A model generated the notes under the pieces. That model saw only the letters and a program-made list of their open reading frames with translations. It was not told where the DNA came from and made no database searches. Below are positions 1 through 64,000 of a DNA stretch of 64,000 nucleotides, one piece after another (within the stretch, counting starts at the first letter, position 1; every line of letters starts with the position of its first letter). The translations under genes were made by a program, and so were the position numbers. The stretch is from IMG/VR virus record IMGVR_UViG_3300037264_003623, positions 32,001 to 96,000 of that record; one strand, 5' to 3'. Source of the DNA: a virus.

Positions 1-216
1 AGGCTGTTCCGGTTCCCTGACGTGGTCAAGGCGTCCCTGTTCGTCAGGTGGCTCGACGTGGAGGGGGTCAGCGTCAGGGCATGGGTCGGCCCCTTCGTGC
101 GCGTGCGGATCGGGGAGGGCCGGAGAATCAGGATCGAGGTTTGGGCGAAGGGGTACGGCGGGACGCCCATCGGGGAGTGGGGGGAGCCTGTGCCGTCGGT
201 ATGGAGGGGTATCGCG

Positions 217-693
217 ATGTCTACGGCGGAATCGAAGACGAAGACCGAGTGGGCCTACCTTGTGGACAAGGGTGGGGAGGGTGAGTGGACGGTCCGCAAG
301 GTGGACCTCTCCGCCCCGGACCAGGTCGTGGCCGAGCACAGGGTGCTGGCGGGCCGCTGCGATTGTGAAGGATTCGGCCGGTCGCAGGACCTCCGGTGCA
401 GGCACACCGACATGGTGCTCACCAACCCGACGATCACGGACCACAAGACCGCCCGGAAGGCCGCCGCTGAGGTGATTTCCATGTGGGGGGACCGGTTCGA
501 CCGGCTCATCTTCGACGACTACGTGGAGTTCGATCCCGCTGATGGCGACGTGTTTGCGGCCCCGGGCGAGGAGGCGGGGGTCAGGGCGGTGAGGCTGATG
601 GCGAAGGGGGAGCCCATCAGGTCCAAAGGGAAGGAGTACCGGCGGGTGTTCTGCGTCCGCCGGAAGGTGCAGGTCATCGTGGATGTCTCATGA
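217..693 (+). CDS. SWIM-type zinc finger protein
   Basis: RCDCEGF...CRH fits CxC..CxH; GGAGG upstream of ATG 217. Confidence 0.6.
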   Translation: MSTAESKTKTEWAYLVDKGGEGEWTVRKVDLSAPDQVVAEHRVLAGRCDCEGFGRSQDLRCRHTDMVLTNPTITDHKTARKAAAEVISMWGDRFDRLIFDDYVEFDPADGDVFAAPGEEAGVRAVRLMAKGEPIRSKGKEYRRVFCVRRKVQVIVDVS

Positions 694-701
694 GGTGAAA
701 C

Positions 702-1085
702 ATGAAGAAGGGTCAGAAGCGCGGCGGTGCCGCAAAGCCTCCGGTGGTTCGCATGACAGCGGCCAGGTACGTGAACGAGAAGTACGGCGAGAAGGGTCTT
801 CGCGCCCTTCGGGCGATGGGCCCCGACTTCGCCAGGGATCTTCAGGACGAGATCCTGATCGTCAGGAAGCGGGGGGTACTTTCGGCCAGGAGGGACAGGG
901 CGATGGCTGCCCTGCGGAACATCGAGGTGTTGATCGAGGACATTCCCGACGGGGATGGGACCCTTTTCCGCAAGATCCAGACCGTCATTGACGCTCTGCC
1001 TGACATCATCAAGGAGAAGCCGAAGGCGGAGGAGGAGGCGAAGGCCGCCGAGCCCGTCGAGGTCAGCGCCCAGAGTGGGGGATAG
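702..1085 (+). CDS. hypothetical protein
   Basis: GAGGTG RBS, GC3-biased ORF. Confidence 0.7.
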   Translation: MKKGQKRGGAAKPPVVRMTAARYVNEKYGEKGLRALRAMGPDFARDLQDEILIVRKRGVLSARRDRAMAALRNIEVLIEDIPDGDGTLFRKIQTVIDALPDIIKEKPKAEEEAKAAEPVEVSAQSGG

Positions 1086-1209
1086 CGGGTAGTGGCGTGG
1101 GCGCGGTGGCAAGTGGTGCCCCGACAACCCTATGGGGCCCGTAGACGCCGTTACCAAATGGCTGCCGAGGACCGGGCTTGGGGGCACCGCCATTTTTTCG
1201 AGGTGAGTC

Positions 1210-1608
1210 ATGGGCGAGGAACTCCCGCCCCAGCATCCGCAGAACGTCCCGTTGAAGCCGCCTTCCCCGAGGCCAGAGGAGAATCTGGCCTTATACTCGG
1301 CTGTCTGCTCGATCTTCCACCTGCTTGACAGCCAACAGGTCTGCATCTCCCTCGACTACCCGAGGCTGGTGCAGTGGTACAGGGAGCGGATCGGGATTCC
1401 CATTACACTGGCGGCCTGGGAAGAGGTGGAGAGGACGATTCTGTTCCGGCTGGATGAGGTGAAACCATTCCTTCAGAAGAAGGGGAAGCCGATCCACGTC
1501 AGGATCATCGGTCCCCTGTCAGCATGGGAGGGGATGCGCCTCTATCGGATGTTCTATCCCCATGCGGAGAAGGTGTATCTCGTGGGGGAGGCGGTCATCG
1601 AGGTCTGA
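1210..1608 (+). CDS. hypothetical protein
   Basis: GAGGTG RBS, ORF. Confidence 0.65.
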   Translation: MGEELPPQHPQNVPLKPPSPRPEENLALYSAVCSIFHLLDSQQVCISLDYPRLVQWYRERIGIPITLAAWEEVERTILFRLDEVKPFLQKKGKPIHVRIIGPLSAWEGMRLYRMFYPHAEKVYLVGEAVIEV

Positions 1609-1732
1609 CATGATCGAGGGGGTCAACGAGGGAAGAAGCGATTCAATGTAGGGAATTGTGGGATATCGAAAACGGGGCGACTCTTTGCATTGATTGTCAC
1701 GAAAACAGATACCTTTGCTTTGGAGAAGAAGC

Positions 1733-2098
1733 ATGAAAGTTGCAAAGGAGATGGTACAGCAAAACCAAGACAAGGAGAGTCTTGCCAAGGAACTCGAAAT
1801 GCTTGCTGGAGAAGCAAAGGGTATCAGCAAGGAGATCGACCGGATCAAACGGAAACTCCTCCCGCTCATGAGCCTGGGCGAGCGCATCGGCCTCGTCGAG
1901 AAGTCCCAGCGCGAGTCGCTCGACGTCTCCGAGGAGATGCTCGCGGCCCTGGAGGTGGAGCTGGGTTCGGAGGTGGTCCGCAAGGAGCTGAACACCTCGT
2001 GGCTCAGGGAGAGGATGGCGGAGGACACGACCCTCGACAAGCGCATCCCGCGCAAGGCTGGGGACCCGTTTCTCACGGTCGGGGAGAAGAAGTCGTGA
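1733..2098 (+). CDS. hypothetical coiled-coil protein
   Basis: ATG 1733 after GGAG; stop overlaps next GTG. Confidence 0.65.
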   Translation: MKVAKEMVQQNQDKESLAKELEMLAGEAKGISKEIDRIKRKLLPLMSLGERIGLVEKSQRESLDVSEEMLAALEVELGSEVVRKELNTSWLRERMAEDTTLDKRIPRKAGDPFLTVGEKKS

Positions 2099-2538
2099 TC
2101 GTCGAGGTTTACCTCCTAGTCAACATCCATGGCACGAAGACCAAGCAGTGGGTCGTCGTGGGCGCGGGCAGAGCGTTCCCCGAGGTCATCGCCAATCTGG
2201 AGGTGGCGAAGAGGATGGCGTGGCTCCTCGGGCGGGCGACCTCGCTGAAATCCGACATCGGCGTGAAGGACCGGGAGAAGGCGTGGAAGGACGCCGAGAA
2301 GGCGCTCGTCGGGGAGATCAAGAGGTCCATCTCCGTCGAGAAGAGCAAGTGCCCGCAGGGCAGGATGTGGACCGGGATGGACGACATCGGATTCACGGCG
2401 TGCGTCAGGTGCCTGCACCTGAGGGAGGACAGGGATCGGTTCAGGGTTGCCCCGGAAATGGGCACGGGCGTACCCGCGTGGGAGTGCGGGGCGATCCTCC
2501 AGGAGGTCCGGGTGGCTCGCAAGCTCGCGGACAGGTAG
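2095..2538 (+). CDS. Cys-rich hypothetical protein with C-terminal VARKLAD tag
   Basis: GTGA coupling to upstream gene; CxxC; ends EVRVARKLADR. Confidence 0.65.
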   Translation: MIVEVYLLVNIHGTKTKQWVVVGAGRAFPEVIANLEVAKRMAWLLGRATSLKSDIGVKDREKAWKDAEKALVGEIKRSISVEKSKCPQGRMWTGMDDIGFTACVRCLHLREDRDRFRVAPEMGTGVPAWECGAILQEVRVARKLADR

Positions 2539-2541
2539 GGC

Positions 2542-2880
2542 ATGGCGAACAATGGCTGGTACAAGACGGGCTGCATGCCCAAGGAAGATCCGGCCACCGA
2601 CAAGCAGCTCTGGTTCATCAGGAAGTACCACGAGGCGGTCCTCGACGTGCTGGAGCCGGAGGAGCGGGTCTCCGTCGAGCTGATGGGGTTCCAGGAGTGG
2701 ATGGGGACCCTCACCAAGGCGGAGGCGTCGGGGGTCATCGGGATTCTGAAAGGCGAAACTGTGGCCCACGCGGTGTCCAGGAGCACCGAGGTTGGATCGC
2801 GGATGGTCGCCATGTCGATCGAAAAGAAGCCCAGTAGGAAGTGGTTCGACACCGGAATGACAAGGAGGAAAAGGTCATGA
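2542..2880 (+). CDS. hypothetical protein (PATDKQLWFI motif)
   Basis: ORF coupled to neighbours. Confidence 0.65.
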   Translation: MANNGWYKTGCMPKEDPATDKQLWFIRKYHEAVLDVLEPEERVSVELMGFQEWMGTLTKAEASGVIGILKGETVAHAVSRSTEVGSRMVAMSIEKKPSRKWFDTGMTRRKRS

Positions 2881-3317
2881 CGAAGAGGATCATCAGGGAC
2901 GCTGAGGTGGCCGAGTTCCTGGCGTCGTTCAGGGAGAGGATACAGGGGGAGCAGGAGCGGAGCCCCGTCTGGCAGGAGCTGGTCTCGTTCCCCGGATGGG
3001 GTATGGCGAAGTTCACGCCCGAGTTGGCGAAGATTCCCATCATCCCCACGGCGGAGCTCCCAGACCCGAGGATGACCGCGCAGGGCAGGGCCGACTTCGT
3101 GAAGGGGCAAGAGGGCGCGGTCACCGACGAGGGGAAGGGTAAGCCGACTCCGGGTGCGATGACCTCCGTGGCGATGCCGGGCGGGGTCAACCCGTGGGCG
3201 GACGTCCGCAGGCCGACTGACAAGGGCCCGGTCTTCCTCGCGTCGAAGACCGACGTCCCGCCGCCGTTCCCGGGGGCGTGGGAGAAGCGCGAGGGGGGAT
3301 GGTTCAGGAAGGAGTAG
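2877..3317 (+). CDS. hypothetical protein
   Basis: AGGAGG RBS, ATGA overlap. Confidence 0.65.
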   Translation: MTKRIIRDAEVAEFLASFRERIQGEQERSPVWQELVSFPGWGMAKFTPELAKIPIIPTAELPDPRMTAQGRADFVKGQEGAVTDEGKGKPTPGAMTSVAMPGGVNPWADVRRPTDKGPVFLASKTDVPPPFPGAWEKREGGWFRKE

Positions 3318-3320
3318 ACC

Positions 3321-3491
3321 GTGCTGGAAGAACTGGGAAGCGGGATCAGCCACGGCTGGATTCCCAAGATCATCTTCGGGATGGGGATCGCCTTCCTCGC
3401 TGCGGGGCTGGTGAGAGAAGAGGATTGGCTGATGGTCGCCGGGACGTTGATGATTACGGGCGGAGCGATCTTGAAGTGGGAGAAGGAGTGA
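3321..3491 (+). CDS. small membrane protein (two predicted TM helices)
   Basis: 56 aa, below ORF-track cutoff; IIFGMGIAFLAAGLV and WLMVAGTLMITGGAIL; GGAG RBS. Confidence 0.6.
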   Translation: MLEELGSGISHGWIPKIIFGMGIAFLAAGLVREEDWLMVAGTLMITGGAILKWEKE

Positions 3492-3664
3492 CCCATGCCC
3501 GGCAGGGAAGACCTTATCGACGCCAAGCGCAGGCTATACGTCGAGCTTCTCAAGATGCAGCCCGACCAGGCAACCGACTCTGACCTGGAGCTGATGACTG
3601 CCCTCATGAAGGACGCGGGCATCCAGAGGATTCTCGACAAGCGGCTGAAGGAAAGGTCAGGGCC

Positions 3665-4111
3665 ATGCCCTACGAATCAGTAAGCTCGAATTGCTACAGG
3701 ACGGGGCAGCAGAACTGCCACATCTGCGAGAACGCGGACTGCGGCGACAACACAACCCCAGACATCGTCAGGCTAAGGGAAGATCTGGCGGCTGCTCAGA
3801 AGGAGCGCGAGGAGATCATCCGGGCCGCGAAGCACTCTACTACCGACCCGAAACTTGCGGCAGCCAACGTAGTGATCAAGAACATGAAGCAGGATCTCAA
3901 GATCGCCAAGGAGATGCTGAAGCGGGCGGAGAAGCAGCGGGACGAGATCGCGGACGAGTGCCAGAAGATGGGGGCGCGGCTCGACGAGATGGAGAAGGTG
4001 GTGGTCGAGGCACTCGTCACGTTCGGTGGGAAGACAATCCCCCTGAAGGAGATGGTTGACGCGGTGAAGACGGCCAAAATTATCGGGAAAAGCCTTGACG
4101 AAAGCAAGTAA
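3665..4111 (+). CDS. Cys-motif plus coiled-coil protein
   Basis: CHICENADCGDN followed by heptad repeats. Confidence 0.6.
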   Translation: MPYESVSSNCYRTGQQNCHICENADCGDNTTPDIVRLREDLAAAQKEREEIIRAAKHSTTDPKLAAANVVIKNMKQDLKIAKEMLKRAEKQRDEIADECQKMGARLDEMEKVVVEALVTFGGKTIPLKEMVDAVKTAKIIGKSLDESK

Positions 4112-4122
4112 TCAGATATAAT
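4095..4122 (+). promoter_or_regulatory. sigma70-type promoter TTGACG-N16-TATAAT
   Basis: Member of the repeated promoter family. Confidence 0.8.
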
Positions 4123-4148
4123 AAAGGCGTCGAGTAAGTGAGGCGGTC

Positions 4149-4880
4149 GTGAAGATCGTGGACGGAAGGATCGTGGTCCTTGATCTGATAGCGGGGAGCC
4201 ACCTCTACGGGACCAACACGCCGGAGTCGGACGTGGACCTGCGCGGGGTGGTCCTCCCGAAGCCCGAGGAGATCATCGGCCTCGCCCGGTTCGAGCAGCA
4301 GGAGAAGCACGGGGGCGAGGATACCCTGTACTACTCCCTCCCGCGGTACATCCAGCTCCTTCTGAAGGGGAATCCCAACGTCATGGAGTGGATGCACGCA
4401 GACAAGAACGACTATCTCGTATGGGGGAAGATCCCCGCTGAGTTGTGGGCGAACCGGGACCGGTTCCTCTCCAAAAAGCTCGGCCTCGCGGCCCTGGGCT
4501 ACCTCAATGGGATGACCAAGAACATGCACTTCGGTGGGCCTACGCGGGACCTCGGGGCGAAGCGGAAGGCTCTTGTAGAGAAGTATCATTACGACACGAA
4601 GAACGCCGGGCATGCGGTCAGGATGGCCCGGGAGATCGCGGAGCTCTTCGAGACGGGCATCTTCAACGTCAAGAGGACGAAGGACCGGGAGGAGCTGATC
4701 GCCATTCGCAACGGCTCTCTCACCCTGGAGCAGGCGGAGGAGCTGATCGCCAGGGAGACCGAGCACGCTGAGCATGCGTTCGAGTTCAACTGGGCTGGCA
4801 TCGCCGAGAAGCCTGACACGGCCTGGGCGAACGACTTCCTCATGAGGGTCCAGAAGGCCATCGTCGTCGGGGAGGCGTAG
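4149..4880 (+). CDS. Pol-beta superfamily nucleotidyltransferase (RlaP/YcgL-like)
   Basis: GSHLYGTNTPESDVDLRG (GS..DxD); LLKGNPNVME; YDTKNAGHAVR. Confidence 0.85.
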   Translation: MKIVDGRIVVLDLIAGSHLYGTNTPESDVDLRGVVLPKPEEIIGLARFEQQEKHGGEDTLYYSLPRYIQLLLKGNPNVMEWMHADKNDYLVWGKIPAELWANRDRFLSKKLGLAALGYLNGMTKNMHFGGPTRDLGAKRKALVEKYHYDTKNAGHAVRMAREIAELFETGIFNVKRTKDREELIAIRNGSLTLEQAEELIARETEHAEHAFEFNWAGIAEKPDTAWANDFLMRVQKAIVVGEA

Positions 4881-4884
4881 CTAA

Positions 4885-5352
4885 ATGCCGAGGTACGCAA
4901 GTCAGACGGAAGTGACCGTTGACCGTTCGAGGTCTGAGATCGAGCGGACCTTGGCCCGGTATGGAGCTGACCAGTTCATCTACGGATGGAACGCCAAAGG
5001 CGCGACGGTGGGCTTCCGCATGTGCGGTCGGATGATCCGATTCAACCTTGTGCTTCCGCCCAAGGACAACGAGGCGTTCACGAGGACGCCGGGGGGCAGG
5101 CGGGAGCGAAGCTCCGAGGCGGCCCTCGTAGTTTGGGAGCAGGCATGCAGGCAACGGTGGAGGGCACTCGCCCTGGTCATCAAGGCGAAGTTGGAGGCGG
5201 TTGAATCCGGGATCACCACGTTCGAGGATGAGTTCCTCGGGGCAACCCTTCTTCCCGATGGGAAGACGGTTGCGGAGTCAATCGGGGGCCAAATCACAGA
5301 TGCGTACAGGTCGGGCAATGTCCCGAAATTGCTCCCGATGCTGGAGGGATAG
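4885..5352 (+). CDS. conserved phage hypothetical protein
   Basis: QRWRALALVIKAKLEAVESGITTFEDEFL, a motif familiar from phage proteins. Confidence 0.75.
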   Translation: MPRYASQTEVTVDRSRSEIERTLARYGADQFIYGWNAKGATVGFRMCGRMIRFNLVLPPKDNEAFTRTPGGRRERSSEAALVVWEQACRQRWRALALVIKAKLEAVESGITTFEDEFLGATLLPDGKTVAESIGGQITDAYRSGNVPKLLPMLEG

Positions 5353-5625
5353 ATGCAGTTCCGCGTCATCGATACGAAGACGGGCAAGGAGCCCGACCTG
5401 GAACAGATCGCCATCAACGAGGACTGGGCGAAGCGCCTCATGTACTGCGACATGGAGGGCTTCGCCGTTGAGGACGATGGCACCCTGCTTTTGCTCGACG
5501 AATGCGGGAACTTCGCCTACTGCCCGCCGGGCCGGTTCAAGGTGGTTCCCGACTTCTCCGCCCTGGTGGAGGCCAAGGAGGTCGGAGAGATCATGGGGGC
5601 GGACGATGAGAAAGTCGGGCGATAG
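5353..5625 (+). CDS. hypothetical protein
   Basis: TAGATG coupling. Confidence 0.65.
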   Translation: MQFRVIDTKTGKEPDLEQIAINEDWAKRLMYCDMEGFAVEDDGTLLLLDECGNFAYCPPGRFKVVPDFSALVEAKEVGEIMGADDEKVGR

Positions 5626-5783
5626 GGTCGGGGCTATGTCGCACCAGGAGGAAGGGACATCTTCGTCACCCCCGAGGTGAGGGAGATGATCGAGGTCGCC
5701 GCGGTGGGGAGGGAGGGTGCGGCCGGATGAGGACGTAGGACCGACGGATGGTAGAATGGGTCTGACTTGGGGCGGAGGTTTCC

Positions 5784-6335
5784 ATGAAGAAGTGCCCGGT
5801 GTGTGGCAAGGACAAGAGCGAGTTCGAGATGCGGCCCCTGGTGAATGTCGAGGAGCTGGCGGTCGGGGACGCAATGAGCGACCAGGACTCGAAGCAGGAC
5901 GTGGGCGGGGCGAAGGTCCACGTCGTCTGCCGGTCGTGCTGGCTCGCCCTCCTGGATGGCAAGTCCAAGGCCGAGATCATGGAGCTCCTGGAGACGATCT
6001 GCGGCATCCTCTTCGAGGTCGCGAGGGAGAGGCGGGAGAAGGGTCTCTGGGCCGAGCCCGCCGTCCTGATCGAGAAGATGAGTACGTTTCCCCATCCCAT
6101 CATGCCCATGCTCGCCGTAAGCCCGTGCTGCCCCACGCTCATTCCTTTTCCTGGATCGACCGGGGATATCCAGATTTCCGACGGGACCCACCGAGGCAAC
6201 TTCCTCATCAATAACATCTCGGAATCGGGGGTGGGAAACAACATGTCCATCAGGAATCTCGCCGCCCAGTGGGGCGATATGATGTTCGAGTCAGACGACG
6301 GGGAGGCGTGGTCCTCCAACAAGAAGTCGAGGTAG
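5784..6335 (+). CDS. zinc-finger hypothetical protein
   Basis: CPVC...CRSC; GGAGG RBS. Confidence 0.6.
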   Translation: MKKCPVCGKDKSEFEMRPLVNVEELAVGDAMSDQDSKQDVGGAKVHVVCRSCWLALLDGKSKAEIMELLETICGILFEVARERREKGLWAEPAVLIEKMSTFPHPIMPMLAVSPCCPTLIPFPGSTGDIQISDGTHRGNFLINNISESGVGNNMSIRNLAAQWGDMMFESDDGEAWSSNKKSR

Positions 6336-6337
6336 GC

Positions 6338-7693
6338 ATGGCCGAGCCGAAGGAATGGAAACCTGTTCTCAGGGAGGCGTTCCACCCGCCGCACGCGCAG
6401 GACGAGCTGGCCCTGGTGGAGCTGGGCGTCCCCTTCCACGAGCAGCGGTCGTTCGAGAAGCAGGTCCCGAGCTGGCGCTGGCCCCTGTGGGGGGTCGCCA
6501 TCGAGGAGATCGTCGGGAAGGAAGGCTCTGGGTGGAAGAGGGGGAAGACGATCGGGCTGTACGGGGAGAGGCCCCCCGTGTTCGCCCCGGTCGATGTGGC
6601 CCTGGGCAAGACCAGGATGGTCTCCGGGGAGCTGGCTGGGGTCGTCTCCTACAAGGACGCTAAGGGGAACCCGCAGAAGTTCGTCATGGTCGTGGAGCCT
6701 CAGTTCAAGACTGTCAAGGTCGCCCTCATGGGGAAGGCGGACCAGACGCAAGACGCGGAGCGCCTGTTCTCCGAGATTGCGAAGTGGACCGCGGAGCACA
6801 ACTTCTACAAGGGACAGAAGATCGACGCGACGGGGAAGTTCCTCGACCTTTCCGACATCGAGGAGGCCGACCTGATCTTGGCCGAGAAGACCAAGCACGA
6901 CATCTTCTTCAACGTCAAGACCATGGTGGAGAGGTGGAGCGACTACGCGCAGTACGGCATTGCCGCGAAGCGCGGGGTCATCTTGAGCGGGCCACCTGGG
7001 TGCGGTAAGTCCATGTCCCTCAAGGTGTTGGCGAAATCCCTTCCCTGCACATTCGTGTGGGCGACGCCTATGCACGTCATGAAGGCGGATGGGTTCGTCG
7101 ACATCTACGACTTGGCGAGGGAGCTCGCGCCCACGGTCGTGCTCCTGGAGGACGTGGACGTGTACGGGCTGGATCGGCGGCTCGCCGGGACCAACCCGCT
7201 CCTGGGGGACCTCCTCAACTCGATGGATGGGCTGGTCGAGAATAAGGGTGTGGTGACCATCGCGTCGAGCAACTATGCCGAGGTTCTCGACACCGCCCTC
7301 ACCAACAGACCGGGTCGGTTCGATGTGCGGGTCGCCGTCGGATATCCCGGGCCTAAGGAGGCCGAGGCCATCATTCGCAGGTCGCTGGAGAAGCGGAAGG
7401 TCGCCTTCAAGGGCGATCCAGGGGAGATCGTCAAGCTCTCGGGTGCCCTCTCCAACGTCTCGGCCAGCGGAGCGCACGTCGCCGAGGCGGTGAACTTCGC
7501 TATGATGCTGGCTGTCGAACGTGGGCGCGGGCGCGGCGGTCGCTTGTCCGTGGATGCGACGGACCTCCAGGATGCGGTCCAGCGGATCGTGGCGGATCTC
7601 GGCCAGAACGACGCGACCGAGAAGTCCATCGTCCAGGAGAACGTCCTGAAGTGGGGCAACTGGGCTAAGGACTTGTGGAAGTCGAGGAGGTGA
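6338..7693 (+). CDS. AAA+ ATPase
   Basis: Walker A GPPGCGKS, Walker B VLLEDVD, SRH LDTALTNRPGRFD. Confidence 0.92.
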   Translation: MAEPKEWKPVLREAFHPPHAQDELALVELGVPFHEQRSFEKQVPSWRWPLWGVAIEEIVGKEGSGWKRGKTIGLYGERPPVFAPVDVALGKTRMVSGELAGVVSYKDAKGNPQKFVMVVEPQFKTVKVALMGKADQTQDAERLFSEIAKWTAEHNFYKGQKIDATGKFLDLSDIEEADLILAEKTKHDIFFNVKTMVERWSDYAQYGIAAKRGVILSGPPGCGKSMSLKVLAKSLPCTFVWATPMHVMKADGFVDIYDLARELAPTVVLLEDVDVYGLDRRLAGTNPLLGDLLNSMDGLVENKGVVTIASSNYAEVLDTALTNRPGRFDVRVAVGYPGPKEAEAIIRRSLEKRKVAFKGDPGEIVKLSGALSNVSASGAHVAEAVNFAMMLAVERGRGRGGRLSVDATDLQDAVQRIVADLGQNDATEKSIVQENVLKWGNWAKDLWKSRR

Positions 7694-7696
7694 TCC

Positions 7697-8089
7697 GTGA
7701 AGGGCCGAGTGAATGGCCGGGACAGGAAGGTTCTGCAATTCAGGCAGAATGCGGGCGAGGGGCAACCGAAGGTGGTCGTGATGCCCTCTCCCGAAGCGGT
7801 CAGGCGGGTGGCGCAGGAAGCGGCGCGCCATGACGTCGGCGAGGTCGCCAGGGTCCTCAGCGAGAAGATTTCCATGATCTTCGCCGAGGAGGTCAAGTCG
7901 GCGGTGCTCCTCAACGCCCTGATCGAGATCCTCATCCAGAAGGGTGTCTTCACCAAGGATGAGTACAAGGAGCTGGTCAAGAAGCGCGAGGAAGAGACGC
8001 AGGACCGGTACGTCAGGGCGAAGGAGGCGATCAGAAGGGGCGAGGACCCCGGCCCCATCGTCCTGGGCAAGGAAGGCGAGGGGGGGTAG
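7697..8089 (+). CDS. hypothetical protein
   Basis: GGAGG RBS, ORF. Confidence 0.7.
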   Translation: MKGRVNGRDRKVLQFRQNAGEGQPKVVVMPSPEAVRRVAQEAARHDVGEVARVLSEKISMIFAEEVKSAVLLNALIEILIQKGVFTKDEYKELVKKREEETQDRYVRAKEAIRRGEDPGPIVLGKEGEGG

Positions 8090-8818
8090 ATGCACGAGCT
8101 CTCTTCGATCTGGACGAAGGCCTTCGACAGGGCGTCTGGGGATTCGAGGAGGCTCGTCGTCAGGAGCGAGTGCGACATCCCTGTCCCGCCCGAGATCGTG
8201 GGGTGGTGGCAGGATGTGGCCGAGGATCGGGACGTCTCGGGCACCCTTCGCGTGCTGGAGTTCAATCCCAGCCTCCCGTTCGGCGAGGCCATCCAGGACG
8301 ACTCGGCGGTCGTCTACATCTCCAGGGATGAGAGGGTCATCCCCCACGTCTTCCTGAGGTCCAACGGGGCCCACGAGATACGGCACCTGGAGCAGAGGAT
8401 GAGGCCGTGGCTCGTGGACTGGTTCGTCCGCGAGAAGCTGATCCAGAACTTGCTCAAGGCGGACGGCCTGAAGAACCCCGACGCGGACTTCTTCAACCGG
8501 CACCACGAGGAGCTCCCCGACGAGGCCGACGCCTTCATGTTCGAGAAGGAGGTCGCAGGGTTCGACGCGAGACCCTTCGCGGCGGCGGTCAGGAAGGCGC
8601 TCAACGGTGGGGACGTGTGGCCCAACCCGTCGAAGTACGTCGTTCAGGTGACACGCCCCCTCGGCAGGTCGAAGACGCTGTTCGATCGGGCGCGGTCCCC
8701 GAATCAGATGGAGAAGCAGGCCAGCGACTCCTGCCCCAACGCGCCGGACGGGAAGCACGCATTCCTCTTCAACAGCCCGCAGTGCCTCAGATGCAGGAAG
8801 GTCTTCGACAGGAGGTAG
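8090..8818 (+). CDS. putative zincin metallopeptidase with C-terminal Zn ribbon
   Basis: HEIRH (HExxH), downstream EADA; C-terminal C..H..CxxC. Confidence 0.55.
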   Translation: MHELSSIWTKAFDRASGDSRRLVVRSECDIPVPPEIVGWWQDVAEDRDVSGTLRVLEFNPSLPFGEAIQDDSAVVYISRDERVIPHVFLRSNGAHEIRHLEQRMRPWLVDWFVREKLIQNLLKADGLKNPDADFFNRHHEELPDEADAFMFEKEVAGFDARPFAAAVRKALNGGDVWPNPSKYVVQVTRPLGRSKTLFDRARSPNQMEKQASDSCPNAPDGKHAFLFNSPQCLRCRKVFDRR

Positions 8819-8820
8819 CA

Positions 8821-9228
8821 GTGCAGACGAACCGCAGCCAGAGGTGGGGCAAGAACATTTCCATCTCCCTCTCGAAGGCGGACAAGCCGGACCTCAAGAA
8901 GGCGGTCATGGACTTCCTGGAGAAGAACCCGGAGCCGAGCGACGACGCATGGCACGCATGGGCGGAGAGGGAGGGGTTCGACGTCCACCAGGCGGAGGCG
9001 GTCGCCTACGCCCTGGCTGGGCGGCTCGTCAAATTCCTTCGGGGAGGGCGGTCCAAGGGAGTACGACCGACAGGGGCGTCCGATGAGGAGGTCGTACTGG
9101 GCGTCGAGATCGAGTCCGAGCATGTCGACGACGAGGAGATCCAGAGGAAGATCGCCTACGACCACCTGGAGGAGTTCGAGAACTACAACACCGAGCTTCG
9201 CGACATGGAGGAGAGGCTGAACGGGTAG
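8821..9228 (+). CDS. DUF5661-like protein
   Basis: GVEIESEH...KIAYDHLEEFENY. Confidence 0.6.
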   Translation: MQTNRSQRWGKNISISLSKADKPDLKKAVMDFLEKNPEPSDDAWHAWAEREGFDVHQAEAVAYALAGRLVKFLRGGRSKGVRPTGASDEEVVLGVEIESEHVDDEEIQRKIAYDHLEEFENYNTELRDMEERLNG

Positions 9229-9303
9229 GGGATTATCTTCCTGATCGGTTCGGATATGATGAGGGAAACCGGCGCGGGCCGGTCCTTTTGCTTTGGAGGC
9301 AAA

Positions 9304-10305
9304 ATGAACACCAAGGAAAGCAAGGTATGGGGGGCCAAGCTCGCGTCGGTCCTGGGCACCACGATCGAGAAAGGAACGCGAGAGGGTAAGAGGGAGGAGA
9401 CTCTATGCCTTGAGGAAGGCGAGGAATTGCTGACTCGCGGAGGCCCAGGTTCAGGCCATTTCGGGCATGCCGGGCGTCCCGGCGCGGTGGGTGGCAGCGT
9501 CGAGGGAGGGGTGCAGGCCGGTCGGGCCGAGGCTCCCGAGTCCCCCGAGCACTTCAAGTGGTCGGGCAAGTTCGAGATGAAGCGCAAGGCGGGGCCGGGC
9601 GTGAACCTCTCGATCATCAAGGACCCCCGCCAGCGCCACTTCGAGGTCCACGGGGCGGCTGACGCCAAGGGCAAGCCGAAGCGAGGGAAGGCCGTCATCC
9701 GGACCAACGGAGACACCATCGAGCTCGATCACGATGAGCTCCACGACCTTCGGTCGAAGATGCGCTACGTCCAGATGACGAATACCCGCGACATCCAGGA
9801 GATCGCGGGGAGGGAGATCGTCAGGGGAAACACGATCGAGGTCGAGCACAAGGGGAAGACGGTGAGGATCCCCGTGAACGAGGACACCGTCCGCGAGATT
9901 GATCGCGCCTCCCATGCCTCGAAGAAGGAGGGGTTCTCCTTCACAGGCGAGAGCAAGCGGGAGATCCACAGGGCATACGACAAGATGTCGCGGGGGAACC
10001 CGATCCACATCGTGAAGGACATGGGGTTCTCCAAGGCCGGGAAGTTCGCGGCGTTCCGGGCCTATGTGGACGGGCCGAAGCGGTCGAAGAAGGACGTGGA
10101 CCGCTTGGTCGAGAGCAAGCGCGGCGTGGTGTCGAAGTCGACGGTCCAGGCCCTTCGACGGACGGCGAAGCAGTTCTTCGAGACTAGGAAGTCGGGATGG
10201 GATGCGAGGGACGGGCGATCCGCCACGGACGCCATGAAGCACTACCAGAAGGCGGCGGCCCTGTTCTCCCGGATCGAGAAGTCGGGCGAGCGGAAGAGGA
10301 GGTGA
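9304..10305 (+). CDS. putative virion cargo protein with GGPGSGHFGHAGRPG motif
   Basis: Leader MNTKESK..IEK resembles the kinase leaders; Gly-rich motif seen in phage head-associated proteins. Confidence 0.6.
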   Translation: MNTKESKVWGAKLASVLGTTIEKGTREGKREETLCLEEGEELLTRGGPGSGHFGHAGRPGAVGGSVEGGVQAGRAEAPESPEHFKWSGKFEMKRKAGPGVNLSIIKDPRQRHFEVHGAADAKGKPKRGKAVIRTNGDTIELDHDELHDLRSKMRYVQMTNTRDIQEIAGREIVRGNTIEVEHKGKTVRIPVNEDTVREIDRASHASKKEGFSFTGESKREIHRAYDKMSRGNPIHIVKDMGFSKAGKFAAFRAYVDGPKRSKKDVDRLVESKRGVVSKSTVQALRRTAKQFFETRKSGWDARDGRSATDAMKHYQKAAALFSRIEKSGERKRR

Positions 10306-10308
10306 AAA

Positions 10309-10599
10309 ATGGAGATCCCGAGCAATCTCAAGCCCTTCATCACACAGGAACAGTGGAGCCGCCTGCGGGTCGGAAATCTCTCCCCCGAGGACCAGGCGAC
10401 CGTGCTCGACATCCTCAACGGCGGGTTCGAGGGGATGGACCCCGAGAAGATCGACCCTGAGGACGTCGAGGAGACGGTGGATTTCGTCGAGGGGATCGTG
10501 GACGACCTCCTGGAGGAGGTCCCCGACCTTGACGAGGATGAGCTGGTTGCCGCGGAACAGACATCCGACGCCATCCTCGAAGAGATGGCCGAGGAGTGA
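10309..10599 (+). CDS. very acidic hypothetical protein
   Basis: GGAGG RBS; D/E-rich. Confidence 0.65.
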   Translation: MEIPSNLKPFITQEQWSRLRVGNLSPEDQATVLDILNGGFEGMDPEKIDPEDVEETVDFVEGIVDDLLEEVPDLDEDELVAAEQTSDAILEEMAEE

Positions 10600-10655
10600 A
10601 GCACCGCCGCCTGAAGGCGGCTCTCGCCACATTTTTGTAGACGGAGGGACTCTCG

Positions 10656-11060
10656 ATGGGGGAGCAGGCGGACGGGCGATTCTACGGCCCTCACCTGACG
10701 ATCGACGCCTACGGGTGCTCCAAGGAGAGGCTCGCGAGCCTGGAGGCCGCGTTCGACTTCCTGGACCGGATGCCGGGGGTCATCGGGATGGAGAAGATCA
10801 CCAAGCCTTACGTGTTCCGGCATCTCGCGCCGCCGGACCCGGAGTGGGGAATCACGGGGGTGGTCATCATCGCCACGAGTCATGTGAGTTTTCATTCTTA
10901 TCCCCAGATGGGGGTGTGCTTCGTGGACGTCTTCTCATGCAGGCCGTTCGATACGCGGAGGGCCGTGGATTTCTTCCAGGAGACGTTCGGAGGGGACGAG
11001 GTCGAGATCCGCGAGGTGAAGCGCGGTCTCCATTTCCACGAGACAGGAGGCGCTCGGTGA
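10656..11060 (+). CDS. speD: S-adenosylmethionine decarboxylase proenzyme (prokaryotic type)
   Basis: GPHLTIDAYGC; GITGVVIIATSHVSFHSYP; DVFSC. Confidence 0.85.
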   Translation: MGEQADGRFYGPHLTIDAYGCSKERLASLEAAFDFLDRMPGVIGMEKITKPYVFRHLAPPDPEWGITGVVIIATSHVSFHSYPQMGVCFVDVFSCRPFDTRRAVDFFQETFGGDEVEIREVKRGLHFHETGGAR

Positions 11061-11323
11061 GCGTAAAAAAGGTTCCGTGCCCGGTGTGCAACAAGGACAT
11101 GGAGTACGCGGGGCAGGAGGGAGGGCACAAGGAGCGGGCCAAGAGCGGCGAGGTCATCGAAACCGTCCATGTGTTCTTCATGTGCGAGAAGTGCGACACG
11201 TCGGTTCGCCTTCGCTTCCGGAAGGACGGCCAGACGGGGGACCTCTGGCGGGAGATCCAGAGGCGGAAAGCGGTAGGCAAGGTGGTCACCGACTTCGGTG
11301 GGAAGTTCGGAGAGATGGGATGA
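11057..11323 (+). CDS. zinc-ribbon protein
   Basis: CPVC...CEKC; GGAGG RBS. Confidence 0.65.
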   Translation: MSVKKVPCPVCNKDMEYAGQEGGHKERAKSGEVIETVHVFFMCEKCDTSVRLRFRKDGQTGDLWREIQRRKAVGKVVTDFGGKFGEMG

Positions 11324-13161
11324 GAACGCAGGATAGCAAGCGGTTCGCAGGCCTTCTCCTGGGCTCCCTGAACAAGGCGGAGTTCGAGGAGGAGGCGCAC
11401 CCGAGGGACGCCACGGGGAAGTTTGCCCCGAAGGAGGAATCCGCCCCTGCCGAGTCCGAGCACAGGAACCTTCGGTCCCTCGCCAGGGAGGCGTCCGCCC
11501 TGAGGGCCATCGGGGACGAAGGGGCAGCCAGGAAGATCGAGCAGAAGCTCCAGGCCGCCAGGGGGAAGGCAGAGGAGGGCCGTAGGGAGAGGATGCCGAA
11601 GCCGCTCGCTCCCCCTCGCCCCCAGCCAGCGCCCGCACCGAGGCCGCCGAGGGCGGCACCCGTTCCCCCTCCCCCGCCTCCATCTCCACCGAAACCGGCG
11701 AGATCTCCTCTTCCAAGGGCCGGGCCCGTCGATGTGGCCCATGAGCAGATAAGGATCGACAACGCGAGGGCGAAGGGGGATCTCTTCCGCGCCATGCGGA
11801 GGAGGATGGACGCGATCAAGGATCCGGCGAAGATGATGAACTTCGCTGATGCCCTGGACAGGAACAAGTACGATCAACTGGCCCAGGAGGCCAGGAACAA
11901 GCTCTTCGGCATGGGGTATGACAGGGATGGGAAGCCGGTCGATTTCGGGGCGAAGCCTCCTGCACCGTCTCCCGAGCCTCCTCCCTCGCCCGCGCCGCAG
12001 AGGCCCGCTCTGGCCGTCGCGGAACCTAAGCAACTGAGGCACGAGAAGGAGGCCGTCGGCGAGCTGAAGCGCAGGGCGTCCGGCTTCGACGATCTGGAGT
12101 CCAGGGTCAGGGAGAGGGTTCTGAGGCTCAAGAACCAGCAGAATAATCCACAGAAGGTTCGGAGCTTCGCCGATGAGCTGGAGGCACAGGGGGAGAAGTA
12201 TCTTGCGGAGGAGGCCAGGAACGCCCTCTGGGAGATGGGGTACAAGCCCGACGGCAGTCCGGTGCCGGAGGGCGAGAGGTTCGCGAGGCCCGCGCACGGT
12301 GTCCCGAGGCCAGCCGCGCCGCCTCCTCCTTCTCCTCTTCCTGAGGCCAGGGGTGCGACCGGCGTGAAGCACCCGATGTCGTCCGTCCACGACAGCGGGG
12401 CCGCCATGAAGGATGTCCAGTTCAATTTCCACGACAAGATTCACAAGGCGAAGGAGATGGGTGGCGGGATCGGGGAGACGCACAGGATCGAATTCAAGGA
12501 TGGGAACAAGGCCATCTACAAGCCGACGGCGGGGTCGGGGCTCCAGCATTACCACGATATGGGCCGTGATGTTAGGCGGACGATCGACTGGCAGATTCCG
12601 GAGGGGCAGCGGGAGGCCGTCGCCTACGCGATCAGCCGGGAGGCGGGTTTCGACATCGTGCCTCATGTCGAGCTGGTGAACTACCCGGTCGGGCGTCCGG
12701 GCGGGGGACACGCGATGGCTTGGGTGGAAGGTCAGGAGGCGGCCCACGCGGGGCAAAAGCTGAGGGATGATGCGAACGCCAATCATCCAGACCTGCACCG
12801 GATTGTCGCTCTCGACTTCATCATGGGCAACACCGACAGGCACTCCAGGAACTTCATGGGTGGCAAGGATGGACGATGGTACGCGATCGACAACGGGCTC
12901 GCCGGGTGCAAGGACATGGACATGTCGGAGTACAGGTCCGGACCCCATAGTATGTTGGAGGGGAGTCGGATACCTGACGAGGTCAAGGCCGAGATTCGAG
13001 CGATCAAGCCCGATGTGGTCAAAGGTGCCATGCAGAAGGCGGGATTCAAGCCGGTGGACATCAAGGGTGCCCTCGCCAGAATCGACTATTTGTCGAAGGC
13101 TCGAACATGGAAGAGCACCTGGGATGACAGTAGTGCAGCCAAGAGGCTCTACGAGGAGTAG
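11320..13161 (+). CDS. PI3/4-kinase-like (HipA/CtkA-type) kinase with leader, HPR motif and Pro-rich linkers
   Basis: IYKP, REAVAY, NTDRHSRN, AIDNG; N-terminal LNK|AEFEEEAHPRDATGKF. Confidence 0.85.
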   Translation: MRTQDSKRFAGLLLGSLNKAEFEEEAHPRDATGKFAPKEESAPAESEHRNLRSLAREASALRAIGDEGAARKIEQKLQAARGKAEEGRRERMPKPLAPPRPQPAPAPRPPRAAPVPPPPPPSPPKPARSPLPRAGPVDVAHEQIRIDNARAKGDLFRAMRRRMDAIKDPAKMMNFADALDRNKYDQLAQEARNKLFGMGYDRDGKPVDFGAKPPAPSPEPPPSPAPQRPALAVAEPKQLRHEKEAVGELKRRASGFDDLESRVRERVLRLKNQQNNPQKVRSFADELEAQGEKYLAEEARNALWEMGYKPDGSPVPEGERFARPAHGVPRPAAPPPPSPLPEARGATGVKHPMSSVHDSGAAMKDVQFNFHDKIHKAKEMGGGIGETHRIEFKDGNKAIYKPTAGSGLQHYHDMGRDVRRTIDWQIPEGQREAVAYAISREAGFDIVPHVELVNYPVGRPGGGHAMAWVEGQEAAHAGQKLRDDANANHPDLHRIVALDFIMGNTDRHSRNFMGGKDGRWYAIDNGLAGCKDMDMSEYRSGPHSMLEGSRIPDEVKAEIRAIKPDVVKGAMQKAGFKPVDIKGALARIDYLSKARTWKSTWDDSSAAKRLYEE

Positions 13162-13181
13162 AGCGGGTCAGGAGGAGAAAC

Positions 13182-13499
13182 ATGCTCATCGGGATGAGGG
13201 TTCGGAAGGACACGGATAAGGGCGAGGCTACCGTGTTCGAGTACCGGATGGGCCAGAATGGCAGGGTGGCCCTTACGGTCGGGGATCCGAACGAGATCGT
13301 CTCGGAGATCACGCTGGGGTCGGGGGACAACACGATGATCGAGGACATGGGCGGGTCATACGGGGTGAGGATGCCCCCGTTCGCGAAGGGGGCCGAGAAG
13401 ACATACACCCCCGCCGACGGGGTGAGCTTCATCCTTGCGCTCCTCGTCCAGTTCAGCAGGAACAACGGCTACTCGTGGGCGGAGCCGATCCTCTCATGA
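13182..13499 (+). CDS. small kinase partner protein (putative immunity/antitoxin)
   Basis: Directly follows kinase 1; paralog of 14686-15006. Confidence 0.6.
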   Translation: MLIGMRVRKDTDKGEATVFEYRMGQNGRVALTVGDPNEIVSEITLGSGDNTMIEDMGGSYGVRMPPFAKGAEKTYTPADGVSFILALLVQFSRNNGYSWAEPILS

Positions 13500-14689
13500 A
13501 GACGTTCTACTCCAGGAAGTTCGCGAGGTTCATGGGTTCCATCCTGGCGAAGGCCACATGGGACCCGGATCTCCACCCGAGGAGCGAGGGCGGGAAGTTC
13601 TCCAGGACCGAGGGAGTCTCTGAGGAGAGGCGGGTCGCGGAGAGGCTCATGGGGACCTCGGCGGATCAGCTTGAGGCGGAGGCACGGGAGACCGAGCGGG
13701 AGGCTTCCGCGCTGAGGGCGATGGGGAAGGGCGAGAAGGCCGCGATGGCCGACGCCGTGGCGAGGGACCTGATGGAGAGGGCGAAACTGGCGAGGGAGCC
13801 GGTCAGGGTGTTCAGGCCGGGATCGGAGCCGAGGAGGCCCGCCCCGCCGATAGATCCCACGAGGCATCCGCAGGAGTCCGTGAGGGGGAGGGCAGAGACG
13901 ATGAGAAAAGCCTCGGGGAAGCCTGAGGCTTTCATCATGAACACGCGCAGGGTCATGGGGGGCAAGGGAGAGTGCCACCGAGTCCTCTTCGACGACGGGA
14001 CCAGGGCCGCCTACAAGCCGACGGCGGGGTCCGTCCTTGTGCAGATGGAGAAGCAGGGCCGGGGTGAGGAGATCACGATCGACCCGAAGATCCCGGAATC
14101 GAAGCGCGAACGGGCCGTCTTCGATCTCAGCGCGATGGCCGGGTTCGACGTGGTGCCCCCGGTCGAGCTCGTGGACTACGATGGGGTGGGGTCCCCCGGG
14201 GGCGGGCACGCTATGGCATGGGTGGACGGGCAGGAGGCCATTGACATCGAGGACCAGTACTACAAGGACATCTCCGCGAACCATCCCGACCTTCACCGGA
14301 TTGCGGCGCTCGACTTCATCACGGGCAATGTAGACCGGCACCAGGGGAACTTCATGAGGGGGAAGGACGGGCGCTGGTACGCGATCGACAATGGCCTCTG
14401 CTTCACCAGGGACATGGAGCTCGGGATGTCGTGGTCCGATGTCATGCGGAAGCTCATGATGCACGTCACGCCGCCGGAGGTGCGGGCGGAGATCGCCTCG
14501 ATCGACAAGGACGCTATGGGCGGAATCATGAAGGAGGCGGGCTTCGACGCCGTGGACATCAAGGCCGCGCAGACGAGGCTGGATGTGCTCAAGGCCTTGG
14601 GCGGGTGGGGGACGGAGGGGCAAATGTACGGGGCGGCCGAGGACGCCTACTTCCAGGCGGGTGGGCGCAGGCGGCCAGGGAGGGAATGA
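13496..14689 (+). CDS. PI3/4-kinase-like (HipA/CtkA-type) kinase, paralog 2
   Basis: AYKP, RERAVF, NVDRHQGN, AIDNG; N-terminal LAK|ATWDPDLHPRSEGGKF. Confidence 0.85.
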   Translation: MKTFYSRKFARFMGSILAKATWDPDLHPRSEGGKFSRTEGVSEERRVAERLMGTSADQLEAEARETEREASALRAMGKGEKAAMADAVARDLMERAKLAREPVRVFRPGSEPRRPAPPIDPTRHPQESVRGRAETMRKASGKPEAFIMNTRRVMGGKGECHRVLFDDGTRAAYKPTAGSVLVQMEKQGRGEEITIDPKIPESKRERAVFDLSAMAGFDVVPPVELVDYDGVGSPGGGHAMAWVDGQEAIDIEDQYYKDISANHPDLHRIAALDFITGNVDRHQGNFMRGKDGRWYAIDNGLCFTRDMELGMSWSDVMRKLMMHVTPPEVRAEIASIDKDAMGGIMKEAGFDAVDIKAAQTRLDVLKALGGWGTEGQMYGAAEDAYFQAGGRRRPGRE

Positions 14690-15006
14690 TCGTGCTCATT
14701 GGGGTAAGATGGGTGAGGGACGTGGACACCGGGCGGGATGTGTCGTTCGAGTACAGGCTGGACCCGAGGACCGGCAAGGCTGTCCAGGTCGCGGGGCCCG
14801 CGAGGGCGAACGACGAGGTGATCCTCTCCCCGTGGGATGGGGTGATGGGCCCCGAGATCGCCAAGTATCACGGGATGGATTTCAAGCCGGTTCCGAAGGG
14901 CGGGAGGAGGCTGACCCCGGACGACGGGGTTGACTTCCTTCTCGCCGTTCTCGTCAAGTACGCGAGGAACACCGGCTACGGCAGGGTCGAGCCGATCAGC
15001 CGATAG
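14686..15006 (+). CDS. small kinase partner protein, paralog 2
   Basis: ATGA overlap with kinase 2; shares LIG.R, FEYR and TP.DGV.F.LA.LV..RN.GY..EPI with 13182-13499. Confidence 0.6.
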   Translation: MIVLIGVRWVRDVDTGRDVSFEYRLDPRTGKAVQVAGPARANDEVILSPWDGVMGPEIAKYHGMDFKPVPKGGRRLTPDDGVDFLLAVLVKYARNTGYGRVEPISR

Positions 15007-15015
15007 GAGGATCAG

Positions 15016-16341
15016 ATGGAGACGCCGTCGAGCAGGGCCACGAGCAATCTGATTTCCAAGTCCCTGGAGACCGTCCAGGAGACGCCGGGCCAGGTGTCCT
15101 CGAAGGAGATGCAGGACCTCTCCGCGATGATCCTGAAGGCGATGGACGACCCCGCCTTCGTCGAGACGGTCTGCCCGAGCGGCGGCTGCCCCGAGCTCCG
15201 CGGCCTCCTCCTGGAGGTGGTCGAGCGGGCCAAGGAGGAGGACGACTCCCCCGAGGTCAAGGCGTGCGTCTCGAAGAAGATCCCGATCCTCATCGAAGAG
15301 GGATATCCGAGAGCCCAAAGTGTCGCGATCGCGTTCTCGGTTTGCCGCAAGGACCCGTCCGTCGCCGACAAGGCGGTGAAGGTCGAGGGGACGCCCCGCT
15401 ACATGACCGAGGCGGAGCTCCGCGCCATGAAGCCGAAGAAGCCGGAGACCGACACGGACACGGAGATCGAGTCCGCGATCGGGTGCGATCTCGACGCGCT
15501 CAACAGGACGACTTCCGTCCTGATTTCCAAGGCCGGGACCTCTGATGGCGCGAAGCTGGGGTGGGAGACCCGTAGGGGCGGAGCGCCCACTGATGAACCC
15601 AAGGCTGGGATGCCCTCCAGGCAGGAGTGGGATGGGTTCCAATCGAACGCTGATGCGGTATTCGATGTCAGCAGGGGCGCGGTCAAAGAGGTTGAACGGA
15701 TCGAGGAGAGGGCCATAGAAGCGGAAGAGGAGGGTAGATCCCGCCTACATCCGTTCGGCGTGAAAGAGCCGACGACGCCGAAGGGCGTGGAGCAGGCTCT
15801 GAACAAGCTGGCGGATGTCGCGCCGAAGGCCGCTGACCTCGCGGCGAGACTGAAAGGCGTCCCTGGGGTGGACGAGGGGAAGAGGAAGGCCGCTGAGGAC
15901 AAGATGCGGGGATGGAAAGGTGGGGTGCCCCGTGAGGAGATGCAGGATTTCAACGACATCGTGTCCGACATCTACACGATGGTAGACAGCGCCAGGGCGG
16001 ACCATGACCCGAAGTACATGGAGGGGTCCGAGCCCGTGACGCGGCCTTCCGTGGGCAAGGAGCTCGTTCTGAACCTGGGCGTGCAGAAGCGGTTCTTGTC
16101 CCTGCAAGACCTTGAGGGATTCAAGCCGACGAAACCGGAGGACGTCCGCCCGCCACGGGAGAGCACCAGGCACGAGGGCGAGCCGGAAGACTCGGGGCTT
16201 CGTCGCCTCATCATGCCGGGATGGGCCCGAAAGGGCGGCCAGGTTGCGCCTCCCGGTGACGTCCCGAAGGATAGGATCAGGGGCGATGGCTTGACCGAGA
16301 TGCTCATGCCGAGCAGGAAAGAGGACGAGCCCAAGGAATAG
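15016..16341 (+). CDS. putative virion cargo protein
   Basis: EEGYPRAQSVAIAFS; ISK|AGTSDGAKLGWETRR. Confidence 0.65.
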   Translation: METPSSRATSNLISKSLETVQETPGQVSSKEMQDLSAMILKAMDDPAFVETVCPSGGCPELRGLLLEVVERAKEEDDSPEVKACVSKKIPILIEEGYPRAQSVAIAFSVCRKDPSVADKAVKVEGTPRYMTEAELRAMKPKKPETDTDTEIESAIGCDLDALNRTTSVLISKAGTSDGAKLGWETRRGGAPTDEPKAGMPSRQEWDGFQSNADAVFDVSRGAVKEVERIEERAIEAEEEGRSRLHPFGVKEPTTPKGVEQALNKLADVAPKAADLAARLKGVPGVDEGKRKAAEDKMRGWKGGVPREEMQDFNDIVSDIYTMVDSARADHDPKYMEGSEPVTRPSVGKELVLNLGVQKRFLSLQDLEGFKPTKPEDVRPPRESTRHEGEPEDSGLRRLIMPGWARKGGQVAPPGDVPKDRIRGDGLTEMLMPSRKEDEPKE

Positions 16342-16351
16342 CGCACACGAT

Positions 16352-17059
16352 GTGCGGAAACCGGAGGAATACCCCGTGAAAGAGCGCAAGGACAAGGACC
16401 TGGGCTCGATTTTCAACGCCAAGTCCCTCCTCGACGGGCAGGGGACCCCACAGCGGGACACCGCCCAGAGCAGGAAGGTCGCCCTGGACTTCGCCGGGAT
16501 GCTCGCGAAGGATGGCACGAGCGAGGGTGCGAAGAAGGGCTGGGAAACTCGACGCGGCGCGGCAGCCCTGTCCGAGGGCCCCAAGGAGTTCAGAGACTTC
16601 ATGGTAGGAGCCATCGCCCAGCGCGACACCCCTGATGCCAAGGCGACGAAGGAGATGGCGGAGAATCTCAAGGACAGTGATGTTCCCCTGAAGGATGCTT
16701 TTACCGCCGCTCAGAAACGGGTTGACCAGGCCGACGCCCTCGCCGGGGAGACCCTCAAGCGGTTCGGCTCCGCCCTTTCCCAGTATCACGTCGACAACAT
16801 CAATCGCGAGCGGGAGACGATCAAGCGGGCCATGGATGTCGCCGACAGGCATGTCCGGGAGAACAGCCGGGGGTATGCCGCCGACGCCATCAGCAACGCC
16901 GTCGAGGGCGCGGACCTCATGTCGATCTGGGCATCTTCCGCGGTCGGAGAAGTCTGGAAAAAGCAGACCCGGGAGAGGGGGGTGGGGAAGTCCGGCACTT
17001 CCGAGGGGGTCCCGAAGACCCTCAAGGGGTCGTTCCTGACCGAAGGCGACACACAATAG
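16352..17059 (+). CDS. putative virion cargo protein
   Basis: LAK|DGTSEGAKKGWETRR; partial second copy VGK|SGTSEG. Confidence 0.65.
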   Translation: MRKPEEYPVKERKDKDLGSIFNAKSLLDGQGTPQRDTAQSRKVALDFAGMLAKDGTSEGAKKGWETRRGAAALSEGPKEFRDFMVGAIAQRDTPDAKATKEMAENLKDSDVPLKDAFTAAQKRVDQADALAGETLKRFGSALSQYHVDNINRERETIKRAMDVADRHVRENSRGYAADAISNAVEGADLMSIWASSAVGEVWKKQTRERGVGKSGTSEGVPKTLKGSFLTEGDTQ

Positions 17060-17118
17060 GTTGCGTTTCCCATCCGGTTCCTTCTTGGCGAATACGCTAA
17101 AGGGTGTATAATAGGATC

Positions 17119-18681
17119 ATGGAAGTGGGCGCGATCTATGACGTCCAGAAGGAAGGCACCTCCGAGGGTGCCTACCGCGGGTGGGAGACTAGGAGAGACG
17201 GCCCGAGGGCCGCCCCTTTCGTCGAAGCGCGGAGGAAGATTGGGAGCATGGTGGAGGAGGCCAACGAGGAGTTCAAGAGGGAGGTTGCTCTTCACCTGAA
17301 GGGTATCCCGAGCGACTACGCGGGGATGACACGCAGGGACAGGGAGAACAGAGCCGAAGGCCTGAGGCTCGTTCGGGATGCAGTCGAGAGACTGAGGGGG
17401 GCCGAGGTCGCGGAGGCGGACAGGGGTACGCTCGCCAGGATGATCGACTACGCGGAGCGGGAAGCCCCCATCATCAGCGAGCGCGACAAGGGGGACCGGA
17501 GGTGGCACGAGGAGTTCGACGCCTTCCTCGCCGAAGCCGAGGAGGTCGCGTCCAGGGCGAAGGAGCCCGAGGGAATGGAAAAGGGCGAGGTCGTCGTCTG
17601 GGAGCCGAGCAGGCATCCCCGGGGGGAGGGGGGCCGGTTCGCCCAGGCCGAGGCCAGGGATCCCGAGGAGAGGCGGAGGCTGGTCGAGTCCGCGGCGTCC
17701 GAGGCCGCCAGGCGGGTTATCGACAGCATGGGCCGAGACGCGAACAGGGTGATCTACGATACGGTGAGCGAGTTCGGCCTGTCCGGCAACGACGCGGCCG
17801 AGGCGTTCCAGATGGCCGACCGGAGGCTGCGGAAGGAGCGGGAGCTGGATGTGCTCCGCAAGGCCACTGGGGACCTGCTCTCGAAGGTCGAGTTCGAGGA
17901 GGACGAGCACCCGAGGGACCCCGCAGGCAGGTTCGCCTCCAGGGGAGAAGGGGTCGCGCCGAGGGCCGATGCCGTCTCGAAGGAGGAGATCGACAGGGTG
18001 TTCGACGGCAGGGCGAAGAACCCGAGCACGCCCGATGAGCAGAGCCGCCTGCACCAGGAGATCGAGGCCTCGGCGGACAGGGCGAGTCGGATGTCGCAGG
18101 AGGACCACATCTCCGGGGTGCCCGAGAGGATGACCAAGGTATCCGAGAGGGCGGAGGCCGTCGTGATGTCCCTCGGCAGGAGGATCATGGAGGAGGGCGC
18201 AGCTAACTGGAAGGAGTTCGTCTTCGCGGTGGAGAACGGGAGCGGGGACGTGGTGGGGATGAGGGAGGGCGACAAGGAATCAGCGTCGTGCGTCGGGATC
18301 TACGGGGGGATGGACAGGGATAGGGGATACACGTTCGTCCACAACCATCCCACAAGCAACTCCTTCTCGGACGTGGACGTGATCATATTCACTAGGATCC
18401 CCCAGTTTACGAGGGCGGTGGTGGTCAGCGGGATGTGGACGTACATTCTGGAGAAGCCGCCGGGGTGGAACTTCAGGAAGGTTTGGGGCGTGGACGATGC
18501 CAGGGCGGAGTACCTCCGCCAGAGCGACGTGCTGACGCCCAAGTACAAGCCCCCCGCCAACCCGGACGGGACGAGGGACGACGCCAGGGACAGGGTCGCG
18601 TGGCGGGAGCAGGGCCATGAGGTGATATCCAACCTGGCGAAGCTCTACGGGCTGTCCTACAGGAGGGAGAAGAGGGCATGA
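17119..18681 (+). CDS. putative virion cargo protein with C-terminal JAB/MPN-like domain
   Basis: VQK|EGTSEGAYRGWETRR; two HPR..GRF motifs; HNHPTSNSFSDVD (HxH..S..D). Confidence 0.7.
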   Translation: MEVGAIYDVQKEGTSEGAYRGWETRRDGPRAAPFVEARRKIGSMVEEANEEFKREVALHLKGIPSDYAGMTRRDRENRAEGLRLVRDAVERLRGAEVAEADRGTLARMIDYAEREAPIISERDKGDRRWHEEFDAFLAEAEEVASRAKEPEGMEKGEVVVWEPSRHPRGEGGRFAQAEARDPEERRRLVESAASEAARRVIDSMGRDANRVIYDTVSEFGLSGNDAAEAFQMADRRLRKERELDVLRKATGDLLSKVEFEEDEHPRDPAGRFASRGEGVAPRADAVSKEEIDRVFDGRAKNPSTPDEQSRLHQEIEASADRASRMSQEDHISGVPERMTKVSERAEAVVMSLGRRIMEEGAANWKEFVFAVENGSGDVVGMREGDKESASCVGIYGGMDRDRGYTFVHNHPTSNSFSDVDVIIFTRIPQFTRAVVVSGMWTYILEKPPGWNFRKVWGVDDARAEYLRQSDVLTPKYKPPANPDGTRDDARDRVAWREQGHEVISNLAKLYGLSYRREKRA

Positions 18682-19787
18682 AGGATCCGAAGGTGCCGAT
18701 CACCGAGTGGGACATCGACGACCGCGGCAACGTGCCTCCCTACGGGAACGCCGTCGCGAAGGAGGGCACTTCTGAAGGGGCGAAGCTGGGATGGGAAACG
18801 AGGCGGGAGGGCGGACAGGCGGAGGAGAAGAAGCCGGACGCCTCATCCTTCGAGACGCCCCCCGAGAATTGGCAGCAAAGTCTGCCGTACCAGCATCGGC
18901 TGAACTTGGGTGCATGGACGGAGTGGCTCACCAACCTGAGGATGTCCCATGTCTACCGCCAGGGGGGCGAGGCCAAGCCCTACCGGCCAGAGTTCGCCGA
19001 CGTCGCGGCTCGGCGCGAGGTCGGGCGGTGGCTCGATCGCAACGACGATAAGATGATCTACCACATCTCGCGGAAGGTGGACATCTCGCATGGGCCGAGG
19101 GACGAGAAGATCGGCGAGGCGGTCGGGCTGGTTCAGGAGATCGTTCGCATGGCCCAGGCCGAGGCGCGGAGGGAGGCCGAGACGCAGGCCAAGAAGAACC
19201 CTCTGTCCGGCGTCCTGTTCGGGAAGGCCAGGGTCGTGGGCGGATTCCCACTCACGCAGGAGGACGCGCTCGCGAAGGAAGGCACGTCCGAAGGCGCCAA
19301 GAAAGGGTGGGAGACCAGGCGCGAGGGCGGCGGGGCGCTATCCGAAGAGGAGCGCAAGAGGGCCATTCGATCCCTTGAGGTGCGGGGCGCGGCGGACAGG
19401 GGCGACGTGTCCGTGAAGATCGTCCCCCTTCTTACCGGGGAGGGGTTCGGGGTGGAGACCACGGTGGCTGGCGACAGGAGGAACCCGAGGGAGCCCGCCA
19501 TGACGATGGAGGAGGCACGCAGGTTCGCCCTGGAGCAGCTCCAGAGCCCCCGCCCGACCCAGACCCCCGAGATGAAGCCGAAGCCCGAGGCGGAGGAGAA
19601 GAAGCCCTCTCCGACGCCCGTGAGGCCCTACAGGAACCCCGGAGACTTGGCCGCCGACTACAAGCGGCAAGGTATCCCGAAGCAACGTGCCTGGGATCAG
19701 TTCATCATCGACACTGTCCTCTCCCCGAAGTTCCGGTCGGAGCAGGTGGACGCGAGGGAGTTCTTCCAGGCCTACGATAGGGCGTAG
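18678..19787 (+). CDS. putative virion cargo polyprotein
   Basis: Two K|EGTSEGAKxGWETRREGG copies. Confidence 0.7.
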   Translation: MKDPKVPITEWDIDDRGNVPPYGNAVAKEGTSEGAKLGWETRREGGQAEEKKPDASSFETPPENWQQSLPYQHRLNLGAWTEWLTNLRMSHVYRQGGEAKPYRPEFADVAARREVGRWLDRNDDKMIYHISRKVDISHGPRDEKIGEAVGLVQEIVRMAQAEARREAETQAKKNPLSGVLFGKARVVGGFPLTQEDALAKEGTSEGAKKGWETRREGGGALSEEERKRAIRSLEVRGAADRGDVSVKIVPLLTGEGFGVETTVAGDRRNPREPAMTMEEARRFALEQLQSPRPTQTPEMKPKPEAEEKKPSPTPVRPYRNPGDLAADYKRQGIPKQRAWDQFIIDTVLSPKFRSEQVDAREFFQAYDRA

Positions 19788-19901
19788 GTCGCGGGGAGAT
19801 GGAACGGTGGAGGCAGACTGCATCCTATCTCTGCTTCTTGCCCTACCAGATCCTGCGGCTTGAGCACAGAGGCGCACACGGTGTGCGGGAATGGGTGTCA
19901 C

Positions 19902-20480
19902 ATGGCGGAGGCGGGAGGAAGGGTTTGCTCGTGCGGCCATCCCGAGTCGTCGCACGACCGGTTCGGCTGCCACTATGGCGGCTGCCCTTGTCCCCGCTTC
20001 GACCCCTTGCCTTCCTTGGCAGAGAACTTCAAGGAGGTCATCGACCTTGTGCGCCTCGCAATCGAGCTGCACCCACAGCTCAAGATGTACTGGTATTACT
20101 CTCCTCGGGGTCACCGGCGCTACCTGATGCCCACCCGGGTTGGGAAGTCGAGGCGCTACTCGACGGGCACCCTGAAAGGTGACACGGAAGCGGCCCCCGT
20201 AGGGCTCGGATCCGGGTCGGCCGCGCCCTCAAACCCCTCCGGAATCGGTCGCGGGGCCGTCCAGGCTGCCCCCAGGAACCAGCGCGAAGCCTCTTGGGCC
20301 ACTTCCCCGCATGGGCGCGGCGGCCTCCTCGCTCCGGGCCGCGGGCGCCGTCTCCCCTTCTCCATCAACGACTTGCATCCCACCAGGAACCAGGACGCAC
20401 ACGCATACCCCCTCGATGGGTATGCGCCGGCTCTCAAAAACGTCGCAAGTCCTCGCGCACGAGGGATTTACGTCAGATAG
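19902..20480 (+). CDS. Cys/His-motif protein whose 3' end comes from an insertion
   Basis: CSCGH..H..C...CPC; 20040-20125 duplicated at 21115-21200; start uncertain. Confidence 0.55.
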   Translation: MAEAGGRVCSCGHPESSHDRFGCHYGGCPCPRFDPLPSLAENFKEVIDLVRLAIELHPQLKMYWYYSPRGHRRYLMPTRVGKSRRYSTGTLKGDTEAAPVGLGSGSAAPSNPSGIGRGAVQAAPRNQREASWATSPHGRGGLLAPGRGRRLPFSINDLHPTRNQDAHAYPLDGYAPALKNVASPRARGIYVR

Positions 20481-20500
20481 AGAAGTCATAGGAGGAGGCT

Positions 20501-20710
20501 ATGAGAGCGGAAACGAGTGAGGAAACGAGGTCCCCGACGAGGGTGATGTCGTCTGCCCTGGAGAAGGCGGGGTTCCGGGACCTGGGGGCGTACTTCCGGG
20601 CGAGGACGAGGGCGACGTTCGTCGTAATGTCAAGGGAGATGGGGGTTTCGGGCGAGACAGTGAGGCGGTGGTACAGGGATTGGTCGGGGGTGAACTCGGA
20701 CTGCTCGTAG
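20501..20710 (+). CDS. small HTH protein
   Basis: AGGAGG RBS; MSREMGVSGETVRRWY. Confidence 0.6.
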   Translation: MRAETSEETRSPTRVMSSALEKAGFRDLGAYFRARTRATFVVMSREMGVSGETVRRWYRDWSGVNSDCS

Positions 20711-20741
20711 GAAGACGATTCCCAACTCTCCGTCTTTGCAT

Positions 20742-20839
20742 GCCTCTTGGAGAGGCGTGTTATTCCCTTGATCCGCCTCTGGGAGAGGCGTATTATCCCC
20801 AGGAAAGCACTTGACCAGCCTCTCGGAGAGGCGTATAAT
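20742..20839 (+). promoter_or_regulatory. three palindromic operator repeats GCCTCTnGGAGAGGCGT and promoter TTGACC-17-TATAAT
   Basis: Copies at 20742, 20775, 20818; -35 at 20811, -10 at 20834. Confidence 0.8.
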
Positions 20840-20845
20840 AGAGAC

Positions 20846-21112
20846 ATGACCAGAACGAGGAAGCACACGAAGGAGATCCGGGTCTGGGTCACGCCGGAGC
20901 TCGACGCTCTGTTGGGGGAGAAGGCAGGGACGGAGGGCCGGAGCAAGTCCGATTTCGTGAGGAGGCTGTTGGAGGGGGTGCTGTCTCCAGGCCAGGCGGA
21001 TTCCCATCGAGCGGCCCCCGCTGATGCTTCCTCCCGCGCCGCGCCTTGGGGGACATCGGTGAAGTTGACGCGGACCAGCATGAGCTCGGACGAGTTCCTG
21101 AAGGACACGTAG
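20846..21112 (+). CDS. ribbon-helix-helix (CopG-like) regulator
   Basis: EIRVWVTPELDALLGEKAGTEGRSKSDFVRRLL; ATG 7 nt after -10. Confidence 0.7.
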   Translation: MTRTRKHTKEIRVWVTPELDALLGEKAGTEGRSKSDFVRRLLEGVLSPGQADSHRAAPADASSRAAPWGTSVKLTRTSMSSDEFLKDT

Positions 21113-21114
21113 GA

Positions 21115-21219
21115 TTCGACCTAGTGCGCCTCGCACTGGATCTGCACCCGCAACTCAAGATGTATTGGGATCACTCTCCACGTCGATGGAGGCGTCACCT
21201 GATCTGGAGGACGCGATGA
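21115..21219 (+). pseudogene. displaced original 3' end of the 19902 gene
   Basis: FDLVRLALDLHPQLKMYWDHSPRRWRRHL vs IDLVRLAIELHPQLKMYWYYSPRGHRRYL; stop overlaps next ATG. Confidence 0.8.
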
Positions 21220-21632
21220 GGAAGGCTCGGTTCAAGGTGAAGAAGGCGGAGCCCTGGCTGTGCCTGCTGTGCGGGAAGCCCGTGTCCCAGCCCGTGCTCC
21301 TGAGGGGGAGGGGCGGGGCGAACGTGGTCTCCCACGAGTTCGGCCAGGCCCTGCACTTCTACATGCCGGGGAACTGGGGCTCGGGCATCTGGGACCCCTG
21401 CTCTACGAGCTCCACGCAGACGAGGCTGGAGGGCGCGATCTGCGACGTCTGCCTGATGCCTCTGCTCAAGAGGGTGCGCGTGGTGCGCTTCAGGGAGGAG
21501 TACCACGAGGTCTACAGCGAGCCGCACCCTGTGTGGGAGAAGGAGCAGAAGAGGCTGCACAGGGAGAGGCTCAAACACGAGAGGCGCGAGAAGGCCAGGA
21601 GGGGGAGATGCCGGGTGAAGAAGAGTTCGTGA
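21216..21632 (+). CDS. zinc-finger hypothetical protein
   Basis: CLLC...ICDVC. Confidence 0.65.
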   Translation: MRKARFKVKKAEPWLCLLCGKPVSQPVLLRGRGGANVVSHEFGQALHFYMPGNWGSGIWDPCSTSSTQTRLEGAICDVCLMPLLKRVRVVRFREEYHEVYSEPHPVWEKEQKRLHRERLKHERREKARRGRCRVKKSS

Positions 21633-21856
21633 AGTGCGCGTGCTGCAAGGAAGAGGTCGCGGGCGAGGACATCATCAAGTGCTCGCGCTGCAAGCGCGGT
21701 GTGTGTGACGAGTGCTACCTCGTGACGTGCGCGGGCAGCATGTGTGAGGACTGCGCCGCGGGCGAGGAAGAGGACGACGAGGATCCCGGCGATAGTGATG
21801 AGCGTGATGAGTGGGATGAAGAGGAAGAAGAGGAAGAGGACACTGACGAGGACTGA
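21608..21856 (+). CDS. Cys-rich protein with acidic tail
   Basis: Four CxxC pairs followed by poly-D/E. Confidence 0.65.
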   Translation: MPGEEEFVKCACCKEEVAGEDIIKCSRCKRGVCDECYLVTCAGSMCEDCAAGEEEDDEDPGDSDERDEWDEEEEEEEDTDED

Positions 21857-22121
21857 CAGTGCTGACTCCGAGTGACAGGAGGAGGCATCTTCTACACGGG
21901 CATGAGACCAGGGGGGTGGTCAAACTTTCCTCCGCATGCCGATCGATCGCCCCCTGCACCGCCTCCCATCGCCCCTCCCGCCTTGCACATACTGGGCGGA
22001 ATTATGCGGGGTCGGGGCGTGTCGGCCTGCCCACAATGTTCCCTCCTGTGGATCGGATCGGCTCCCCGGATGGCCTCCGGAAATTTCGGTGGATTTCCCC
22101 CCGGTTTTTCGGGGATTCTAC

Positions 22122-22161
22122 TTGACGAAAGGCCAGAAACACATATAATATGTGTGTCAAG
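22122..22161 (+). promoter_or_regulatory. early promoter TTGACG-N16-TATAAT with downstream GTCAAG
   Basis: Repeated family. Confidence 0.85.
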
Positions 22162-22176
22162 ATAAAGGAGTCAGAG

Positions 22177-22452
22177 ATGAGCGAGACGAACGTGGACTTG
22201 GGGACGGCGTACATCGCGGTGCGTAGGGAGGGGGCGACGGGGATCGAGTTCGGCGACTCCTCGACGTTGAGCCGCTACTTGGTGGACGCGGTTCGGTCCG
22301 CGAGAAGGCATGACAAGCTTCGTGATTCTGCGTCCAGCGACTACCCTGTGGTGCGGTTCGCCACGGTGCAGTTGGTCGAGGTGGCGGACGCGACGAAGGA
22401 TGCCTGCATGGAGGAGATCGAGGCGGCTATGGGCCTGCGGGGGGAGGGGTAG
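22177..22452 (+). CDS. hypothetical early protein
   Basis: AAGGAG RBS after promoter. Confidence 0.6.
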   Translation: MSETNVDLGTAYIAVRREGATGIEFGDSSTLSRYLVDAVRSARRHDKLRDSASSDYPVVRFATVQLVEVADATKDACMEEIEAAMGLRGEG

Positions 22453-22521
22453 GGGGAGATCAATCCGAGGTGCCACTGGTTCAAGAACACGAGGGAGAGG
22501 GCGGCATAGCCGGTCTTTCTT

Positions 22522-22549
22522 TTGACGAAGGCGGGAAAACGCCTATAAC
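22522..22549 (+). promoter_or_regulatory. promoter TTGACG-N16-TATAAC
   Basis: Repeated family variant. Confidence 0.7.
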
Positions 22550-22581
22550 ATGGGTGTTGTTTCAAGGCAAGGGAGGAAGCG

Positions 22582-22839
22582 ATGGTGATCAAGCTGAGGT
22601 CCGAGCGCAAGGGCGGGCACGTCCACGAGCGGGTGTTCGTCGGCCCCGACGAGGGGCACCTCGCCCTGGCGGGGACTCTGGTGCTCGACGTCGGGCAGTG
22701 GCAGGAGCTCGGGGCCGCGCTGCTCCTCGGGGCGGGCAGGATGCACGGGAGAGTGAAGGTGCTGCTGGAGGGGGATCGGCAGGTCGTCGGCGGGTTCGAC
22801 GAGATCCCGGAGGTCACCGAGGGGAGGGTCGAGGGGTGA
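22582..22839 (+). CDS. hypothetical protein
   Basis: GGAGG RBS. Confidence 0.65.
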   Translation: MVIKLRSERKGGHVHERVFVGPDEGHLALAGTLVLDVGQWQELGAALLLGAGRMHGRVKVLLEGDRQVVGGFDEIPEVTEGRVEG

Positions 22840-23318
22840 GCAAGGGCCGGAGGATCTTCAGGCGGGTCAACCCGTTCGTCGGTCGCTCGAAGTGCGCGCC
22901 GAAGTCGAAGGTCGACCACTACCTAGATCTCCCCGGCGGGCTCTTCGTCGTCTACAAGGACGGGACGAAGATCAGGTCCGGCTACTCGCTCTACGACCTC
23001 CTTGGGCCGGACAAGCCGGAGGGCGACATCATCGAGGTCGACGGGCAGGGCCGGGAGATCAAGGCGTGGCGGGGGCTGGGCGAGGATCGGGAGGGGGAGA
23101 GGATGACCGAGGAACGGAAGACCCTGATCAGGCGGGCGAGGCGCGAGTGCTCTAAGTGCTACCGCGGGCCGAAGATCGTGGGGCATGCGTTCACGGCCTT
23201 CATCTGCTCCCTGTGCGGGGAGGAGAAGTCTTACCCAAACACGGGCGTCCCGAAGGTCTGCGACGAGTGTTGCGAGAAGAAGGGGGTCTGCTGTAGATGC
23301 GGCGGGCCTATGGATTGA
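22836..23318 (+). CDS. hypothetical protein with C-terminal Cys-rich domain
   Basis: GTGA overlap; several CxxC; possible internal start at 23103. Confidence 0.55.
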   Translation: MSKGRRIFRRVNPFVGRSKCAPKSKVDHYLDLPGGLFVVYKDGTKIRSGYSLYDLLGPDKPEGDIIEVDGQGREIKAWRGLGEDREGERMTEERKTLIRRARRECSKCYRGPKIVGHAFTAFICSLCGEEKSYPNTGVPKVCDECCEKKGVCCRCGGPMD

Positions 23319-23319
23319 C

Positions 23320-23577
23320 ATGAGCGCCAAGAAGAAGCGGATGTCGCTGCAAGAGGTCGTCAATGAACTTGAGAGGAGAACCGGCAGGACCCCGGTGTTC
23401 GTTGACGGTCAGTTCAGGGACCCCAAGACGTGCTCGAAGTCCAAGGACAGGAGGTGCCCGAAGTGCAAGTCGGTCCTGAGGCTAGGCTACGGCTTCGCCG
23501 GGGGCTACGGACTCGGGGGGTACAACTACTGTGAGAAGTGCCACAAGGTCTACGATTTCGTCGAGGACAAGGAGTAG
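23320..23577 (+). CDS. zinc-ribbon protein
   Basis: CPKC..GYGFAGGYGLGGY.YCEKC. Confidence 0.65.
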   Translation: MSAKKKRMSLQEVVNELERRTGRTPVFVDGQFRDPKTCSKSKDRRCPKCKSVLRLGYGFAGGYGLGGYNYCEKCHKVYDFVEDKE

Positions 23578-23580
23578 GGG

Positions 23581-24093
23581 ATGGTCGAGTACACCCACAA
23601 GTCGGCGGTCCTGTCCGAGGACGGGAAGTACCGGTACGTGTTGCGTCGCCAGTGGTCGATGTGCGATGCGACCCAGTTCTTCACCCCCGTCTTCATATGC
23701 TTAAATCCTTCGACCGCCGACGAATCGGTGGACGACCCGACCGTCCGCAGGTGCGTGGGGTTCGCGAAGGCGTGGGGCTGGTGTGAGGTGACCATCCTGA
23801 ACCTCTTCGCCCTGCGCTGCACCGACCCGAGGGGCCTGGTCGGCCATCCCGATCCTCGTGGCCCCGAGAACGAGAAACACCTCCTGGAGTTCGGAAAGTT
23901 CAACCAGGCGATCGCGTGCTGGGGCGTCGGTGGGGCGCTGATGGGAGAGGGGAAGAGGGTAAGCCAGATGCTCGCGTTCCACGGGTGCGAGCTTCTGCAC
24001 CTCGGGCTGACGAAGGATGGGTATCCCAGGCACCCGCTGTATCTCCCATCCTCGGCGAGGCCGGTCTCGTGGGTGTGGCGAAGGAGGATTTGA
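23581..24093 (+). CDS. DUF1643 family protein
   Basis: YRYVLRRQW, LNPSTADESVDDPTVRRC, NLFALR.TDP, LGLTKDGYPRHPLY. Confidence 0.9.
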   Translation: MVEYTHKSAVLSEDGKYRYVLRRQWSMCDATQFFTPVFICLNPSTADESVDDPTVRRCVGFAKAWGWCEVTILNLFALRCTDPRGLVGHPDPRGPENEKHLLEFGKFNQAIACWGVGGALMGEGKRVSQMLAFHGCELLHLGLTKDGYPRHPLYLPSSARPVSWVWRRRI

Positions 24094-24578
24094 TGGACAG
24101 CTACGGTGACACGATGAAGCACATCGGCAGGGTGAGGGAGATCCTGTCGATCGTGGCGGAGAGGCTGAAGAATAGGGGAGTGGGCCACGACCGGTCCAAG
24201 CTGGAGTCTCCGGAGAAGGATGTCCTCGACGAGTTCACCCCGAAGCTGGCTGGGTCCGAGTACGGGGGCGAGGAGTACAAGGGCTTCCTCAAGGCGATGA
24301 AGCCTGCCCTGGACCACCACTACGCGGAGAGCCCTCACCACCCGGAACATTACCCGAACGGAATCAACGACATGACCCTGATCGATCTGGTGGAGATGAT
24401 GGCGGACTGGGCCGCCGCGTCAGAAAGACACCAGAGCGGAAGTGTGGCACGGTCGGTCGAGGTGAACCGGAAACGGTTCGGGCTAACGGACCAGCTTGCC
24501 ACCATCTTCCTCAACACCTACAGGGAACTGGGACTGCTTCCGAAACCGAACGATGCTGGCGCACAAGTCAAGGAATAG
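24093..24578 (+). CDS. DUF5662-like (HD-like) protein with replacement C-terminus
   Basis: HDRSKL, HHY...HHPEH, EMMADW. Confidence 0.75.
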   Translation: MDSYGDTMKHIGRVREILSIVAERLKNRGVGHDRSKLESPEKDVLDEFTPKLAGSEYGGEEYKGFLKAMKPALDHHYAESPHHPEHYPNGINDMTLIDLVEMMADWAAASERHQSGSVARSVEVNRKRFGLTDQLATIFLNTYRELGLLPKPNDAGAQVKE

Positions 24579-25268
24579 CGGCTCATGAATCTTATTCTTC
24601 ATGACATTCACGATCGAGCAGACGAACTGGAAGTTGCCGATCTCGTACCCGAGCCCGGAATCTATCCTATCAATGGACGGGCGGTACGGGGATGCCTTGT
24701 CCACGATCATCGTGATGCCGGACAGGGCGCAGATTCCTCCCTGGAGGAGGAACTGATGGTCGAGATCCTCCTTTGTCAGATTCCACTCGTGGCCCCGGCG
24801 TGCGGCGCTGAACTTCCAGGCGAAGATCAATCGTCCCGCAAAGTTCTCGGAGCCGGTCCAGTTCGCGGTTCGACCGCCGTGCATCTTCATGACGGCGTGG
24901 CGAACGCACCGGGGGCACAGATTCCGGTCGAACACCTTCTTTCCGTGCTGGGGCGTATTCCTGATCAGATGCTTGCCGCAATCTTCGCAGGTGTACTCGA
25001 TCAGAACGGTTCGGTCCCTGGAGGCGAAGCAGGAGCGGCACCACGACGAAAGACCGTCGCTGGAGCGAGAGTTCTTCGTAAACGACGCGGCGGGTCTCAT
25101 GACCCCGCAATGACTGCATGTCTTGGACTTTACCAAGCGCGGCGGTTGTCTCTGCGCCTCGACTTGGCACCGGTGCGAGCAGTAGACGCGGGTGTGGCAC
25201 CTCGGATGGAAGACTTCTTTGCATGTGGGACAGATGATCGACGTGAGGTGATGATAGATTCGGGCCAT
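24483..25268 (-). CDS. HNH/His-Me homing endonuclease (SxDRID type)
   Basis: Zn ribbons; CALSG..PSIDRIDSGLGYEIGN...VN; AAGGAGG RBS; TTGCCT-16-TATAAT at 25326-25299. Confidence 0.85.
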   Translation of the reverse strand: MARIYHHLTSIICPTCKEVFHPRCHTRVYCSHRCQVEAQRQPPRLVKSKTCSHCGVMRPAASFTKNSRSSDGLSSWCRSCFASRDRTVLIEYTCEDCGKHLIRNTPQHGKKVFDRNLCPRCVRHAVMKMHGGRTANWTGSENFAGRLIFAWKFSAARRGHEWNLTKEDLDHQFLLQGGICALSGITMIVDKASPYRPSIDRIDSGLGYEIGNFQFVCSIVNVMKNKIHEPLFLDLCASIVRFRKQSQFPVGVEEDGGKLVR

Positions 25269-25328
25269 GCTTCCTCCTTGTTAAAAGTTCCTATCTCTAT
25301 TATACCTGATAGCAGCTACAAGGCAATA

Positions 25329-25463
25329 GCGTCAGAAAGGCACATCACGGGGGATGTGCTCAAGAGCATCGAGATCAACACGAAGCGGTTCTCGATCTCT
25401 CCCCAGCTCGCGGCGATTCTGGTGAACACGGTGAGGGAGATATGGCCGAAGAAGGAGGGGTAG
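25329..25463 (+). pseudogene. displaced original 3' end of the DUF5662-like gene
   Basis: ASERHITGDVLKSIEINTKRF..QLAAILVNT vs ASERHQSGSVARSVEVNRKRF..QLATIFLNT. Confidence 0.85.
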
Positions 25464-25700
25464 ATGCCGATTCTCAGCATCGAGATCACCTGCTTGAAGA
25501 CGCGGTGCGAGGGGTGCTACCACTGCCACTATGGGAAGGAGCGCAGGCTTGTCCCGGACATCACCTGTTCTCTCTTCGGTAGGGCGCTCCAGGCCCCGGG
25601 CGGGAGCCCGCTGCGCCTGAAGCAGTGCGTAGCGGCGGAGGCAAGGGCGCACCTTACCGAGACGGCGCGTAAGGCCCTGGCGATGTGCGGGGTGGTGTGA
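25464..25700 (+). CDS. Cys-rich hypothetical protein
   Basis: TAGATG coupling. Confidence 0.6.
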   Translation: MPILSIEITCLKTRCEGCYHCHYGKERRLVPDITCSLFGRALQAPGGSPLRLKQCVAAEARAHLTETARKALAMCGVV

Positions 25701-25923
25701 TGTGGACCGTGATCCGCGACGAGAAGGGGATGGCCGTTGCCCTCGGGTGGGACCCGAGGCCGGATCCCCCGAAACTGAGGATTCCCAAGCAGCGGCCCTA
25801 CCCTCAGGCGGAGCGGTGGTGCCGTGAACGCGGGATGCTCGACGGGGACGGGTGCCTCAAGGAGGAGGAGAAGTCGAAGTGAACATCATCGACGGGAAGT
25901 GGCGGAAGTACAAGCGGGACTAG

Positions 25924-26607
25924 ATGGTCGCGCTGAAGGAGCCGGTCCAGGTCGTGAAGGTCGGCTACGAGGTTGGCCGGGACGAGATCATGGAGCAGCT
26001 CGCGAGGGAGGCGAGCCCGGTGCCCGCGGATGCTCCGACCGGTTTCGAGGGGGACTACTTCCCGTTCAAGGACTTCGTCTTCCATGTCGTGTCGGGGCAC
26101 AACCTTCTCTGGAAGTACTGGAACGATAGGGAGAACTTCAGGAAGCATCTCGACTCGCTCCTGGGGGACGCCCTTGGATCCGCCGACATCGGCGAGGTCC
26201 TCCAGTCCATCGACATGGCGGTGGTGAGGCGGATGGTCCGGGCGCGGGTCCGGCAGGAGCTTGTCGGGAATCGAAAGCGGATCCTCTGGACCGAGCCGAT
26301 CGAAGGTGATGCGGATGAATCGTGGAGGGGGCCCTGGGCGGTGCGCGGGTGGAGGATGGCGACCACCGGGACGTACACCCCCGGGTATGGGGGTGGGTAT
26401 GGGGGTGGGGAGGATGAGGAGGGACCCTCGATCAGGAACGTGAAGCACCATGTCCTTCTGCTGGTCGAATGGGTCGGGGAAGGCGGGCTTAGGGGGGGCA
26501 GTTACGTCGTCGAAAAGGGGAACACTTACCCCTGGACGAATGTGGCGACGGCGAACACCCTGATGGAGGAGGATCGGTCATTGATGTTGGTCGATCCGTT
26601 TGCATGA
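25924..26607 (+). CDS. hypothetical protein (may start at GTG 25879 through an in-frame TAG)
   Basis: GC3-biased ORF. Confidence 0.65.
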   Translation: MVALKEPVQVVKVGYEVGRDEIMEQLAREASPVPADAPTGFEGDYFPFKDFVFHVVSGHNLLWKYWNDRENFRKHLDSLLGDALGSADIGEVLQSIDMAVVRRMVRARVRQELVGNRKRILWTEPIEGDADESWRGPWAVRGWRMATTGTYTPGYGGGYGGGEDEEGPSIRNVKHHVLLLVEWVGEGGLRGGSYVVEKGNTYPWTNVATANTLMEEDRSLMLVDPFA

Positions 26608-26984
26608 TGAGCGAGTGCGTGAGGTGCGGGTACTGCTGCACGGTAGCCTCGTGTGGTTTCGGGGAGTGGAACCCGACGCTGGGGCAGTGCAGGTTCCTGA
26701 CCGGCGACAACCTCTGTGGCAAGCACGAGGAGATCTTCGTCATGGAAGGATCCGACGTCAGCCCCGCGTTCGGGAAGGGGTGTCCCTCCTCGCTGTTCAA
26801 CGAGCGGCGGGACGCGAAGATTAGGGGGGACTGGCCCAAGACATCGCAGGGGAAGGACATCGACATGAGCTTGGAGTTCGTTGGCCGGTTTCTCCGGTTC
26901 CCGGACGTGAACGAGGATTTCGAGTTCGGAGGGTACGCCTACGTCTACAAGGGCAACCGGGTGTGGGAAAGGAAGAAGGGATGA
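26604..26984 (+). CDS. CxxCxxCC (YkgJ-like) cysteine-cluster protein
   Basis: CVRCGYCC...C..L....C. Confidence 0.6.
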   Translation: MMSECVRCGYCCTVASCGFGEWNPTLGQCRFLTGDNLCGKHEEIFVMEGSDVSPAFGKGCPSSLFNERRDAKIRGDWPKTSQGKDIDMSLEFVGRFLRFPDVNEDFEFGGYAYVYKGNRVWERKKG

Positions 26985-27553
26985 GCCTACTTGTGGGGAT
27001 CGACGAGGTGGGGCTCGGGCCTCTCGCGGGTCCCGTTGTGGCGGCGGCGGTCCTGATCGAGGACGGCGCGGTGCCCGGGGTGCGCGACTCGAAGAAGGTG
27101 CCGGAAGGGCGGCGGTACGCCCTGGCGGAGGAGATCCGGCAGAAGGCCAAGTGGTTCCACATCGCCCGGCGGGGGCCGGAGGACGTGAACGCCCACAACA
27201 CGATCTGGTGCTGGCGGGCGGTCCTATACGAGGCGGCGAAGGCGGCGCACCTCGCCTGGCCGGAGGTGGAAATCCTGATCGACGGGCCGGGGAAGAAGGA
27301 GTGGCGGGGGACGCTGACCTACGCCCGGTTCGTCCCCGGCGGCGACGACAACGTGTACCAGGTTGCGGCGGCCTCCCTGTTGGCGAAGGCGGCGAGGGAC
27401 CTGGAGATGATCGAGATGGGGGAGAAGTTCCCGAAGTACACCTTCGGCCACCACAAGGGATATGGAGTTCCGGCCCATCTGGCCGAGATCCGGCGGTGGG
27501 GACTGTGCGAGATCCACCGGCGCGTGCCCGCGATGCACGCGATCGAACGGTGA
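26981..27553 (+). CDS. rnhB: ribonuclease HII
   Basis: GIDEVGLGPLAGPVVAAA, DSKK, IDG, AAASLLAK, HKGYG. Confidence 0.92.
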   Translation: MSLLVGIDEVGLGPLAGPVVAAAVLIEDGAVPGVRDSKKVPEGRRYALAEEIRQKAKWFHIARRGPEDVNAHNTIWCWRAVLYEAAKAAHLAWPEVEILIDGPGKKEWRGTLTYARFVPGGDDNVYQVAAASLLAKAARDLEMIEMGEKFPKYTFGHHKGYGVPAHLAEIRRWGLCEIHRRVPAMHAIER

Positions 27554-27557
27554 GGAC

Positions 27558-27629
27558 GCCAGCGTGGCGCAACGGTAGCGCGGCGGTTTTGTAAATCGCA
27601 GGTTGGGAGTTCGAGTCTCCCCGCTGGCT
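27558..27629 (+). tRNA. tRNA-Thr(TGT), no encoded CCA
   Basis: GCCAGCG/CGCTGGC acceptor; GCGGT-TTTGTAA-ATCGC; GTTCGA T-loop. Confidence 0.9.
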
Positions 27630-27745
27630 CTCGGTTTTTTCAGGATTCCTTGCCCAATCCCCGGGTTCTCCGTCATTCCTTGTCACGGATTCTCGTACAT
27701 AGGGATGTGAGGGGCGAAGTGAAACGCCCCGAAAGGAGGACGGAG

Positions 27746-27955
27746 ATGGGCAGGTTCTACGACTTTTTCGATGAGGTGGACGGGATCGGCAACCTAGTCA
27801 ACGCCGAGGCGATCCTGGGGGAGAGGTACTTCCAGGAGGGGTACAGGGGCAAGGCGCTCCGCCGGAAGGTCCGGTGGGCGATGATCATGATCCGGCACAT
27901 GGATCGGCTCGACATGGCCGACGTTGTCCCCCTCTGGGAGATGGAGGTGGGGTAG
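27746..27955 (+). CDS. hypothetical protein
   Basis: AAGGAGG/GGAG RBS. Confidence 0.55.
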   Translation: MGRFYDFFDEVDGIGNLVNAEAILGERYFQEGYRGKALRRKVRWAMIMIRHMDRLDMADVVPLWEMEVG

Positions 27956-28181
27956 AATGGGAGGTGGACCTTCGGGGGCCGACCGATGGAAGACAGAGAC
28001 AAGCCCTGGTACCACTGGCAGATCCGGTGCCAGGAGGATGGGGACGACGGGTGGACGTGCATCGCTAACATCAACGGGGGCAAGGCGGGCCCCTGCATGT
28101 TCAGGAGCAGGGGTGAGGCGGAGAGGAAGTGCCCCGTCTACAAGCCGGAGGGATGACCTCCGATTTTTTTTGTTTTCCCCC

Positions 28182-28221
28182 TTGACGAAAGGGACGAAAC
28201 GCATATAATATGAGTGTCAAG
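28182..28221 (+). promoter_or_regulatory. early promoter TTGACG-N16-TATAAT-GTCAAG with upstream T-tract
   Basis: Repeated family. Confidence 0.85.
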
Positions 28222-28231
28222 AGCGAAGGAG

Positions 28232-28468
28232 ATGATGATGGCCGAGACGACGACCCTGACGGCGGAACAGCAGAAGGAGTTCGTGAGGCTGGTGGGGGCG
28301 CTCTCCCCGGAGAACCTGTACTGCGACGGCGAGATCTCGCACGCCCAGGGCGTCAAGAAGTACAAGGCCCTGCGGAAGCAGTGGTGGGCCCTGGAGATCA
28401 GGGTCGGCCGCAAGGTGACCGAGGACGAGGTGTGGGCGGCCCACATGGCCGAGAATCGAAAGGAGTAG
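28232..28468 (+). CDS. hypothetical protein (LSPENLYCDGE motif)
   Basis: AAGGAG RBS after promoter. Confidence 0.7.
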   Translation: MMMAETTTLTAEQQKEFVRLVGALSPENLYCDGEISHAQGVKKYKALRKQWWALEIRVGRKVTEDEVWAAHMAENRKE

Positions 28469-28470
28469 AG

Positions 28471-28637
28471 GCCCCCTGGAAGAGGGGAGGGAGGGGCGCT
28501 GGCCGATCCGCAGGTAGCCGGTGCCCTATGCTCCGGGGGATGCGGGCCCCTGGCTTGTCCTTCCACGCAGGCCTCCGTCGCCCCTACGGTGGCGGAGGAC
28601 CTGCGGGTGGGCTCGGTTCTCCTCTCTTTCAGCGGGC
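28471..28637 (+). ncRNA. candidate multibranched structured RNA
   Basis: About 20-bp closing stem enclosing three hairpins, two with complementary loops. Confidence 0.6.
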
Positions 28638-28663
28638 TTCTGGGGAAGCGGACAGAAAATGAT

Positions 28664-28810
28664 CTCAGGGGGCCAGCCAGCGCCGGTTCCCGCCACGGTA
28701 CTTGGAGTCGTGGGATCGGGGCCGATAAGCGTGGGCCGTGGAGGCCAGCGGCAGGAGGGGGGCCAAGCCTCTGAATGTCGTCGCGGGTTCGAGGCCCGTC
28801 CCTGGGGCCA
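28664..28810 (+). ncRNA. tRNA-like RNA (acceptor stem, T-arm, CCA) with an enlarged centre
   Basis: CTCAGGG/CCCTGGG-G-CCA; GCGGG-TTCGAGG-CCCGT. Confidence 0.6.
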
Positions 28811-28958
28811 GATGCGTGGGGGTCATGATGAAGCGGTTCGAGAACAAGGTCGATACCGACGCGGACTGCGTCCGGGCCGGGCCTCCGATTCCCCCTCCGG
28901 GGTGCGAACTCTCGTTCGTGAGGAGGATGGTGGCCTTGTGGCGGGAGAGGAGCAAGCG

Positions 28959-29222
28959 ATGACCGAATCCAAGGGAGAGCCGACGGGATTCCTGGCGGGG
29001 AAGCGGTACCGCAGGATGGCGCTGGCGCAGCACGTCATGGTGGTCGCCGTGTTCGACCTGGAAGTGGGGGACTGGTCGGCCTACATCGACGCCGTGCCGG
29101 GGAACGACCACGCGGCGGAGTGGGGGTCCGTGGTGGACCATGGCGACAAGATCCCGAAGGACGTAGCGGCGGTGCTGTTCCCCGGCCTCGCGGCGGACAA
29201 GGGGCTGAAGTGGAGAGAGTGA
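28959..29222 (+). CDS. hypothetical protein
   Basis: DWSAYIDAV..HGDKIP..VAAVLFP. Confidence 0.65.
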   Translation: MTESKGEPTGFLAGKRYRRMALAQHVMVVAVFDLEVGDWSAYIDAVPGNDHAAEWGSVVDHGDKIPKDVAAVLFPGLAADKGLKWRE

Positions 29223-29474
29223 CGGAGGAAGAGATGGCCTTGCCGATGGAAGGGGCGAAGCTCGACCTCTGCCGGGAGGCGGTGAAGACGCTCCCCGAGA
29301 GGGCCTGTGCCTACTACGCCGAGAGGTTTCGGCGGGGTTTCATGGAACAACATCGCCCAAGCCCCGACGACGCGGCCCTGGAGATCTACCGCTACGCCTT
29401 CTTAGGGGAGAAGCCCCCGAGGCGGTTCCGTGAACTGGTCAGGCCGATCCTGGTGGCGTTGAGGTTCGCGGCAG

Positions 29475-29741
29475 ATGGAGATGATTGAGATCCTGCGGCG
29501 GCTGGGTACCGTCGAGAAGAGGAAGGGGGGAGTCCTGCGAGACGGGATGCAGATAGGGATGATCCGTCTTGTTCTTTTCTCGGACGGGAGCGGGGAGGTG
29601 CAGGCGGACTGGGCCAAGTATGACGAGGAAATGTGCCGGGAGGAGAAACTTCTTCATGCGATATTCTCGGTCGACGGTCCTATCTTCGAGTTTGAGAAGA
29701 TCGAGCAGTTAGAGGCGTGGCTGGTGGAGCAGAGCGGATGA
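29475..29741 (+). CDS. hypothetical protein
   Basis: LVLFSDGSG motif; coupled ORF. Confidence 0.6.
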   Translation: MEMIEILRRLGTVEKRKGGVLRDGMQIGMIRLVLFSDGSGEVQADWAKYDEEMCREEKLLHAIFSVDGPIFEFEKIEQLEAWLVEQSG

Positions 29742-30025
29742 ATGAGCATGGAGGGCCGGACTCGAAGGTGATGTCCAGGTGGGAGGAGTGCTACTTCGCC
29801 GCCAAGGATCTCCCGTCGTTTGTCTGCGTCCGTCTTGCCAGGAGGACTCGGGCGAGGATGAACTGGACGGCGGGGGGGTCGACGGAGAGCGTTGCGGCCT
29901 CGGAGATCTACGCGATCGCCTTCGAGGGGGTTCCGATCCTTCGTAGCGTCGAGGAGCATCTTCAGCCGGTCCTCGACCGGCTCAGGGCGTTGCAAGTGGC
30001 CGAGAGGATGATGGGCGATGAGTAG
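29738..30025 (+). CDS. hypothetical protein with C-terminal VAERMMG tag
   Basis: ATGA overlap. Confidence 0.6.
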   Translation: MNEHGGPDSKVMSRWEECYFAAKDLPSFVCVRLARRTRARMNWTAGGSTESVAASEIYAIAFEGVPILRSVEEHLQPVLDRLRALQVAERMMGDE

Positions 30026-30254
30026 AGACCTCAAGTGCAGGACATGCGGGGAGTGGATGAAGGAGATTGCCTGTCACGAGGACTCCAACGCTCGCGACTG
30101 GATCACGATGTGGTGCCCGGAGTGCGGGACCATCTGCGGATCCTTCGAGTCGGTGTCAGGTCCGCAGGATTACCACTGGGAGTTCCCGAAGATGGCATCC
30201 CTCCCCGAGGTCGGGGCCGCACTTTCTCTCATGCGTGACAGGAACAAGGGTTGA
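30018..30254 (+). CDS. zinc-ribbon protein
   Basis: CRTC...WCPECG. Confidence 0.6.
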   Translation: MSRDLKCRTCGEWMKEIACHEDSNARDWITMWCPECGTICGSFESVSGPQDYHWEFPKMASLPEVGAALSLMRDRNKG

Positions 30255-30278
30255 CGGAGAGGCGAAACCGCCTATAAT
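30251..30278 (+). promoter_or_regulatory. tRNA operon promoter TTGACG-N16-TATAAT
   Basis: Consensus boxes. Confidence 0.8.
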
Positions 30279-30460
30279 AGGGTCATGAAGATCGGTGCTG
30301 ACATCCGCGAGGGAAACCGGGGGGCGGCCACGCTCCTCTGGTCCAGCACCACGCCAACATCATGCCTTAGCTTCCACTACCCGCTGTCCTTGTAGGGCCG
30401 CCAGGCCTCTTCGACTCGGTTCCTTGGTCTGGCGGCGGAAACCCCTTCGGGAACCACTGC

Positions 30461-30545
30461 GGGCAGGTCGGATAGCGGCAAGTCCACCTGGCTGTAAACC
30501 AGGCGCCTCAGGCTTACGTGAGTTCGAGTCTCACCCTGCCCACCA
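30461..30545 (+). tRNA. tRNA-Tyr(GTA)
   Basis: Cloverleaf, long variable arm, CCA. Confidence 0.93.
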
Positions 30546-30620
30546 CGCGCTGTGGCCCAGTCTGGCTAGGGCGCCTGCTTCGGGAGCAGGAAAACGCCGG
30601 TTCGATTCCGGCCAGCGCGA
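30546..30620 (+). tRNA. tRNA-Pro(CGG), no encoded CCA
   Basis: CCTGC-TTCGGGA-GCAGG; C1-G72, A73. Confidence 0.92.
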
Positions 30621-30621
30621 T

Positions 30622-30698
30622 GCTGGGATAGCTCAGACGGTAGTAGCACTGGACTGAAAATCCAGGTGTCGCCGGTTCGATTCCGGCTCCCAGCGCCA
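30622..30698 (+). tRNA. tRNA-Phe(GAA)
   Basis: CTGGA-CTGAAAA-TCCAG; CCA. Confidence 0.93.
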
Positions 30699-30786
30699 GC
30701 GGAAGTGGCGGAACGGCTAACGCACCCGGTTCAAGGCCGGGCGGCTCGAAAGGGCCTTGCGGGTTCGAGTCCCGCCTTCCGCACCA
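30699..30786 (+). tRNA. tRNA-Leu(CAA)
   Basis: CCCGG-TTCAAGG-CCGGG; long variable arm; ACCA. Confidence 0.92.
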
Positions 30787-30870
30787 GGGCGAGTGGTGGA
30801 GTTGGCAGACACCTGTGTTTGAGGGGCACAGGCCCGAAAGGGCATGCGGGTTCGACCCCCGCCTCGCCCA
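30787..30870 (+). tRNA. tRNA-Leu(GAG)
   Basis: TGTGT-TTGAGGG-GCACA; long variable arm. Confidence 0.9.
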
Positions 30871-30872
30871 TT

Positions 30873-30904
30873 GCCGGGGTGGTGAAGTTGGCAGACGCGC
30901 TGGC
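30873..30904 (+). tRNA. 5' half of an interrupted tRNA-Leu
   Basis: GCCGGGG acceptor, D-arm, CTGGC anticodon stem; pairs with 31584-31638. Confidence 0.88.
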
Positions 30905-31583
30905 ATGTTGGAGTGGCGTAATGGCTAACGCACCGGACTCAGGATCCGGGTCCGAAAGGACACCTGTGGGTTCGACTCCCACCTCCGACATTAAAGACTT
31001 GGCAGACTCATAGGAACGGGTTATAATATGTCGTCCAAGTAGGAGGACGACAGATGAGAAGGGAAGAGGATCTGCGAAGGGTGGTTTCCGAGTGCGTGTC
31101 TTTTGCCCAGGTTCTTCGACGTTTGGGATTGAAGCAGGCTGGCGGAAGTCAGAGCGAGTTGAAGAAGAGGGTGGAGGCGCTCGGGATAAGCACAAGTCAT
31201 TTCCTTGGCAGGAGGACGAACTCGGGGGCGCACCATCGCGGCGGGTGCCCCAAGAAGGCTTGCTCGGAGGTATTGGTTCGTAGCGTGAGGCGGCATCCCT
31301 ACCTTCTTCGCCGGGCCTTGCTCGAATCGGGGAGGGAGTACCGCTGCCAAGGAGACGGTTGCCCGGTAAGGGATGAATGGCTTGGGAAGAAGATCGTCTT
31401 GCAGGTGGATCACGTTGATGGAGACAGGAGCAACAATAGGGCTTCCAACCTTCGATTCCTTTGCCCCAACTGTCATTCGCAGACAGGCAACTGGGGAAAG
31501 AACGAAGGGGGAACGGATCTGACCACTAACGCGAGGCAGTGCCAGAACTGGAGACGGAAACGCCGGGAAGCATCGGGCACGGT
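30905..31583 (+). mobile_element. tRNA plus HNH cassette inserted in a tRNA-Leu anticodon loop
   Basis: Flanked by complementary tRNA halves. Confidence 0.8.
30907..30990 (+). tRNA. tRNA-Leu(CAG) nested in the insertion
   Basis: GTTGGAG/CTCCGAC-A; CCGGA-CTCAGGA-TCCGG. Confidence 0.9.
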
Positions 31584-31587
31584 TTGA
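31054..31587 (+). CDS. HNH homing endonuclease
   Basis: LQVDHVDGDRSNNRASNLRFLCPNCHSQT; promoter TTGGCA-17-TATAAT at 30999-31027. Confidence 0.9.
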   Translation: MRREEDLRRVVSECVSFAQVLRRLGLKQAGGSQSELKKRVEALGISTSHFLGRRTNSGAHHRGGCPKKACSEVLVRSVRRHPYLLRRALLESGREYRCQGDGCPVRDEWLGKKIVLQVDHVDGDRSNNRASNLRFLCPNCHSQTGNWGKNEGGTDLTTNARQCQNWRRKRREASGTV

Positions 31588-31638
31588 GGAGCCAGTGCCC
31601 GAAAGGGCGTGCGAGTTCGACCCTCGCCCCCGGCACCA
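31584..31638 (+). tRNA. 3' half of the interrupted tRNA-Leu
   Basis: TTGAGGA-GCCAG, variable arm, T-arm, CCCCGGC-ACCA. Confidence 0.88.
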
Positions 31639-31639
31639 T

Positions 31640-31713
31640 GTGGTCGTGGTCCAGCGGTAGGGCGCTTGGTTGTGCCCCAAGAGATGGCGGTTCGACTCCG
31701 CCCGATCACCCCA
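31640..31713 (+). tRNA. tRNA-His(GTG)
   Basis: CTTGG-TTGTGCC-CCAAG; C73-CCA. Confidence 0.88.
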
Positions 31714-31789
31714 GCCCTCGTAGCTCAGTTGGTAGAGCGGCGCTTTCGTAAAGCGCAGGCCGCAGGTCCGATGCCTGCCGGGGGCTCCA
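31714..31789 (+). tRNA. tRNA-Thr(CGT)
   Basis: GCGCT-TTCGTAA-AGCGC; variant T-loop TCCGATG; CCA. Confidence 0.88.
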
Positions 31790-32033
31790 GGGGCATGGAA
31801 ATCGCGGATAGCCTATCCGCGCCGCTATACCGCATCTATATCCGGAACGGTGAGTTCACCCCTCGGGACCTACCCCCGGCGATCTTTTTCCCCCTTCTCC
31901 AGATGTGGATTCCTGTCGAACTTCGCACTTCTCGCGGAATAGGAGGGAATCAGAGGACGATTCCTGTAAGAAACGCGATCGACAGGTGTTCAGGAGGGAT
32001 GAAGTGAGGTTGAAGTGAGGCTGGAGGTGGCTG

Positions 32034-32549
32034 ATGAACGAGGTCAGGGCGAGGATCAGGTGCTCCGGGACGTTCCACACGATCGGGATCGACCGCGACG
32101 GGATGCCTTTCGCCGCCCACCACTCCCGCGAGGAGATGGAGGCGGCCAGGGTCGCCGAGCAGATCGGAGGGGTCCAGGTGGACGTGCCCTGCGTCAGGAT
32201 GCTGGCGGAGATCGAGGAGTGCCTGCGGAGGAAGTCCTCGCCCCCGTCCGACATGCCCAGGGCGATCCTCGATTTCCTCCTCCGGCGGAGAGCGCAGGCG
32301 GTGGTCGAGCTGCGGGACCGGCAGAGGTACCTGGAGAGGAGGGTCAAGCGGGTGATGCGGCAGGCCGAGCTGGCGGCCAAGGGGGACCTCTCCTGCCTGG
32401 AGGACATCCTGGAGGGGGTGGAGGACGAGATCTACGACCGGTTCCACGGGGAGGGCACCAACGTCCTCCTGGACGTCTTTACCGAGGCCGAGGCCAGGAT
32501 CATGCACCGGAGGCAGGATTTCGACCTGCGGAACTTCGAGTCCGTGTGA
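32034..32549 (+). CDS. hypothetical protein
   Basis: GGAGG RBS. Confidence 0.65.
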   Translation: MNEVRARIRCSGTFHTIGIDRDGMPFAAHHSREEMEAARVAEQIGGVQVDVPCVRMLAEIEECLRRKSSPPSDMPRAILDFLLRRRAQAVVELRDRQRYLERRVKRVMRQAELAAKGDLSCLEDILEGVEDEIYDRFHGEGTNVLLDVFTEAEARIMHRRQDFDLRNFESV

Positions 32550-32567
32550 TTTTTTTTGCTTTTACCC

Positions 32568-32595
32568 TTGACGAAGACCGTGATATGTGTATAAT
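32568..32595 (+). promoter_or_regulatory. early promoter TTGACG-N16-TATAAT
   Basis: Repeated family. Confidence 0.85.
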
Positions 32596-32622
32596 ACAGG
32601 TGTCGAGTTTGAGGTACGCGAG

Positions 32623-32937
32623 ATGGACGAGACGAACGGGCGCAAGACACTCCGGGAGGCTCATGCCGAGTACTGCCGTGAGGCGGGGATGGCCGAGGAG
32701 GCGATAGCCCGGGACTGGGCCGAGTTCCAGACCGACTACGACGCCTGGCTCGACGATCGCCGGGCGCAGGAAGACGCTGATGACCCAAGGTTCGCCGACG
32801 CGGACTGCGATGAGGAGTCCGAGGATCTGGAGGAGGTCCTCACCGGATCGGGATGGGACCATGACGATTACCGCAACATCATCACGGGATCCTTCGACGA
32901 CGAGACACCATTCGGCCACGAATTAGAGGGCGAGTGA
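32623..32937 (+). CDS. highly acidic protein (possible nucleic acid mimic)
   Basis: D/E-rich; first gene after an early promoter. Confidence 0.55.
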   Translation: MDETNGRKTLREAHAEYCREAGMAEEAIARDWAEFQTDYDAWLDDRRAQEDADDPRFADADCDEESEDLEEVLTGSGWDHDDYRNIITGSFDDETPFGHELEGE

Positions 32938-33461
32938 TGACGACGACTGAGATCACGGCCAACGACGTGGCCCTCGCGCAGGCGGGGGATTCCGAGGCGA
33001 AGGAACGGCTGATCGCCCGGATCGAGCCCCTGATCGGCTGGTGGCTCAAGCGGGTGAGGTGGGCGGGGGCATGGGAGGAAGGGATGCAGGAGGGGCGCGT
33101 GGGCGTCCTGGAGGCCCTCCGGCGGTTCGATGCTGGTCGTGGGGCCAGGTTCACGACCTTCGCGGGCTGGTGGATCCGCCAGGCGGTCGAGAGCGCGATG
33201 ACCCATGCTCCGCTCTCGGTCGAGGAAGTCCCGGAGCGGGAGTCAGGCATGGACGTGGTGGTGGACGCCGCTGCCGCCGCCGAGATCGTCGGGGCGGTCG
33301 GACTGCTTCCTGAGAGGGAGGCCGACCTTCTTCGGTGGCGGTTCTGGGAGGAGGAGTCCCTGGAGGCGATAGGCAAGCGGCTGGGCCGCCACAAGTACAG
33401 CGTGTCCCTGATGATCCAGAAGTCCCTCCGCAAGGTGCGGGGGCTGGTCGGCAAGTGCTGA
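32934..33461 (+). CDS. sigma70-family RNA polymerase sigma factor (regions 2 and 4)
   Basis: QEGRVGVLEALRRFD..RGARFTTFAGWWIRQAV; SLEAIGKRLG HTH. Confidence 0.85.
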   Translation: MMTTTEITANDVALAQAGDSEAKERLIARIEPLIGWWLKRVRWAGAWEEGMQEGRVGVLEALRRFDAGRGARFTTFAGWWIRQAVESAMTHAPLSVEEVPERESGMDVVVDAAAAAEIVGAVGLLPEREADLLRWRFWEEESLEAIGKRLGRHKYSVSLMIQKSLRKVRGLVGKC

Positions 33462-34050
33462 GAGGTGCAGGATGTTCTGTGCAAAGTGTGCCAGGGATTT
33501 CACCGGCGGACGGATGGGCGTGGTCGTGAAGACCGTCCGCAAGGTCACCCGGCGCAACGAGAAGACGAAGCAGGACGTCGTGATCGAAAAGGCATCCTTC
33601 CGTCGCGGCGACGAGTGCGTTTGTCCCGGGTGTGGGGCGGTCGTGATCGCCCATTTCGGGGATTCTTACGAGGGCGAGACGCGGACGCCGGACTACACGG
33701 TCCAGGCGTAGGGGGTCCTTCATGCTCTACGGGAGGATGGCGAGGCGCGTCTACAGTCATCATCCATTAGGCAGGATGACGAACTTCCCTGAGACGGGGA
33801 AGATAGTACACGCTTTCATTGTGGACGAACCCGTCCGCCACGACTCCAGCAAGTCCCCGCTTCTGGAGATGACTTCTCTGTGCGGCAAGGTCGTGGCTAG
33901 GAGGTGGACTGTTGATGTATGGGATGTGTCGTGGCCGAAGCGTCTGGTCAAGACGTGCAAACAGTTCGACTTTTACATGCACCCGTGCCGGTCGTGCAAG
34001 AAGAGGCACTACGATGCGAGGGTTGTGGAGATATTGGCTGGAGTAGAGAC

Positions 34051-34419
34051 ATGAGGATCCTCATCCTTGATGACGACCCGACTCGTGGGATGGCCTTCCG
34101 GAGGGTACTGATCGGACACCTCGTCACGGTCGTGACGACGGCCCCGGAGGCGATCCAGAGACTCGCCGCGGAGGACTGGGACGCGACATCCCTGGACCAC
34201 GACCTGGGCGACGAGCAGATGGTCGACTCCGGGCCGGGGACCGGGTGGGAGGTGGCGAGGTGGCTCGCCGAGAACCCCACCAGGATTCCCAAGGCGGTCG
34301 TCCTGCACTCCTTCAACCCCCCGGGGCGGGCGAGGATGAGGGACCTGCTCCCGGACTCCGTGCTGGCCCCGGGGTGGTGGATGACCGGGAAGTGGCCGCT
34401 GGAGGCGGATGTCGGATGA
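34051..34419 (+). CDS. cyclic-phosphate-processing receiver-like domain protein
   Basis: RILILDDD, SLDHDLG, TGWEVARWL, LHSFNPPG. Confidence 0.8.
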   Translation: MRILILDDDPTRGMAFRRVLIGHLVTVVTTAPEAIQRLAAEDWDATSLDHDLGDEQMVDSGPGTGWEVARWLAENPTRIPKAVVLHSFNPPGRARMRDLLPDSVLAPGWWMTGKWPLEADVG

Positions 34420-35097
34420 GCGGATGTGCGCCGGACGATAGCGCGAACCGGTTCTACATCGGGGATCTGATGATCTCCGCCGAGCCCTTGTATCACGTCT
34501 GGACCCTGATCGACGGCAACCTTGGGGAGGGGACTCTGCGCTCGATGTGCGGACTCACGAAACGGCGCGATGAGATATCGCTGTATCGGGGAATGTGGAG
34601 AAAGTTGAAGCGGTACAGGGGTGGTCTCTGCAAGAAGTGTCGGTGGGAGGAAGTCCAGGCCGCTGCCATACTTTCGGATGTCGACAGGAACGTGACTCTG
34701 GACGAGCATGATTTTCTGGCGGCCATGTTCGATGAGGAGGATGAGGGTCTGCCGTGAGGATGTTCATCTACGTCAAGGACACGCCGGAGCAGCGGAAGGC
34801 CCGACGCCGGTTTCGGAACCGGTCCCCGAGGCGGGTGGTCCACACCACGACATCTTTCGCATCGGCCGGGGTCTACCTCTGCGGCTGCGGCCTGAAGGCC
34901 CGTGTAGACGACGTCAAGGACTTCGAGTCGGTCGCCGGGAGGGTGTCCAACTCCTTCGACATGGACAGGGCCGGGGGGGTCGAGTGCATCGACCAGATGT
35001 CGTGCTGGGAGTGGTGCCCAGGCTGCCGTGAGGACTATATGACGGAGGTGACGGCGGAGATCCTGGCTGGGAAGAGGTGATTTTTTTAGGTTGGGTC

Positions 35098-35125
35098 TTG
35101 ACGAAAGGACGAAAACATCTATAAT
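35098..35125 (+). promoter_or_regulatory. early promoter TTGACG-N16-TATAAT
   Basis: Repeated family. Confidence 0.85.
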
Positions 35126-35991
35126 ATGGGTGTCGGTTTGAGGTAAGTACCGTGAAGATGATGGAGGGTGCATGAGGCCGATCTGCGTGAGGTGTCGCCG
35201 GGAGATGGCCCCGGGGGTCAACGAGTTCCTGGTCAAGGACAAGGCTGTCGGCAATTCCCCGTCGACCTACCGGTTCGGAGACCTGTTCGAGTGCCCCGAC
35301 TGTGGGGCCCAGGTCGTCGTCGGATTCGGGAAGGGGCTGACGGAGTCGGAGGTCGGGGGCAGGGCGAAGGACGCGCTGGAGTTCATTCGATGAGACGGTC
35401 CTTCTTCAGCAGCCACGATAAGGAGTTCGCCGCCGTTCATGCCCTGGAGCGCAGGGGATGGTGCCGGGCGTGCTCCGCTGCCCCGTCTCTGCGGAGCCTG
35501 AGGGTGCCGGTCGAGATGGTCCCGATGCCGTACCGGGGGAAGAACTGGTTCCATCTCCGAATCGTTCCGTGGGCACCCAAGTGGGCGGTGGGACTGGTTA
35601 AGCGCATGAAGGGGCTCAAGGTCAGGCGGTCGGACAGGGCCGCCGCCTTCAAGGAGGCGCTGGAACTGGGGGGAGCGGGCCCCCTTGCCGAGGCTATTAT
35701 CGTGGCCGGGAAGATGATGAGGTAGGCCATGCATTATGTGTTGATCGCGAGGAAGAGAGGGTTGAACCTCCATCTCCCACCCGGCGCCAGGAGATGTGGG
35801 AAGATCCACGCCTATGAGGAGGAACCTAATGTGGGGGAGCCCATCGTGTCTTTGTGCGGTCAGCGGGCCGTGTCCCATAGGTGCGACTTCCCGGGGAATC
35901 CGCTTCCCAACCGCCGCTGGAAGGTCTGCAAGAGGTGCCTCCCGGCGATCGAAGCGGAGACGGTGGGCAAGATTTTGGCAGAGAGGCCGCC

Positions 35992-38355
35992 ATGACCGAC
36001 GCGGACATCTTCTACAGGGAGCCCGGCACTGGATGGAGGAAGTACTGCATCCGGTCGGGGACGCGGAAGGAGATCGAGGAGACGGCCAGGGATCTCCTCA
36101 AGAGCCTGCGGGAGGAGAGCGCGAGGTCCTCGGTCAAGATCGTGTGGCCGGGGAACCGGACGACGATGGTGCGGCTCCAGAGTGGTGCCGCGAAGGGGGC
36201 GTGATGGACCAGAAGATGAAGGCTCTCATCAAGAAGTTCGCCGACTTCTTCCTGATGGATCCGGCGTTCAAGGACATCCCGGACGACATCATGGGGGCGG
36301 TCTCCGACCCGGCTTTGGCCCCTATCCTGGCCTCGACGGCGCACGTCTTCCTCTTGGGGAAGGAGGACAACGGGACGGACGAGGAGCTGGAGAAGGAAGG
36401 GGACGCCCTTTTCCATGCGTTCTATCTGGAGAGCCTCAGGCGGATGTTCGCCTCCGACCGGCCGAAGACCTTCGCCTTTCGGGACCGGAAGGTCCGCGAC
36501 TTCATGAAGGTCTTGGAGTTCGCGTTCGACGAGGACGAGGCGATCCACTCGATGCGTCTGAAGATCCAGGGGCTTATCGGCATCGAGCTCTCGGTCGAGA
36601 AGATGCGGGAGATCATGCAGGAGACGATCGCGGACGCGATCAGGCCCCACGAGGGAAGATGATCGAGCAGGGCGAGCCGGTGAAGGCAAGGTTCGGGAGG
36701 ACCGCGCCTGTCGGGGATGGGTGGGTCTACGGGTGCATCGTCTGCAAAGTCAGGCCGAGAACCCTGACGATATGCAAGTGTCTCTCCGACGGGAACGAGT
36801 ACGCCTTGTGCTTCCCGTGCCTGGACGCGATGGGCGACCTCGGGATGGTCGAGGAGAGGATCGAGACATACGTCTAGGAGTCCGGCAACAACTTCACTTT
36901 GAGGCATACGACGACAGTCAACAAGCACGACCTGACCCGGTGTCCAAGGGACGAGGGCCTCCGGGCGGCGGTCATGCTGGCGAGGCGGTGAGCGCACACC
37001 GTGTGCGCGGATCAGAGGAAGTGCGGGTACTGCGGAATGACGGGCGATCGGCGCACACGGTGGAAGATGTTCCAGTGCTCGTGCGGGAAGATCCACTACT
37101 TCTGCGAGCTCTGCTACAGGGACCTCCTGAGCAAGGGGATCATCGTCCGCAGGGGGCGGAGGGGCGGGGGGAAGAAGGACTTCCTGAAGGCGTGCCCGGC
37201 GGAGGTCCGTGTCGCCGAGGCGATTATGCGGGAGAACCGCAGGGTGGACTGGGAGGTCACGAACCTGTGATCTGCGATCTATGCAAGACGGCTTTCATCT
37301 CCAGGGGGTCGGTTCGGGACCTCCAGTGCGGGTGCGGGAGCGTCTACCGGGCGTGCCTGACGTGCAGGCGTGCCCTGCTGAGGCAGGACTTCGCCTACTA
37401 CGAGGGCAAGGGGATGGTCCTCAAGATATGCCCGACGGCATTAGAGGTCGCCCAGAGGCTGATGGATGGTGGGGACGGCGGATGAGCGAGTCTCTATGCG
37501 TGATCTGCGGGAAGGGGCAGTACCAGCCCGACGAGCAGGGGGGGTACATCGGGATGCGCGACGTGTTGTGCGCGTGCGGGGATGTCCACCGCGTCTGCAA
37601 GCGGTGCTGGACGAACCCCGGGAGCAAAGTCCTGGCCGAGGCGTTCTCCTGGGATTCCAAAACCTGGATGGGGGACGCCAAGTTCGACGTGTGCCCGAAG
37701 GATATTCTGGTGGCCTGGAGGTTGATGGGATGATCAGGTTCAAGAAGAGCATGTTCGGGTTAGGGGCCAACTCCTGCGTCTCGCCGACGAAGGGGACGGC
37801 GGACAAATGCGAGGGGTGCCCGGTCAAGGGCCTGGTCGGGATCGTGGTCGTGGTGAAGGTGGGGCCGAGGCCGATCGGGAGGGGATGATGCCCAGGGAAG
37901 ACCCGATCCGCGAGTACTTCGAGATCGATCTCCCCGACAAGAGATTCCGTGAGCAGAACGAGCGCCTTCAGCGGAAGATCGACGAGGGCATCGGGATGAG
38001 GGGGAGTCCGCCGCGTTTGAGGAAGACATGGTGGATCTCCACTCCAGGGATGGATTCCAAACGTGCGTTCGGTCTCTCCGATGCCATTGAGGCGCTCGAC
38101 TCCCCGGACATGATCTCGGATATGGGCCACATCCCTCTGGTCCGGTGGAGCGGGTGTTTGTGGCACCTGATGGTTTCCTCCCACTGCAACCCGGCCAGGG
38201 TGGTGTCGGCGTGCGGAGAAACCTTCCCGATGGGAGAGAGGGTGGAGGGGAAACTGGAGATCGAGCCGAACCGGAACCTGACCTGCATGGGGTGCTGGAC
38301 CCACGTCGAGGCGGCCAAGGTCGCCCTGATCCTGGCGGGGGAGAGCGATGAGTGA
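35992..38355 (+). other. run of small early ORFs (35992-36204, 36204-36662, 36659-36877 or 36991, 37001-37270, 37267-37485, 37482-37733, 37885-38355)
   Basis: Four related CxxC..CxCG..CxxC..CP proteins ending in the tag. Confidence 0.6.
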
Positions 38356-39979
38356 GGCCGACCGCTTCGCCGGATTTCCATCGCCCTCGTGGGCATCGCC
38401 CGCTGGCTGGGCCCGGCTTCACCTGGGGAACTGCGTCGAGGTGATGAGGTCCCTGCCTGAGTCCTCGATCGACGCGATCGTGACCGACCCCCCGTATGGT
38501 ATTGAGTTCATGGGGAGGGATTTCGACAAGTTGGGGCAGGGGCCGCAGATGCAGGAATGGCACCGGGCGTGGGCGGTCGAGGCTCTTCGAGTGGCTAAAC
38601 CCGGTGCCTTCCTTCTTGCCTTTGGCGGAACCCGGACTTGGCATCGACTTGCGTGCGCGATTGAGGATGCAGGATGGGAGATCAGGGATACTCTCATGTG
38701 GATGTACGGGCAGGGATTTTCTAAAAGCATGGATGTCTCGAAGGCGATCGATAAGGCGGCGGGGTCTGATCGGGAGAAGATCCCGGAGGGGAACTCCGTA
38801 AAGCGGATGGTGCCGGGGGCGGACCAATACAAGACTAATTCCTGGATCAAAAGCGACGATCACATGTACCAGTCGGGGCGGGAGGTTCCGGTGACGGAGG
38901 CCGCGAGGACTTGGGAGGGCTATGGCACATCGCTAAAACCAGCCTGGGAGCCGGTCGTGGTCGCCCGGAAGCCCCTGGCCGGGACGGTGGTTGATAACGT
39001 CCTGAAGCACGGGACGGGGGCGCTGAACATCGATGGGACGAGAATCAGGATCGCGCCCACTTCTCAGGATGGCTCTCGTAGTAGTCCTGATGATAGCATT
39101 TGCGACACATGCCCTTCGCGTGAGGTTTCCCATACTGTCCGCAGCGAGGACATTCACATGGAGGCCTCGTCTGCTCCTCAACGCGACGGTCGTAGCGTCC
39201 TTCGACCCAGTGAATCCGAATATGAGATCGAGAATCAATCACGCATAGATTCTCGGGCGAGTCGTCGTCCTTCCTACCGTTTAGATGATGGACTTGCTCA
39301 TGCGGAAGAAGAGCCCGACCAAGCATACGTTCAGCAACGACTCGGTGATACCGAGTCTCCCGTCCGTCAACTAAGCAGCAGGTGTATCCACGCGGGTCTT
39401 TCCACATGTTTACATCGTACTACACCACATGTTGAAAGTCAAGGCCGCTTCCCCGCGAACGTGATCCACGACGGGAGCGAGGAGGTGGTAGGGATGTTCC
39501 CCGATCGCAAGACGACCTGGATCGATCCGTCTCATGCGAACAACCGGGGCGGGGATTTCCTGGGGGCTCTTGGGCATCCCGGGATGCAGGGGTTCAACGA
39601 CTCCGGCTCCGCCGCCCGCTTTTTCTACACGTCGAAGGCTGATGCGTCCGAGCGGTGGTTCTACTGCCGGATCTGCCAGGGGGCCTACCCCGCGTCCGCG
39701 GAGCAGGGGCACCACCACGGGAAGGGGCTGGGGAAGTGCCAGCACATCTTTAGACACCCGACCGTGAAGCCCTTGTCTCTATGCTCTTGGCTCTGCCGCC
39801 TCGTCTCGATGCCAGGGGGGAGCGTGATCCTCGATCCGTTCATGGGGTCGGGCTCGACGGGCGTGGCGGCCCTCGTGGAGGGCCAGCGGTTCGTTGGGGT
39901 GGAGATGGACGGGGAGTTCTTCGCCCTATCGGCGGCCCGGGTCGCGGACGCGAAGCGCCAGCCGGGCCTCTTCGACTGA
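38348..39979 (+). CDS. DNA amino-methyltransferase (N6-A/N4-C, beta class) with an in-frame insertion
   Basis: DAIVTDPPY, LKPAWEP, HPTVKP, ILDPFMGSGSTG. Confidence 0.9.
   Translation: MSEADRFAGFPSPSWASPAGWARLHLGNCVEVMRSLPESSIDAIVTDPPYGIEFMGRDFDKLGQGPQMQEWHRAWAVEALRVAKPGAFLLAFGGTRTWHRLACAIEDAGWEIRDTLMWMYGQGFSKSMDVSKAIDKAAGSDREKIPEGNSVKRMVPGADQYKTNSWIKSDDHMYQSGREVPVTEAARTWEGYGTSLKPAWEPVVVARKPLAGTVVDNVLKHGTGALNIDGTRIRIAPTSQDGSRSSPDDSICDTCPSREVSHTVRSEDIHMEASSAPQRDGRSVLRPSESEYEIENQSRIDSRASRRPSYRLDDGLAHAEEEPDQAYVQQRLGDTESPVRQLSSRCIHAGLSTCLHRTTPHVESQGRFPANVIHDGSEEVVGMFPDRKTTWIDPSHANNRGGDFLGALGHPGMQGFNDSGSAARFFYTSKADASERWFYCRICQGAYPASAEQGHHHGKGLGKCQHIFRHPTVKPLSLCSWLCRLVSMPGGSVILDPFMGSGSTGVAALVEGQRFVGVEMDGEFFALSAARVADAKRQPGLFD
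39045..39407 (-). CDS. HNH endonuclease nested antisense inside the MTase
   Basis: YHRVVAERMLGR.L...EQVHHLNGRKDDDSPENL...H; C-terminal CxxC..CxxC. Confidence 0.85.
   Translation of the reverse strand: MWKDPRGYTCCLVDGRETRYHRVVAERMLGRALLPHEQVHHLNGRKDDDSPENLCVIDSRSHIRIHWVEGRYDRRVEEQTRPPCECPRCGQYGKPHAKGMCRKCYHQDYYESHPEKWARS
39414..39442 (-). promoter_or_regulatory. antisense promoter TTGACT-17-TACGAT of the nested HNH (leaderless)
   Basis: ATG 7 nt after -10. Confidence 0.75.
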
Positions 39980-40076
39980 GACATCCCCGTCGGATTTCGG
40001 GAAAGAATCTCGCCGGTTCGCCGTAAGTCATTCCCTGTCAACCGATAAAAACTTGCGGGGGAAAACGGATTTCCCC

Positions 40077-40116
40077 TTGACGAAAGGGACGAAACGTATA
40101 TAATATGGGTGTCAAG
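40077..40116 (+). promoter_or_regulatory. early promoter with GTCAAG
   Basis: Repeated family. Confidence 0.85.
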
Positions 40117-40132
40117 AGTGGAGGAGAAAGAG

Positions 40133-40627
40133 ATGAGCGAGACGATGACGAGAAGCGGCCTGGTGGACCTGATCAACGCCAAGGGCGGCGCCTTCCCGGT
40201 GGGGCTCCTCACGAAGACCCAGCCGAAGGTCCGCAAGACCGGCAACCCCTACCCCGAGATCAGCCGGGTCACCCGGCGCAACATGTTCCTCGGCGCCTCC
40301 TACGAGTCCTGCGTGAACAACAAGCAGGAGCGGCAGGGCGGAGAGCGGGACTTCGAGGCCGAGTCCCTTCCCTGGGGCGAGCACAGGGGCCGGTTCCTCA
40401 TCGAGCATAAGGGCAAGACCTACCTCGCCGCCTACCCGGTCGCGAGCGGCTGCCACGGCGAGGACAAGTGGATCACCCCGGACGGGGTCGAGGTGGACTT
40501 CTCCGTGGTCGAGCCCTTCCTTCCCAAGTCGAACGAGCCCAAGTCGGGCGTGGCCTGGAGGACGATCGCCCTGGAGAACATCCTGGAGGTCTCCCTCGAC
40601 GGGCGGACGATCACCCTGGTCGGCTAA
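40133..40627 (+). CDS. conserved phage hypothetical protein
   Basis: RKTGNPY..YESCVNNKQER..LPWGE..EHKGKTYL. Confidence 0.75.
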   Translation: MSETMTRSGLVDLINAKGGAFPVGLLTKTQPKVRKTGNPYPEISRVTRRNMFLGASYESCVNNKQERQGGERDFEAESLPWGEHRGRFLIEHKGKTYLAAYPVASGCHGEDKWITPDGVEVDFSVVEPFLPKSNEPKSGVAWRTIALENILEVSLDGRTITLVG

Positions 40628-40931
40628 ATAGGGGCGGGGAGGCTTCCCGCCACCCGGCCCCCCTCGGCCTTCGGTCTCTGACTGGGGGGTACCGAGATAA
40701 GGGGGTCGGGCGGCAGGGGGCCTCGGGCCCCGAGATGGAGGATACGATGGACGAGCGCGAGAGCAACGAGGCGGCGGACGAGCTCCTGGCGGGGATCCGG
40801 CGGGTCGAGACGGAGCGGTGCAGGCGGGACCGCCGGAATTGGCGCCGCAGGGAGCGCGAGCAGTGCCTCCGCGACCTGGGGCTCACGAAGGTCAAGGGCA
40901 CCCTGGGCGGCACCTACTGGGAGTGATCGCC

Positions 40932-41201
40932 ATGAAGAACCCCTGCGGCAAGCTGCGTCCCATCGAGGACCCCTACGCCGTCTACTGGTCGGCGGACGGG
41001 TGGGAGTGGAGGGTCCTGAAGAAGAACCTGTCTCCCGACCAGGAGGCGAGGAACCCCTTCGCGGCCTGGTTCTGCGCCACGAAGTCTCCCTTCACGTTCG
41101 GGCGGTACGAGTACGGGGACGTGTACGCGGCCGATGTGCTCAAGAACGGGGTGGACGTCACGGAGGAGACGATGGTGGCGGATAGGATCGCCGGGGGGTG
41201 A
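40932..41201 (+). CDS. hypothetical protein with C-terminal VADRIAG tag
   Basis: GWEWRVLK..WFCATKSPFT.G.YEYGDVY. Confidence 0.7.
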   Translation: MKNPCGKLRPIEDPYAVYWSADGWEWRVLKKNLSPDQEARNPFAAWFCATKSPFTFGRYEYGDVYAADVLKNGVDVTEETMVADRIAGG

Positions 41202-41218
41202 TCTTTTCGGATTTCCCT

Positions 41219-41246
41219 TTGACGAAAGGGGGAAAATACCTATAAT
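41219..41246 (+). promoter_or_regulatory. early promoter TTGACG-N16-TATAAT
   Basis: Repeated family. Confidence 0.85.
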
Positions 41247-41273
41247 ATACACAGTGAGAGTGGGGGACGGGAG

Positions 41274-41539
41274 ATGCCAAAGGTTGCAAAGACGTACATC
41301 CGGCCCTCTCCGAGCGGACAGGGCTGGAGGTCCGCCGGGAGGGCGGGGAGTCGCATCACGTCCGGGCGGTCGGGCATGACCGGGACACGGGCGAGCCCCG
41401 TCTGGCGTGCGACTGCGAGGGGTTCCGGTTCCGGCGGCGCTGCTGCCACATCGAGGAGGCCGAGGCCGCCGCGAACTTCGACGAGGAGATGATGCACGGC
41501 GAGATCGAGGTCGACTGGCCGTGGCCGTTCACGGATTGA
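41274..41539 (+). pseudogene. frameshifted SWIM zinc-finger gene
   Basis: ACDCEGFRFRRRCCHI lies in the -1 frame relative to ATG 41274; that frame has no upstream start. Confidence 0.6.
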
Positions 41540-41549
41540 GGAGGACGCG

Positions 41550-44159
41550 ATGATCACCAGGTCGAGCGACTGGCTGAAGAACGACTCCAGGTTCAAGTCC
41601 TGGGGCAAGAAGGTCCGCCCCCAGGACGTGGACCTCTCGAAAGAGAACGGATACGCCCTCGGGGGCGCGTGGGCCCGGTGGGACGAGAGCGTGGCCCTGG
41701 GGGCCGGGGAGTTCCTGGTCGTGGCGGCGGAGACGGGGAGCAGGGCGAGCCACGACTACGACTACGCCCTCATCGAGGGAGGAGAGACGGCGCGGTGCCT
41801 GTTCAACGGGCAGGACAAGGCCAAGGGCCTTCCGGCGGAGGAGTGGAGGGCACTGAAGGAAGCGGCCCTGAAGGACCTGCCCGAGGATCAGCGGGCCAAG
41901 GCGATGAACTCGACCCTGTATCGGTTCGCGGCGGTCATCCATCACCTGGGCCAGTCGGAGCGCGTGGCGAAGGCCCTCGGGGACATCCAGGAGGAGGTCC
42001 GGGGATCGGCCTGGTGCGGGATCTTCAGGGGGAAGGACGGCAACGGCACCCCCCGGACGATCCTCGGCACGCACGCGGTCGCCGAGACGCGGGACGAGGC
42101 ATACGAGAAGGGTAACGCCGATCCGGACTTCCTCGGGGTGGTGAAGGTCGAGGTCGTGTGGGGCGGCAAGATGCCGGAATGACGATGACGAAAGAAGAGC
42201 TGGATCTTTGCTTCCACCGGGCGCATCAGGAGGTGGAGGACTTCGCGGTGAAAGCCGCGATCCCGTGGGAGGACGGGAAGAAGGTCGAGGTCACCACGGA
42301 GCAGGCGGCGGCCTTCCTCCGGTGGCAGGCCCTCCAGCTCAACGGCGAGTGGGATGCCGAGGCGCTGAAGGATGCCCGCTGGTGTCTCTGTACCAAGACG
42401 GAGCTTATCAAGGGAGGGCCGGGCTGGGTCCTAGTATGGGACGGGGGCGTCCAGGGGGCGGTTCGATGATCGTCTTCAAGCATCTTGAGTACCGGATCTA
42501 CAAGGTGAAACGGCACCGTCAGTACAGCTACGACCTCCACCGGTACGTCGAGAAGCGGGAGTACGACTACGAGCATCCCGTCGTGAAGACGCGGGCGCAT
42601 TCGCATCTCTTCATCCGGGAGGAGGGGATAGGTGGATGTCCCCGTGCGGGCACGAGATCGAGCACAAGGCGGCCTTCGGGGGTATCCGCCCCGAAGACCT
42701 TGATCACGCAGTGGAGATTTTCGTCGGTAGGGAATCGGTCATCCTTCCCTGCCTGAAGTGCAGGGATTGGCTGCGGAGGAACAAGGAGGCGGTGCTCGCC
42801 GCGGAGCACCTGAATAGAGAATGATCGTGATCAGAAACAAGGGGACGATCTTCGAACGTGGGGTAGTGCATGTCTTCGTCCGGCAGGGATCCGAGTTCAG
42901 GGCTCTGTGTGGGGTCAAGGCCGACTTCCCCGCCTCCGAAATGCGGACGCTTGCCGAGGACATCCTGTCAGAGGACGGGGCCGAGCGGGCCGTCGAGAGG
43001 TTCAAGAGGGTTCGGGATGGGTGCGAGAGGTGCGCGGTCTGGCTGGAGAAGAACTGGGATGCCCTGGTCGTGGCGGAGCGCCTGGCGGCGACGAGGTGAT
43101 TCATGTTCGTCCTGGTGGGGAAGGATCTGGTGGACCTGGTGACCCGGCGCATCCCCGAGGTCGTCGAGAAGGTGATGCAGAGGGGCCACTCGAAGTGGTG
43201 CGATAGCGCGAGGATCGTCCCCTGGTCGGCGGGTGACGAGGTGGGGGCGACCCTTCGGGTTTCCATCAAGCCTTCCTCCGTTCGGGCCTCGCGTGGGGAC
43301 TTCGCCCTCTCATGGGGCGTGGCGCTCAACGGGCAATCGAAGATGGAGATCGCCCTCTATGACGGGGACATGGCGGGCCTTCTTCACGAGTCACTGTTCG
43401 GTCGGGATGGGCAGGTGGACGACGTGAGGCTCGACCTCGACTCGGCCATCAAGGGGAGGGTGGGGTGCGCGGACGTGAATGTCCTCGTGAGCAGGGTCGT
43501 CGAGAAAGTCCGGAACGCGGTGGTGGCCCACAAGATGATGGAGGGGGCATGACGAGGTGCAAGTTCGACCGGTCGAACAAGGGGGGCGTGACCTACGAGA
43601 AGCCCTGCCGCGTATGCGGGCTGGGGATCATGCGGGCGCTTCGGGACGACTGCCCGTACCGCAAGCTCGAAGGGAAGCTCGCGGTCCTCATCAAACGGCA
43701 CCTCGCCTACTACGAGGGGATCGGGTTGGCGCTGAAGGACGTGAGGAAGTATCGGAGCACCGGGGAACCGGCGCTGTCGGACCGAGAGGAGATCGAGAGG
43801 TTGAAGGGGAGGAAGTCATGAGCGAGCAGGGTGTCAGTCTGGAGTTCTTCGCCGGGGCGTGCAAGTTGCTCGCCAGGAGCTTCGGGAACCGGCTCATGGA
43901 CGTGTCCACGGCGAACGCGATCAAGGACCATTTCGCCGACATCGAGGCCCTCTACAAGACGCTGGAGATGGTCCCCAGGCGGAAGCCGGGGCACAAGGGC
44001 AAGAACGCCTACTACTGCACCTGCTGGGACAGGGACGCCTGGGTGGAGCCGATAGGCGGGGATGCGGTGAAAGACAAGAGCGTCCGGCGGGGCCGTTCCG
44101 ACGGGCCCCTCCACGAGCGCGGGAGCGAGAAGTGCTGGGTCGGGAAGGAGAAAAAGTGA
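41550..44159 (+). other. run of early ORFs (41550-42182, 42179-42469, 42636-42824, 42821-43099, 43103-43552, 43549-43821, 43818-44159)
   Basis: Coupled ORFs, several with the tag. Confidence 0.6.
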
Positions 44160-44566
44160 ACGAGGAGAGGCTGTTCTCGATGCTCCAAGAGCTGACGGAG
44201 GCCGTCGTCGCCCTCGCGAAGGCGGTCGAGGCCGGGCGCAAGGAGACGGAGCGTCTCTGTGACCTGATCCAGCCGATCACCGAGAAGGTATTGGATTCCG
44301 AGGACGAGGGGAGGGTTGCCAGGGCCATCATGGGCCCCCCGAAAGTGGGGATGATGCTTCGCAACGACTACGCGGCCCTCAAGGACGCGATCGAGAATCC
44401 CCCCGATGCGGGCAAGAAGATCAGTGCCATAAAGGCCGTCCGGTCGGCGACGAGAAGTAGCCTGAAGGACGCGAAGGACCTGGTCGACAAGTATTGGGAC
44501 ACGCTGGAGAGAAGGCGGAATCTCCTCGACATGTTCGATGTTGGTGAGGCACCTTCCCCCGTATGA
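44156..44566 (+). CDS. protein with ribosomal L7/L12 C-terminal-like domain
   Basis: GKKISAIKAVRSATRSSLKDAKDLVD. Confidence 0.7.
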   Translation: MNEERLFSMLQELTEAVVALAKAVEAGRKETERLCDLIQPITEKVLDSEDEGRVARAIMGPPKVGMMLRNDYAALKDAIENPPDAGKKISAIKAVRSATRSSLKDAKDLVDKYWDTLERRRNLLDMFDVGEAPSPV

Positions 44567-45123
44567 CGAGGCAGTGCGCGTGGTGCGGGAACTTCGACGG
44601 CCAGTCTTACTGGAAGGTCGTCGGCGGGATCCTGGGCGGGAAGAGCGGCAGGGCGCGGGGCGTCTGCCGCCTACGGGATTTCCATGCGATCGTCGTGGAC
44701 GAGCTGGGTAATAGGAATGAGATTGATGTCTCCTGCTGCTCGAAGAAGGAGGCGGACCTCTGGGCGAAGGCTCTCGGGAAGGGGGAGATCAAGTGGGTCC
44801 TGGGGCTCTGATCCTGCCGAAGGCGTTCTTCGACGCCCTGACTGCCGGGAGCCTGCATCGGAGGGACGTCGGGTTGTCGGTCGCGTTGCGCGACGATGCG
44901 ACGATCCTCGAAGTCATCGCCGGAGGGGAGACTCATTCGTTCGCGATCTCCCGCGCCAAGAAGAACGGGAAGATCCACATCAGCGCCCTCTTCACCGAGC
45001 ATCTATGGGCGGAGGATGCGAGGGGGTGGGAGGTGGCGGGCAGGACCATACGCGGGGCGGTGGAGGCGGCATGGGTCGGATCCGTCTTCGCCAACGATTG
45101 ACCTGCTTTTTTTCGGTTTCCTA

Positions 45124-45163
45124 TTGACGAAAGGGAGAAAACAGATATAATATCGGTGTCAAG
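45124..45163 (+). promoter_or_regulatory. early promoter with GTCAAG
   Basis: Repeated family. Confidence 0.85.
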
Positions 45164-45178
45164 AGCGAGGAGGATGAA

Positions 45179-45580
45179 ATGGGCTGGTTGTTCATGTTCG
45201 AGATGGCGACCCGCAAGGCGATGATCGCCGATCGGATCGCCCCCCAGGAATGGGTGAACCCGGACGGGACCAAGTGCTCCCAAACGACCCTCGCCCACAC
45301 GTTCAAGGGGTCCCCCTTCGCGGGGGTCCTCTACTACGTGCGCGAGACCCGGATCGGCGAGAAGACCGATCGGTTCATCCAGATCGACCTCCTCAGGTAC
45401 TCCAAGACAGACGGCCCCGGGTGCTGGGGCTACAAGGACATGACAGAAGAATGCGGACCAAACCACGTATCATGCCCCCGCAGTTATTTGGGCATGGTTC
45501 CTTGCCCTGACAATCAGATCGCAAGAGCATGGCGGGGTAGAGTATTGGCATGGCATGATGAAAGATACAAAATTACTTGA
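45179..45580 (+). CDS. DUF6927-like protein with replacement C-terminus
   Basis: MGW start; WGYKDM.E..GP...CP. Confidence 0.7.
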   Translation: MGWLFMFEMATRKAMIADRIAPQEWVNPDGTKCSQTTLAHTFKGSPFAGVLYYVRETRIGEKTDRFIQIDLLRYSKTDGPGCWGYKDMTEECGPNHVSCPRSYLGMVPCPDNQIARAWRGRVLAWHDERYKIT

Positions 45581-45612
45581 CAGCGGGGGGAATGATTTTG
45601 TATCCTAAACAC

Positions 45613-46197
45613 ATGAAAACAAAAACATGTAGCCGATGCGGCAGGAACCTTCCGGCCACAGAGGAATTTTTCTTCAGAAAAAGCAAGAGGACCGGCTGGT
45701 TGTCGGGGTGCCGGGACTGCCGAAGAGTTTTGTCGAGGGATGCTTATCGCAATCGCAACAGAATCAATCACGGAAGGCTGCAAAAACTGGAGGAGCTTAG
45801 AGTCTGGAGGAGCAAGTACGGCCTCCGGAAAAAGGCGGCACAGAGGTCACATGACCCAATCGGTTATTATGCGTCTGTCATGTTCAATTCTTCTTACAGG
45901 GCATCTCTTCGTAAGAAGATACCGCATACCATTACCAGGGCATGGATCCGGCAACAGTTAGACAAGGGGATATGCTCGGCAACTGGGCTACATTTTAGAT
46001 TTCCGAAACCAGAGGAAGGGAACCTTATAGGGCGGGATCCTTACCGGCCTTCACTTGACAGAATAGACAACACCAAGGGGTACACCCCGGATAATAGCAG
46101 AGTAGTTCTTTGGTGGTACAACGTCGCCAAGGGGCCTTGGTCGGACGAAGAGATGCTGGTCTTGGCGGAGGCGGTAGTCCGTTACGTAAGACGATGA
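45613..46197 (+). CDS. HNH/His-Me homing endonuclease (SxDRID type)
   Basis: KTCSRCG Zn ribbon; PSLDRIDNTKGYTPDN..YN; lower GC; TTGACA-18-TATCCT promoter. Confidence 0.85.
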   Translation: MKTKTCSRCGRNLPATEEFFFRKSKRTGWLSGCRDCRRVLSRDAYRNRNRINHGRLQKLEELRVWRSKYGLRKKAAQRSHDPIGYYASVMFNSSYRASLRKKIPHTITRAWIRQQLDKGICSATGLHFRFPKPEEGNLIGRDPYRPSLDRIDNTKGYTPDNSRVVLWWYNVAKGPWSDEEMLVLAEAVVRYVRR

Positions 46198-46352
46198 TGG
46201 GGCCCTGCTACTACGGGTGCCCCCTCAAGTACCTGGAGATGGTGCCCTGCCCGGACAGTCAGTACGCCCGCGAGTGGCGGGAGGTGGTGAAGCGGTGGTG
46301 GGCGGTCCAGCGGGAGCGGAGGCAGGAGCGCAAGGCGAGGCAATCGGCGTGA
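46194..46352 (+). pseudogene. displaced original 3' end of the DUF6927-like gene
   Basis: MGPCYYGCPLKYLEMVPCPDSQYAREWR vs CGPNHVSCPRSYLGMVPCPDNQIARAWR. Confidence 0.85.
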
Positions 46353-46997
46353 GGTGTTGGATGCCCGAGATGCCCGAGATGCCCTTAGAAGTGAAGCTGG
46401 CCATCGGACGGTTGTTCAGGATGATGAGCCGCCCCAGTCAGCCTGGCGATGTGGACATGTTCTACAAGTGCCGATCCATCATCCTGAACGCCGCGGAGGC
46501 CGGGGGTGTCTCTGTGGATGACTATCAGCCGAACTGGGTCCGAGATCGGTTGAAGGGTGCCCAGGGCGATTGAGGGGGGTGGGAGATGAGGCGGTTGGCG
46601 GTATGGATTCTCAGGAGAGCGGCCTTGCTCTGCTACCGGGGCGAGGTCATCTTTCGGATCGGATGCTGGCCGGGGCCGAATGGTTCCGGAGAAAGAGTTA
46701 CGGAGGGAGGGGCAGGTGAAGATTCTCGACATGTCGGTGGTGGCGGTTCGGAAGCCACTAATTAGCGACACGAGGGAGTGCGACTGCTGCGGCAAGACGA
46801 TACCTCGCAAGACGAAGGCGTTGCGGGGCAAAGTTAGGGAGGGTTACGCAACCACGACGCTGTACGTCTGCGGAGACTGCGAGACGGCTTACGGGGGAGA
46901 GGAAGCGATCAAGAGGGCCCACGCGAAACTAGTCAGCGACATCCGGACGATGCTCGCCAACGCGAAGCCCGCGACGGACATGGATTTGAGGTGATAC

Positions 46998-47810
46998 GTG
47001 ACCTGGTTCAAGATCGAGTGGCCGAAGATGGTCGAGGTGGTTCCCGAGGGGCAGATCGGGGAGGCCAAGGTTATGCACTTCGAGGTGTCGGAGAAGATGA
47101 GCCGCATGACGTCCATCCGTGCGGCCCTCAACTCCAGCCGGAACGAGTACGTCCCCGGGGGCCGATACGCGAAGCTCATCGTCGGCCAGGACTTGATGAT
47201 GAGCGACACGCTCATGGAGCAGTCCACGAACGCCAGGGCCGTGATGGAGGCCAACGGTGACGTTCTGATTGCGGGTATGGGGCTCGGGGTCATGCTGATC
47301 CCGGTCTGCCGCAAGCCTGATGTCAGGAGCGTCCTGGTCGTCGAGAAGTCCGCCGACGTGATCGTCCTGATCGAGCCCCACGTCCGCCGGTTCCTGGGCG
47401 CGGACGCCGCGAAGCTCACGGTGGTCCAGGGGGACATCTTCGACTTCAAGCCCCCCAAGGGGCAGAAGTGGGATGTTCTGTGGTTCGATATATGGGCGCA
47501 AAAGTGCGAAGACAACCTGGACGAGATGAGCGTCCTGAAGCGCCGGTTCGCCCGGCGGCTCAATCGCGGGAATCCGAAGTGCTGGATGGGTGCGTGGGAG
47601 GAGGCACGCCTCCGCTACCTCCGACGGCAGAGTAGGCGCGAGAACGCATACCAGATGGCGAGGGGCCTCGATAGCGAGGAGAAGATCGCCGACTTCGTGT
47701 CGGCGTTCGCCGAGGCCACGGGGGAGGACCAGGGGGATGTCCGGAGGGAGGTCGTCGGGATCATCCGGGACGTGCGGATGTCCGACCGGGCGGTGGTGGC
47801 TAGGGTGTGA
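46998..47810 (+). CDS. class I SAM-binding, spermidine-synthase-like protein
   Basis: MMSDT, GDVLIAGMGLG, VVEKS, GDIF, DVLWFDIW. Confidence 0.75.
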   Translation: MTWFKIEWPKMVEVVPEGQIGEAKVMHFEVSEKMSRMTSIRAALNSSRNEYVPGGRYAKLIVGQDLMMSDTLMEQSTNARAVMEANGDVLIAGMGLGVMLIPVCRKPDVRSVLVVEKSADVIVLIEPHVRRFLGADAAKLTVVQGDIFDFKPPKGQKWDVLWFDIWAQKCEDNLDEMSVLKRRFARRLNRGNPKCWMGAWEEARLRYLRRQSRRENAYQMARGLDSEEKIADFVSAFAEATGEDQGDVRREVVGIIRDVRMSDRAVVARV

Positions 47811-47831
47811 TCGTTTTTTTTTGCTTTCCTC

Positions 47832-47871
47832 TTGACGAAAGGGAACAAACGGATATAATATGAGTGTCAAG
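47832..47871 (+). promoter_or_regulatory. early promoter with GTCAAG
   Basis: Repeated family. Confidence 0.85.
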
Positions 47872-47887
47872 AGTGAGGAGTAGGACG

Positions 47888-48319
47888 ATGATCTGGAACA
47901 CCGAAGCGACGAAGAAAGCGAAGAAGGTCCTGGTCCAGGACGTCCTGGAGCGGTCCGACGATTTCGTGGTCAGGGCGCTCAAGGCCGTCTACGCCCGGCA
48001 GACCGCCGACGAGCGGGGGGCCGAGATCACCGTCCACCAGAACGGGAGGGGCTTCACCGGCTTCGACGCCCACATCCTCTCCTCCTTCGCCAAGCAGGTC
48101 GAGAAGTGGGAGGCTGCCGCCGAGAGGCAGTTCCCCTCCCCTCTGTCCCCCAAGCAGATGGCGACTGCCCGCAAGATGATGGGCAAGTACTGGGCACAGC
48201 TTATCGAGGTGGCCGACGAGAAGGCGAAGACCGCCCCTGCCCCGGTCGTACCCGTCCAGGCTCCCGCGGTCCTGCGGGTGTCCCCCTACAAGGGGCGGCG
48301 GATAGCCGAGGCGAGTTAG
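47888..48319 (+). CDS. conserved phage hypothetical protein
   Basis: YARQTADE..NGRGF..FDA.ILSSFA..LSPKQ..KYWAQL. Confidence 0.75.
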   Translation: MIWNTEATKKAKKVLVQDVLERSDDFVVRALKAVYARQTADERGAEITVHQNGRGFTGFDAHILSSFAKQVEKWEAAAERQFPSPLSPKQMATARKMMGKYWAQLIEVADEKAKTAPAPVVPVQAPAVLRVSPYKGRRIAEAS

Positions 48320-48322
48320 GAC

Positions 48323-48934
48323 GTGAGGACGGACATGTACGCGAATCGAATCGATTTGACCGAGGACGAGATCCTGCTCCTCGACGGGAGGAGTCGGGCG
48401 GAGGTCCAGTCCGAGGTAGATAGGATCAAGTCCTTCCGGGCCAAGGTCGCGGGGGGGATGAGCATCTACATGGCCCGGATCATCTCTGACGCTGAGACGA
48501 CGGGTATCCTGGACTTCAAGAACTCATCAGGAGGGAAATGCGCCCGGTGCGGGGAGCCGGGGTCGTCTGATGCCGTGTACCTTCGGGGGCCGAATAGGGG
48601 CCAGAGGAAGAAGCGCAACCCCACCATCTATCACACGACCTCTTATGTGGGGAGTCAGAGCTTCTGTATGGGGTGCTGGCCGACCGTCATGAAGGAGCTC
48701 AGGGAGATGGACCACGCCCCGCTTTACGAGATCAAGATACAGGGGATCGTCAACAAGGTGATCCTCGATTTGGAGATGAAGTGCTACGGTTGCGAGCTGG
48801 TGTATTGGAAGACAGAGACGAAGGCCGGGTGGGATTGCCCTAGCTGCGGGAGGAGTATGAGACCGTTCAATGGGTCAGGCAAGAGGATCATCGAGATCGC
48901 CGCGCTGAACGCGGCTAATATACTGATGAGGTGA
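48323..48934 (+). CDS. zinc-finger hypothetical protein
   Basis: Four CxxC; ends AANILMR. Confidence 0.6.
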   Translation: MRTDMYANRIDLTEDEILLLDGRSRAEVQSEVDRIKSFRAKVAGGMSIYMARIISDAETTGILDFKNSSGGKCARCGEPGSSDAVYLRGPNRGQRKKRNPTIYHTTSYVGSQSFCMGCWPTVMKELREMDHAPLYEIKIQGIVNKVILDLEMKCYGCELVYWKTETKAGWDCPSCGRSMRPFNGSGKRIIEIAALNAANILMR

Positions 48935-49421
48935 CCGGTGGACCCGAGACACGATCCGAGGCGGATTCGGGAGGCCAGGCAGGCTGTCAGGGATGCCCGT
49001 GAGGAGATCAGGGCCGCCGCGGGGCGGCAGAGGAACGGCTCCATCCTGGCCCTGGTCGAGGGCTTCCTCTGCGCGTCGGTCCTGGCGGGGGTATCGGACG
49101 CCGACCTCCCCCTTCTCGGGCTCATCAAGGACTACTTGATCAAGGGCCTCCAGGTGTCCCGGAATCTCAGGGAGTTCATCGATGTGCTGCTGGACGGGGG
49201 GAGCGTCCAGGAAGGGGAGGAGCGCGAGATCATCCTCGACATGCTCAAGGGGGCGGTGGGCCTGCTGTCAGGGGCGAGGAAGGAGTCCGTCTACGGGCTG
49301 CTCAGGATGAGAGAGAAGTTCCTGTGTCTTCGCGGCGAGGAGTGGGATCGGGTCATTATTCTTCTGGATGAGGCGCTCGGTAGGGGCGTGTTCGCTTTCC
49401 GGTGCTGACAGGAGGTGGTCC

Positions 49422-50558
49422 GTGGTAAAGGTTGATGAGCGGGTGAATCCGGTCTCACTTTTTTGCACGGAGGGGAACTCCAACAAGCAGTACACGGTGT
49501 GGATGGAGAAGTCCGGGTCCGGCTGGCTCGTGAACTTCCAGTTCGGGCCCGTGGGCGGATGGGTTCAGGGCGGCACCAAGACGCCGTCTCCGGTGTCCCG
49601 CGCCCAGGCGGAGAAGGTCTTCGAGGGCCTCCTCAAGCAGAAGCGGGCGAAGGGCTACTCCGAGGGCGAGGATGCCCCGGCTTTCTCGCATCCGGCCGTC
49701 AAAGCCGTGGCTGCATCGGTCCCCAATGTCTCCGCGAAGGCGGAGGAGGACTCCGGCCTGCGACCCATGCTCCTGACCTGGGCCGAGGAAAGCGACCTGG
49801 AGTGGCTTATCGGGGACGACGGGTGGGGTGCCCAGGAGAAGATCAACGGCAATCGCATCCAGATCAAGGTGATGCCGGACGGAGTGGTCGGGTCGAACAA
49901 GCGGGGTCTGCCCTGCCCGATCCCGGAGGCCGTGGCCCGCGAGATGTCCGGGCTGCTCGGAGAGTTCGACGGGGAGATGGTCGGGGACGTCTACAACGAC
50001 TTCGACATGACGATGAACTCGATCTCGGCCGACTTCAAGCGCGAGCGGTGTGACTACCGGCACGAGCGGCTCGCGTCGCGGCTGGCGAACAGGCCGATGG
50101 CCCATGTGAGGCTCGTCCCGCTCGTGGTGGGAGCGGGGCAGAAGAGGGCGCTGGTCGAGAGCCTGCGGGCGAACAGGAAGGAAGGGGTGGTCTTCAAGCG
50201 GCTGGACGCGCCCTACGAGGCCGGGAGGCGTCCGAGCTTGGGGAAAGCGATCGCCGTGAAGGTCAAGTTCTACGCCGAGATCGCGGTTGAGGTCCTGCGC
50301 TGGAACAAGGACAAGTCCTCCGTCGAGGTCGCGGCCTTGGACTCCGGGCGGCTCGTTTCGGTGGGGAAGGTCACGATCCACAACAAGTACGTCAGCCAGG
50401 TGGTGCCGGGGGTGGTGGTCCGGGTGAAGTACCTGTACGCGACCGAGGCCGCGCAACTGTACCAGGCGAACCTGGACCCGACCGACGATGGGTCGGTGGT
50501 CGCTGACCAGGTGGCAGCGGACCCGATCGGGCGGCTGAAGTTCGAGAACAAGGATTAA
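49422..50558 (+). CDS. WGR domain fused to an ATP-dependent ligase-like nucleotidyltransferase
   Basis: GNSNKQY..FGPVG..K.AKGY; ligase motifs EKINGNR, FDGE, EGVVFK, KVK. Confidence 0.85.
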   Translation: MVKVDERVNPVSLFCTEGNSNKQYTVWMEKSGSGWLVNFQFGPVGGWVQGGTKTPSPVSRAQAEKVFEGLLKQKRAKGYSEGEDAPAFSHPAVKAVAASVPNVSAKAEEDSGLRPMLLTWAEESDLEWLIGDDGWGAQEKINGNRIQIKVMPDGVVGSNKRGLPCPIPEAVAREMSGLLGEFDGEMVGDVYNDFDMTMNSISADFKRERCDYRHERLASRLANRPMAHVRLVPLVVGAGQKRALVESLRANRKEGVVFKRLDAPYEAGRRPSLGKAIAVKVKFYAEIAVEVLRWNKDKSSVEVAALDSGRLVSVGKVTIHNKYVSQVVPGVVVRVKYLYATEAAQLYQANLDPTDDGSVVADQVAADPIGRLKFENKD

Positions 50559-50783
50559 GAAGGGGGGGTAACATGGGGGCGTGGAAGAGGTGTCCGTACT
50601 GCGGGGGGAGGATCAGGATCCTCATGGTCATGGGGAGCAGGGAGGAACGCTGTGCCGCCGTGCTGCGGGACGAGGTCGATCCGAGCCGGGAGGCGTGGGA
50701 GTGCCTCAACCCGGCCTGCAAGCAGATCATGATCGTCAAGAAAGGCGCGATTCTGGCGCACCAGGGGAAGTAGGAGGATTTCC

Positions 50784-51341
50784 ATGCCCGACTTCGGCTT
50801 CAGGGTCGAGGAGAAGGACCTCGACTCTCTTGCCCCTTTGGACGGGAACCCGAGGACGATCATCGATGAGTCTCTCGACGGTCTGGAGAGGTGCATCCTC
50901 AAGTATGGGTTGGTCCAGCCGATCGTGTGGAACGAGAGGACGGGCCACATCGTCGGAGGCCACCAGCGGCTGAAGGTGCTGCGTAGGAACGGGGCGGCCA
51001 GGACGCAGGTCGTCGTGGTGGACCTACCGATCGATGATGAGAGGTCCCTCGCCGTCGCCCTGAACAACGAGAAGCTTCAGGGCCGGTGGACGGACGGCCT
51101 CTCCGCTTTCCTGGCAAGCATCGGGGATGGGAAGGCCATCGAGGGCCTGATGACGGACGAGCTGGTCGAGTCCCTGGGTGGGCACGACGAGGGCGTGGTT
51201 CGCCCCGTGAACGTGTCCAGGCCCCCTCGCATGGTGTGGACGGTCGTCGCCGTGCCTGAGGACAAGGCCGGGGAGGCTACCCCCTACATCGATAGGTTGT
51301 CGAGGATCGAGGGGGCCTTCGTCGAATCGGTGAAGAGATGA
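50784..51341 (+). CDS. ParB/Srx-like N-terminal domain protein
   Basis: NPR, GLVQPIVWNERTGHIVGGHQRLKVL. Confidence 0.85.
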   Translation: MPDFGFRVEEKDLDSLAPLDGNPRTIIDESLDGLERCILKYGLVQPIVWNERTGHIVGGHQRLKVLRRNGAARTQVVVVDLPIDDERSLAVALNNEKLQGRWTDGLSAFLASIGDGKAIEGLMTDELVESLGGHDEGVVRPVNVSRPPRMVWTVVAVPEDKAGEATPYIDRLSRIEGAFVESVKR

Positions 51342-51964
51342 GCCAGGTCGAGGCATTCGTTCTCCTTCGGAAGCACTTCATCGACCGGCACCACCAGGAC
51401 GGCGATGTGCGGGTACTCGATTGCGCCGGGAACGGGGCGGTGTGGGATCGCCTGGCGTGCGGGCGCGTGATATACCTGGGGTACGACGCGGGGAAGGCCG
51501 CCGCGGAGGGGCTCGCGCTCGACTTCGGGAAGGTGGACGCCGACATCGTTGACATCGGGGGAGGGAACCCGTGGGGGATGTACGCCGACGTTTTGGATGG
51601 CTTCGCGGGCAGGAGTCTCACCGTCTTCCTCCTCATCCCGGACACCACGCTGAGGGTCAAGGACGGGCTGCCCAAGTACGTGTGGGAGCGAACCGGGATA
51701 CCGATTGACTGGAGCCGATGGGAGGGCCCGGGCTTCGACTCCCTTGTTATGAGGGCCGGGCTGTCCTACGCTCTTGACAAGGGGTTCGAGATTGAGGACG
51801 CCCAAGCGGTTCAATTCGTAGGCAAGCCGTTCCCTTGGCGTTACAATCATGTCGGGATAAGACTTCGTTCAATGGGTGAGGATGGACGAGAAGGAATCAG
51901 TCCTGCTGGAGTTCAAGGCCCGGGAGGAGCTTCGGGCGGAGAACCTCCATCCTCTCATCCGTGA
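51338..51964 (+). CDS. hypothetical protein, possible methyltransferase fold
   Basis: VRVLDCAGNG..DIVDI; next to the ParB-like gene. Confidence 0.45.
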   Translation: MSQVEAFVLLRKHFIDRHHQDGDVRVLDCAGNGAVWDRLACGRVIYLGYDAGKAAAEGLALDFGKVDADIVDIGGGNPWGMYADVLDGFAGRSLTVFLLIPDTTLRVKDGLPKYVWERTGIPIDWSRWEGPGFDSLVMRAGLSYALDKGFEIEDAQAVQFVGKPFPWRYNHVGIRLRSMGEDGREGISPAGVQGPGGASGGEPPSSHP

Positions 51965-52307
51965 CCCCATCCTGCGGAACCTCGTCACCGCCTGGGCCAT
52001 GTACCCCGTGAGGTTTGGGGACCCGGAGGGGGCCAAGCCCGCCGACGAGAAGGGTCAGTGGCAGTGGCTCTGGTCGAACGTCGAGTTCGACTCCGAGGAG
52101 CTCGCCGACATCCTCCGGCTCGACTCCCTGAAGATAGGGAAGATCGTGAAGCGGGCTGCCGCCTTCCGGTTGATCTATCCGGATGGGTCATCCTCCGGGC
52201 TTGCCCTCCAGTTCGTCAGGAGAGAGATCGAGAAGGCGGTCGCCAAGAAGCCGGGGCGTCCGAAGAAGGAGGACAAGGAGGACAAGTCAGAGGGGAAGGA
52301 GAAGTAG
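51882..52307 (+). CDS. hypothetical protein
   Basis: GC3-biased ORF. Confidence 0.6.
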   Translation: MDEKESVLLEFKAREELRAENLHPLIRDPILRNLVTAWAMYPVRFGDPEGAKPADEKGQWQWLWSNVEFDSEELADILRLDSLKIGKIVKRAAAFRLIYPDGSSSGLALQFVRREIEKAVAKKPGRPKKEDKEDKSEGKEK

Positions 52308-52308
52308 G

Positions 52309-52812
52309 ATGTACGCGACCAAGCCATCGACGCAGGAGACCTACGAGCGCAGGATCAAGGTCTTCCGCATGAAGATGCGGGGCCTGAGCCACACGTCGAT
52401 CGCCAAGGAGCTGAGTGTCACTCGGAACGCGATCATCAGGGACGCGAAGTGGATCCAGGAGCACTTCACCCAGCTCGCGGCGGATGCCGATCGAAACTCC
52501 GAGATGGGCATGGCGATGGCGAAGCTGGAGGAGATCGAGAAGGAGGCCATGTTCAACTATTCCGAGACGGAGAACCCGAAGGCCAAGAACGACTTCCTCC
52601 TGACCGCCATCACCGCCTGCGAGAAGCGGATCAAGCTGATGATGGACGCCGGGATCATCTCGAAGGCCCCTGTGGACCTGAACCTCACGATGGACTTCTC
52701 GAAGATGTCCACCGAGGAGTTGGTCCAGCGCAGGCGCGAGGTCGTGAACCGTCTCGCCACGTTCGGTGTGGCGGCGGCTATGGGGGCTGATGGTGAGCAA
52801 GCCCAAAACTAA
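52309..52812 (+). CDS. putative terminase small subunit
   Basis: HTH (GLSHTSIAKELSVTRNAIIRD) plus helices, directly upstream of TerL. Confidence 0.65.
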   Translation: MYATKPSTQETYERRIKVFRMKMRGLSHTSIAKELSVTRNAIIRDAKWIQEHFTQLAADADRNSEMGMAMAKLEEIEKEAMFNYSETENPKAKNDFLLTAITACEKRIKLMMDAGIISKAPVDLNLTMDFSKMSTEELVQRRREVVNRLATFGVAAAMGADGEQAQN

Positions 52813-55800
52813 GGTCCCGAAGCCGGACATGGCGGCGCTCCGGAACGACCTGACCTACCTCGCCCGCCTCGACGGCGAGATCTCGGGGCGGATCAAGTCT
52901 CAGGACCCGAGGACGTATGGCCTTCCTGACCTCCTCCGACCCAAGGAGGACGGTGAGACGGAGGAGCAGCTTGTCGATCGGCAGAACCGGGAGATCAAGG
53001 ACCTGATCGAGAAGCAGCTCTGGGTCCTGAAGGACGCGAGAAGGCTCGCGATCAAGCTCTCGCCCCCGATGGTCGACTTCATCGCCACGATGTTCTACCG
53101 GCGGGCGAACCTCGCGATCCTGTGGAAGGGGCGCGGCTCCGGCGGGACCCTGTGCGCGGCCATCCTCGTCTGGCTCTGCCTCGTCTACCACCGGATGTCG
53201 TTCACCAGCATGGCCGGGTGCCTCCTGCCGGGCACGCTCGTCTCCACAAGGAGGAGGGGGTGGGTGCCGGTGGAGGACGTGTCTGATGATGATGAGGTGG
53301 TGGGGCGGGACGGGGTGGTCCGCAGGGTAGTCTCGAAGACCTCGAAGGAGTGGGACGGTCCGATCACTAAGTTGGAGCCCCACGGTTTCGACGGGAACTT
53401 CTTCACCTCTGACCACCGAATCTGGGTCCTTCGTGATGCGGTCGAAGAGGATAAGCGCGGGCATCTTGTTGGGCAGGATATTCGGCGGTGGGACACCATG
53501 TCTCCGGAATGGGTCCCGTGCGGAGAGGTCACGAGGCGGGACGTGTTTGTCCTCCCGAGGCCGAAGCGGACGGGCGTCCTGCTGCCGTCCCTGATGGTGT
53601 CGACCGGCGTCGGGGGCAAGGGGGAGAAGGTGGAGGTGCCTTGGACGCCGGATCTCTGCCGATTCATCGGGTACTGGCTTGCCGAGGGTAGCGTCTATCG
53701 ACTCAAGGATGGGGGTCGATTTGTTCGGTTCGATGTGGGGAAGCGGGATCAGTGGCTTGATGACCTTCAGGATCTGATCGTGCGGTTGTTCGGCAGGAAG
53801 CCTTCCTACGATGAGCCGGGGGGGGATCTGACACTTGAGGCGAGGGTGCGGTTCGGGTCGAAGGATGTGGCCCAGTTCCTGGAGGACAACTTCGGGACCG
53901 GGGCGGTCGGAAAGCGCATCCCGTGGGAGATGGTGGTGGGTCTCGACGACGAGTGCGCGATGGCCCTACTCGCCGGTTTCCTTCGGGGAGATGGGGCCGT
54001 GGACATGACGAGCCGAGGGGGGCTCGACGTGTCTCTTTATACGGTCTCCCCTGCCCTCTCGTCCGGGATCTACTGGCTGTCTTTGCGCCTTGGCCTGGTC
54101 CCGTCGCTGGGGATCTCGAAGCCGAAGAATCGCAGCGGCTTTCACAAGGTTCACGACGGGTGGAGGATGCGGTACGGGTCCATCGACGCCGATCGTCTTC
54201 TGGAGGAGGCGTTCGGTTGGCGCTCTCAGAAGGAGAGGGTTTCGAGGCAGCGTAGGGTGTGGGTCTCCGAGGACCGGGTGTACGTCGGCGTGAGGGACGT
54301 GAAGCACTCGACCTATCAGGGCGAGGTGTGGGACCTTGAAGTCGAGGGGGACCCGTCGTTCTCCGTTCCGATGATGGAGGTTCACAACTCCACCGAGCAG
54401 GCTAAGCTGATCTACCAGTACACCAAGTCCTTCTGGGAGTGCTTCCCGGTCCTGTCGGAGTCGCTCCTTGAGGTGGACCCCCTCCAGACCGAGACCAGGC
54501 TGAAGAACGGGGTCATCCTCAAGATCATCAGCGCGTCGGAGAAGCAGACACGCGGCAAGCACAACCCCGGGTTCATCGTTGACGAGTCCTGCCAGTCGTC
54601 GCAGAACGTGGACTACCTGATCCAGGCCGCCATGCAGGGCTCGATGTCCGAGCCCAACCACATGGTGGTGGTGCTCTCGACCTTCCACTACCCGATTGGT
54701 CTGTTCCAGGAGCTGTGGGACTACGCCGAGGAGCGCGGGTTCAAGCGGTTCAACTGGGACTGCGTCCTGCCCGGAACGTGGATCATCACTGCCAGGGGCC
54801 TCATCAAGATCGAGGAGGTGGTGGCGGGGGATCTCGTCCTTGCCGAGAACGGCAGGTTCGAGACGGTGGAGAGGGCGTGGTCGTCGCAGGTCTCGGGCGG
54901 GGCTGTCCGAATCTTTCCGTATGGATGGACCGAGGGGATCGAGACTACACCAGACCATCGTTTCAAGGTTCGTAGGGATGGCCGGGACGATTGGGTCGAG
55001 GCGTCGAAGATCCGCGAGGGGGACGATCTTGTTTTCCCGCGTCCGCAGAGGGCGGGGGTTTCGGTCGATCATCTGGGGTCGCAGATCTCGCCGGACTTCG
55101 CCCGTTTTCTCGGGTACTGGTACGGGGACGGGTGGCTTGATGGGAACCGGGTCGGCATCTCGTTCGGAGATCCCGAGAAGTTCAAGGAGGACTACCTGTC
55201 GCTCGTGGGCGGGCTGTTCAAGGCCGACGTTCGTCTGAGGCATAGGGAGCCCAACGAGCAGGGCAGGTTCGACAATGGGCCGCTCGCTGACTGGATGAGG
55301 ACGGTTGGGTATCGGGGCGGGGAGAAGCATGTCCCGATCGAGATGGTCCTTGGGATGTCGGACGACGCGCTTCGGGAGTTCGTGACCGGGATGCTCAGGA
55401 CGGATGGGTGCGTGACGTTGGCGAACGGGGTGCCGGTCGTGAAGTTCACCCAGGTCTCCTCAAGCGTGACGTGCGCCGTGTTTCTTGCGTGCGCCAGGCT
55501 TGGGGTGTTCATGGCCGTGGACAGGAGGCGGCAGTCCACCTTTGTCATCGAGGGGAGGGAAGTATCGGGCCAGGACTGGTGGATGCTTCGGTCGGGGGGG
55601 AGGGACACGGATCGGCTCATGGGGTGGCTCGGGGAGTCTACGGATAGGGTTATGAGGAATGGGCAGCACTCCCTGGATGGGGACGTGTATCTTACGCGGG
55701 TGAGGAAGGTCGAGCGGAGAGAGTACGCCGGACTCGTATTCGATCTGGCGGTCAAGGACGTCCACTCGTTCTCGATGCCCTGGGCGGTGGCCCACAACTG

Positions 55801-58162
55801 TTACGACTCGATGTCCCCCTGCAACGAGGGGCTGCTGACCGCCACGGAAGGAGACCCGGACGCCCTGGAATTCTGTCGGACGCAGTGCCCGCTGACGGAG
55901 AAGCGGTCGAACCTCGACGCCGAAGGCAACCAGGATGGGTGGAAATACATCGGGTGCGGCGGGAAGGCACGGCACTCCGAGGGGTTCCAGACCAGGGCCA
56001 ACATGATCCTGGCGAAGAAGATGAACCGGGGGACGGACGTCTTCGAGAACGAGTACGAGAACAACCGGCCCAAGTGGATGCAGCCGATCTACAACCCCGA
56101 GCTCGTCGACCAGATTCTCGTGCCCGAGACGTGGCCGCTGCCATCGGCCTCGGACGCGGAGGCCCCTGACGTCGTGGCGGGTAGGGTCATGGGTGATAGC
56201 GGGTTCGAGATCGTCGAGAAGTCGGTGGGGATCGACTGGGGGTTGGAGGGGCAGACCGCTCTGGTCCTGGCGGCCCTGATTCGGTTCCATCGTTCGAGGC
56301 CGGTGGTGCCCTCCAAGGGTCTCCCGGATGGACCGCCGGTCGACTGGTGCATCGGGATCCTGGAATCCGAGTTCCTGTCGGGGAAGCTCACGTCCGAGGC
56401 CATTAAGGTCCTCATGATGTGGCAGGAGATGTACGGGGAGAACAACTTCTTCGTCTACGGCGACGCGAGCCACCCATTCAACAACCTGGAGGTCGAGCAG
56501 GCCGGGTTCAACACCAACAACGTGCAGTTCGCCAAGTGGAAGGACTATGGGGTGGGGAACTGCATCAAGTATCTCGTGACGCCGGGCAAGCTGTTCATCA
56601 GGGAGAACCTGCACACCCTCCTGGATCAGATGAAGCGGTACAGGAGGGACAAGTTCGGGAGGCCGATTAAGAAGGACGACCACGGTCCTGACGCATGGAT
56701 GTCCTATCTCGATGCCAAGACGAGAGTTATAACACGTTCGGGATGGACCCCGGTGGGAAGGCTGGGTGTGGGGGTTGAAGTTCTGACGCATGCCGGAAGG
56801 TTTCGTCCGATCGTCAGGTATGAGCCCGCCCGCTACACGAGAGGGAGTCTTGTGGAGGTGAACTTTGCGGGTCAGACGCATCCGGTCGATGCCCATCGAG
56901 TGACTCTTGAACATCCGTTCCAGCTTGATGATGGTTCATGGGTTGAGGCTGAGAACCTGAAGTCGGGGATGAGGGTCCGGTGTCTGGCCTCTCGATGTGC
57001 TAGGTGCGGGATGAAGATCCCCTGGTCGCGCAAGTTTTGTGACGGGTGCGTAGGGAAGGGACGTAACGTGAGATGGAAAAATCCTGGGGAGCGCGAGCGG
57101 GTAGAGGCCGAAAAGAAGGCGGAGGCTCTCCGATCCGAATACGCGACGGGAGCGCGAGACGCGGCCACGAACGCAAGGGCTGCGACAGCGGCTCGGGCCG
57201 ACATGATCCGGTCGAACCCTGGGGAGAGAGAGAAGGTCCGAGAACATCTGAGAGCGATTCTTCCGCTGGTGAATACGCCCGAGAAGAGGGTACGGCAGTC
57301 ACATCTGATGAAGATGCTTCACGCCAGGGAGGGATTCTTTGATCATCTTCGTACCCTTGAAGGGAGGGAGAATGCCCGTCAGCGGGTCATCGCACGGATG
57401 CTTGCTGATCGTCAGATTCCCTTCAACTGCCGTTTGAGGCACTTCACCGACATCGAGCGGGAGATGTTCGACTCGTTCGTGAGGGCGGGATTCGAGCCGG
57501 TTCATAATCTTCGGGTTGGACGATGGTTTCTTGACGTTGCTCTCCCGGAGTTGAAGGTCGCGGTGGAGTGCGACGGGGGAAACTGGCACAACTCGAAGCA
57601 GGCTCGGGAGAGGGACGCCAAGAAGGACGCCTACTTGAGGGGACACGGATGGGAGGTGTTCCGGTTTTCAGGGAAACGGATCAAGGACGACGTGGACGGG
57701 TGCCGGGACGATGTTCTGCGGGTTGCGGCCAACCACGAGGGTCTCTACGAGTTCACTTCGATCGAGGTCGTCTCGGTGAAGATCGTCGAGATGAAACGGC
57801 CACGGACGGCGTACCACTTTGAGGTGGAGGAGGACCGGAGCTACGTGGCCCGTGGGATCGTCTCCCATAACTGCTCGATGCTCCACTACCGGTTCGAGGA
57901 GAGGTTCCACGAGGTGTACGACATCGAGGCGGCCCCGCCGAAGGCCGCTTCCAGCGCGATGCCCATCCCCGCCCCCGTGGCGGGGGCGTTCGGGGTTGCC
58001 CCAGTCACCTGTTCGCCCGACTTCGGGGGGGATTCCTTCTCCCAGCCGGTCCTGTTCGGCGGCGTCCAGGCCCCTGCGATGGATCGTCCGGCTGGTTCTC
58101 CTATTGACACAAGGGGCAAATCACGGAAGACTGGTGGTAACGGTTCCGTGGTCGTCATCTGA
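52790..58162 (+). CDS. terL: terminase large subunit with three inteins (about 664 aa after splicing)
   Basis: KGRGSGGT, STEQA, FIVDE, VLST; nuclease GIDWG, DAS, KDDHGPDA. Confidence 0.88.
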   Translation: MVSKPKTKVPKPDMAALRNDLTYLARLDGEISGRIKSQDPRTYGLPDLLRPKEDGETEEQLVDRQNREIKDLIEKQLWVLKDARRLAIKLSPPMVDFIATMFYRRANLAILWKGRGSGGTLCAAILVWLCLVYHRMSFTSMAGCLLPGTLVSTRRRGWVPVEDVSDDDEVVGRDGVVRRVVSKTSKEWDGPITKLEPHGFDGNFFTSDHRIWVLRDAVEEDKRGHLVGQDIRRWDTMSPEWVPCGEVTRRDVFVLPRPKRTGVLLPSLMVSTGVGGKGEKVEVPWTPDLCRFIGYWLAEGSVYRLKDGGRFVRFDVGKRDQWLDDLQDLIVRLFGRKPSYDEPGGDLTLEARVRFGSKDVAQFLEDNFGTGAVGKRIPWEMVVGLDDECAMALLAGFLRGDGAVDMTSRGGLDVSLYTVSPALSSGIYWLSLRLGLVPSLGISKPKNRSGFHKVHDGWRMRYGSIDADRLLEEAFGWRSQKERVSRQRRVWVSEDRVYVGVRDVKHSTYQGEVWDLEVEGDPSFSVPMMEVHNSTEQAKLIYQYTKSFWECFPVLSESLLEVDPLQTETRLKNGVILKIISASEKQTRGKHNPGFIVDESCQSSQNVDYLIQAAMQGSMSEPNHMVVVLSTFHYPIGLFQELWDYAEERGFKRFNWDCVLPGTWIITARGLIKIEEVVAGDLVLAENGRFETVERAWSSQVSGGAVRIFPYGWTEGIETTPDHRFKVRRDGRDDWVEASKIREGDDLVFPRPQRAGVSVDHLGSQISPDFARFLGYWYGDGWLDGNRVGISFGDPEKFKEDYLSLVGGLFKADVRLRHREPNEQGRFDNGPLADWMRTVGYRGGEKHVPIEMVLGMSDDALREFVTGMLRTDGCVTLANGVPVVKFTQVSSSVTCAVFLACARLGVFMAVDRRRQSTFVIEGREVSGQDWWMLRSGGRDTDRLMGWLGESTDRVMRNGQHSLDGDVYLTRVRKVERREYAGLVFDLAVKDVHSFSMPWAVAHNCYDSMSPCNEGLLTATEGDPDALEFCRTQCPLTEKRSNLDAEGNQDGWKYIGCGGKARHSEGFQTRANMILAKKMNRGTDVFENEYENNRPKWMQPIYNPELVDQILVPETWPLPSASDAEAPDVVAGRVMGDSGFEIVEKSVGIDWGLEGQTALVLAALIRFHRSRPVVPSKGLPDGPPVDWCIGILESEFLSGKLTSEAIKVLMMWQEMYGENNFFVYGDASHPFNNLEVEQAGFNTNNVQFAKWKDYGVGNCIKYLVTPGKLFIRENLHTLLDQMKRYRRDKFGRPIKKDDHGPDAWMSYLDAKTRVITRSGWTPVGRLGVGVEVLTHAGRFRPIVRYEPARYTRGSLVEVNFAGQTHPVDAHRVTLEHPFQLDDGSWVEAENLKSGMRVRCLASRCARCGMKIPWSRKFCDGCVGKGRNVRWKNPGERERVEAEKKAEALRSEYATGARDAATNARAATAARADMIRSNPGEREKVREHLRAILPLVNTPEKRVRQSHLMKMLHAREGFFDHLRTLEGRENARQRVIARMLADRQIPFNCRLRHFTDIEREMFDSFVRAGFEPVHNLRVGRWFLDVALPELKVAVECDGGNWHNSKQARERDAKKDAYLRGHGWEVFRFSGKRIKDDVDGCRDDVLRVAANHEGLYEFTSIEVVSVKIVEMKRPRTAYHFEVEEDRSYVARGIVSHNCSMLHYRFEERFHEVYDIEAAPPKAASSAMPIPAPVAGAFGVAPVTCSPDFGGDSFSQPVLFGGVQAPAMDRPAGSPIDTRGKSRKTGGNGSVVVI
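53219..54388 (+). mobile_element. intein 1, LAGLIDADG (390 aa)
   Basis: G|CLLPGT..TSDH..GYWLAEG..LAGFLRGDG..VHN|S. Confidence 0.92.
54761..55798 (+). mobile_element. intein 2, LAGLIDADG (346 aa)
   Basis: D|CVLPGT..TPDH..LGYWYGDG..GMLRTDG..AHN|C. Confidence 0.92.
56702..57871 (+). mobile_element. intein 3, Ser1, Vsr/DUF559-like endonuclease (390 aa)
   Basis: M|SYLDAKT..TLEH..LDVA..VECDGGNWH..RD..KD..L...GW..SHN|C. Confidence 0.88.
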
Positions 58163-58179
58163 TCCGAAGGAGAACAGCG

Positions 58180-58476
58180 ATGAAGAACGTGTACGTTTCG
58201 TTCCCTCAGATGGGGGTGTCGGGCCCCGAGGCCGATTTCCTGGAGCCGATCGCCGAGGCGCTCGCCGACGCGGTCGCCGAGAGATCGTTCACCATGTTCT
58301 TCCGCGACCGGGTCGGCGCGGTCCGGGTCCTCCTGGAGGACGCGGACAATCGCGACGACGCCGCCCTCGCGGTCGCCACAGGCGTCAACGCCATCACGGG
58401 AGGGACCTCCTTCAAGGCCGTCGAGATCGACTCGACGGGCACGAGGACCGAGCTCACCGACCCCGTCGTCCCGTAA
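58180..58476 (+). CDS. hypothetical, probably virion protein
   Basis: AAGGAG RBS; follows TerL. Confidence 0.6.
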   Translation: MKNVYVSFPQMGVSGPEADFLEPIAEALADAVAERSFTMFFRDRVGAVRVLLEDADNRDDAALAVATGVNAITGGTSFKAVEIDSTGTRTELTDPVVP

Positions 58477-58517
58477 CGGGGTCGCCGTAGGTCCTTGCTG
58501 ACATCGAAGAGGATCGT

Positions 58518-59225
58518 ATGGTTCCATCGCGGGGCGAGGACGGCCTGTCCGTCCTGAAGTCTGTCACCAGGGGGATGGTCGAGAAGTTCAATCCCTTCCA
58601 CGACGAGCAGGGGCGTTTCACCAGCGCGTCGGGTGGGGAGAAGGAGTCGATGGGGCGCTCCGAGCGTGAGCTGGAGCAGAAGCACGTCGACTACATCCAC
58701 GCCAACGAGAAGGCGGGCAAGACGCCGGGCCCCCGCGGCCACTTCCTCCATTACACGACCAAGGCGGAGATGACCGGAAGGGAGCCAGAGGGCTGGAAGA
58801 AGTTGAACACCAAGATCGGCAACTACGAGGGGATGGCGAACGCCTACATCAAGAGGGGGACGGAGAAGGGGGCGGAGGGTTGGCAGAGGAAGCTCAATCT
58901 GGCGCGTGCCGAGACCATGCGGAAGGCCTCCGATCAGTACAAGAGGCAGAGGGACAAGATCGAGGTCCCGAAGGCCGAGGCCGCTCCTGCGTCCGCCGTT
59001 CCGAAGCCGGAGGAGAAGTCGATGGAAGCTGCCAAGGCCAAGATCCATCCGCTTCTTGCGGCGGACTTCAAGCTGATCGAGGAGGCGCACGGGTACAGCG
59101 CGGAGGAGGAGAGCAAGCTCCCACCCGAGGAGATCAAGCAGGTCAAGGTCGGTGCCGTGAAGGACGCCGTTCGGATCGGGATGATCACGGCCGAAGAGGG
59201 CAAGGAAATCATCGACGGGCTGTAA
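58518..59225 (+). CDS. putative virion cargo protein
   Basis: VEK|FNPFHDEQGRFTS. Confidence 0.65.
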   Translation: MVPSRGEDGLSVLKSVTRGMVEKFNPFHDEQGRFTSASGGEKESMGRSERELEQKHVDYIHANEKAGKTPGPRGHFLHYTTKAEMTGREPEGWKKLNTKIGNYEGMANAYIKRGTEKGAEGWQRKLNLARAETMRKASDQYKRQRDKIEVPKAEAAPASAVPKPEEKSMEAAKAKIHPLLAADFKLIEEAHGYSAEEESKLPPEEIKQVKVGAVKDAVRIGMITAEEGKEIIDGL

Positions 59226-59235
59226 GGAGGGATAG

Positions 59236-60381
59236 ATGTCCACCGAGAAGACTCCGTGGGAAGGACGCCTCGGGATCGAGGTGATGGGCAAGATGCACGG
59301 ATGCTGCGTCGGGACCATCGCCAAGTGGCGGCCCCAGATGATCGGGGTCAAGAAGGAGTGCTCCTACTGCGGCTCCTTCCTGAAGACGATCCGGGCGGGC
59401 GAGGTACTCTCCCCCGTCTTCACGGGCGGCATGCTGGAGCACCACCGGGACGTCGAAGAGCCCCCGATGGTCATCGGCGGGCTCTACTTCGCCTCGTACA
59501 AGTTCCCGACCGAGGAGGCCGTGAAGGCGTGGATGGGCGAGCGGGAGATCCCGGGGGACTTCGTCGGCAAGATCGACGACCATGCCTTCTACCACCCCAT
59601 CGACGACTCCCTCATGGTGAACTCCGTCCGGCTGATCTGGGTCGCCCCCGGCGTCGTGGGAGAGATCGGGGTGTCCGAGAAGCAGGTCGCCACGGGTGGG
59701 GGCCAGGCGTCCATGTCGTCCCCCGGAATGACGACCACATCCATCGCGTCCGGGGGTGATCTCTTCCCGGCCCAGGGCCCGGCGCAGGCTGCCGCCGAAG
59801 TCCCTGGCGTGCCGTCCGTGATCCAGGGGATCACCGACGTGCAGGACGGGCACCAGCACGAGTTCTTCCTGACGCCTACCCCCGAGGTCGGCGGGTGGAG
59901 GGTCAAGTCGTTCACGTCCTACAACAGCGGGCACGCGCACATGGTGGAGTGCTCCATCGGGGCGGGCGGAGAGATCGATACCAGGACGGCCCCGGACCAG
60001 ACCCCCGTGGGCGGGCACGCGCACGCGCACCGGATCGCGTGGCCGGTCGGCAAGTCCTTCGGCGAGACGAAGCCCTACGAGAGGCAGTTCCGGGTCACCT
60101 CCGGCGACGTGGTCCTGCTCCGCCGGGCGGCGGGGATGGTGGACAACTTCTGCAAGAACATCCAGAATGGCAGGAGTGTCCTCGACTCCGCGAGCGACTT
60201 CCAGGCCCAGCTCTCCAGCGCGATCGAGAGGGCCAGGGGGCAGGTCACGGGCATGGAGGGGGTGGTCGCCATCAAGACCGCGGACATCGAGCGCCTCCAG
60301 GGGTGCGCGAAGTTCATCGACGACATGGGCGACGGCCTCGCCATAAACATCGGGATGGAGAAGGGGAAGGAGCAACCATGA
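59236..60381 (+). CDS. protein with GHxH repeats
   Basis: GHQH, GHAH, GHAHAH. Confidence 0.65.
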   Translation: MSTEKTPWEGRLGIEVMGKMHGCCVGTIAKWRPQMIGVKKECSYCGSFLKTIRAGEVLSPVFTGGMLEHHRDVEEPPMVIGGLYFASYKFPTEEAVKAWMGEREIPGDFVGKIDDHAFYHPIDDSLMVNSVRLIWVAPGVVGEIGVSEKQVATGGGQASMSSPGMTTTSIASGGDLFPAQGPAQAAAEVPGVPSVIQGITDVQDGHQHEFFLTPTPEVGGWRVKSFTSYNSGHAHMVECSIGAGGEIDTRTAPDQTPVGGHAHAHRIAWPVGKSFGETKPYERQFRVTSGDVVLLRRAAGMVDNFCKNIQNGRSVLDSASDFQAQLSSAIERARGQVTGMEGVVAIKTADIERLQGCAKFIDDMGDGLAINIGMEKGKEQP

Positions 60382-61598
60382 ACGAGGGACGCGACGTATG
60401 GAGCGGGGGCAACCTCTCCGAGAAGGGTGTCCAGGTCAACAAGTCGCTCCGCAGGGGCCTCGACATCCACAAGGGCATGGAGCTCTTCCCGAAGAAGGCG
60501 AAGCCCTCCGAGATCGATCAGACCCTCGAAGATCTCCAGGATGCCCAGGATTACATCGAGAAGGAGAGGAGACTCCGCAAGGTCGGAGGCCCTTTCGTCA
60601 ATAGCCCCCTCGTCGAGAAGGAAGGTACCTCCGAGGGGGCGAAGCGCGGATGGGAGACCCGTCGAGAGGGTGGGGCCGGAGATGAGGAGAAACCGACGGG
60701 TTCCTCCAAGGCCGAGCGTATGGGCATCCAGAACCCCGACTCCTCCGGCATGGGATCCCACCCGGACCACGACAAGCATCCCCTTCACGAGACCCTCGCC
60801 AACGCGGGGCTTGAGTATTCCCACTCGGTGGTGGTCAACCACGGGTCGGGGGACGACCGCGTCCATCACGCCTACAAGATCCCCGGAACCGACCGCCAGG
60901 TCGGGGTACACCAGACGGCGAAGGGCGACTGGATGTGGGAGTCGAGCAAGGCCGGTTCGGGCCGCATGAAGACGGGGGGAGACGCGGCCTCCCTGGCCTC
61001 CCACCTCAAGAGGGCGGAGAAGGGCCTCGATGGCGACGAGTCGGTGCGGATCTCCAAGGACCAGGTCGAGAAGATCCTGAAGGACGCAGGGTGGGACAAG
61101 CTCCCGCTCCCCGACAAGGCGAAGGAGGCACTGGAGGATCTGGTCAGCAACGGGGCGAAGCCGGTGTCCGAGTACACCGGGAAGATCATGGTGGAGCATG
61201 GGATTCCCGAGGAGCCACCGGCGTTCGTCAGGCCGAAGAAGCTGGAAGTCGGGGACATGGTGATCCCGATCGACTGGAGGTCCGTCGGGGCGTTCGGGGG
61301 AAAGTTCGACATGCCGATGGTGCCCCAGGCCGCCAAGGTGAAGAAGATCTACATGGGCCCCGCGAGGGTCTCGAAGAACGCCTATCCGTTCGGAAGGACG
61401 CCTGCTGATCTCTCCAAGGTCGAGATGGTCACCGAGGATCGGATGTGGGGACTCGACCTGGAGGAGGGGAAGGTCAAGAAGGACGACGACACTTTCCCCT
61501 CCCCTGTTTCTACCCGGGACACTACAATGGTACTTCGGATGGAGGCGCTGGCCTCGCCAGAAGGGGAGATCAACCCCGGCGCGGCATCGCCTCGTTGA
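60378..61598 (+). CDS. putative virion cargo protein
   Basis: VEK|EGTSEGAKRGWETRREGG. Confidence 0.7.
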   Translation: MNEGRDVWSGGNLSEKGVQVNKSLRRGLDIHKGMELFPKKAKPSEIDQTLEDLQDAQDYIEKERRLRKVGGPFVNSPLVEKEGTSEGAKRGWETRREGGAGDEEKPTGSSKAERMGIQNPDSSGMGSHPDHDKHPLHETLANAGLEYSHSVVVNHGSGDDRVHHAYKIPGTDRQVGVHQTAKGDWMWESSKAGSGRMKTGGDAASLASHLKRAEKGLDGDESVRISKDQVEKILKDAGWDKLPLPDKAKEALEDLVSNGAKPVSEYTGKIMVEHGIPEEPPAFVRPKKLEVGDMVIPIDWRSVGAFGGKFDMPMVPQAAKVKKIYMGPARVSKNAYPFGRTPADLSKVEMVTEDRMWGLDLEEGKVKKDDDTFPSPVSTRDTTMVLRMEALASPEGEINPGAASPR

Positions 61599-61631
61599 AC
61601 GCACACGGTGTGCGGTTTTTCGGAGGAGCCC

Positions 61632-62051
61632 ATGAACCTTGGAAACTACGCGAGATCGGGGGCTGGCAAGGTGTCCAAGTCCCAGCGGGCGCGGGAGGGC
61701 GACGTCAACAAGCAGTTCGACCCGACCAAGCAGCCCCGCGTGCCGTCGAACATCCCCGGGGCGGGGCCGCAGGGCGTCCCCCCGGCGGATCGCGACGAGA
61801 TGGCCGCCTTCGCCAGGACCGGGAACGCGGAGATGATCCCGCAGGTGGTCGCGGCTCAGACGGGCCTCGCCTCCCACGGGCCCGCGCTGGCCTCCTCGCT
61901 CGCCCGGATGGGCGGGCAGGTGCGCCTGTCGCCGGGGCAGTTCCGCGCCTGGGCGAACCCGCAGGACCCGGCCCCGAAGCCCTCGACGCAGGTCACGAGC
62001 GATGCGTCGAAGCCGGGTTCGCTGCCGCCTCCGGCCCCCCCGGTGTACTAG
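61632..62051 (+). CDS. Pro/Ala-rich putative cargo protein
   Basis: VNK|QFDPTKQPR variant motif. Confidence 0.55.
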   Translation: MNLGNYARSGAGKVSKSQRAREGDVNKQFDPTKQPRVPSNIPGAGPQGVPPADRDEMAAFARTGNAEMIPQVVAAQTGLASHGPALASSLARMGGQVRLSPGQFRAWANPQDPAPKPSTQVTSDASKPGSLPPPAPPVY

Positions 62052-62083
62052 CTGGGCGGGAACCTGAATGACGGAGTGGAGCG

Positions 62084-62671
62084 ATGGCCCAGAGCCATGT
62101 CTACAAGGTGATCCCCGCGTCAAAGGCGGCGGAGGACGAGGCCGCCCTGAACGCTTTCGCGAAGGAAGGCTGGAGTCTCCTCGGGGGCACCGGCGGGAAC
62201 CTCTACCTCGTGAAGGCGTTGGCCCCCCATGAGACGGGGGGAAGGGTCGACCCTGATGTCAAGGTCGCCAAGGTTTGTGCGAACTGCGGCTCCTTCGAGA
62301 CCGTGAAGGACACGGACGGGGTGGGTCGATGCCCCGAATGGAATCTCCTGGTGGAGGCATCCGGAGGGTGCGGGAAGTTCAAGACGAGGGGCATGACCGA
62401 GAAGTCCATCCCGGACGAGGTCAGCGCATGGCACTGGACGCCGAGGACGGAGATTGGCGAGAAGCGGATCGAGGCGATCACGACCCAGGGGTCGGGGGTC
62501 GCCTCCCCGGAGCACAAGCACCGGGTCATGGTGATCCGCGCCAAGGATGGCTCCGTCGTGAGGGGAAAGACCGACGTTGTGAATGGACACGACCACCTCA
62601 TCAAGTTTATGGGGATGGTCGAGGAGGCGGACGGGCACGGTCACACTTTCCTGCTTCCGCAGGAGTCATGA
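62084..62671 (+). CDS. protein with a Cys cluster and HxH repeats
   Basis: CANC..C..C; HKH, GHDH, GHGH. Confidence 0.6.
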   Translation: MAQSHVYKVIPASKAAEDEAALNAFAKEGWSLLGGTGGNLYLVKALAPHETGGRVDPDVKVAKVCANCGSFETVKDTDGVGRCPEWNLLVEASGGCGKFKTRGMTEKSIPDEVSAWHWTPRTEIGEKRIEAITTQGSGVASPEHKHRVMVIRAKDGSVVRGKTDVVNGHDHLIKFMGMVEEADGHGHTFLLPQES

Positions 62672-62685
62672 AGGAGGATTGAGAG

Positions 62686-63057
62686 ATGGGAACCTTCACC
62701 ACGAGTGCGACGATGGGGCTCTCGACGAGCGACGGGATCTCCCTGTCCAAGATCGTCAACGGCGACGCCATGAACGCGAAGGCGCTGCTCGACGACAACT
62801 TCGGGGCCCCGGTCAGCGTCGACCTCGCCCCGATCTGTCTCAGCATCGCCGACCCGAAGTGGGCGCTGCTGGTCTGCGACGGCGACGGGGCGCAGCTCAA
62901 GTTCGACGGCGTGGCCGCCTTCACGAACAAGGCGTACAAGGCGATGATGCTCCAGCTCACGCCGAACAGCCCCGGTCCGTCGGGCGTGCTCGACCTGGAG
63001 CTCCAGACGAACGGAACCTCCGCGCAGAGGATCCGGTTCATCTGCACAGGCGACTAA
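62686..63057 (+). CDS. hypothetical, probably virion protein
   Basis: AAGGAGG upstream; beta-rich composition. Confidence 0.6.
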   Translation: MGTFTTSATMGLSTSDGISLSKIVNGDAMNAKALLDDNFGAPVSVDLAPICLSIADPKWALLVCDGDGAQLKFDGVAAFTNKAYKAMMLQLTPNSPGPSGVLDLELQTNGTSAQRIRFICTGD

Positions 63058-63078
63058 CCCCGGCGGTAGTGAGGGATC

Positions 63079-63981
63079 ATGCAGACCCCCGAGTCTGCCA
63101 GGATGCGGCTCTTCGCGGGGGGCCTGCGGCCTGAGAACCAGGCTGTAGGCTCCCCGCTTGGTATTGGCCTTCTGTCCAAGATGAAGTCGTCCGCTGGAGG
63201 GCGTCAGTGGCCCCCGGCAGCCCCCAAGGAGGCCGACTTCACCGTGGTGGACATGATGTGCCAAGCTCTTCTTGGGGGCCAGGAGACCCTGGTCGAGCCC
63301 ATCGGGGTGGGAATCCACAGGCCGTACAGGGTCGAGTTCCTCGACGGGATGGACTCCGGCCCGATGACCACGAGGCGGGCCGCCCTCAAGACGATCTACT
63401 GCCAGTACGAGAACAAGCGGTACTGCGCCTCTGTGGACTTGGATGTGACGGGGCCGGAGCGGGAGATCCTCTCCTTCGAGCTGGACCGCATGTTCGGGTT
63501 CGACCTGGTGCCCCCGACCGTGGGGAGAGAGATCGAGAAGGTCGGGTTTGGGAGCGTCCAGGCGTGGGTGGACTGTCCGACGGCGTGGCAGTGGATCGAG
63601 CGGGGCTACGACTACCGCGAGGACAAGACGAACCCCTGGCTCCACCGGCTTGCTGCCTTCGACTTCATCCGGGGTGAGATCGATCGACACTCGAACAATT
63701 TCATCATGGACGACCAGCGGCGGGTCTACGCCATTGACAATGGGTACTCCATCGTGAAGGGTGACGACCGGACCTGGATGAGGTCGAGCGCGGGGAAGCA
63801 CCTGGTGGGCACGCCCATCCATCCCGGAGTCATGGTGCAGATCCAGGCGATCGACGAGGGAAAGGCGTTCGACCTCGTGGACCGTGGCCGCTTCAAGAGC
63901 GGCGAGGCCGACGGGGTGGTCAAGCGGATCAGGGAGATGAAGGGTCTGACGGAATGGCGGAAGCTCGGCGATCTCTGGTAG
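63079..63981 (+). CDS. PI3/4-kinase-like kinase, paralog 3
   Basis: ALK, REILSF, FDLVPPTV, IDRHSNN, AIDNG. Confidence 0.85.
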   Translation: MQTPESARMRLFAGGLRPENQAVGSPLGIGLLSKMKSSAGGRQWPPAAPKEADFTVVDMMCQALLGGQETLVEPIGVGIHRPYRVEFLDGMDSGPMTTRRAALKTIYCQYENKRYCASVDLDVTGPEREILSFELDRMFGFDLVPPTVGREIEKVGFGSVQAWVDCPTAWQWIERGYDYREDKTNPWLHRLAAFDFIRGEIDRHSNNFIMDDQRRVYAIDNGYSIVKGDDRTWMRSSAGKHLVGTPIHPGVMVQIQAIDEGKAFDLVDRGRFKSGEADGVVKRIREMKGLTEWRKLGDLW

Positions 63982-64000
63982 GGGCCCCGCAGCCGGTGGT

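Follow-up and report, generated by a model that had tools for sequence, protein, structure and literature searches.

Short peptides that serve several proteins as a common address occur on capsid cargo, in encapsulin systems, and at replisome hubs. The capsid-targeting peptide of phage T4 is N-terminal; its carriers are expressed late, and a prohead-protease site allows it to be cut off. Hub-docking tails include the clamp-binding C-terminal peptides of T4 gp43, gp33, and gp55 and the ClpX-binding tail of SspB. In eukaryotic viruses, poxvirus ankyrin proteins end in a PRANC/F-box-like motif whose receiver is Skp1. To our knowledge, no case has been described earlier in which early phage proteins, as a whole set, share an address peptide. 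Encapsulin targeting peptides are short C-terminal peptides on otherwise unrelated proteins, acting as an address for one receiver (PMC7925596).

The genome considered here, that of an uncultured phage from sediment (109 kb), encodes about 20 small early proteins with a common 11-residue C-terminal helix, hereafter the tag, whose full consensus reads E-[EA]-hydrophobic-x-V-A-x-[RK]-[LMI]-[MA]-G. The literature search found no description of this motif. The analyzed stretch of 64,000 nucleotides (IMGVR_UViG_3300037264_003623:32001-96000) is referred to as the window.

Occurrence of the tag in the window

All C-terminal strings listed in the initial annotation (17/17) were located at the ORF ends given there (Table 1), and the enrichment at C-termini over the inner background, on which its proposal depended, was found with both forms of the motif. 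The strict form, V[AG]x[KR][LIM][AM], matched 8 times within the last 11 positions of 153 proteins vs. twice in 27,178 inner positions (64-fold enrichment, Fisher p = 5e-9); the annotation's own loose form, [VA]Axx[LMI][AM][GRDE], gave 10/1716 C-terminal vs. 7/27,219 inner matches (p = 7e-9). Blind motif discovery (EM) on the last 20 residues recovered the tag with an LLR of 202, against 157 ± 9.5 for internal windows and 164 ± 9 for shuffled tails. The loose form had no C-terminal match in Thermus phage P23-45 and mycobacteriophage L5 (unrelated, high-GC phages with Shine-Dalgarno-coupled genes), and none when the identical 3' ends were read in the other two frames. Overall, the existence of the tag is confirmed.

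Most carriers bear it at or next to the C-terminus, as had been claimed, but the tags of the genes ending at 5625 and 37270 lie 7 and 12 residues before the end; across carriers, 0-13 variable residues separate the tag from the protein end. The listed instance at 48934 proved to be only a weak match, and that at 42824 scores 19.7 (PSSM) despite an Asn at the [MA] position. Additional instances comprise 28238-28468 (weak) and four C-termini within the first 4 kb of the genome. Internal matches numbered 10 compared with 2.2 in shuffles, and the high-scoring ones are followed by Pro- or Gly-rich linkers; at least one internal match, in helix 1 of an Hjc-type resolvase, is a false positive. Extra internal copies occur in 13496-14689, 32034-32549, and 44156-44566, the last being the VARAIMG copy ahead of the L7/L12-like domain noticed earlier, with the same arrangement in a relative.

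The carriers span 2-49 kb of the window. Seven of the eight consensus sigma-70 promoters head operons holding tagged genes, and the one at 30251 heads a tRNA cluster. No such promoter was found beyond 47.8 kb, where the structural module was placed without a capsid gene being identified. The tagged genes, read as early or middle genes, thus stand outside the structural module, in operons with the host-type promoters that early genes typically have. In one of them (36659-36991), the in-frame TAG corresponds to CAG in the relative, where the gene is one ORF.

Table 1. Tag-bearing genes and sigma-70 promoters in the window (tag coordinates precede the tag residues)
Position	Strand	Feature	Tag	Remarks
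2095-2538	+	tagged gene, 147 aa	2500-2532 QEVRVARKLAD	PSSM 18.7; relative's orthologue keeps VARRLADR
5353-5625	+	tagged gene, 90 aa, widespread DECG..GRFKV family	5569-5601 EAKEVGEIMGA	7-residue tail
13496-14689	+	PI3/PI4-kinase-like protein	13622-13654 EERRVAERLMG	internal, near N-terminus; PSSM 20.5
29738-30025	+	tagged gene, 95 aa	29984-30016 RALQVAERMMG	PSSM 24.4
33722-34054	+	tagged Cys-rich gene	34010-34042 YDARVVEILAG	L019 orthologue terminates VAERFAE
34754-35080	+	tagged Cys-rich gene	35039-35071 MTEVTAEILAG	T-run and promoter behind, no close gene
35390-35725	+	tagged gene, 111 aa	35690-35722 EAIIVAGKMMR	orthologue VAGRMMG
35729-35995	+	tagged Cys-rich gene	35951-35983 EAETVGKILAE	
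36659-36991	+	tagged gene	36953-36985 EGLRAAVMLAR	in-frame TAG at 36875-36877, ahead of tag
37001-37270	+	tagged Zn-family gene	37199-37231 AEVRVAEAIMR	12 residues before end
37267-37485	+	tagged Zn-family gene	37435-37467 TALEVAQRLMD	
37500-37733	+	tagged Zn-family gene	37698-37730 KDILVAWRLMG	
37888-38355	+	tagged Cys-rich gene	38308-38340 EAAKVALILAG	
40932-41201	+	tagged gene, 89 aa, widespread small beta-barrel family	41163-41195 EETMVADRIAG	promoter behind, no close gene
42636-42824	+	tagged Cys-rich gene	42786-42818 EAVLAAEHLNR	start uncertain (ORF open from 42489)
42821-43099	+	tagged Cys-rich gene	43058-43090 DALVVAERLAA	
43103-43552	+	tagged gene, 149 aa	43511-43543 RNAVVAHKMME	
44156-44566	+	L7/L12 C-terminal-domain-like protein	44303-44335 DEGRVARAIMG	internal, then PP linker
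48323-48934	+	multi-Cys protein	48899-48931 AALNAANILMR	weak tag, PSSM 11.4
28182-47860	+	eight consensus sigma-70 promoters, TTGACGA-N17-TATAAT		at 28182, 30251, 32568, 35098, 40077, 41219, 45124, 47832

Conservation and attachment of the tag

The tag is retained in relatives at 33-66% identity, and its core positions are 79% identical between orthologues vs. 57% for the whole proteins. In 43103-43552, for instance, VAHKM is invariant at 49% identity, and LAMRMMK is found at 33%. Codon use differs among the tags, with the least likeness at third codon positions, and orthologous tags show 19 synonymous-only differences. The tag is selected as protein, not as DNA. The evidence base is a single known phage lineage, so independent observations are few. 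In 50,697 phage records, tblastn with four tagged proteins as queries gave no match, a nucleotide search with two stretches of the window matched no cultured phage, and a search of sequencing runs returned one DNA holder (a sediment metagenome, probably the source) and no RNA holder. A PDB sequence search with the best-conserved untagged neighbor (40133-40627) gave no match either.

Two carriers belong to families widespread outside the lineage. About 30 outside homologues of 40932-41201 stop 16 residues after GDVY, and the tag is present only in the five lineage members; in the DECG..GRFKV family of 5353-5625, it is found in none of 56 outside homologues. AlphaFold2 predicts a helix in both, in line with the short helix suggested by the initial annotation: at residues 77-88 behind a core of pLDDT 95 in 40932-41201, and at 69-81, with low pLDDT, behind a confident core in 5353-5625. 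These models gave no contacts, and the packing of the helix on its own domain is not readable from them. Foldseek with the 40932-41201 model gave no PDB match at E ≤ 0.001, returning only weak Tudor-, chromo-, and Sm-like entries. Since the tag is confined, in the two families, to the members from this lineage and the helix lies behind a folded core, the tag is, judging by these comparisons and models, a modular appendage and not part of a fold. Its addition to families lacking it in other phages makes it look like a common address or docking label.

The description of the carriers as mostly unrelated is correct only in part. There are three small paralogue groups, made up of 37001/37267/37500 with 5784-6335, of 29234/29738, and of a gene pair located upstream of the window, and many carriers are small Cys-rich proteins in which a common layout recurs. 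Pfam and PHROGs offered no usable family for any small carrier, and ESM Atlas matches were unnamed phage clusters only. As E. coli DksA ends in ..KQMAG, the DksA/TraR C4 zinc finger (PF01258) was taken into account, but no Cys-rich carrier had a Pfam match at E ≤ 0.1, to this model or any other.

Possible roles of the tag

One conceivable origin would be a by-product of nucleotide signals, with the peptide representing a translated ribosome-binding site, a coupling element, or another DNA/RNA signal for the next gene. The G/E/R/D-rich residues behind the tag probably do mirror Shine-Dalgarno purines, and one five-codon tail (EKVGR + stop) is near-identical in DNA in two unrelated tagged genes. 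The tag itself, however, shows neither the fixed distance nor the nucleotide conservation of such elements: the next start codon is 20-33 nt away from the V codon (counted by hand), a terminator and a promoter, but no close gene, come after the tags at 35080 and 41201, the codons vary, and the other frames and the coupled control phages yielded nothing. This explanation, named at the outset as one that could undo the claim, is thus largely refuted and retains hardly any credibility. It is also unlikely, to a lesser degree, that most carriers descend, as diverged paralogues, from a single small zinc-binding domain with the motif as its last helix, the non-zinc cases being due to chance or convergence. 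At least 11 tagged proteins do share a layout in which C or CxxC is followed, after 6-12 residues, by the tag, and in these the helix may have been inherited along with a small zinc domain; paralogue groups are detectable, and in 5784-6335 the helix runs on into a longer protein. Against this stand the two carriers from unrelated, non-zinc families without the helix outside the lineage, the absence of such a Cys pattern from 43103-43552, 35390-35725, and 29738-30025, and the lack of similarity outside the motif between subfamilies in profile searches.

Among the functional alternatives, timed turnover would make the helix a degron or an adaptor site handing early proteins that are no longer wanted to a host or phage AAA+ protease. 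The host-type promoter operons of the carriers are compatible with it, the genome encodes a classic-clade AAA ATPase (6338-7693), and phage proteins engaging host AAA+ proteases are on record, e.g., SPO1 gp53 and ClpCP (PMC6873191). Still, the AAA+ gene is absent from a tag-bearing relative, no protease domain was identified, and a free C-terminus is not what is read, because the tails range from 0 to 13 residues and internal copies exist; of the degrons covered by the initial suggestion, one that requires a free C-terminus fits poorly, and turnover as a whole appears rather improbable. Docking inside the procapsid or scaffold for packing and injection has a smaller chance. It would draw on the analogy with encapsulin peptides and the T4 capsid-targeting sequence, and a 205-aa protein of the relative (G1 65010-65627) begins with one copy in its N-terminal part; yet the carriers lie in sigma-70-promoter operons, a promoter type missing from the structural module, no protease-site-like motif flanks the tags, and their sequence and helical state are unlike those of encapsulin peptides. 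Membrane targeting in the manner of the MinD/FtsA C-terminal helices agrees with a helical, C-terminal element that in several cases ends in Gly-Gly, but is very improbable given a mean hydrophobic moment of 0.33 and a net charge of -0.4, since three established membrane-targeting helices reach 0.41-0.73 and +2 to +4; besides, the hydrophobic residues of the tag are small and its start is acidic. Equally slight is the prospect that tags bind each other and bundle their carriers into one assembly: the same amphipathic helix does occur on many proteins in one cell, but at 11 residues the helix is rather short to form a stable coiled coil.

The best explanation, with a probability of roughly 45%, seems to be a lineage-specific, portable module that would dock its carriers onto one common partner: an amphipathic helix, about 11 residues long, which starts acidic and is capped by glycine. 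The phage group places this helix mostly at the C-terminus of small early/middle proteins and occasionally at a domain boundary, and its hydrophobic face (V, A, L/M, M/A) may fit a groove on the partner, which might be a machine of the host or else one of the conserved phage proteins. Some 20 different effector domains might in this way be brought to one place or handed to one processing step, with localization, assembly, or turnover as the possible outcome. A proteome-wide address system, in which the helix is freely gained and lost at gene ends and plugs about 20 early effectors into a single hub, is a possible, still tentative extension. The effector domains concerned include zinc fingers, a small beta-barrel, a DUF551-like domain, a kinase-like enzyme, and an L12-like protein.

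The phage AAA+ ATPase, one of the hubs initially proposed, is unlikely to be the universal one, because a tag-bearing relative lacks the gene: the AAA+ gene and the whole 6.3-24 kb block had no tblastn match in 186 kb of the relative and are missing at the syntenic site. Next to the AAA+ gene, 8090-8818 contains an HExxH motif, for which Pfam gave no support. With a tag that is helical and occurs internally as well, neither a ubiquitin-like ..RLRGG tail nor a double-glycine leader fits, and the resemblance to the DnaK peptide NRLLLTG or the beta-flap tip helix is generic.

If one hub receives all carriers, the tag would provide a handle for fishing out this hub and a ready-made portable tag for engineering, and host-takeover proteins of uncultured phages could be listed from sequence alone. 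The carriers show how a phage can rewire old protein families through about 15 codons added at the gene end.

Comparison with known systems

Encapsulin cargo-loading peptides resemble the tag as short C-terminal peptides on otherwise unrelated proteins. Their consensus is Gly/Ser-Leu-rich and extended (such as LGIGSLK), which the tag does not match, and they are bound in the extended form, whereas the tag is a modelled helix. Their receiver, an HK97-fold shell, is encoded beside the cargo; the tag carriers sit in early sigma-70 operons far from the capsid genes, the structural module having been placed without an identified capsid gene. The T4 capsid-targeting sequence (IPI-III, Alt) is likewise a case of one phage using the same short peptide on unrelated proteins. 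That leader is N-terminal on late proteins, whereas the tag is C-terminal in about 20 genes under host-type promoters, with no common cut-site motif in its flanks.

Hub-docking tails likewise let unrelated proteins use one hub through short terminal peptides, but they bind extended and have no sequence likeness to the tag, for which no link to the clamp or ClpX was found here. The ssrA and ClpX C-motifs lie at the very C-terminus with a free carboxylate, a placement that the tag does not share. MinD and FtsA end in an amphipathic helix of about 10 residues, often with a Gly end; these helices are cationic, with bulky hydrophobic residues and a high hydrophobic moment, in contrast to the slightly acidic tag with its Val, Ala, and Met.

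The poxvirus PRANC proteins are comparable in that a multigene set of a virus combines target-binding parts that vary with a single C-terminal docking element that is conserved. They differ in their eukaryotic virus, longer motif, and known receiver, while the tag carriers have several unrelated folds. The portability typical of a short linear docking motif, i.e., presence on unrelated domains and absence from their homologues elsewhere, is displayed by the tag, and an address system of this kind, if true, would be to a bacterial virus what linear-motif networks are to eukaryotic viruses.

C-terminal enrichment of the tag

All 17 C-terminal strings listed in the initial annotation were found at the ORF ends assigned to them. 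The underlying 11-residue motif (hereafter, the tag; genes and proteins bearing it are carriers) can be written as E-[EA]-hydrophobic-x-V-A-x-[RK]-[LMI]-[MA]-G. A strict pattern, V[AG]x[KR][LIM][AM], had eight matches among the 11 C-terminal positions of 153 proteins vs. two among 27,178 inner positions (64-fold enrichment, p = 5e-9), and the looser motif proposed initially was likewise enriched (10/1716 vs. 7/27,219 inner positions, p = 7e-9). With the same gene caller, the looser motif was absent from the C-termini of Thermus phage P23-45 and mycobacteriophage L5; other reading frames of the same 3′ ends gave no matches. Blind motif discovery (ZOOPS-EM, last 20 residues, 147 proteins), suggested together with the original observation, recovered E-A-h-x-V-A-x-[RK]-[LM]-[AM]-G with a log-likelihood ratio of 202 for real tails vs. 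157 ± 9.5 (maximum 172) for random internal windows and 164 ± 9 (maximum 184) for shuffled tails. The 11-residue weight matrix (score ≥12) gave 15 C-terminal vs. 5 inner matches in this genome, a circular count, since the matrix was trained on the same sequences; it gave 5 vs. 2 in G2, a fragment of a related phage, and none at the C-termini of P23-45 or L5. The observation is, hence, confirmed and strengthened. No published description of the motif was found in the literature searched.

The virus record is 109,083 bp long (the window being its bases 32001–96000), with a GC content of 63% and a strong purine skew; all but a few genes lie on the + strand (153 of the 156 called with our own codon-usage model). 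The one sequencing run found to contain the stretch derives from a sediment metagenome and probably represents the source sample. No cultured phage matched at the DNA level, and only one related lineage was found: a phage (hereafter, the relative) represented by two contigs (122 and 64 kb) from IMG/VR, with a protein identity of ~66%; a few short metagenome contigs are also related (42–57% identity).

Carriers, internal copies, and the nucleotide level

The claim that the carriers are mostly unrelated stands insofar as BLAST and profile iteration yield no more than three small groups of paralogues (37001/37267/37500 with 5784–6335; 29234/29738; two genes upstream of the window). It is weakened, however, by at least 11 carriers with one common layout: a CxxC or single Cys, 6–12 residues, and the tag. 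In these, the tag may be a helix inherited with a zinc domain; carriers 29738, 35390, 40932, 43103, and 5353 lack the layout. Internal matches at score ≥10 numbered 10 vs. 2.2 in residue shuffles, and Pro- or Gly-rich linkers lie behind high-scoring internal copies (see the table). The relative has such copies in three proteins, in one case at the protein's N-terminus. At least one internal match, located in helix 1 of an Hjc-type resolvase, is a false positive.

Internal tag copies and neighboring features (window coordinates)
Feature	Position	Remarks
Internal tag copy	13622–13654	Kinase-like protein
Internal tag copy	44303–44335	L7/L12-CTD-like protein; also in the relative
Internal tag copy	within 32034–32549	
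Protein with a ribosomal L7/L12 C-terminal-domain-like segment	44156–44566	PF00542, E = 8e-7; segment behind a helical N-terminal part ending in the tag
Phage-encoded ECF-like sigma factor	32934–33461	Sigma70_r2 + r4; head of tag-rich region
cREC_REC receiver domain protein	34051–34419	Head of tag-rich region
Nine tRNA genes	27558–31789	Tyr, Pro, Phe, three Leu, His, two Thr
Cluster of eight tRNA genes	30461–31789	
Separate tRNA-Thr gene	27558–27630	
HNH-like ORF	31054–31587	Within tRNA cluster

The relative's orthologues keep the tag (e.g., VAHKMMEGA, VAESLAG, VAYKLMG, VVDALMG, VAGRMMG, TAVMLARR), and versions of it occur on more distant contigs (VAERFAE, VAEKLTG, VAHKMLEAA, CERIMEGL, HERLTEGS, VAAILMD). 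Sequences of the 43103–43552 family at 49% identity retain VAHKM without change, and LAMRMMK forms the C-terminus of one at 33% identity. Between orthologues, the four core tag positions are 79% identical, whole proteins 57%, and variable tag positions 56%; 19 tag codons differ from those of the relative only synonymously. The gene at 36659–36991, intact in the relative, is split by an in-frame TAG at 36875–36877, where the relative has CAG. Past this stop, the frame remains open for 38 codons, with six synonymous and three replacement changes from the relative (hand count). None of the window's nine tRNAs is a suppressor, and the TAG could represent a recent nonsense mutation or read-through.

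Overlap with nucleotides of a downstream ribosome-binding site, named initially as a potential refutation, fails as an explanation given the varied codons of the conserved residues (GTG/GTC/GTT, GCC/GCG/GCT, CTG/TTG/CTC/ATC/ATG), the variable distance from the V codon to the next start codon (20–33 nt, hand count), and two tags (with ends at 35080 and 41201) that precede a T-run and promoter instead of a gene. Across 19 tag segments, identity was 0.56 at the first codon position, 0.50 at the second, and 0.46 at the third, making the last of these the least similar. The G, E, D, and R residues behind the tag, having purine-rich codons, are probably owed in part to Shine–Dalgarno sequences; the tag itself has no such origin. 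Two unrelated tagged genes from two lineages have a 19-codon tail in common, in the same register, at 5569–5625 and at 2622–2678 of L019, a more distant related contig; its last five codons (EKVGR) are identical at 14 of 15 nt. This common tail hints that the tag and gene end may move as a cassette.

Appended module or part of the fold

This question is decisive, and two carriers permit a clean test. With 89 aa, the 40932–41201 protein falls into a small, widely distributed phage family (55 homologues found), ~30 members of which, from other phages, end 16 residues past a conserved GDVY (74–77 aa in total). The extension DVT-x-E-x-x-[VAM]-A-x-x-[LI]-[ATM]-G occurs only in the five closest homologues (P0004–P0008), which are 63–70% identical in the alignment and belong to this lineage; a 47% identical homologue, P0036, ends in DDEAMRVVLAGGELV, a near-variant of the tag. 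The 5353–5625 protein (90 aa) represents a second widespread family (197 matches; DECG..GRFKV core; DUF551 on some members), whose homologues, up to 83% identical, align over the first ~65 residues only and end soon after the core or bear other extensions; the tag was absent from all 56 inspected (matrix score 5.9 at best vs. 16.7). AlphaFold2 with family alignments predicted a confident core for both, followed by a helix at residues 77–88 in 40932–41201 (core pLDDT 95) and, in 5353–5625, by a helix at 69–81 (pLDDT ~54) and a disordered tail.

Expression context, candidate partners, and competing readings

Sixteen near-identical consensus sigma-70 promoters (TTGACGA-N17-TATAAT) lie on the + strand at genome positions 7264–79832 (up to 47832 in the window), many directly after T-runs and followed by ATGxGTGTCaAG; none occurs beyond 47.8 kb of the window, in what we presume to be the structural module. 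Upstream of the window, a 423-aa ORF between phage genes (genome 25572–26844) bears what we take, by eye, to be a TnpB/IS200-605-like C-terminal zinc-finger signature.

No hub for the tag was found. The candidate proposed initially, the classic AAA+ ATPase (PF00004) at 6338–7693, has matches at only ~27% identity, in N4-like phages and others; it gave no tblastn match in the relative's 186 kb and is missing at the syntenic junction, which speaks against it. The whole ~18 kb block at 6.3–24 kb likewise has no tblastn match there and is missing at this junction, its neighbors adjoining in the relative. Besides the ATPase, this block contains two PI3/PI4-kinase-like paralogues, large unknown proteins, and an HExxH-containing ORF (8090–8818) lacking Pfam support. 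The ECF-like sigma factor is likewise absent from the relative. The best-conserved untagged gene of the tag-rich small-gene region, 40133–40627 (164 aa), whose counterparts in two relatives are 78% and 63% identical to it, matched no known family.

The reading we rank highest, at a probability of about 0.45, is that one uncultured phage lineage uses the tag as a portable helical motif for docking or addressing. A turnover signal and the helix inherited with a zinc domain rank next among its rivals, above capsid loading, membrane targeting, self-association, and a nucleotide artefact. Since the carriers sit in operons under the TTGACGA-N17-TATAAT promoters, their location argues for transcription by the host RNA polymerase, i.e., early or middle expression; therefore, the notion of capsid cargo is weakened, the carriers also lying away from the presumed structural module. 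Against membrane targeting stand the tags' mean hydrophobic moment of 0.33 and net charge of −0.4, compared with 0.41–0.73 and +2 to +4 in three known membrane-targeting helices.

Follow-up and report, generated by a model that had tools for sequence, protein, structure and literature searches.

Why should proteins with no evident relationship share one short peptide, and why should it always stand at a boundary between modules? The locus that raises this question lies in a 64,000-nucleotide stretch (the window) of an uncultured phage with a 109-kb genome, in which about a dozen unrelated proteins or modules bear, judging by their sequences, one common type of short junction. At each junction a basic residue is followed directly by one of three tags with the consensus [AESD]GTSEGAxKGWETRR (GTSEG), x[E][FW]xExxHPRxxxG[KR][FW] (HPR) and GGxGSGxxGHxGRPGxxGGS (GRPG). 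The first, as GTS(E/D)GAxxGWETRR, occurs exactly six times in the window, always on the + strand, by both a six-frame regular-expression search and a degenerate DNA pattern (Table 1), and its glycine codons put the preceding Lys codons just where the first-pass annotation had them. No further copy was found anywhere in the 109-kb genome, and none in 100 dinucleotide-preserving shuffles. The tag is under selection at the protein level: the copies average 73% identity in nucleotides versus 87% in amino acids, and different codons are used at 60% of their identical degenerate residues, which bears out the varied synonymous codons remarked on earlier. Their flanks are about 30% identical, i.e., unrelated, and this together with the codon divergence marks the copies, on sequence grounds, as old.

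The full HPRxxxG(K/R)F form occurs four times, as had been claimed, in genes 11320, 13496 and, twice, 17104 (17119 in the first-pass annotation). Degenerate variants accompany these copies; the two suspected farther downstream are recovered as FNPFHDEQGRF at 58587 in gene 58518 and as K/QFDPTKQPR in gene 61608 (formerly 61632), the slash here and below marking the candidate cut. The third tag, GGPGSGHFGHAGRPGxxGGS, came to light in gene 9304. A [LIVM]-x-K triplet, with a background frequency of 1.3% per position, precedes 12 of 12 junctions, where (L/V/I)xK had been noted before nearly all copies.

Table 1. Tag copies, leaders and junctions in the window; a slash marks the candidate cut
Feature	Coordinates	Strand	Details
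GTS(E/D)GAxxGWETRR, six copies	15535, 16514, 17155, 18765, 19281, 60624	+	G codon; regex
HPRxxxG(K/R)F, four copies	11398, 13574, 17614, 17908		His codon
Cargo gene 9304	9304..10305	+	leader MNTKESKVWGAKLASVLGTTIEK, 9304-9372
Gene 9304, third tag	9439-9498	+	GGPGSGHFGHAGRPGAVGGS, directly after second basic site LLTR/
Kinase-like cargo 1	11320..13161	+	leader MRTQDSKRFAGLLLGSLNK, 11320-11376, 19 residues
Kinase-like cargo 1, HPR tag	11377-11424	+	AEFEEEAHPRDATGKF, adjoins leader
Small gene after kinase 1	13182..13499	+	105 residues; paralog of 14686-15006; no tag
Kinase-like cargo 2	13496..14689	+	leader MKTFYSRKFARFMGSILAK, 13496-13552
Kinase-like cargo 2, HPR tag	13553-13600	+	ATWDPDLHPRSEGGKF, adjoins leader
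Two-module cargo protein	15016..16341	+	junction LISK/ 15520-15531; tag AGTSDGAKLGWETRR, 15532-15576
Cargo protein 16352	16352..17059	+	leader-like ...SRKVALDFAGMLAK/ to 16510; tag DGTSEGAKKGWETRR, 16511-16555
Gene 16352, C-terminal degenerate seventh GTSEG	about 16982-17020	+	VGK/SGTSEGVPK; K/SGTSEGVPK near 16994
Protein with at least 3 modules (gene 17104)	17104..18681	+	3 junctions
Gene 17104, junction 1	17152-17196	+	DVQK/EGTSEGAYRGWETRR
Gene 17104, junction 2	17584-17640	+	GMEK/GEVVVWEPSRHPRGEGGRF
Gene 17104, junction 3	17887-17934	+	LLSK/VEFEEDEHPRDPAGRF
Two-junction cargo protein	18678..19787	+	NAVAK/EGTSEGAKLGWETRR, 18762-18806; ALAK/EGTSEGAKKGWETRR, 19278-19322
Gene 58518, between terminase and portal	58518..59225	+	leader ...SVTRGMVEK, 58518-58586
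Gene 58518, variant tag	58587-58619	+	FNPFHDEQGRF, adjoins leader
Gene 60378, between terminase and portal	60378..61598	+	81-residue N-segment ending PLVEK/; tag EGTSEGAKRGWETRR, 60621-60665
Small protein 61608, weak member	61608..62051	+	degenerate HPR-like VNK/QFDPTKQPRV, without the G-K-F part
Third kinase-like protein	63079..63981	+	N-terminus MQTPESARMRLFAGGL...GLLSK/, leader-like by eye only; no tag after it

Several of the proteins begin with leaders whose kinship had been noticed at the outset; they belong to a metagenome-wide family of 19 residues, M[KR]T..S..F[GA]..[IL]G..L.K, which stands before tags across many metagenome proteins and includes genes 11320 and 13496, with a looser fit in 9304 and 16352. 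By analogy, this leader probably works like the capsid-targeting sequence of phage T4. The attached domains had been called unrelated, with kinases and a JAB domain among them. The kinases hold at a borderline level in the window (PI3_PI4_kinase E 1e-7 to 7e-6; TIGR03843 E 6e-15, below curated cut-offs): the first gives PI3_PI4_kinase at E 7e-6 and TIGR03843 at E 5.5e-12, both under the cut-off, and the second PI3_PI4_kinase at E 1.1e-7 with 32.5 bits, the cut-off being 27.1. The JAB assignment finds no support. The C-terminal module of gene 17104 has HNHPTSNSFSDVD, spaced one residue shorter than the JAMM signature E...HxH-x7-S-x2-D; it gave no Pfam match at E<=1 and no meaningful PDB sequence match, and the AF2 model offers no support for an MPN fold in this part, where pLDDT is under 50. 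Elsewhere in the same protein the model is confident of helical modules (residues 35-155 and 185-260); each of the three junctions falls in a segment with pLDDT under 50, in low-confidence linkers between confident modules. Modules in the window are marked by tag positions, shuffling and AF2, with family support for the kinase-like ones only; no family match was found for the product of 13182..13499.

Beyond this phage, each of the three tags is found widely among uncultured phages, and a single protein can have up to about nine repeats. A GTSEG profile (E<=1e-3) matches 377 protein clusters (50% identity), in many of which a protein has two to nine matched stretches; an HPR profile matches 62 proteins and a GRPG profile more than 2021. 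The 50,697 GenBank phage records yielded neither a tag match nor a cultured relative, the ART regions of two cultured actinophages have no tags, and a literature search found no paper describing the three, which are apparently undescribed. Domains of the tag-bearing proteins include Mu-like_Pro, Portal_Mu, Phage_portal, Phage_Mu_F, Peptidase_S78_2, ART-PolyVal, ADPrib_exo_Tox, Zeta_toxin, ParBc, 2H, GNAT and MPTase-PolyVal, with SprT and M48 also among the GRPG-tag proteins; in these phages, the tags sit at junctions beside portal, MuF, head-protease, ART, Zeta-toxin and ParB domains. Modules are shuffled at the junctions between phages, and genes separate in one phage are fused modules in another. 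The halves of the two-module protein at 15016..16341 are split in relatives by tag-bounded extra modules (P0015, P0006 and a 911-residue ORF of L054), the modules of 18678..19787 recur in other combinations among metagenome proteins, and P0016 and P0014 have an extra module and a second tag at the gene 60378 junction. As this junction shows, the tags are interchangeable: the ortholog in the syntenic genome G001 reads AVEK/SIDLDKEGKFREELHPRRSGKF, an HPR tag at the exact position of GTSEG. Gene 58518 orthologs read LLK/FNPHHDAHGRF (G001) and LVDK/VGNPHHDAQGRF (L058), that of gene 9304 reads ...DFLEK/GGPGSGHHGHAGRPGQVGGS, and the VNK/QFDPTKQPRV element of gene 61608 is likewise kept in relatives.

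Whichever of the three tags is considered, one protein keeps to one preceding residue, and lineages differ in which residue (K, N, L, A, R or F) this is. Position -2 of GTSEG is uniform in 48 of 55 multi-copy proteins (pair identity 0.89 versus 0.26 pooled), and the 404 instances of position -1 of GRPG divide into L135, K127, A49, R38, N25 and F9 (pair identity 0.79 versus 0.24). The constancy within proteins could partly stem from intragenic duplication; one protein can show the same upstream context before different tags. In an Asn-type Mu-like phage, Phi-x-N stands before the tags and also in the protease, the scaffold and the capsid N-terminus. An exception is L008/P0233, with Leu before its GRPG tags and Asn-Glu before its GTSEG tags.

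These lineage classes (K, R, N, L/A, F) resemble the P1 classes of proteases, which counts against the idea that the tags, preceding residue included, are loading signals binding capsid, scaffold or portal, and that multi-tag proteins are packaged whole and uncut. Conservation of the tags over very different phages sharing an HK97-fold shell, and their presence on head-module proteins, would suit such signals; yet fusions to portal, MuF or protease already have their anchor in the head, with tags standing exactly where anchor joins payload, and the same modules occur fused in one phage and as separate genes in another. We regard loading without cleavage as distinctly unlikely.

Structural modeling indicates that a head protease of the assemblin fold, resembling T4 gp21, is among the products of this phage. 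[quoted passage not shown] The domain, for which no Pfam or PHROG match was found, has an invariant His, Ser and His. The first-pass annotation had suggested looking for the same site in the capsid precursor. The capsid protein (Phage_capsid) has a variable N-peptide of 5-25 residues ending in a conserved NEE[MLV][ILV]EK/ in 29 relatives, and the protease-scaffold protein has conserved candidate sites GLAK/, ILLAK/ and VLAK/, none of these sites in either protein being followed by a tag; since Phi-x-K is a short pattern of low information, its presence in these proteins could also be due to chance or helix periodicity.

Because a candidate protease site and a tag are shared by unrelated proteins, these probably enter the virus head, are cut into their parts and reach the host. 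The explanation we favor, which we place barely on the probable side of even, is that they are capsid-internal cargo of the polyvalent type. A leader, often of 19 residues, would target the cargo to the capsid; the phage's own assemblin-fold prohead protease would cut after it in the prohead, here at [LIVM]-x-K/, with LLTR/ in gene 9304 as a possible Arg variant; and one of the three interchangeable, widely conserved tags directly after the site would stand at the N-terminus that the cut creates on each module it frees. A protein with more than one junction would then be a polyprotein, whose modules come apart within the prohead and are ejected afterward along with the DNA. A Lys-specific head-protease site joined to a separate tag had been proposed at the outset. 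Residue constancy, the tag swap, the gp21-like protease and the capsid Phi-E-K fit it, as do the portal, MuF and protease junctions of other phages; the position of the main cluster outside the head module does not.

What the tag would do after the cut is a further question. Our preferred reading is that it acts on the mature module, in loading, retention or exit, rather than defining the cut, since head proteases can carry a tag at their very start and the capsid and scaffold have tagless candidate sites. A variant of the main reading, differing only in the purpose of the tag, makes the tags P'-side docking elements for assemblin-fold head proteases with no role after the cut. It would account for their place directly after the lineage-specific residue, beside Mu-like_Pro and S78_2 protease domains and in disordered linkers. 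Many Mu-like proteases, however, begin MAN-WDESKHPR..., and other proteins have the GRPG tag after only 7-12 residues, which in both cases leaves little or nothing to cut off; the capsid and scaffold sites lack it altogether, and three unrelated tags would need to dock on very divergent proteases. Docking as the sole function therefore seems to us unlikely.

In another scheme the head protease plays no part, and the cut is made after delivery, or in the cytoplasm, either by zincin-like or JAB-like peptidase modules of the cargo or by a protease of the host. Iyer et al. 2017 (PMC5512222) propose autoproteolysis by MPTase domains; a relative has an HEIGH module behind leader and tag, and some GRPG-tag proteins have MPTase-PolyVal, SprT or M48 domains. 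Against this, most tag-bearing proteins have no peptidase domain, none was confirmed within the window, and the same Phi-x-K or Phi-x-N context recurs at the capsid N-terminus and in the protease-scaffold of the same phage; such processing is very unlikely. Finally, the proteins might not be virion cargo at all: the tags would be short linear motifs with a conserved binding partner, of host or phage origin, in infected cells, and the leaders would have some other use. This would sit well with the main cluster: some 55 kb separate it from the head genes, its surroundings look early or middle, and it adjoins an AAA ATPase and an AdoMet decarboxylase. It is nevertheless highly improbable: elsewhere the tags show a strong association with fusions to portal, MuF or head protease and with neighborhoods of head genes, and this phage itself has two tagged genes in the interval from terminase to portal.

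The cargo reading has several precedents. In T4, a capsid-targeting sequence on IPI-III and Alt is removed by the prohead protease gp21. Both systems have a short conserved N-terminal leader on unrelated proteins, ending in a head-protease consensus (here a candidate site), and a protease of the gp21 fold, and the proposed outcome is likewise cargo delivered with the DNA. The T4 site, however, is (L/I)-x-E rather than Phi-x-K, the leader here is of another sequence and 19 residues long, and the internal junctions would give polyproteins; most importantly, a conserved tag would stay on the mature N-terminus, which has no T4 counterpart. Polyvalent proteins are strings of two to fifteen unrelated, effector-like or enzymatic domains per polypeptide, predicted to be packaged and injected (Iyer, Burroughs, Anand, de Souza, Aravind 2017, PMC5512222); term searches of that text turned up nothing on junction motifs, on linkers or on these tags. 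Tag-bearing relatives share with them ART-PolyVal, MPTase-PolyVal, ParB, Zeta toxin, 2H and the MuF/portal fusions, and these relatives and other tag-bearing proteins clearly conform to the multidomain pattern, whereas in the window the modules stand in part in leader-bearing genes of their own and no Pfam domain of that study was detected. As for proximity to head genes, genes 58518 and 60378 show it and the 9.3-19.8 kb cluster does not. In phiKZ and SPN3US, ejection or inner-body proteins are cut by the prohead protease at S/A/G-x-E, as measured by mass spectrometry (PMC5694885, PMC10052503). Many head-internal proteins, an assemblin-fold protease and a short consensus site also found in the capsid protein are common to these phages and ours; the site differs, no conserved tag after the cut is known to be described for them, and the cuts measured there are predicted from sequence here.

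A broader view, possible although well short of probable, is that the three tags form a general address-label system of tailed phages, in which an N-terminal peptide exposed by the head protease is read by the HK97-type head and governs retention or ordered ejection; candidate recognizers would be the inside of the shell, the portal and the end of the packaged DNA. The cargo-loading peptides of encapsulins, which guide unrelated proteins into such a shell and are short, conserved, usually C-terminal and without an attached protease site, offer a likeness, here coupled to proteolysis. Both are short conserved peptides in disordered regions of unrelated proteins, associated with an HK97-fold shell; the sequences differ, and binding of the shell by the present tags is a possibility. 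If the address-label view holds, the tags could predict phage-injected effectors and serve to load foreign proteins into capsids.

More generally, if the junctions are cut and the modules packaged, the tags would give a simple sequence rule for finding phage-injected proteins. Among these, across thousands of uncultured phages, would be candidate effectors of anti-defense and host takeover, which mostly lack recognizable domains. The lineage-specific residue before the tag would then read out the P1 specificity of the head protease from sequence alone, and the interchangeable tags point to a conserved interaction inside phage heads. On the practical side, laboratory phage systems offer a place to try a cassette of leader, site and tag as a means of getting foreign proteins into capsids. 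As a minor observation, phrog_37179 matches the product of 63079..63981 and likewise the other two kinase-like proteins.

The first-pass annotation had placed six copies of the tag GTS(E/D)GAxxGWETRR (the GTSEG tag), with varied synonymous codons, in the window near 15529, 16508, 17149, 18759, 19275 and 60618. A six-frame regular-expression search combined with a degenerate DNA pattern recovers all six there and none further in the whole genome, and a chance origin is ruled out by the 0 matches obtained in shuffled sequences. A degenerate seventh copy lies at the end of gene 16352 (genes are named by their start positions in the window). The second tag, HPRxxxG(K/R)F (the HPR tag), likewise occurs as had been described: four copies are present in the window, while gene 58518 has the variant FNPFHDEQGRF and gene 61608 a degenerate form, QFDPTKQPR. 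A third element (the GRPG tag), GGPGSGHFGHAGRPGAVGGS, stands in gene 9304 directly after LLTR. The earlier statement that nearly all copies follow (L/V/I)xK can be made stronger, as [LIVM]-x-K precedes all 12 GTSEG and HPR junctions (LISK, MLAK, DVQK, AVAK, ALAK, LVEK, SLNK, ILAK, GMEK, LLSK, MVEK and TIEK) against a background of 1.3% per residue. The six GTSEG copies share 73% nucleotide identity versus 87% amino-acid identity, different codons encode 60% of their identical degenerate residues, including TCN/AGY switches for Ser and CGN/AGR switches for Arg, and their flanks are only ~30% identical. Because the codons have diverged and the flanks are unrelated, we regard these copies as old elements kept by selection at the peptide level; the same observations rule out a recent duplication or a DNA-level repeat.

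Across 203 instances, the GTSEG consensus is [LVI]-x-[K 78 / N 61 / A 25 / L 16]-[AESD]-GTSEGA[KR]KGWETR[RK]GG. Of 55 multi-copy proteins, 48 show no variation at position -2 among their copies (pair identity 0.89 versus 0.26 expected from pooled frequencies). The residue directly ahead of the third tag (L 135, K 127, A 49, R 38, N 25, F 9) is similarly constant within a protein (0.79 versus 0.24). Moreover, different tags in one protein or phage share their upstream context: Lys precedes GTSEG, HPR and GRPG in the window's phage and its relatives, and among other proteins A-N-E precedes both tags in P0144, L-D in P0130 and L-L/V-L in P0043. An exception is L008/P0233, with Leu before its GRPG tags and Asn-Glu before its GTSEG tags. 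Such a lineage-specific upstream residue fits the pattern expected of a cleavage site co-evolving with each phage's protease, with the proviso that intragenic duplication could inflate the constancy. Between Lys and the HPR core the spacing differs by 1-3 residues, as expected if site and tag are adjacent yet independent.

The candidate protease is a 575-residue ORF after the portal gene, which has no match in Pfam, PHROGs or NCBIfam; a PDB sequence search with its profile gave spurious LRR matches only. An AF2 model of its N-terminal domain, conserved in 19 orthologs, has a pLDDT of 78 and finds its best fold match in T4 gp21 (Foldseek probability 0.99; VIA-align Z 12.4, rmsd 2.7 A over 134/165 residues), followed by the herpesvirus proteases (VZV, Z 8.1). 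Recognised by fold only, the ORF is thus a predicted prohead protease-scaffold fusion, and the invariant His71, Ser128 and His161 (numbered by the first row of the ortholog alignment) are suggestive of a Ser-His-His triad, as in herpesvirus assemblin. Behind the protease domain, GLAK|E is conserved in close relatives, and ILLAK|K and VLAK|Q in nearly all relatives, the bar marking the candidate cut. The first-pass annotation had suggested checking the capsid precursor for the same site. In 29 relatives its N-peptide varies in length and sequence and has a conserved end, NEE[MLV][ILV]EK, ahead of a strongly conserved [TS]I.T.DL..GGLLNP; [ILV]EK is a candidate site there, and it has no tag. L004, a Mu-like contig of the Asn type, has Phi-x-N ahead of both tags and again in a scaffold-like protein and close to the N-termini of its protease and capsid protein. 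Short as these patterns are, the candidate sites in capsid, scaffold and protease fit the reading of the junction as a protease site.

The leaders had been called related, and a 19-residue leader family indeed starts many metagenome proteins (e.g., MKTNTSTLFGDSLGRFLAK, MRTKESNIFGKAIGRVLEK and MKTALSKTFGEAIGRVLSK), in which a GTSEG or HPR tag comes directly after it. The fit to this family is exact for genes 11320 and 13496 and loose for 9304 and 16352. Asn-type phages use another leader, MKLTNE.K..I.RAR.RLAN.

Relatives provide direct comparisons of individual junctions. Gene 60378 shares its 80-residue N-segment and its downstream domain with its ortholog in G001, a record syntenic with the window's genome over ~70 kb, where the segment ends in ...AVEK. 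The junction reads EGTSEGAKRGWETRR in the window versus SIDLDKEGKFREELHPRRSGKF in G001; two other relatives have an inserted extra module and a second GTSEG tag at this point. In P0006, P0015 and a 911-residue ORF of the relative's sequence L054, additional modules bounded by tags, ~130 to 670 residues in all, lie between the halves of gene 15016, and the first module of gene 17104 is a stand-alone leader-bearing protein in P0101 and P0112. Further modules behind the same junctions, namely a ParB-like DGTHR and a HEIGH zincin-like one, are assigned by motif alone, Pfam confirming neither. In these comparisons, the tags are interchangeable and the modules shuffle at the junctions.

What the tag does can be separated from the cut: the same tags occur in phages with differing upstream residues, three tags replace one another, many head proteases and other proteins have a tag at the extreme N-terminus, where little or nothing is left to remove, and the candidate capsid and scaffold sites lack one. 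These observations favor a role on the mature module, where the tag would serve to load it, retain it or let it leave the head, over the main alternative that it is a docking element for the protease. Self-cleavage by an N-O acyl shift at G-T-S was set aside, as a catalytic fold is hardly to be expected from 14 residues whose flanks are not conserved, and such a mechanism fails to account for the equivalent HPR and GRPG tags.

The tags are widespread among uncultured phages. A degenerate-pattern scan detected GTSEG in six unrelated IMG/VR contigs, where it trails the protease domain in a protease-scaffold protein of Mu gpI type, separates a Mu-type portal from an ART domain, and is present in one probably MuF-like protein without a family match. 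A large protein that by eye resembles a protease-scaffold polyprotein (also without a family match) has two copies, along with GSGNFGHAGxPG elements. A profile built from 13 copies matched 377 of 1.84 billion representative proteins at E<=1e-3, many with 2-9 matched stretches each; most have no Pfam domain, and the rest show Mu-like_Pro, Portal_Mu, Zeta_toxin, ART-PolyVal, HD, PI3_PI4 kinase or cytidylyltransferase. The HPR profile retrieved 62 proteins, including many Mu-like proteases starting MAN-WDESKHPRDDDGKF, as well as giant proteins that combine 3-6 tags with ART, MuF, portal, topoisomerase IB, NUDIX or GNAT domains. With only 8000 candidates scored, the third-tag profile yielded more than 2021 proteins, typically bearing 2-7 copies apiece, whose domains (ART-PolyVal, MPTase-PolyVal, ParBc, Zeta_toxin, 2H, Phage_Mu_F, Phage_portal and Peptidase_S78_2) constitute the phage polyvalent-protein repertoire. 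Among species-representative genomes, GTSEG is confined to Kiritimatiellia and Verrucomicrobiota MAGs, which hint at the host range, an unclassified rumen MAG and two ~110-kb phage contigs in archaeal MAGs. These contigs (CAZKEV010000002.1 and CAYNQC010000001.1, L054-L063), whose MAGs bear the labels Methanomicrobiales and Bathyarchaeia, are closely related to the window's phage, have the same cargo cluster and are probably mis-binned. Tag segments and one cargo protein gave no tblastn match in 50,697 GenBank phage records; cultured Mu-like proteases match in the protease core only, and the ART/MuF regions of two cultured actinophages are without tags. The GTSEG profile found nothing in the records of five large relatives, of which the closest, G001, ends inside the cargo region, making absence there uninformative.

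In arrangement, the proposed system is comparable to the T4 CTS/internal-protein system and to the way phiKZ-like phages process their ejection proteins, and the relatives' domain repertoire places it in the class of the phage polyvalent proteins (Iyer et al. 2017, PMC5512222). The junction grammar, with its apparent lineage-specific site and conserved interchangeable tags, and the leader family appear to be new: a term search found no mention of such motifs in Iyer et al. 2017 and Jamet et al. 2017, and a full-text search of open-access papers for the tag strings returned nothing relevant.

The cargo had been annotated as kinases, a JAB domain and unknowns. Scanned against Pfam, PHROGs and NCBIfam, the window's cargo proteins matched only kinase-like and AdoMetDC families; the JAB call, based only on HNHPTSNSFSDVD, was not confirmed. 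The expectation of several-module proteins fits gene 17104: in its AF2 model (from a shallow alignment), residues 35-155 and 185-260 each form a confident helical module, and the three junctions at K16, K160 and K261 and their tags lie between or ahead of them at pLDDT <50; its C-terminal part has no resolved structure. A homolog search with the entire gene retrieved only itself.

The window covers bases 32001-96000 of its parent record, a single 109,083-bp virus contig (CheckV completeness given as 75%) of 63% GC, with third-position GC of ~0.88 and nearly all genes on the + strand. The virus is a tailed phage.

Coordinates of features in the window (no prefix), in further sequence of the same phage (L001-L003) and in a relative (L054)
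Feature	Coordinates	Remark
Small ORF directly upstream of cargo cluster	8821-9228	DUF5661 domain, E 1e-7
S-adenosylmethionine decarboxylase gene	10656-11060	AdoMet_dc, E 5e-26
Tandem duplication, kinase-like gene + partner	11320-15006	
Partners, ~105 residues	13182-13499, 14686-15006	
Kinase/partner pairing in a relative	L054:3592-3951	
Terminase large subunit	52766-58162	interrupted by inteins
G-H-x-H proteins	59236-60381, 62084-62671	between terminase and portal
Third kinase-like protein	63079-63981	near head genes
Portal	L003:9193-12333	with intein + HNH
Predicted prohead protease-scaffold fusion	L003:12299-14026	
HK97-type major capsid protein	L003:14088-15083	Phage_capsid, E 1.7e-5; truncated at contig end
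Intein-related matches (RNR, DnaB, DNA polymerase, RecA-like protein)	L001:4052-7261, 8442-11045; L002:419-4090, 7060-9477	

Inteins are unusually many in this genome; the terminase seems to contain three Hint-type insertions, with LAGLIDADG and MTES_1575/DUF559 endonuclease domains. Inside the cargo cluster, the decarboxylase gene is flanked by gene 9304 on one side and by the first kinase-like gene on the other. The partners of the duplicated kinase-like genes have no leader, tag or family match, and each kinase-like gene and its partner could possibly form a toxin-immunity-like pair. The third kinase-like protein has a leader-like N-terminus, MQTPESARMRLFAGGL...GLLSK, with no tag after it. 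The two G-H-x-H proteins, named for their repeats of this motif, are both conserved in relatives, one giving a weak YmaF match and the other matching phrog_15223 'protease' (E 2.8e-8).

Follow-up and report, generated by a model that had tools for sequence, protein, structure and literature searches.

A homing-endonuclease cassette most probably invaded the DUF5662 gene of an uncultured phage, replacing the 3′ end of the gene and leaving the native end in place as a remnant. Comparison with related genes shows the gene to be, by every indication, a hybrid in which the native 5′ two-thirds are fused to a foreign last third, with the native last third persisting downstream, apparently unexpressed. 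Throughout, the window denotes the whole stretch of DNA that was analyzed, 64,000 nucleotides (bases 32001-96000) of a phage record of 109,083 bases (109 kb) that is ~75% complete; it is GC-rich and contains nine tRNA genes, and a search of the GenBank phage collection for a close relative of this phage returned nothing relevant.

Organization of the locus

The cassette that interrupts the DUF5662 gene is 912 nt long and is bounded by a direct repeat of the 15-mer GCGTCAGAAAG(A/G)CAC, the two copies of which, at 24417-24431 and 25329-25343, are identical in 14 of the 15 positions and are spaced by 912 nt. These are the only two matches to the 15-mer in the 64-kb window, even with one mismatch allowed, and two matches appeared in none of 100 shuffles of the window. 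Both copies lead, as the original prediction held, into homologous C-termini: the in-frame peptides, ASERHQSGSV... upstream and ASERHITGDV... downstream, share 22 of 40 residues (55%; E 1e-16), with only ~60% identity between the DNA sequences of the two gene ends past the 15-mer. The cassette consists of a foreign DUF5662 3′ end and a convergent endonuclease gene with its promoter and ribosome-binding site.

The hybrid DUF5662 gene (24093-24578, plus strand) encodes a protein of 161 amino acids. Its native 5′ part extends to ~24410-24431 and is followed, in frame, by the foreign replacement 3′ end (tail A; 24432-24578, plus strand), with the upstream copy of the 15-mer (24417-24431, plus strand) forming the left junction or crossover zone. 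The minus strand carries, at 24483-25268, the gene for a 261-aa free-standing HNH-like protein, a putative homing endonuclease that appears to derive from endonuclease VII and contains N-terminal CxxC zinc ribbons; the last ~30 codons of this gene overlap tail A in antisense. The AT-rich leader of the endonuclease gene (25269-25328, minus strand), which is the right end of the cassette, includes an AAGGAGG ribosome-binding site and a sigma-70-like promoter, TTGCCT-16-TATAAT, at 25326-25299. Of the inverted SxDRID endonuclease with a promoter of its own that had been proposed, the minus-strand open reading frame, with the sequence PSIDRIDS, is indeed present, and the promoter is plausible rather than proven, given that it is the sole match in 1.9 kb, with 0.7 expected from shuffles.

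The native DUF5662 3′ end, now a remnant (tail B; 25329-25463, plus strand), opens with the downstream 15-mer and is a 44-codon stretch without a start codon of its own that contains the ribosome-binding site of the next gene. Its stop codon, TAG (25461-25463), directly precedes the ATG of an open reading frame for a 78-aa Cys-rich protein (25464-25700, plus strand), in agreement with the claimed TAGATG coupling of the downstream copy to the following gene; searches of Pfam and PHROG with the 78-aa protein gave no match. The GC content is 0.485 over 25200-25399, at the right edge of the insert, 0.535-0.545 in the adjoining intervals and 0.53 at the left edge, compared to 0.60-0.69 in the flanks.

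The product of the hybrid gene matches the Pfam family DUF5662 (PF18907) over residues 4-135, scoring 113 bits (gathering cut-off, 27; E 1e-32). The family is characterized by an invariant pattern of residues, H, HD, H, D. Comparison of the DUF5662 protein with solved structures yielded no sequence match and no significant Foldseek match, and VIA-align of the structural model placed HD-GYP and HD domains at the top, with Z values of 6.6 and 6.1 over 116-121 residues. The residue pattern and the fold matches suggest, but do not establish, that DUF5662 is an HD-type phosphohydrolase. A literature search found no paper mentioning DUF5662.

An empty allele identifies the native 3′ end

Relatives of the DUF5662 protein, 666 of which were found and 120 compared, provide the evidence on the ancestry of the two tails. 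The proteins nearest to the window's in the first 108 residues (P0002, P0003, P0004, P0006 and P0013; 67-76%) end in ..LWPKEGG or ..LWPRKEG, and tail B likewise ends in ..IWPKKEG. These proteins resemble tail B (0.49-0.60) more than tail A (0.34-0.49), and over the six nearest relatives by the 5′ part the match averaged 0.53 for tail B versus 0.38 for tail A; the outcome was the same with 209 sequences.

One of these relatives, P0003, is the product of a gene on L168, an IMG/VR contig of 122 kb. In a blastn comparison, L168 aligned with the window in two pieces that overlap by the repeat, 6001-6338 with 24093-24430 (78.4% identity) and 6325-6444 with 25329-25448 (75.8%), and tail A had no match. 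In 45-nt segments, the identity to L168 is 0.80-0.87 until ~24428 and 0.44-0.58 thereafter, which places the switch at 24415-24431. Because the alignment jumps from 24430 to 25329, L168 is an empty allele, so that tail B is native and 24432-24578 is foreign. The search for empty alleles that had been called for accordingly favors the earlier suggestion that the downstream copy is the original gene end: L168 matches that copy and not the upstream one. The event cannot be dated since the sole empty allele found is ~77% identical. In comparison with L168, dN/dS is ~0.8 for tail B and 0.36 for the 5′ part of the gene, although the value for the remnant comes from a small sample of 29 changes; the raised ratio fits what would be expected of a dead remnant.

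Origin of the foreign tail

The foreign nature of the upstream end had also been predicted, and two observations agree with it: the nearest relatives by the 5′ part carry tails of the downstream type, and the best match to tail A among the 209 DUF5662 sequences comes from an endonuclease-linked locus, L022. This locus aligns to window positions 24380-24635 with 71% nucleotide identity, over tail A and the terminal part of the endonuclease gene. The DUF5662 gene of L022 is likewise convergent with an endonuclease frame, which is reduced to its last ~50 codons, from NIQFVCSVVNVMKNK onward. The 5′ part of the L022 gene is nearest to that of L235, an endonuclease-free allele: the two are 75% identical in DNA over the first ~345-350 nt of the gene and not past there, the switch falling at the Asp-Trp (DW) codons, beyond which L022 is nearer to tail A of the window than to L235. 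The shared breakpoint and the related tails imply that two DUF5662 backgrounds carry related cassettes, each consisting of a tail plus an endonuclease, joined at the same codon. By this comparison, the cassette in the window is intact and accompanied by the native remnant, and that in L022 is decayed and appears to be a second, independent hybrid.

Over the first 26 codons of tail A, the comparison with L022 gives pN of 0.14 against pS of 0.92, a signature of purifying selection which indicates that tail A is a maintained coding sequence. The AlphaFold2 model of the hybrid protein is confident (pLDDT 92), and its helices run on through the two helices of tail A.

The candidate target site and the lost lysine codon

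The cassette would have entered at the codons for Asp-Trp-Lys-Ala-Ala-Ser-Glu-Arg-His. The corresponding family motif is D-W-K-A-A-[STG]-x-R-H, in which the Lys is kept in 112 of 119 proteins; for this 119-protein control set, loci L168-L247 were left out, being partly selected with the peptide DWKAASER. None of the nine endonuclease-linked alleles has this Lys, the residues in its place being A, V, Q, L, V, Q, R, R and I, such that TGG is followed by a codon other than AAG in every linked allele. In the hybrid gene of the window, the conserved AAG is replaced by GCC (Ala) at 24411-24413 (plus strand), which makes this codon a candidate for an immunity change. At the DNA level, conservation among the non-linked alleles, loci partly selected with DWKAASER, is highest in the block TGGAAGGC, and among the comparison loci that were partly picked by the same peptide it is highest in GAYTGGAAGGCNGC. 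Homing targets usually lie in constrained motifs, and the invariance of D105 and W106 in the DUF5662 protein indicates that this site sits in one.

Given these patterns, we infer that the enzyme recognizes or cuts a site that includes TGG-AAG-GC, and that endonuclease-bearing genomes are protected by the change of the Lys codon. The target was expected to be altered in the hybrid, and it is: in the hybrid copy, AAG has become GCC and the sequence past the 15-mer on the 3′ side is new, while in the remnant copy the 5′ half is replaced by promoter DNA, so that neither copy is a full native site. The proposal of homing by 3′-end replacement is supported in this respect, with cleavage itself being presumed and with one refinement: because every linked allele lacks the Lys codon, the critical part of the target would be the pair of Trp-Lys codons immediately 5′ of ASERH. 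The change from DWK to DWx could serve as a simple annotation marker of past invasion of DUF5662 genes.

A His-less relative of endonuclease VII

The 261-aa protein contains four CxxC pairs, as well as the motif PSIDRIDS...GNFQFVCSIVNVMKNK. It matches phrog_1035, annotated as ‘endonuclease VII’ (E 3e-26), as well as PHROG families annotated as ‘HNH endonuclease’. Searches of Pfam and NCBIfam assigned it to no nuclease family, with neither HNH nor Endonuclease_7 of Pfam matched, and a sequence search of solved structures retrieved only zinc ribbons and a weak match to PacI (E 0.15). The AlphaFold2 model (pLDDT 87) contains strands at 197-200 and 214-217 followed by a helix, and the best-matching solved folds are those of HNH enzymes: PacI (Foldseek probability 0.99; VIA Z 7.2, rmsd 6.4, 105 aligned residues), Gme HNH (Z 4.8), T4 endonuclease VII (Z 3.8), Hpy99I, Cap5 and the HNH domain of Cas9. 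These Z values are middling, and even the best, 7.2, is within the range of common arrangements.

In an alignment of 27 sequences of the family, no invariant or nearly invariant His was found that could correspond to the catalytic His of HNH (beta-beta-alpha-Me) nucleases; P-S-I-D-R-I-D occupies the place of the DHxH of endonuclease VII and HNH enzymes, and some of the Cys residues that bind zinc have disappeared. D200, R201, N212, N221, K224 and N225 are strictly conserved; N221 and N225, invariant within ..VNVMKN.., are likened to the metal-ligand Asn of HNH enzymes by motif position only. The stretch LTKEDLD..Q.GICALSG...IDRID...GNFQFVC..VN.MKN resembles the layout of endonuclease VII (..CAICG...DHDH...RGLLC..CN..). 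The 261-aa protein appears to be a His-less derivative of the endonuclease VII/HNH fold and, having no conserved His, is neither a canonical HNH enzyme nor a member of the DHHRN group. That it is a nuclease and cleaves DNA, we infer from its genomic behavior alone. The IDRID family is large and lacks the textbook catalytic His, and hence bears on the question of whether the HNH/endonuclease VII fold can work without it.

Distribution of the endonuclease family and its link to DUF5662

Approximately 30 relatives of the endonuclease were identified at 38-65% identity. A search of IMG/VR with the window's endonuclease as a single query gave no match, and at least 564 IMG/VR stretches match the patterns of the IDRID family. 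The genomic context was read for family members present in JGI and IMG/VR contigs. In nine distinct loci, a family member adjoins the DUF5662 3′ end, in either orientation. Six of these (L010/L088, L011, L012, L015, L017 and L090) have the endonuclease gene in the same orientation as DUF5662, beginning 11-33 nt past the stop codon, or 197 nt in the case of L011, and three are convergent (the window, L020/L089 and L022). No family member was found near any of 82 other DUF5662 genes. In the tree of the 5′ part, the linked DUF5662 alleles are dispersed, with a last common ancestor that spans 180 of the 208 leaves.

Several family members bear marks of the association in their own sequences. The C-terminal peptides of the P0122 and P0123 endonucleases are the antisense reading of a DUF5662 tail (..ILxNT..), and P0131 and P0146 read through into the DUF5662 tail in sense. 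The link to DUF5662 is not universal, given that in L009 a family member is located between a recA-like gene and thyX, and that in L008 and L014 the endonuclease gene is followed by an orphan tail fragment but is not preceded by a DUF5662 gene.

Proposed mechanism of the insertion and alternative explanations

Homing by 3′-end replacement could have proceeded as follows. During co-infection, the endonuclease of a donor phage would cut the recipient DUF5662 gene at or next to TGG-AAG-GC, the native target being DUF5662 DNA bearing ...GACTGGAAGGCNGCGTCAGAAAGGCAC..., after which the left end of the break would invade the homologous DUF5662 gene of the donor. Repair synthesis would then copy the 3′ end of the donor's DUF5662 gene together with the convergent endonuclease gene and the promoter of the latter, and the copied strand would finally be connected to the right side of the break, which begins at GCGTCAGAAAGGCAC. 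Inspection of the right junction revealed no clear microhomology. The hexamer AAGGCA, 3 nt ahead of the downstream 15-mer, may be left over from the native Lys-Ala codons, although on the opposite strand it also makes up the -35 box. The right junction can be read in two ways: homology may have played no part in the joining of the copied strand to the break, or a relic tail of the donor, located beyond the promoter, may have served as the right homology arm.

The arrangement can also be accounted for by ordinary mosaic recombination among phages at a short conserved sequence, with the HNH-like gene being a non-cutting passenger (moron). The absence of the catalytic His is compatible with such a passenger, the phage genomes compared are mosaic, L168 and L235 having no more than scattered genes in common with their respective partners, and the conserved 15-nt stretch could itself guide illegitimate recombination. 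We nevertheless consider this scenario improbable: against it stand the occurrence of the same breakpoint in two unrelated backgrounds, the presence of the endonuclease family at this one gene end in nine loci and both orientations, the loss of the Lys codon from every linked allele and the strict conservation of the six residues listed above. If, instead, the HNH-like protein were a functional partner of DUF5662, encoded in an operon with it, and the duplication an unrelated accident, the six same-orientation loci with their generally short gaps would find a natural explanation; however, most DUF5662 genes lack such a neighbor (0 of 82 have one), both orientations occur, L022 retains a mere stump of the endonuclease, the L009 member resides between a recA-like gene and thyX, and the linked alleles are scattered in the tree, all of which makes a partnership very unlikely.

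A direct repeat and two homologous tails on one strand are also what a local tandem duplication of the 3′ end would produce, the copies diverging later and the endonuclease gene being inserted between them afterwards. The tails are, however, only ~60% alike in DNA, whereas identity reaches 76% between tail B and the empty allele and 71% between tail A and the tail of L022; the tails therefore differ in ancestry, and we give this possibility almost no credence. Under the favored explanation, invasion by a homing cassette, the locus amounts to a nearly step-by-step record of the process, with an empty and a filled site, a foreign end, a native leftover, a decayed stage (L022) and a candidate immunity codon.

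A more speculative extension of homing, which we advance only tentatively, is that the IDRID proteins are a new catalytic variant still engaged in homing, and that the cassettes carry both a working 3′ end for the target gene and a donor relic of the 3′ end of an earlier host. If this were true, both homology arms would lie within one conserved gene, so that homing could take place between mosaic phages having only the target gene in common.

Relationship to known mobile elements

Integrating elements that insert at the 3′ ends of tRNA or protein genes, such as prophages and genomic islands, carry a replacement 3′ end in attP. The DUF5662 locus resembles these elements in that the gene is restored by an element-borne 3′ end, the native end is displaced to the far junction and short direct repeats are present. 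The difference is that integrating elements use an integrase, whereas the 912-nt cassette encodes no integrase or recombinase.

The closest parallels come from fungal mitochondria, in which mobile ORFs (mORFs) with a foreign C-terminus were first described in atp6 of Allomyces macrogynus (PMC3630166 and its ref. 48) and later in atp6, atp9, cox2 and nad3 of Glomus sp., atp9 of Rhizopus and cox2 of Mortierella (PMC3630166). As in the fungal mORFs, the core of the host gene is followed by an in-frame foreign C-terminus, then by an endonuclease ORF and, downstream, by the native C-terminal part; the affinities of the two differ, the native part clustering with close relatives and the inserted one with a distant lineage (PMC3630166). 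The phage locus thus combines the features of the Allomyces atp6 type, namely, an in-frame foreign C-terminus, an endonuclease ORF, a native C-terminal part and discordant ancestry. The degree of divergence is comparable as well, with the two Glomus atp6 copies being 63.5% identical in DNA (PMC3630166) and the phage DUF5662 copies ~60%. The fungal mORFs encode LAGLIDADG or GIY-YIG enzymes, reside in organelle genomes and are usually in the same orientation as the host gene and often in phase with it (PMC3630166), in contrast to the case described here, where the host is a phage, the enzyme is HNH-like and probably derived from endonuclease VII, and the endonuclease gene is in convergent orientation, with an antisense overlap with the new tail.

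Among phages, intronless homing by free-standing endonucleases is known for SegF, SegG, SegB and MobE of T4, which cut endonuclease-less relatives and co-convert the flanking sequence (PMC2988022, PMC2790892, PMC2330249). T4 intronless homing and the DUF5662 locus have in common a free-standing endonuclease gene that adjoins a conserved gene and target differences in the endonuclease-bearing allele. More generally, the patchy distribution of filled and empty alleles, the sharp boundary and the target-site differences observed at DUF5662 are those of a free-standing homing endonuclease gene. With the T4 enzymes, homology exists on both flanks and no second copy of the gene end is left (PMC2988022); in contrast, the DUF5662 locus has just one flank in common with the presumed donor, and a remnant stays. 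The enzyme itself is reminiscent of F-CphI and the DHHRN group, being a free-standing phage protein with a catalytic domain apparently derived from T4 endonuclease VII and a conserved gene as its target (PMC6083498). The DHHRN members keep the Asp, two His, Arg and Asn (PMC6083498), whereas the IDRID family has neither His.

A search of the literature for a phage precedent of the duplicated-end arrangement turned up none, and we therefore classify the DUF5662 case as a fungal mORF-type arrangement in a new type of host, with an uncharacterized enzyme family. By this route, endonuclease genes could spread among phages that share a single gene and, in doing so, reshuffle the ends of conserved proteins, which matches the action of mobile ORFs in fungal mitochondria.

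A second case in the same genome

A flank-against-flank screen recovered two cases in the window, the DUF5662 locus and another at 45179-46352. In the latter, a distant paralogue of the endonuclease (45577-46197; 28% identity, E 1e-14) is flanked by two versions of a gene end, ..CPRSYLGMVPCPDNQ.. and ..CPLKYLEMVPCPDSQ.., with 58% identity over 33 residues. Flanking duplications were found at none of the 160 other loci of the endonuclease family that were screened, where only low-complexity matches were obtained; a tail remnant is an unusual outcome, and insertions that leave one seem to be unusually frequent in this genome. Elsewhere in the window, at 30873-31638, the call of a tRNA-Leu(CAG) was confirmed, together with an open reading frame containing the motif VDHVDGD...NLRFLCPNCH.

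Decayed cassettes and endonuclease-free alleles

In one of the viral contigs compared with the window (L022:3486-4298), the DUF5662 gene carries a foreign tail resembling that of the hybrid gene in the window, the convergent endonuclease gene is reduced to its last ~50 codons, and the native DUF5662 remnant is absent. This locus represents a decayed stage of the DUF5662-endonuclease cassette found in the window.

The Lys of DWK, within the putative DWKAASERH target motif, is missing in the endonuclease-free DUF5662 genes of nine loci (L219, L226, L229, L201, L225, L243, L174, L176 and L195). Some of these alleles contain KRH in place of ERH, as do several DUF5662 genes that adjoin a member of the endonuclease family. 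The nine alleles may be resistant sites that remained after loss of the endonuclease gene.

At the right junction of the cassette in the window, AAGGCA is found within 25320-25328, 3 nt 5' of the downstream 15-mer with which the native DUF5662 remnant begins. These bases are identical to the Lys-Ala codons that an undisrupted native gene would be expected to have, but displaced by ATA. On the opposite strand, they make up the -35 box of the predicted promoter for the endonuclease gene. AAGGCA may be a chance occurrence or a scar.

Other sites of the endonuclease family

In two other loci (L008:65-960 and L014:7-540), an orphan piece of a DUF5662 tail (..RFKLDEQLVALLTNTAKAF..) lies in the sense orientation 3' of a family endonuclease of the P0129 type; in L008, the gene 5' of the endonuclease is not DUF5662. 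The family occupies further sites too, given that a member with 40% identity is flanked by a recA-like gene and thyX (L009:2156-4417).

The window itself includes another case of an endonuclease with a duplicated gene end (45179-46352). An ORF at 45179-45580 precedes an endonuclease paralogue of 206 aa, which lies at 45577-46197 in the sense orientation relative to this ORF and contains the motif PYRPSLDRIDNTKGY. The fragment 3' of the paralogue shares 58% identity over 33 residues with the end of the ORF.

The DUF5662 protein and its gene neighborhood

The H, HD, H, D pattern of the DUF5662 protein (24093-24578) is invariant, and its weak full-length fold matches are to HD-GYP and HD domains (Z 6.6 and 6.1). 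DUF5662 may be an HD-type phosphohydrolase. Directly 5' is a DUF1643 gene (23581-24093; E 5e-37; phrog_3230), the stop codon of which shares one base with the DUF5662 ATG (TGATG). The gene order is mosaic, because the neighbors of DUF5662 in the empty allele, L168, differ from those in the window and are located about 20 kb away in window terms.

Elsewhere in the window, ARAGORN identified a tRNA-Leu(CAG) at 30906-30991, and an ORF starting at about 31055 contains, on reading the sequence by eye, a canonical VDHVDGD...NLRFLCPNCH motif.

Follow-up and report, generated by a model that had tools for sequence, protein, structure and literature searches.

A putative splicing-free HNH endonuclease cassette on the strand opposite a phage DNA methyltransferase, within its variable loop

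In mycobacteriophage DNA methylases, a same-strand "ShiLan domain", or hidden HNH, has been published (Arsenault, Gosselin & Gogarten 2025, Genes 16:178, PMC11855218; the ShiLan domain in methylases also in Gosselin et al. 2023, PMC9957025). How the hidden HNH gets translated was left open in PMC11855218, which makes no mention of antisense, opposite, reverse or promoter. Homing endonucleases encoded on the antisense strand, of LAGLIDADG or VSR-like type, have been reported in actinobacteriophage inteins (bioRxiv 10.1101/2025.01.02.630785, citing Gorbalenya 1998 and Gogarten 2002). In these inteins, the filler is flanked by splicing blocks and is excised. A group I intron carries the gene for the phage HNH homing endonuclease I-HmuI, in sense orientation. 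Furthermore, the Rickettsia palindromic elements, which Ogata et al. are said to have described in 2000, are reportedly selfish DNA that enters host genes in frame and is translated as part of their proteins.

The window analysed here is a stretch of 64,000 nt (IMGVR_UViG_3300037264_003623, record positions 32,001-96,000), and all coordinates are relative to it. An uninterrupted open reading frame at 38348..39979 on the plus strand encoded a 543-aa beta-class (N6/N4) DNA methyltransferase (MTase; PF01555, E 6.9e-28). The gene caller likewise predicted this ORF as a single protein, of 511 aa (P0001). The beta-class motif order IV...I was present, with DPPY (aa 47-50) preceding FMGSGST (aa 498-504), and in an 81-sequence alignment the window MTase retained 68/68 family-invariant columns, including DPPY 47-50 and GSG 500-502. 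The N-terminal core (aa 1-233, 38348..39046) ended with the motif GALNIDGTRI and was modelled by AF2 with a pLDDT of 85-97 over aa 21-125, and the C-terminal core (aa 366-543, 39443..39976), which starts at GRFPANVIHDG and includes the region of AdoMet-binding motif I, was modelled with a pLDDT of 83-94 over aa 471-530. Between them, a hydrophilic insert of 132 aa (aa 234-365, 39047..39442), as read in the MTase frame, replaced the usual variable loop of about 40 aa. The alignment to MTase homologues that the sequence-only reading had proposed bore out this enlargement, the gap from GALNIDGTRI to GRFPAN being typically about 40 aa in 114 homologues (range 24-63). The outliers were a 512-aa homologue (P0015), in which the insert at this position is 134 aa long and ends with TTPDIENK followed by GRWPAN, and one gap of 220 aa, likely a motif mismatch. 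Of the best 120 family members, only two had inserts here that exceeded 100 aa. The native loop was wholly absent from the window MTase, so methylation activity with the insert is not guaranteed; we infer from the sequence that the enzyme would be active with the 132-aa loop in place.

On the minus strand, at 39045..39407, we found a gene for a 120-aa HNH endonuclease with an HNH_3 core (PF13392, E 5.8e-8; score 32.7 bits versus the gathering cut-off of 24.8) and, at the C-terminus, a CxxC...CxxC zinc ribbon. The TGA stop codon of the gene overlapped the MTase codons I233/R234. In 50 HNH sequences, H40, H41, and N53 were invariant, H62 was conserved in at least 90%, and the four Cys residues were near-invariant; PHROG HNH families also matched the protein. 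An exhaustive protein search returned 12,370 HNH relatives at E<=1e-3, some of them full-length at about 50% identity; a word-based search yielded one relative only, probably because nested HNHs escape gene calling. The Pfam match and these relatives indicate that the minus-strand HNH, first proposed from the letters of the DNA, is real. The predicted fold had an AF2 mean pLDDT of 95.9, and its best PDB match, a weak one, was the homing endonuclease I-HmuI (1u3e, E 7.8e-3, TM 0.45). The window HNH shares with phage HNH homing endonucleases such as I-HmuI an HNH catalytic core and a location at a conserved site in a conserved gene; I-HmuI differs in its intron and its sense-strand location.

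ShiLan gp65 belongs to the same MTase family as the window MTase and carries the motifs GALNID...GRWPTN. Both insertions lie inside a phage PF01555 methylase, between conserved residues, and are stop-free in the host frame; neither shows intron or intein signatures, the host frame is disordered, and an HNH with zinc fingers is concealed. The HNH-frame product is predicted to be folded in the window, as for the ShiLan hidden HNH, with which the window HNH shares 50% identity over aa 7-62. However, the ShiLan HNH is on the same strand as its host, in frame 3, and has a duplicated flank; its insertion site, EPxxxA(R/V)KP, lies about 30 aa farther upstream. The window HNH is on the opposite strand, in the NIDxxR/GRxPAN loop, with its own promoter-like element. 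Since the HNH and the MTase lie on opposite strands here, the insertion is a variant of the ShiLan type and not a member of it; the antisense orientation, the promoter-like site, and the insertion site are new. The inteins with antisense endonucleases are similar to the window in that the host ORF is open across an opposite-strand nuclease gene, but their nucleases are not of the HNH class; as the window insert has no splicing domain, the filler should remain in the methylase. The Rickettsia elements, too, represent selfish DNA tolerated as an additional translated segment of a functional protein, but they are short non-coding repeats and not a complete opposite-strand gene with a promoter.

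For metagenomes, a four-sequence HNH alignment served as the scan query. In all, 10 other loci (L001, L015, L016, L094, L096-L099, L105, and L108) carried the same cassette, with insertion site and antisense frame unchanged; their HNHs were 35-65% identical to that of the window. One of them, L094, is the cultured Mycobacterium phage MKC-IRE-02 (PP711298.1), where the region is annotated as one methyltransferase CDS, the full-length protein having 517 aa. In two further loci, the HNH cassette was antisense at a different MTase site, giving, with the window, 13 antisense loci. Related HNHs were also located at other sites, on either strand, within the same MTase family. A second nested ORF in L015 had no Pfam match. 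A 404-aa antisense ORF in L001, Vsr-like by eye, also had no Pfam match and was set aside as a shadow frame, the openness of which is uninformative (P0 = 1.0).

The sequence-only reading had further claimed a promoter with a leaderless ATG, a direct repeat, and a stretch of lower GC, and each of these was found. The promoter-like element TTGACT-17-TACGAT spans 39442..39414(-); its -35-like hexamer TTGACT (39437..39442, minus strand) directly abuts the GRFPAN codons, and its -10-like hexamer TACGAT (39414..39419, minus strand) lies 6-7 nt ahead of the HNH ATG, which lacks a Shine-Dalgarno sequence. This distance would imply a leaderless HNH mRNA. Three promoter-like sites were found in 2.3 kb versus 0.4 in shuffles. 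The sequence TAnnnT was located 6 nt before the ATG in 5/6 ungapped diverged cassettes, L098, L094, L001, and L097 among them (the exception being L015, with TATCAC); the lower-GC versions L016 and L105 have TATAAT and a Shine-Dalgarno sequence in place of the leaderless arrangement. The -35 region was poorly conserved, TTG being retained in three of the six ungapped leaderless-type cassettes and in L099, and a TCAACAT block in the promoter spacer was conserved among related cassettes. The HNH may be produced from the promoter-like site. The 9-nt repeat CCACATGTT occurred at 39402-39410, over the HNH start codon, and at 39425-39433, in the promoter spacer; it was not conserved in the related cassettes compared, and its interpretation as a target-site duplication or uORF signal was therefore dropped. 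The GC content was 0.53-0.57 over about 39025-39550 versus 0.62-0.69 in the flanks.

The comparison of substitutions in both frames, another check suggested earlier, distinguished the two readings of the same bases. Across relatives, the HNH frame had 55% identity with pN of 0.34 and pS of 0.74, whereas the host MTase frame had 27% identity with pN of 0.46 and pS of 0.35. Purifying selection acts on the HNH frame, and the MTase-frame reading is unconstrained except for staying open. When the same DNA was modelled in the MTase frame, the pLDDT was 32-41 versus 95.9 for the HNH model; within the full MTase, aa 243-361 had a pLDDT of <50 and no secondary structure and were predicted to be disordered, although these low values may partly stem from a lack of aligned homologues there.

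The window HNH was 47-65% identical to the other nested HNHs, whereas the window MTase core was 37-46% identical to the MTases of those loci. The window MTase was closer to insert-free MTases (51-56%) than to insert-bearing ones, and in the tree it paired with the insert-free P0002 (support 95-96). The higher identity of the HNHs and the insert-free nearest MTases hint at mobility of the element, which would be by homing. The MTase trees required 4-6 insert-state changes; an AU test of 47 rows, with long-branch L096, L105, L108, L103, and L146 left out, did not reject that the MTases bearing the insert share one origin (p 0.125). That result would also suit an unlikely alternative, in which the HNH has ceased to be, or never was, a homing element and is instead a domesticated partner of the methylase, i.e., a restriction-modification-like or exclusion module, such as a nuclease sparing DNA methylated by its host gene, or an antisense unit tuning the MTase. 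A similar idea was raised in PMC11855218 (section 4.2), and HNH genes do recur beside these methylases (ShiLan gp64 is upstream of gp65, and an HNH CDS adjoins the MTase in MKC-IRE-02), with long-term purifying selection on the HNH across the 35-65% divergence. However, most members of the family are without the cassette, as the two large inserts among the best 120 illustrate, and the nearest relatives of the window MTase are among those without it. Furthermore, the occurrence of related HNHs at various sites on either strand is as expected of selfish invaders, and the closest solved fold is that of a homing endonuclease.

Over the window HNH ORF, the MTase frame contained no stop, and the other two plus-strand frames contained 3 and 11. 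The HNH and MTase frames share codon position 1 and hence are not codon-aligned, in agreement with the earlier observation that the MTase frame stays open despite this. When the HNH was shuffled synonymously, 2.3 stops were expected in the MTase frame, which was open in only 1.8-1.9% of trials; for the window alone, the significance was modest (P 0.019). MTase-frame stops in related alleles had been named as evidence that would count against the proposal, and in all 12 further antisense loci there were none. Thus, at 13/13 antisense loci, the two MTase flanks shared a frame that ran from one to the other with 0 stops, and the other two host-strand frames over the HNH ORFs had 118 and 24 stops. 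For the 11 site-A loci, about 25 stops were predicted by synonymous shuffles (Fisher-combined p 5e-6). Free-standing HNH relatives (n=112) had 2.9-4.6 stops per 100 codons in the corresponding antisense frame, and this frame was stop-free in 6/112 of them versus all 13 nested ones (Fisher p 1.8e-13). For low-GC relatives, the expectation was 3.8 and 8.4 stops, and there, too, the host frame was open. The MTase frame is kept stop-free across the HNH, and about 360 bases seem to encode protein on each strand.

We also considered that the insert may be removed by an unrecognised intron, an intein-like element, or ribosomal bypass, leaving a mature methylase without the loop. The position between highly conserved motifs is one that introns and inteins use, and antisense endonuclease genes are known within inteins, as noted above. 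However, Rfam gave no intron in the window at E<=1 and none at the gathering score in 10 related loci, and Pfam gave no intein or Hint domain. The insert starts with RIAPTS and ends with HVESQ followed by G, unlike the junctions of inteins, which have Cys/Ser at the N-terminus and His-Asn at the C-terminus followed by Cys/Ser/Thr. The RNA fold z-score was -1.65. These results agree with the initial impression that intron and intein signatures are missing. In addition, a host-frame sequence in which pN exceeds pS would be intolerable for a splicing domain, and an intron needs no open frame, yet the frame was open in every antisense locus. We therefore regard removal of the insert as very improbable. 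Least credible is that the insertion killed the methylase, which would make the open frame accidental or a leftover of recent date and leave the HNH as the only gene that matters: related phages can do without the methylase (PMC11855218 section 4.1), the native loop is lost, and the window alone is of modest significance, but the flanks always in one frame, the contrast between nested and free-standing HNHs, the unbroken set of family-invariant residues, and the open frames of the low-GC relatives all argue against it.

Taken together, these findings favour, with a probability of roughly 0.75, a splicing-free antisense HNH cassette of mobile type, translated through as a loop of the MTase and probably spread by homing; the tolerated loop of about 130 aa envisaged at the outset is supported by the open frames at all antisense loci and by the lack of intron or intein signal. 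The cassette would consist of the promoter-like site, the leaderless ATG, and the 120-aa HNH gene, inserted in antisense orientation into the variable loop of an orphan phage MTase whose family includes mycobacteriophage ShiLan gp65. Without splicing, the MTase mRNA would be translated straight across the strand complementary to the cassette, and this read-through would add a disordered, sequence-unconstrained loop of about 130 aa between two conserved motifs. The HNH would be expressed from its own opposite-strand transcript, and the stop-free MTase frame may be held by selection or by selective survival of insertions. Alleles without the insert are probably cleaved by the HNH close to the conserved DNA that codes for NIDxCR / GRxPAN, and repair would then copy the cassette into them. 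In this scheme, transcription and translation of both genes and the cleavage specificity are predictions from sequence.

A more speculative possibility, to which we give little credence, is that the nested pair is a functional unit in which the HNH cuts DNA without the mark of its own methylase. If so, the targets could include the host chromosome, the DNA of rival phages, or alleles without the insert; because of the nesting, recombination could not separate the two parts of this minimal restriction-modification or exclusion module, and head-on transcription would set the ratio of both proteins. As for the splicing-free cassette, a homing-type gene could colonise coding sequence without an intron or intein, and about 360 bases would be coding on both strands, with selection measurable as sequence on one and as openness on the other. 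The antisense leaderless transcript, if real, would answer for this variant the expression question of the ShiLan paper. Nested HNH genes are hidden from gene callers by the methylase ORF, as in MKC-IRE-02, where the annotation of the region gives the methylase only; censuses of phage endonucleases are consequently probably biased. Since the cassette is present in a cultured M. smegmatis phage, these proposals are open to direct experiment.

The source record of the window is a 109-kb uncultured virus, in which a DNA methyltransferase (MTase) of 543 aa is encoded at 38348-39979 (+) (PF01555, E 6.9e-28) and was also predicted as a single protein by the gene caller (P0001). Among 114 homologues, the spacing between the GALNIDxxR and GR(F/W)PAN motifs was typically about 40 aa, variable in sequence and within a range of 24-63 aa; the exceptions were P0015 with 134 aa and one homologue with 220 aa, probably through a motif mismatch. 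The motif-to-motif distance in the window indicated an expanded loop of 132 aa in the MTase frame (39047-39442, +), with a GC content of 0.53-0.57 versus 0.62-0.69 in the flanks. The MTase is not pseudogene-like, because all family-invariant residues (68/68) were retained. AlphaFold2 gave confident MTase cores, with residues 243-361 unstructured (pLDDT 32-41). A Cys/His-rich segment (CxxC ... HHH ... C) was also observed in the second variable region (39650-39760, MTase aa ~437-470); this candidate zinc ribbon was shared with the insert-free homologue P0002 and missing from most relatives. The gap after the MTase gene contained a near-consensus (11/12) promoter-like TTGACG-16-TATAAT (40077-40104, +), directly upstream of an ORF starting at 40109, and a terminator-like hairpin on the minus strand (40089-40072).

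The sequence-only reading had placed an antisense HNH gene in this lower-GC loop, and database searches confirmed it. The ORF at 39045-39407 (-), encoding 120 aa, matched PF13392 (HNH_3, E 5.8e-8, above the cut-off) and PHROG HNH families, and its relatives at E<=1e-3 numbered 12,370, some of them full-length with about 50% identity. H40, H41, and N53 were invariant, and H62 (>=90%) and a four-Cys ribbon were nearly so. The AlphaFold2 model had a mean pLDDT of 95.9, and its top PDB match was the homing endonuclease I-HmuI, a weak match (E 7.8e-3). The HNH TGA overlapped MTase codons 233/234 and a -35-like hexamer directly adjoined the GRFPAN codons; therefore, the cassette occupies the entire loop.

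A consensus promoter scan returned 3 sites in 2.3 kb, compared with 0.4 in shuffles, among them TTGACT-17-TACGAT at 39442..39414 (-). The HNH ATG, described earlier from the sequence as leaderless, starts 7 nt past the -10, with no Shine-Dalgarno sequence upstream of it. When related cassettes were read back ungapped from the ATG, the -10 position was occupied by TACAAT, TACACT, TACACT, and TAGAAT, and by TATCAC in one; two lower-GC relatives (L016 and L105) had TATAAT followed by AGGAGG instead. A TAnnnT -10 about 7 nt upstream of a leaderless start is the actinobacterial norm, and one cassette carrier is a Mycobacterium phage. We infer that TTGACT-17-TACGAT would work as the promoter for HNH. 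The 9-nt direct repeat of the earlier description was present in the window and was not kept in relatives.

The HNH was then used as the query against viral contigs, metagenome contigs, and GenBank phages. In ten further loci (L001, L015, L016, L094, L096-L099, L105, and L108), the cassette occupied this MTase site in antisense with an identical frame relation, and two metagenome contigs (L103 and L146) had a related antisense HNH in a methylase of that family, at a third site, which lies downstream of GRxPxN, again with an open host frame. The MTase flanks shared one frame and the host frame had 0 stops at every one of the 13 antisense loci, as had been claimed for the window; the remaining two frames of the host strand had 118 and 24 stops across the HNH ORFs. 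When the HNH of the window alone was shuffled synonymously, 1.9% of trials kept an open MTase frame, and the expected number of stops was 2.3. Across the 11 same-site loci, about 25 stops were expected, including 3.8 and 8.4 in two low-GC loci (Fisher-combined p 5e-6). As an empirical control, the same antisense frame of 112 free-standing HNH relatives had 2.9-4.6 stops per 100 codons and was stop-free in 6/112 versus 13/13 of the nested genes (p 1.8e-13). These p-values overstate independence because the loci are mutually related, and the direction of the open-frame excess is unambiguous.

Selection in the two frames was compared pairwise among eight cassettes. The HNH frame had 55% aa identity, pN 0.34, and pS 0.74, compared with 27%, 0.46, and 0.35 for the MTase frame over the same bases. 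Thus, HNH is under purifying selection, and the only constraint on the MTase-frame peptide of the insert is staying open. A splicing domain in the insert is incompatible with such unconstrained host-frame sequence. In agreement with the absence of intron and intein signatures noted earlier, the Rfam search was negative for introns, both in the window (E<=1) and in ten related loci (gathering score), and the Pfam search found no intein domain; moreover, the junction residues were not intein-like and the insert RNA fold was not unusually stable (z -1.65).

The insert required 6 state changes on a 128-row MTase tree and 4 on a 47-row IQ-TREE phylogeny, in which the MTase of the window grouped with the insert-free P0002 (support 96). 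The window HNH was 47-65% identical to other nested HNHs, and its MTase core was only 37-46% identical to insert-bearing cores versus 51-56% to insert-free MTases. This contrast and the trees are consistent with the cassette having spread among diverged methylases; however, an AU test did not reject a single clade of insert-bearing MTases (p 0.125). We regard homing of the cassette as likely, and the earlier reading of a splicing-free homing-type element tolerated as a loop is supported.

Other endonuclease-like elements were also observed. The 109-kb genome contained three further HNH_3 matches at 7752-7886 (+), 63399-63458 (+) (window 31399-31458), and 104849-104968 (+), one of them inside a 1049-aa open frame; this genome seems heavily colonised by endonuclease genes. 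In the window, residues ~150-1027 of a 1798-aa ORF (52766-58162, +) matched portal, terminase, methylase, and anaerobic ribonucleotide reductase; such matches to otherwise unrelated phage proteins are the usual sign of at least one intein within this large structural gene. In L015 (IMGVR_UViG_3300018476_000251), the 774-aa methylase ORF (1874-4198, -) contained, besides the antisense HNH, another nested ORF (2142-2693, on the same strand) within the variable region that follows, with a duplicated flank (SRFFY ... TRFHY) and an HNH-like motif by eye, without a Pfam match. Just past DPPY, the L001 host ORF (2369-5347, -) had another antisense ORF (3749-4963, +; 404 aa); it was Cys-rich, appeared Vsr-like by eye, and was rejected, having no Pfam match and lying in the shadow frame, in which being open is not informative.

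In 2025, Arsenault, Gosselin and Gogarten described the ShiLan domain, a stop-free non-splicing insertion in gp65, a mycobacteriophage methylase; an HNH is concealed in its frame 3, on the same strand, and the domain is predicted to protrude from the methylase as a loop (PMC11855218). Their paper leaves the HNH translation route open and does not mention antisense, the opposite strand, or a promoter. ShiLan gp65 belongs to the same MTase family, and the window HNH shares 50% identity with the hidden HNH of ShiLan over aa 7-62; however, the ShiLan insert occupies an EPxxxA(R/V)KP site, where the flank is duplicated, some 30 aa upstream of the insertion site in the window. Our searches also found same-strand inserts, all open (L002, L011/L012, L112, L129, L151, L155, L156, L167, and L169). 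Those of L002 (2222-4084, +) and ShiLan gp65 (L095), at EPxxxARKP, were bordered by diverged duplicates of this motif (EPVILARKPL ... PIILARKPL and YEPVCVAVKP ... FEPIVVARKPL, respectively), which suggests that the cassette at this site carries its own flank copy. Antisense LAGLIDADG and VSR-like endonucleases have been reported in a 2025 preprint (10.1101/2025.01.02.630785), but these sit within splicing inteins. For Mycobacterium phage MKC-IRE-02 (L094, PP711298.1), a literature search found no paper, and the record annotates the methylase alone at the cassette position. The cassette of the window is a variant form within the published hidden-HNH kind rather than a new kind, and is novel in its antisense strand, its own promoter-like element, and its site. 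Also new here are a cultured-phage carrier, MKC-IRE-02, the control with free-standing HNHs, the selection contrast between the two frames, and the conserved leaderless -10 element.
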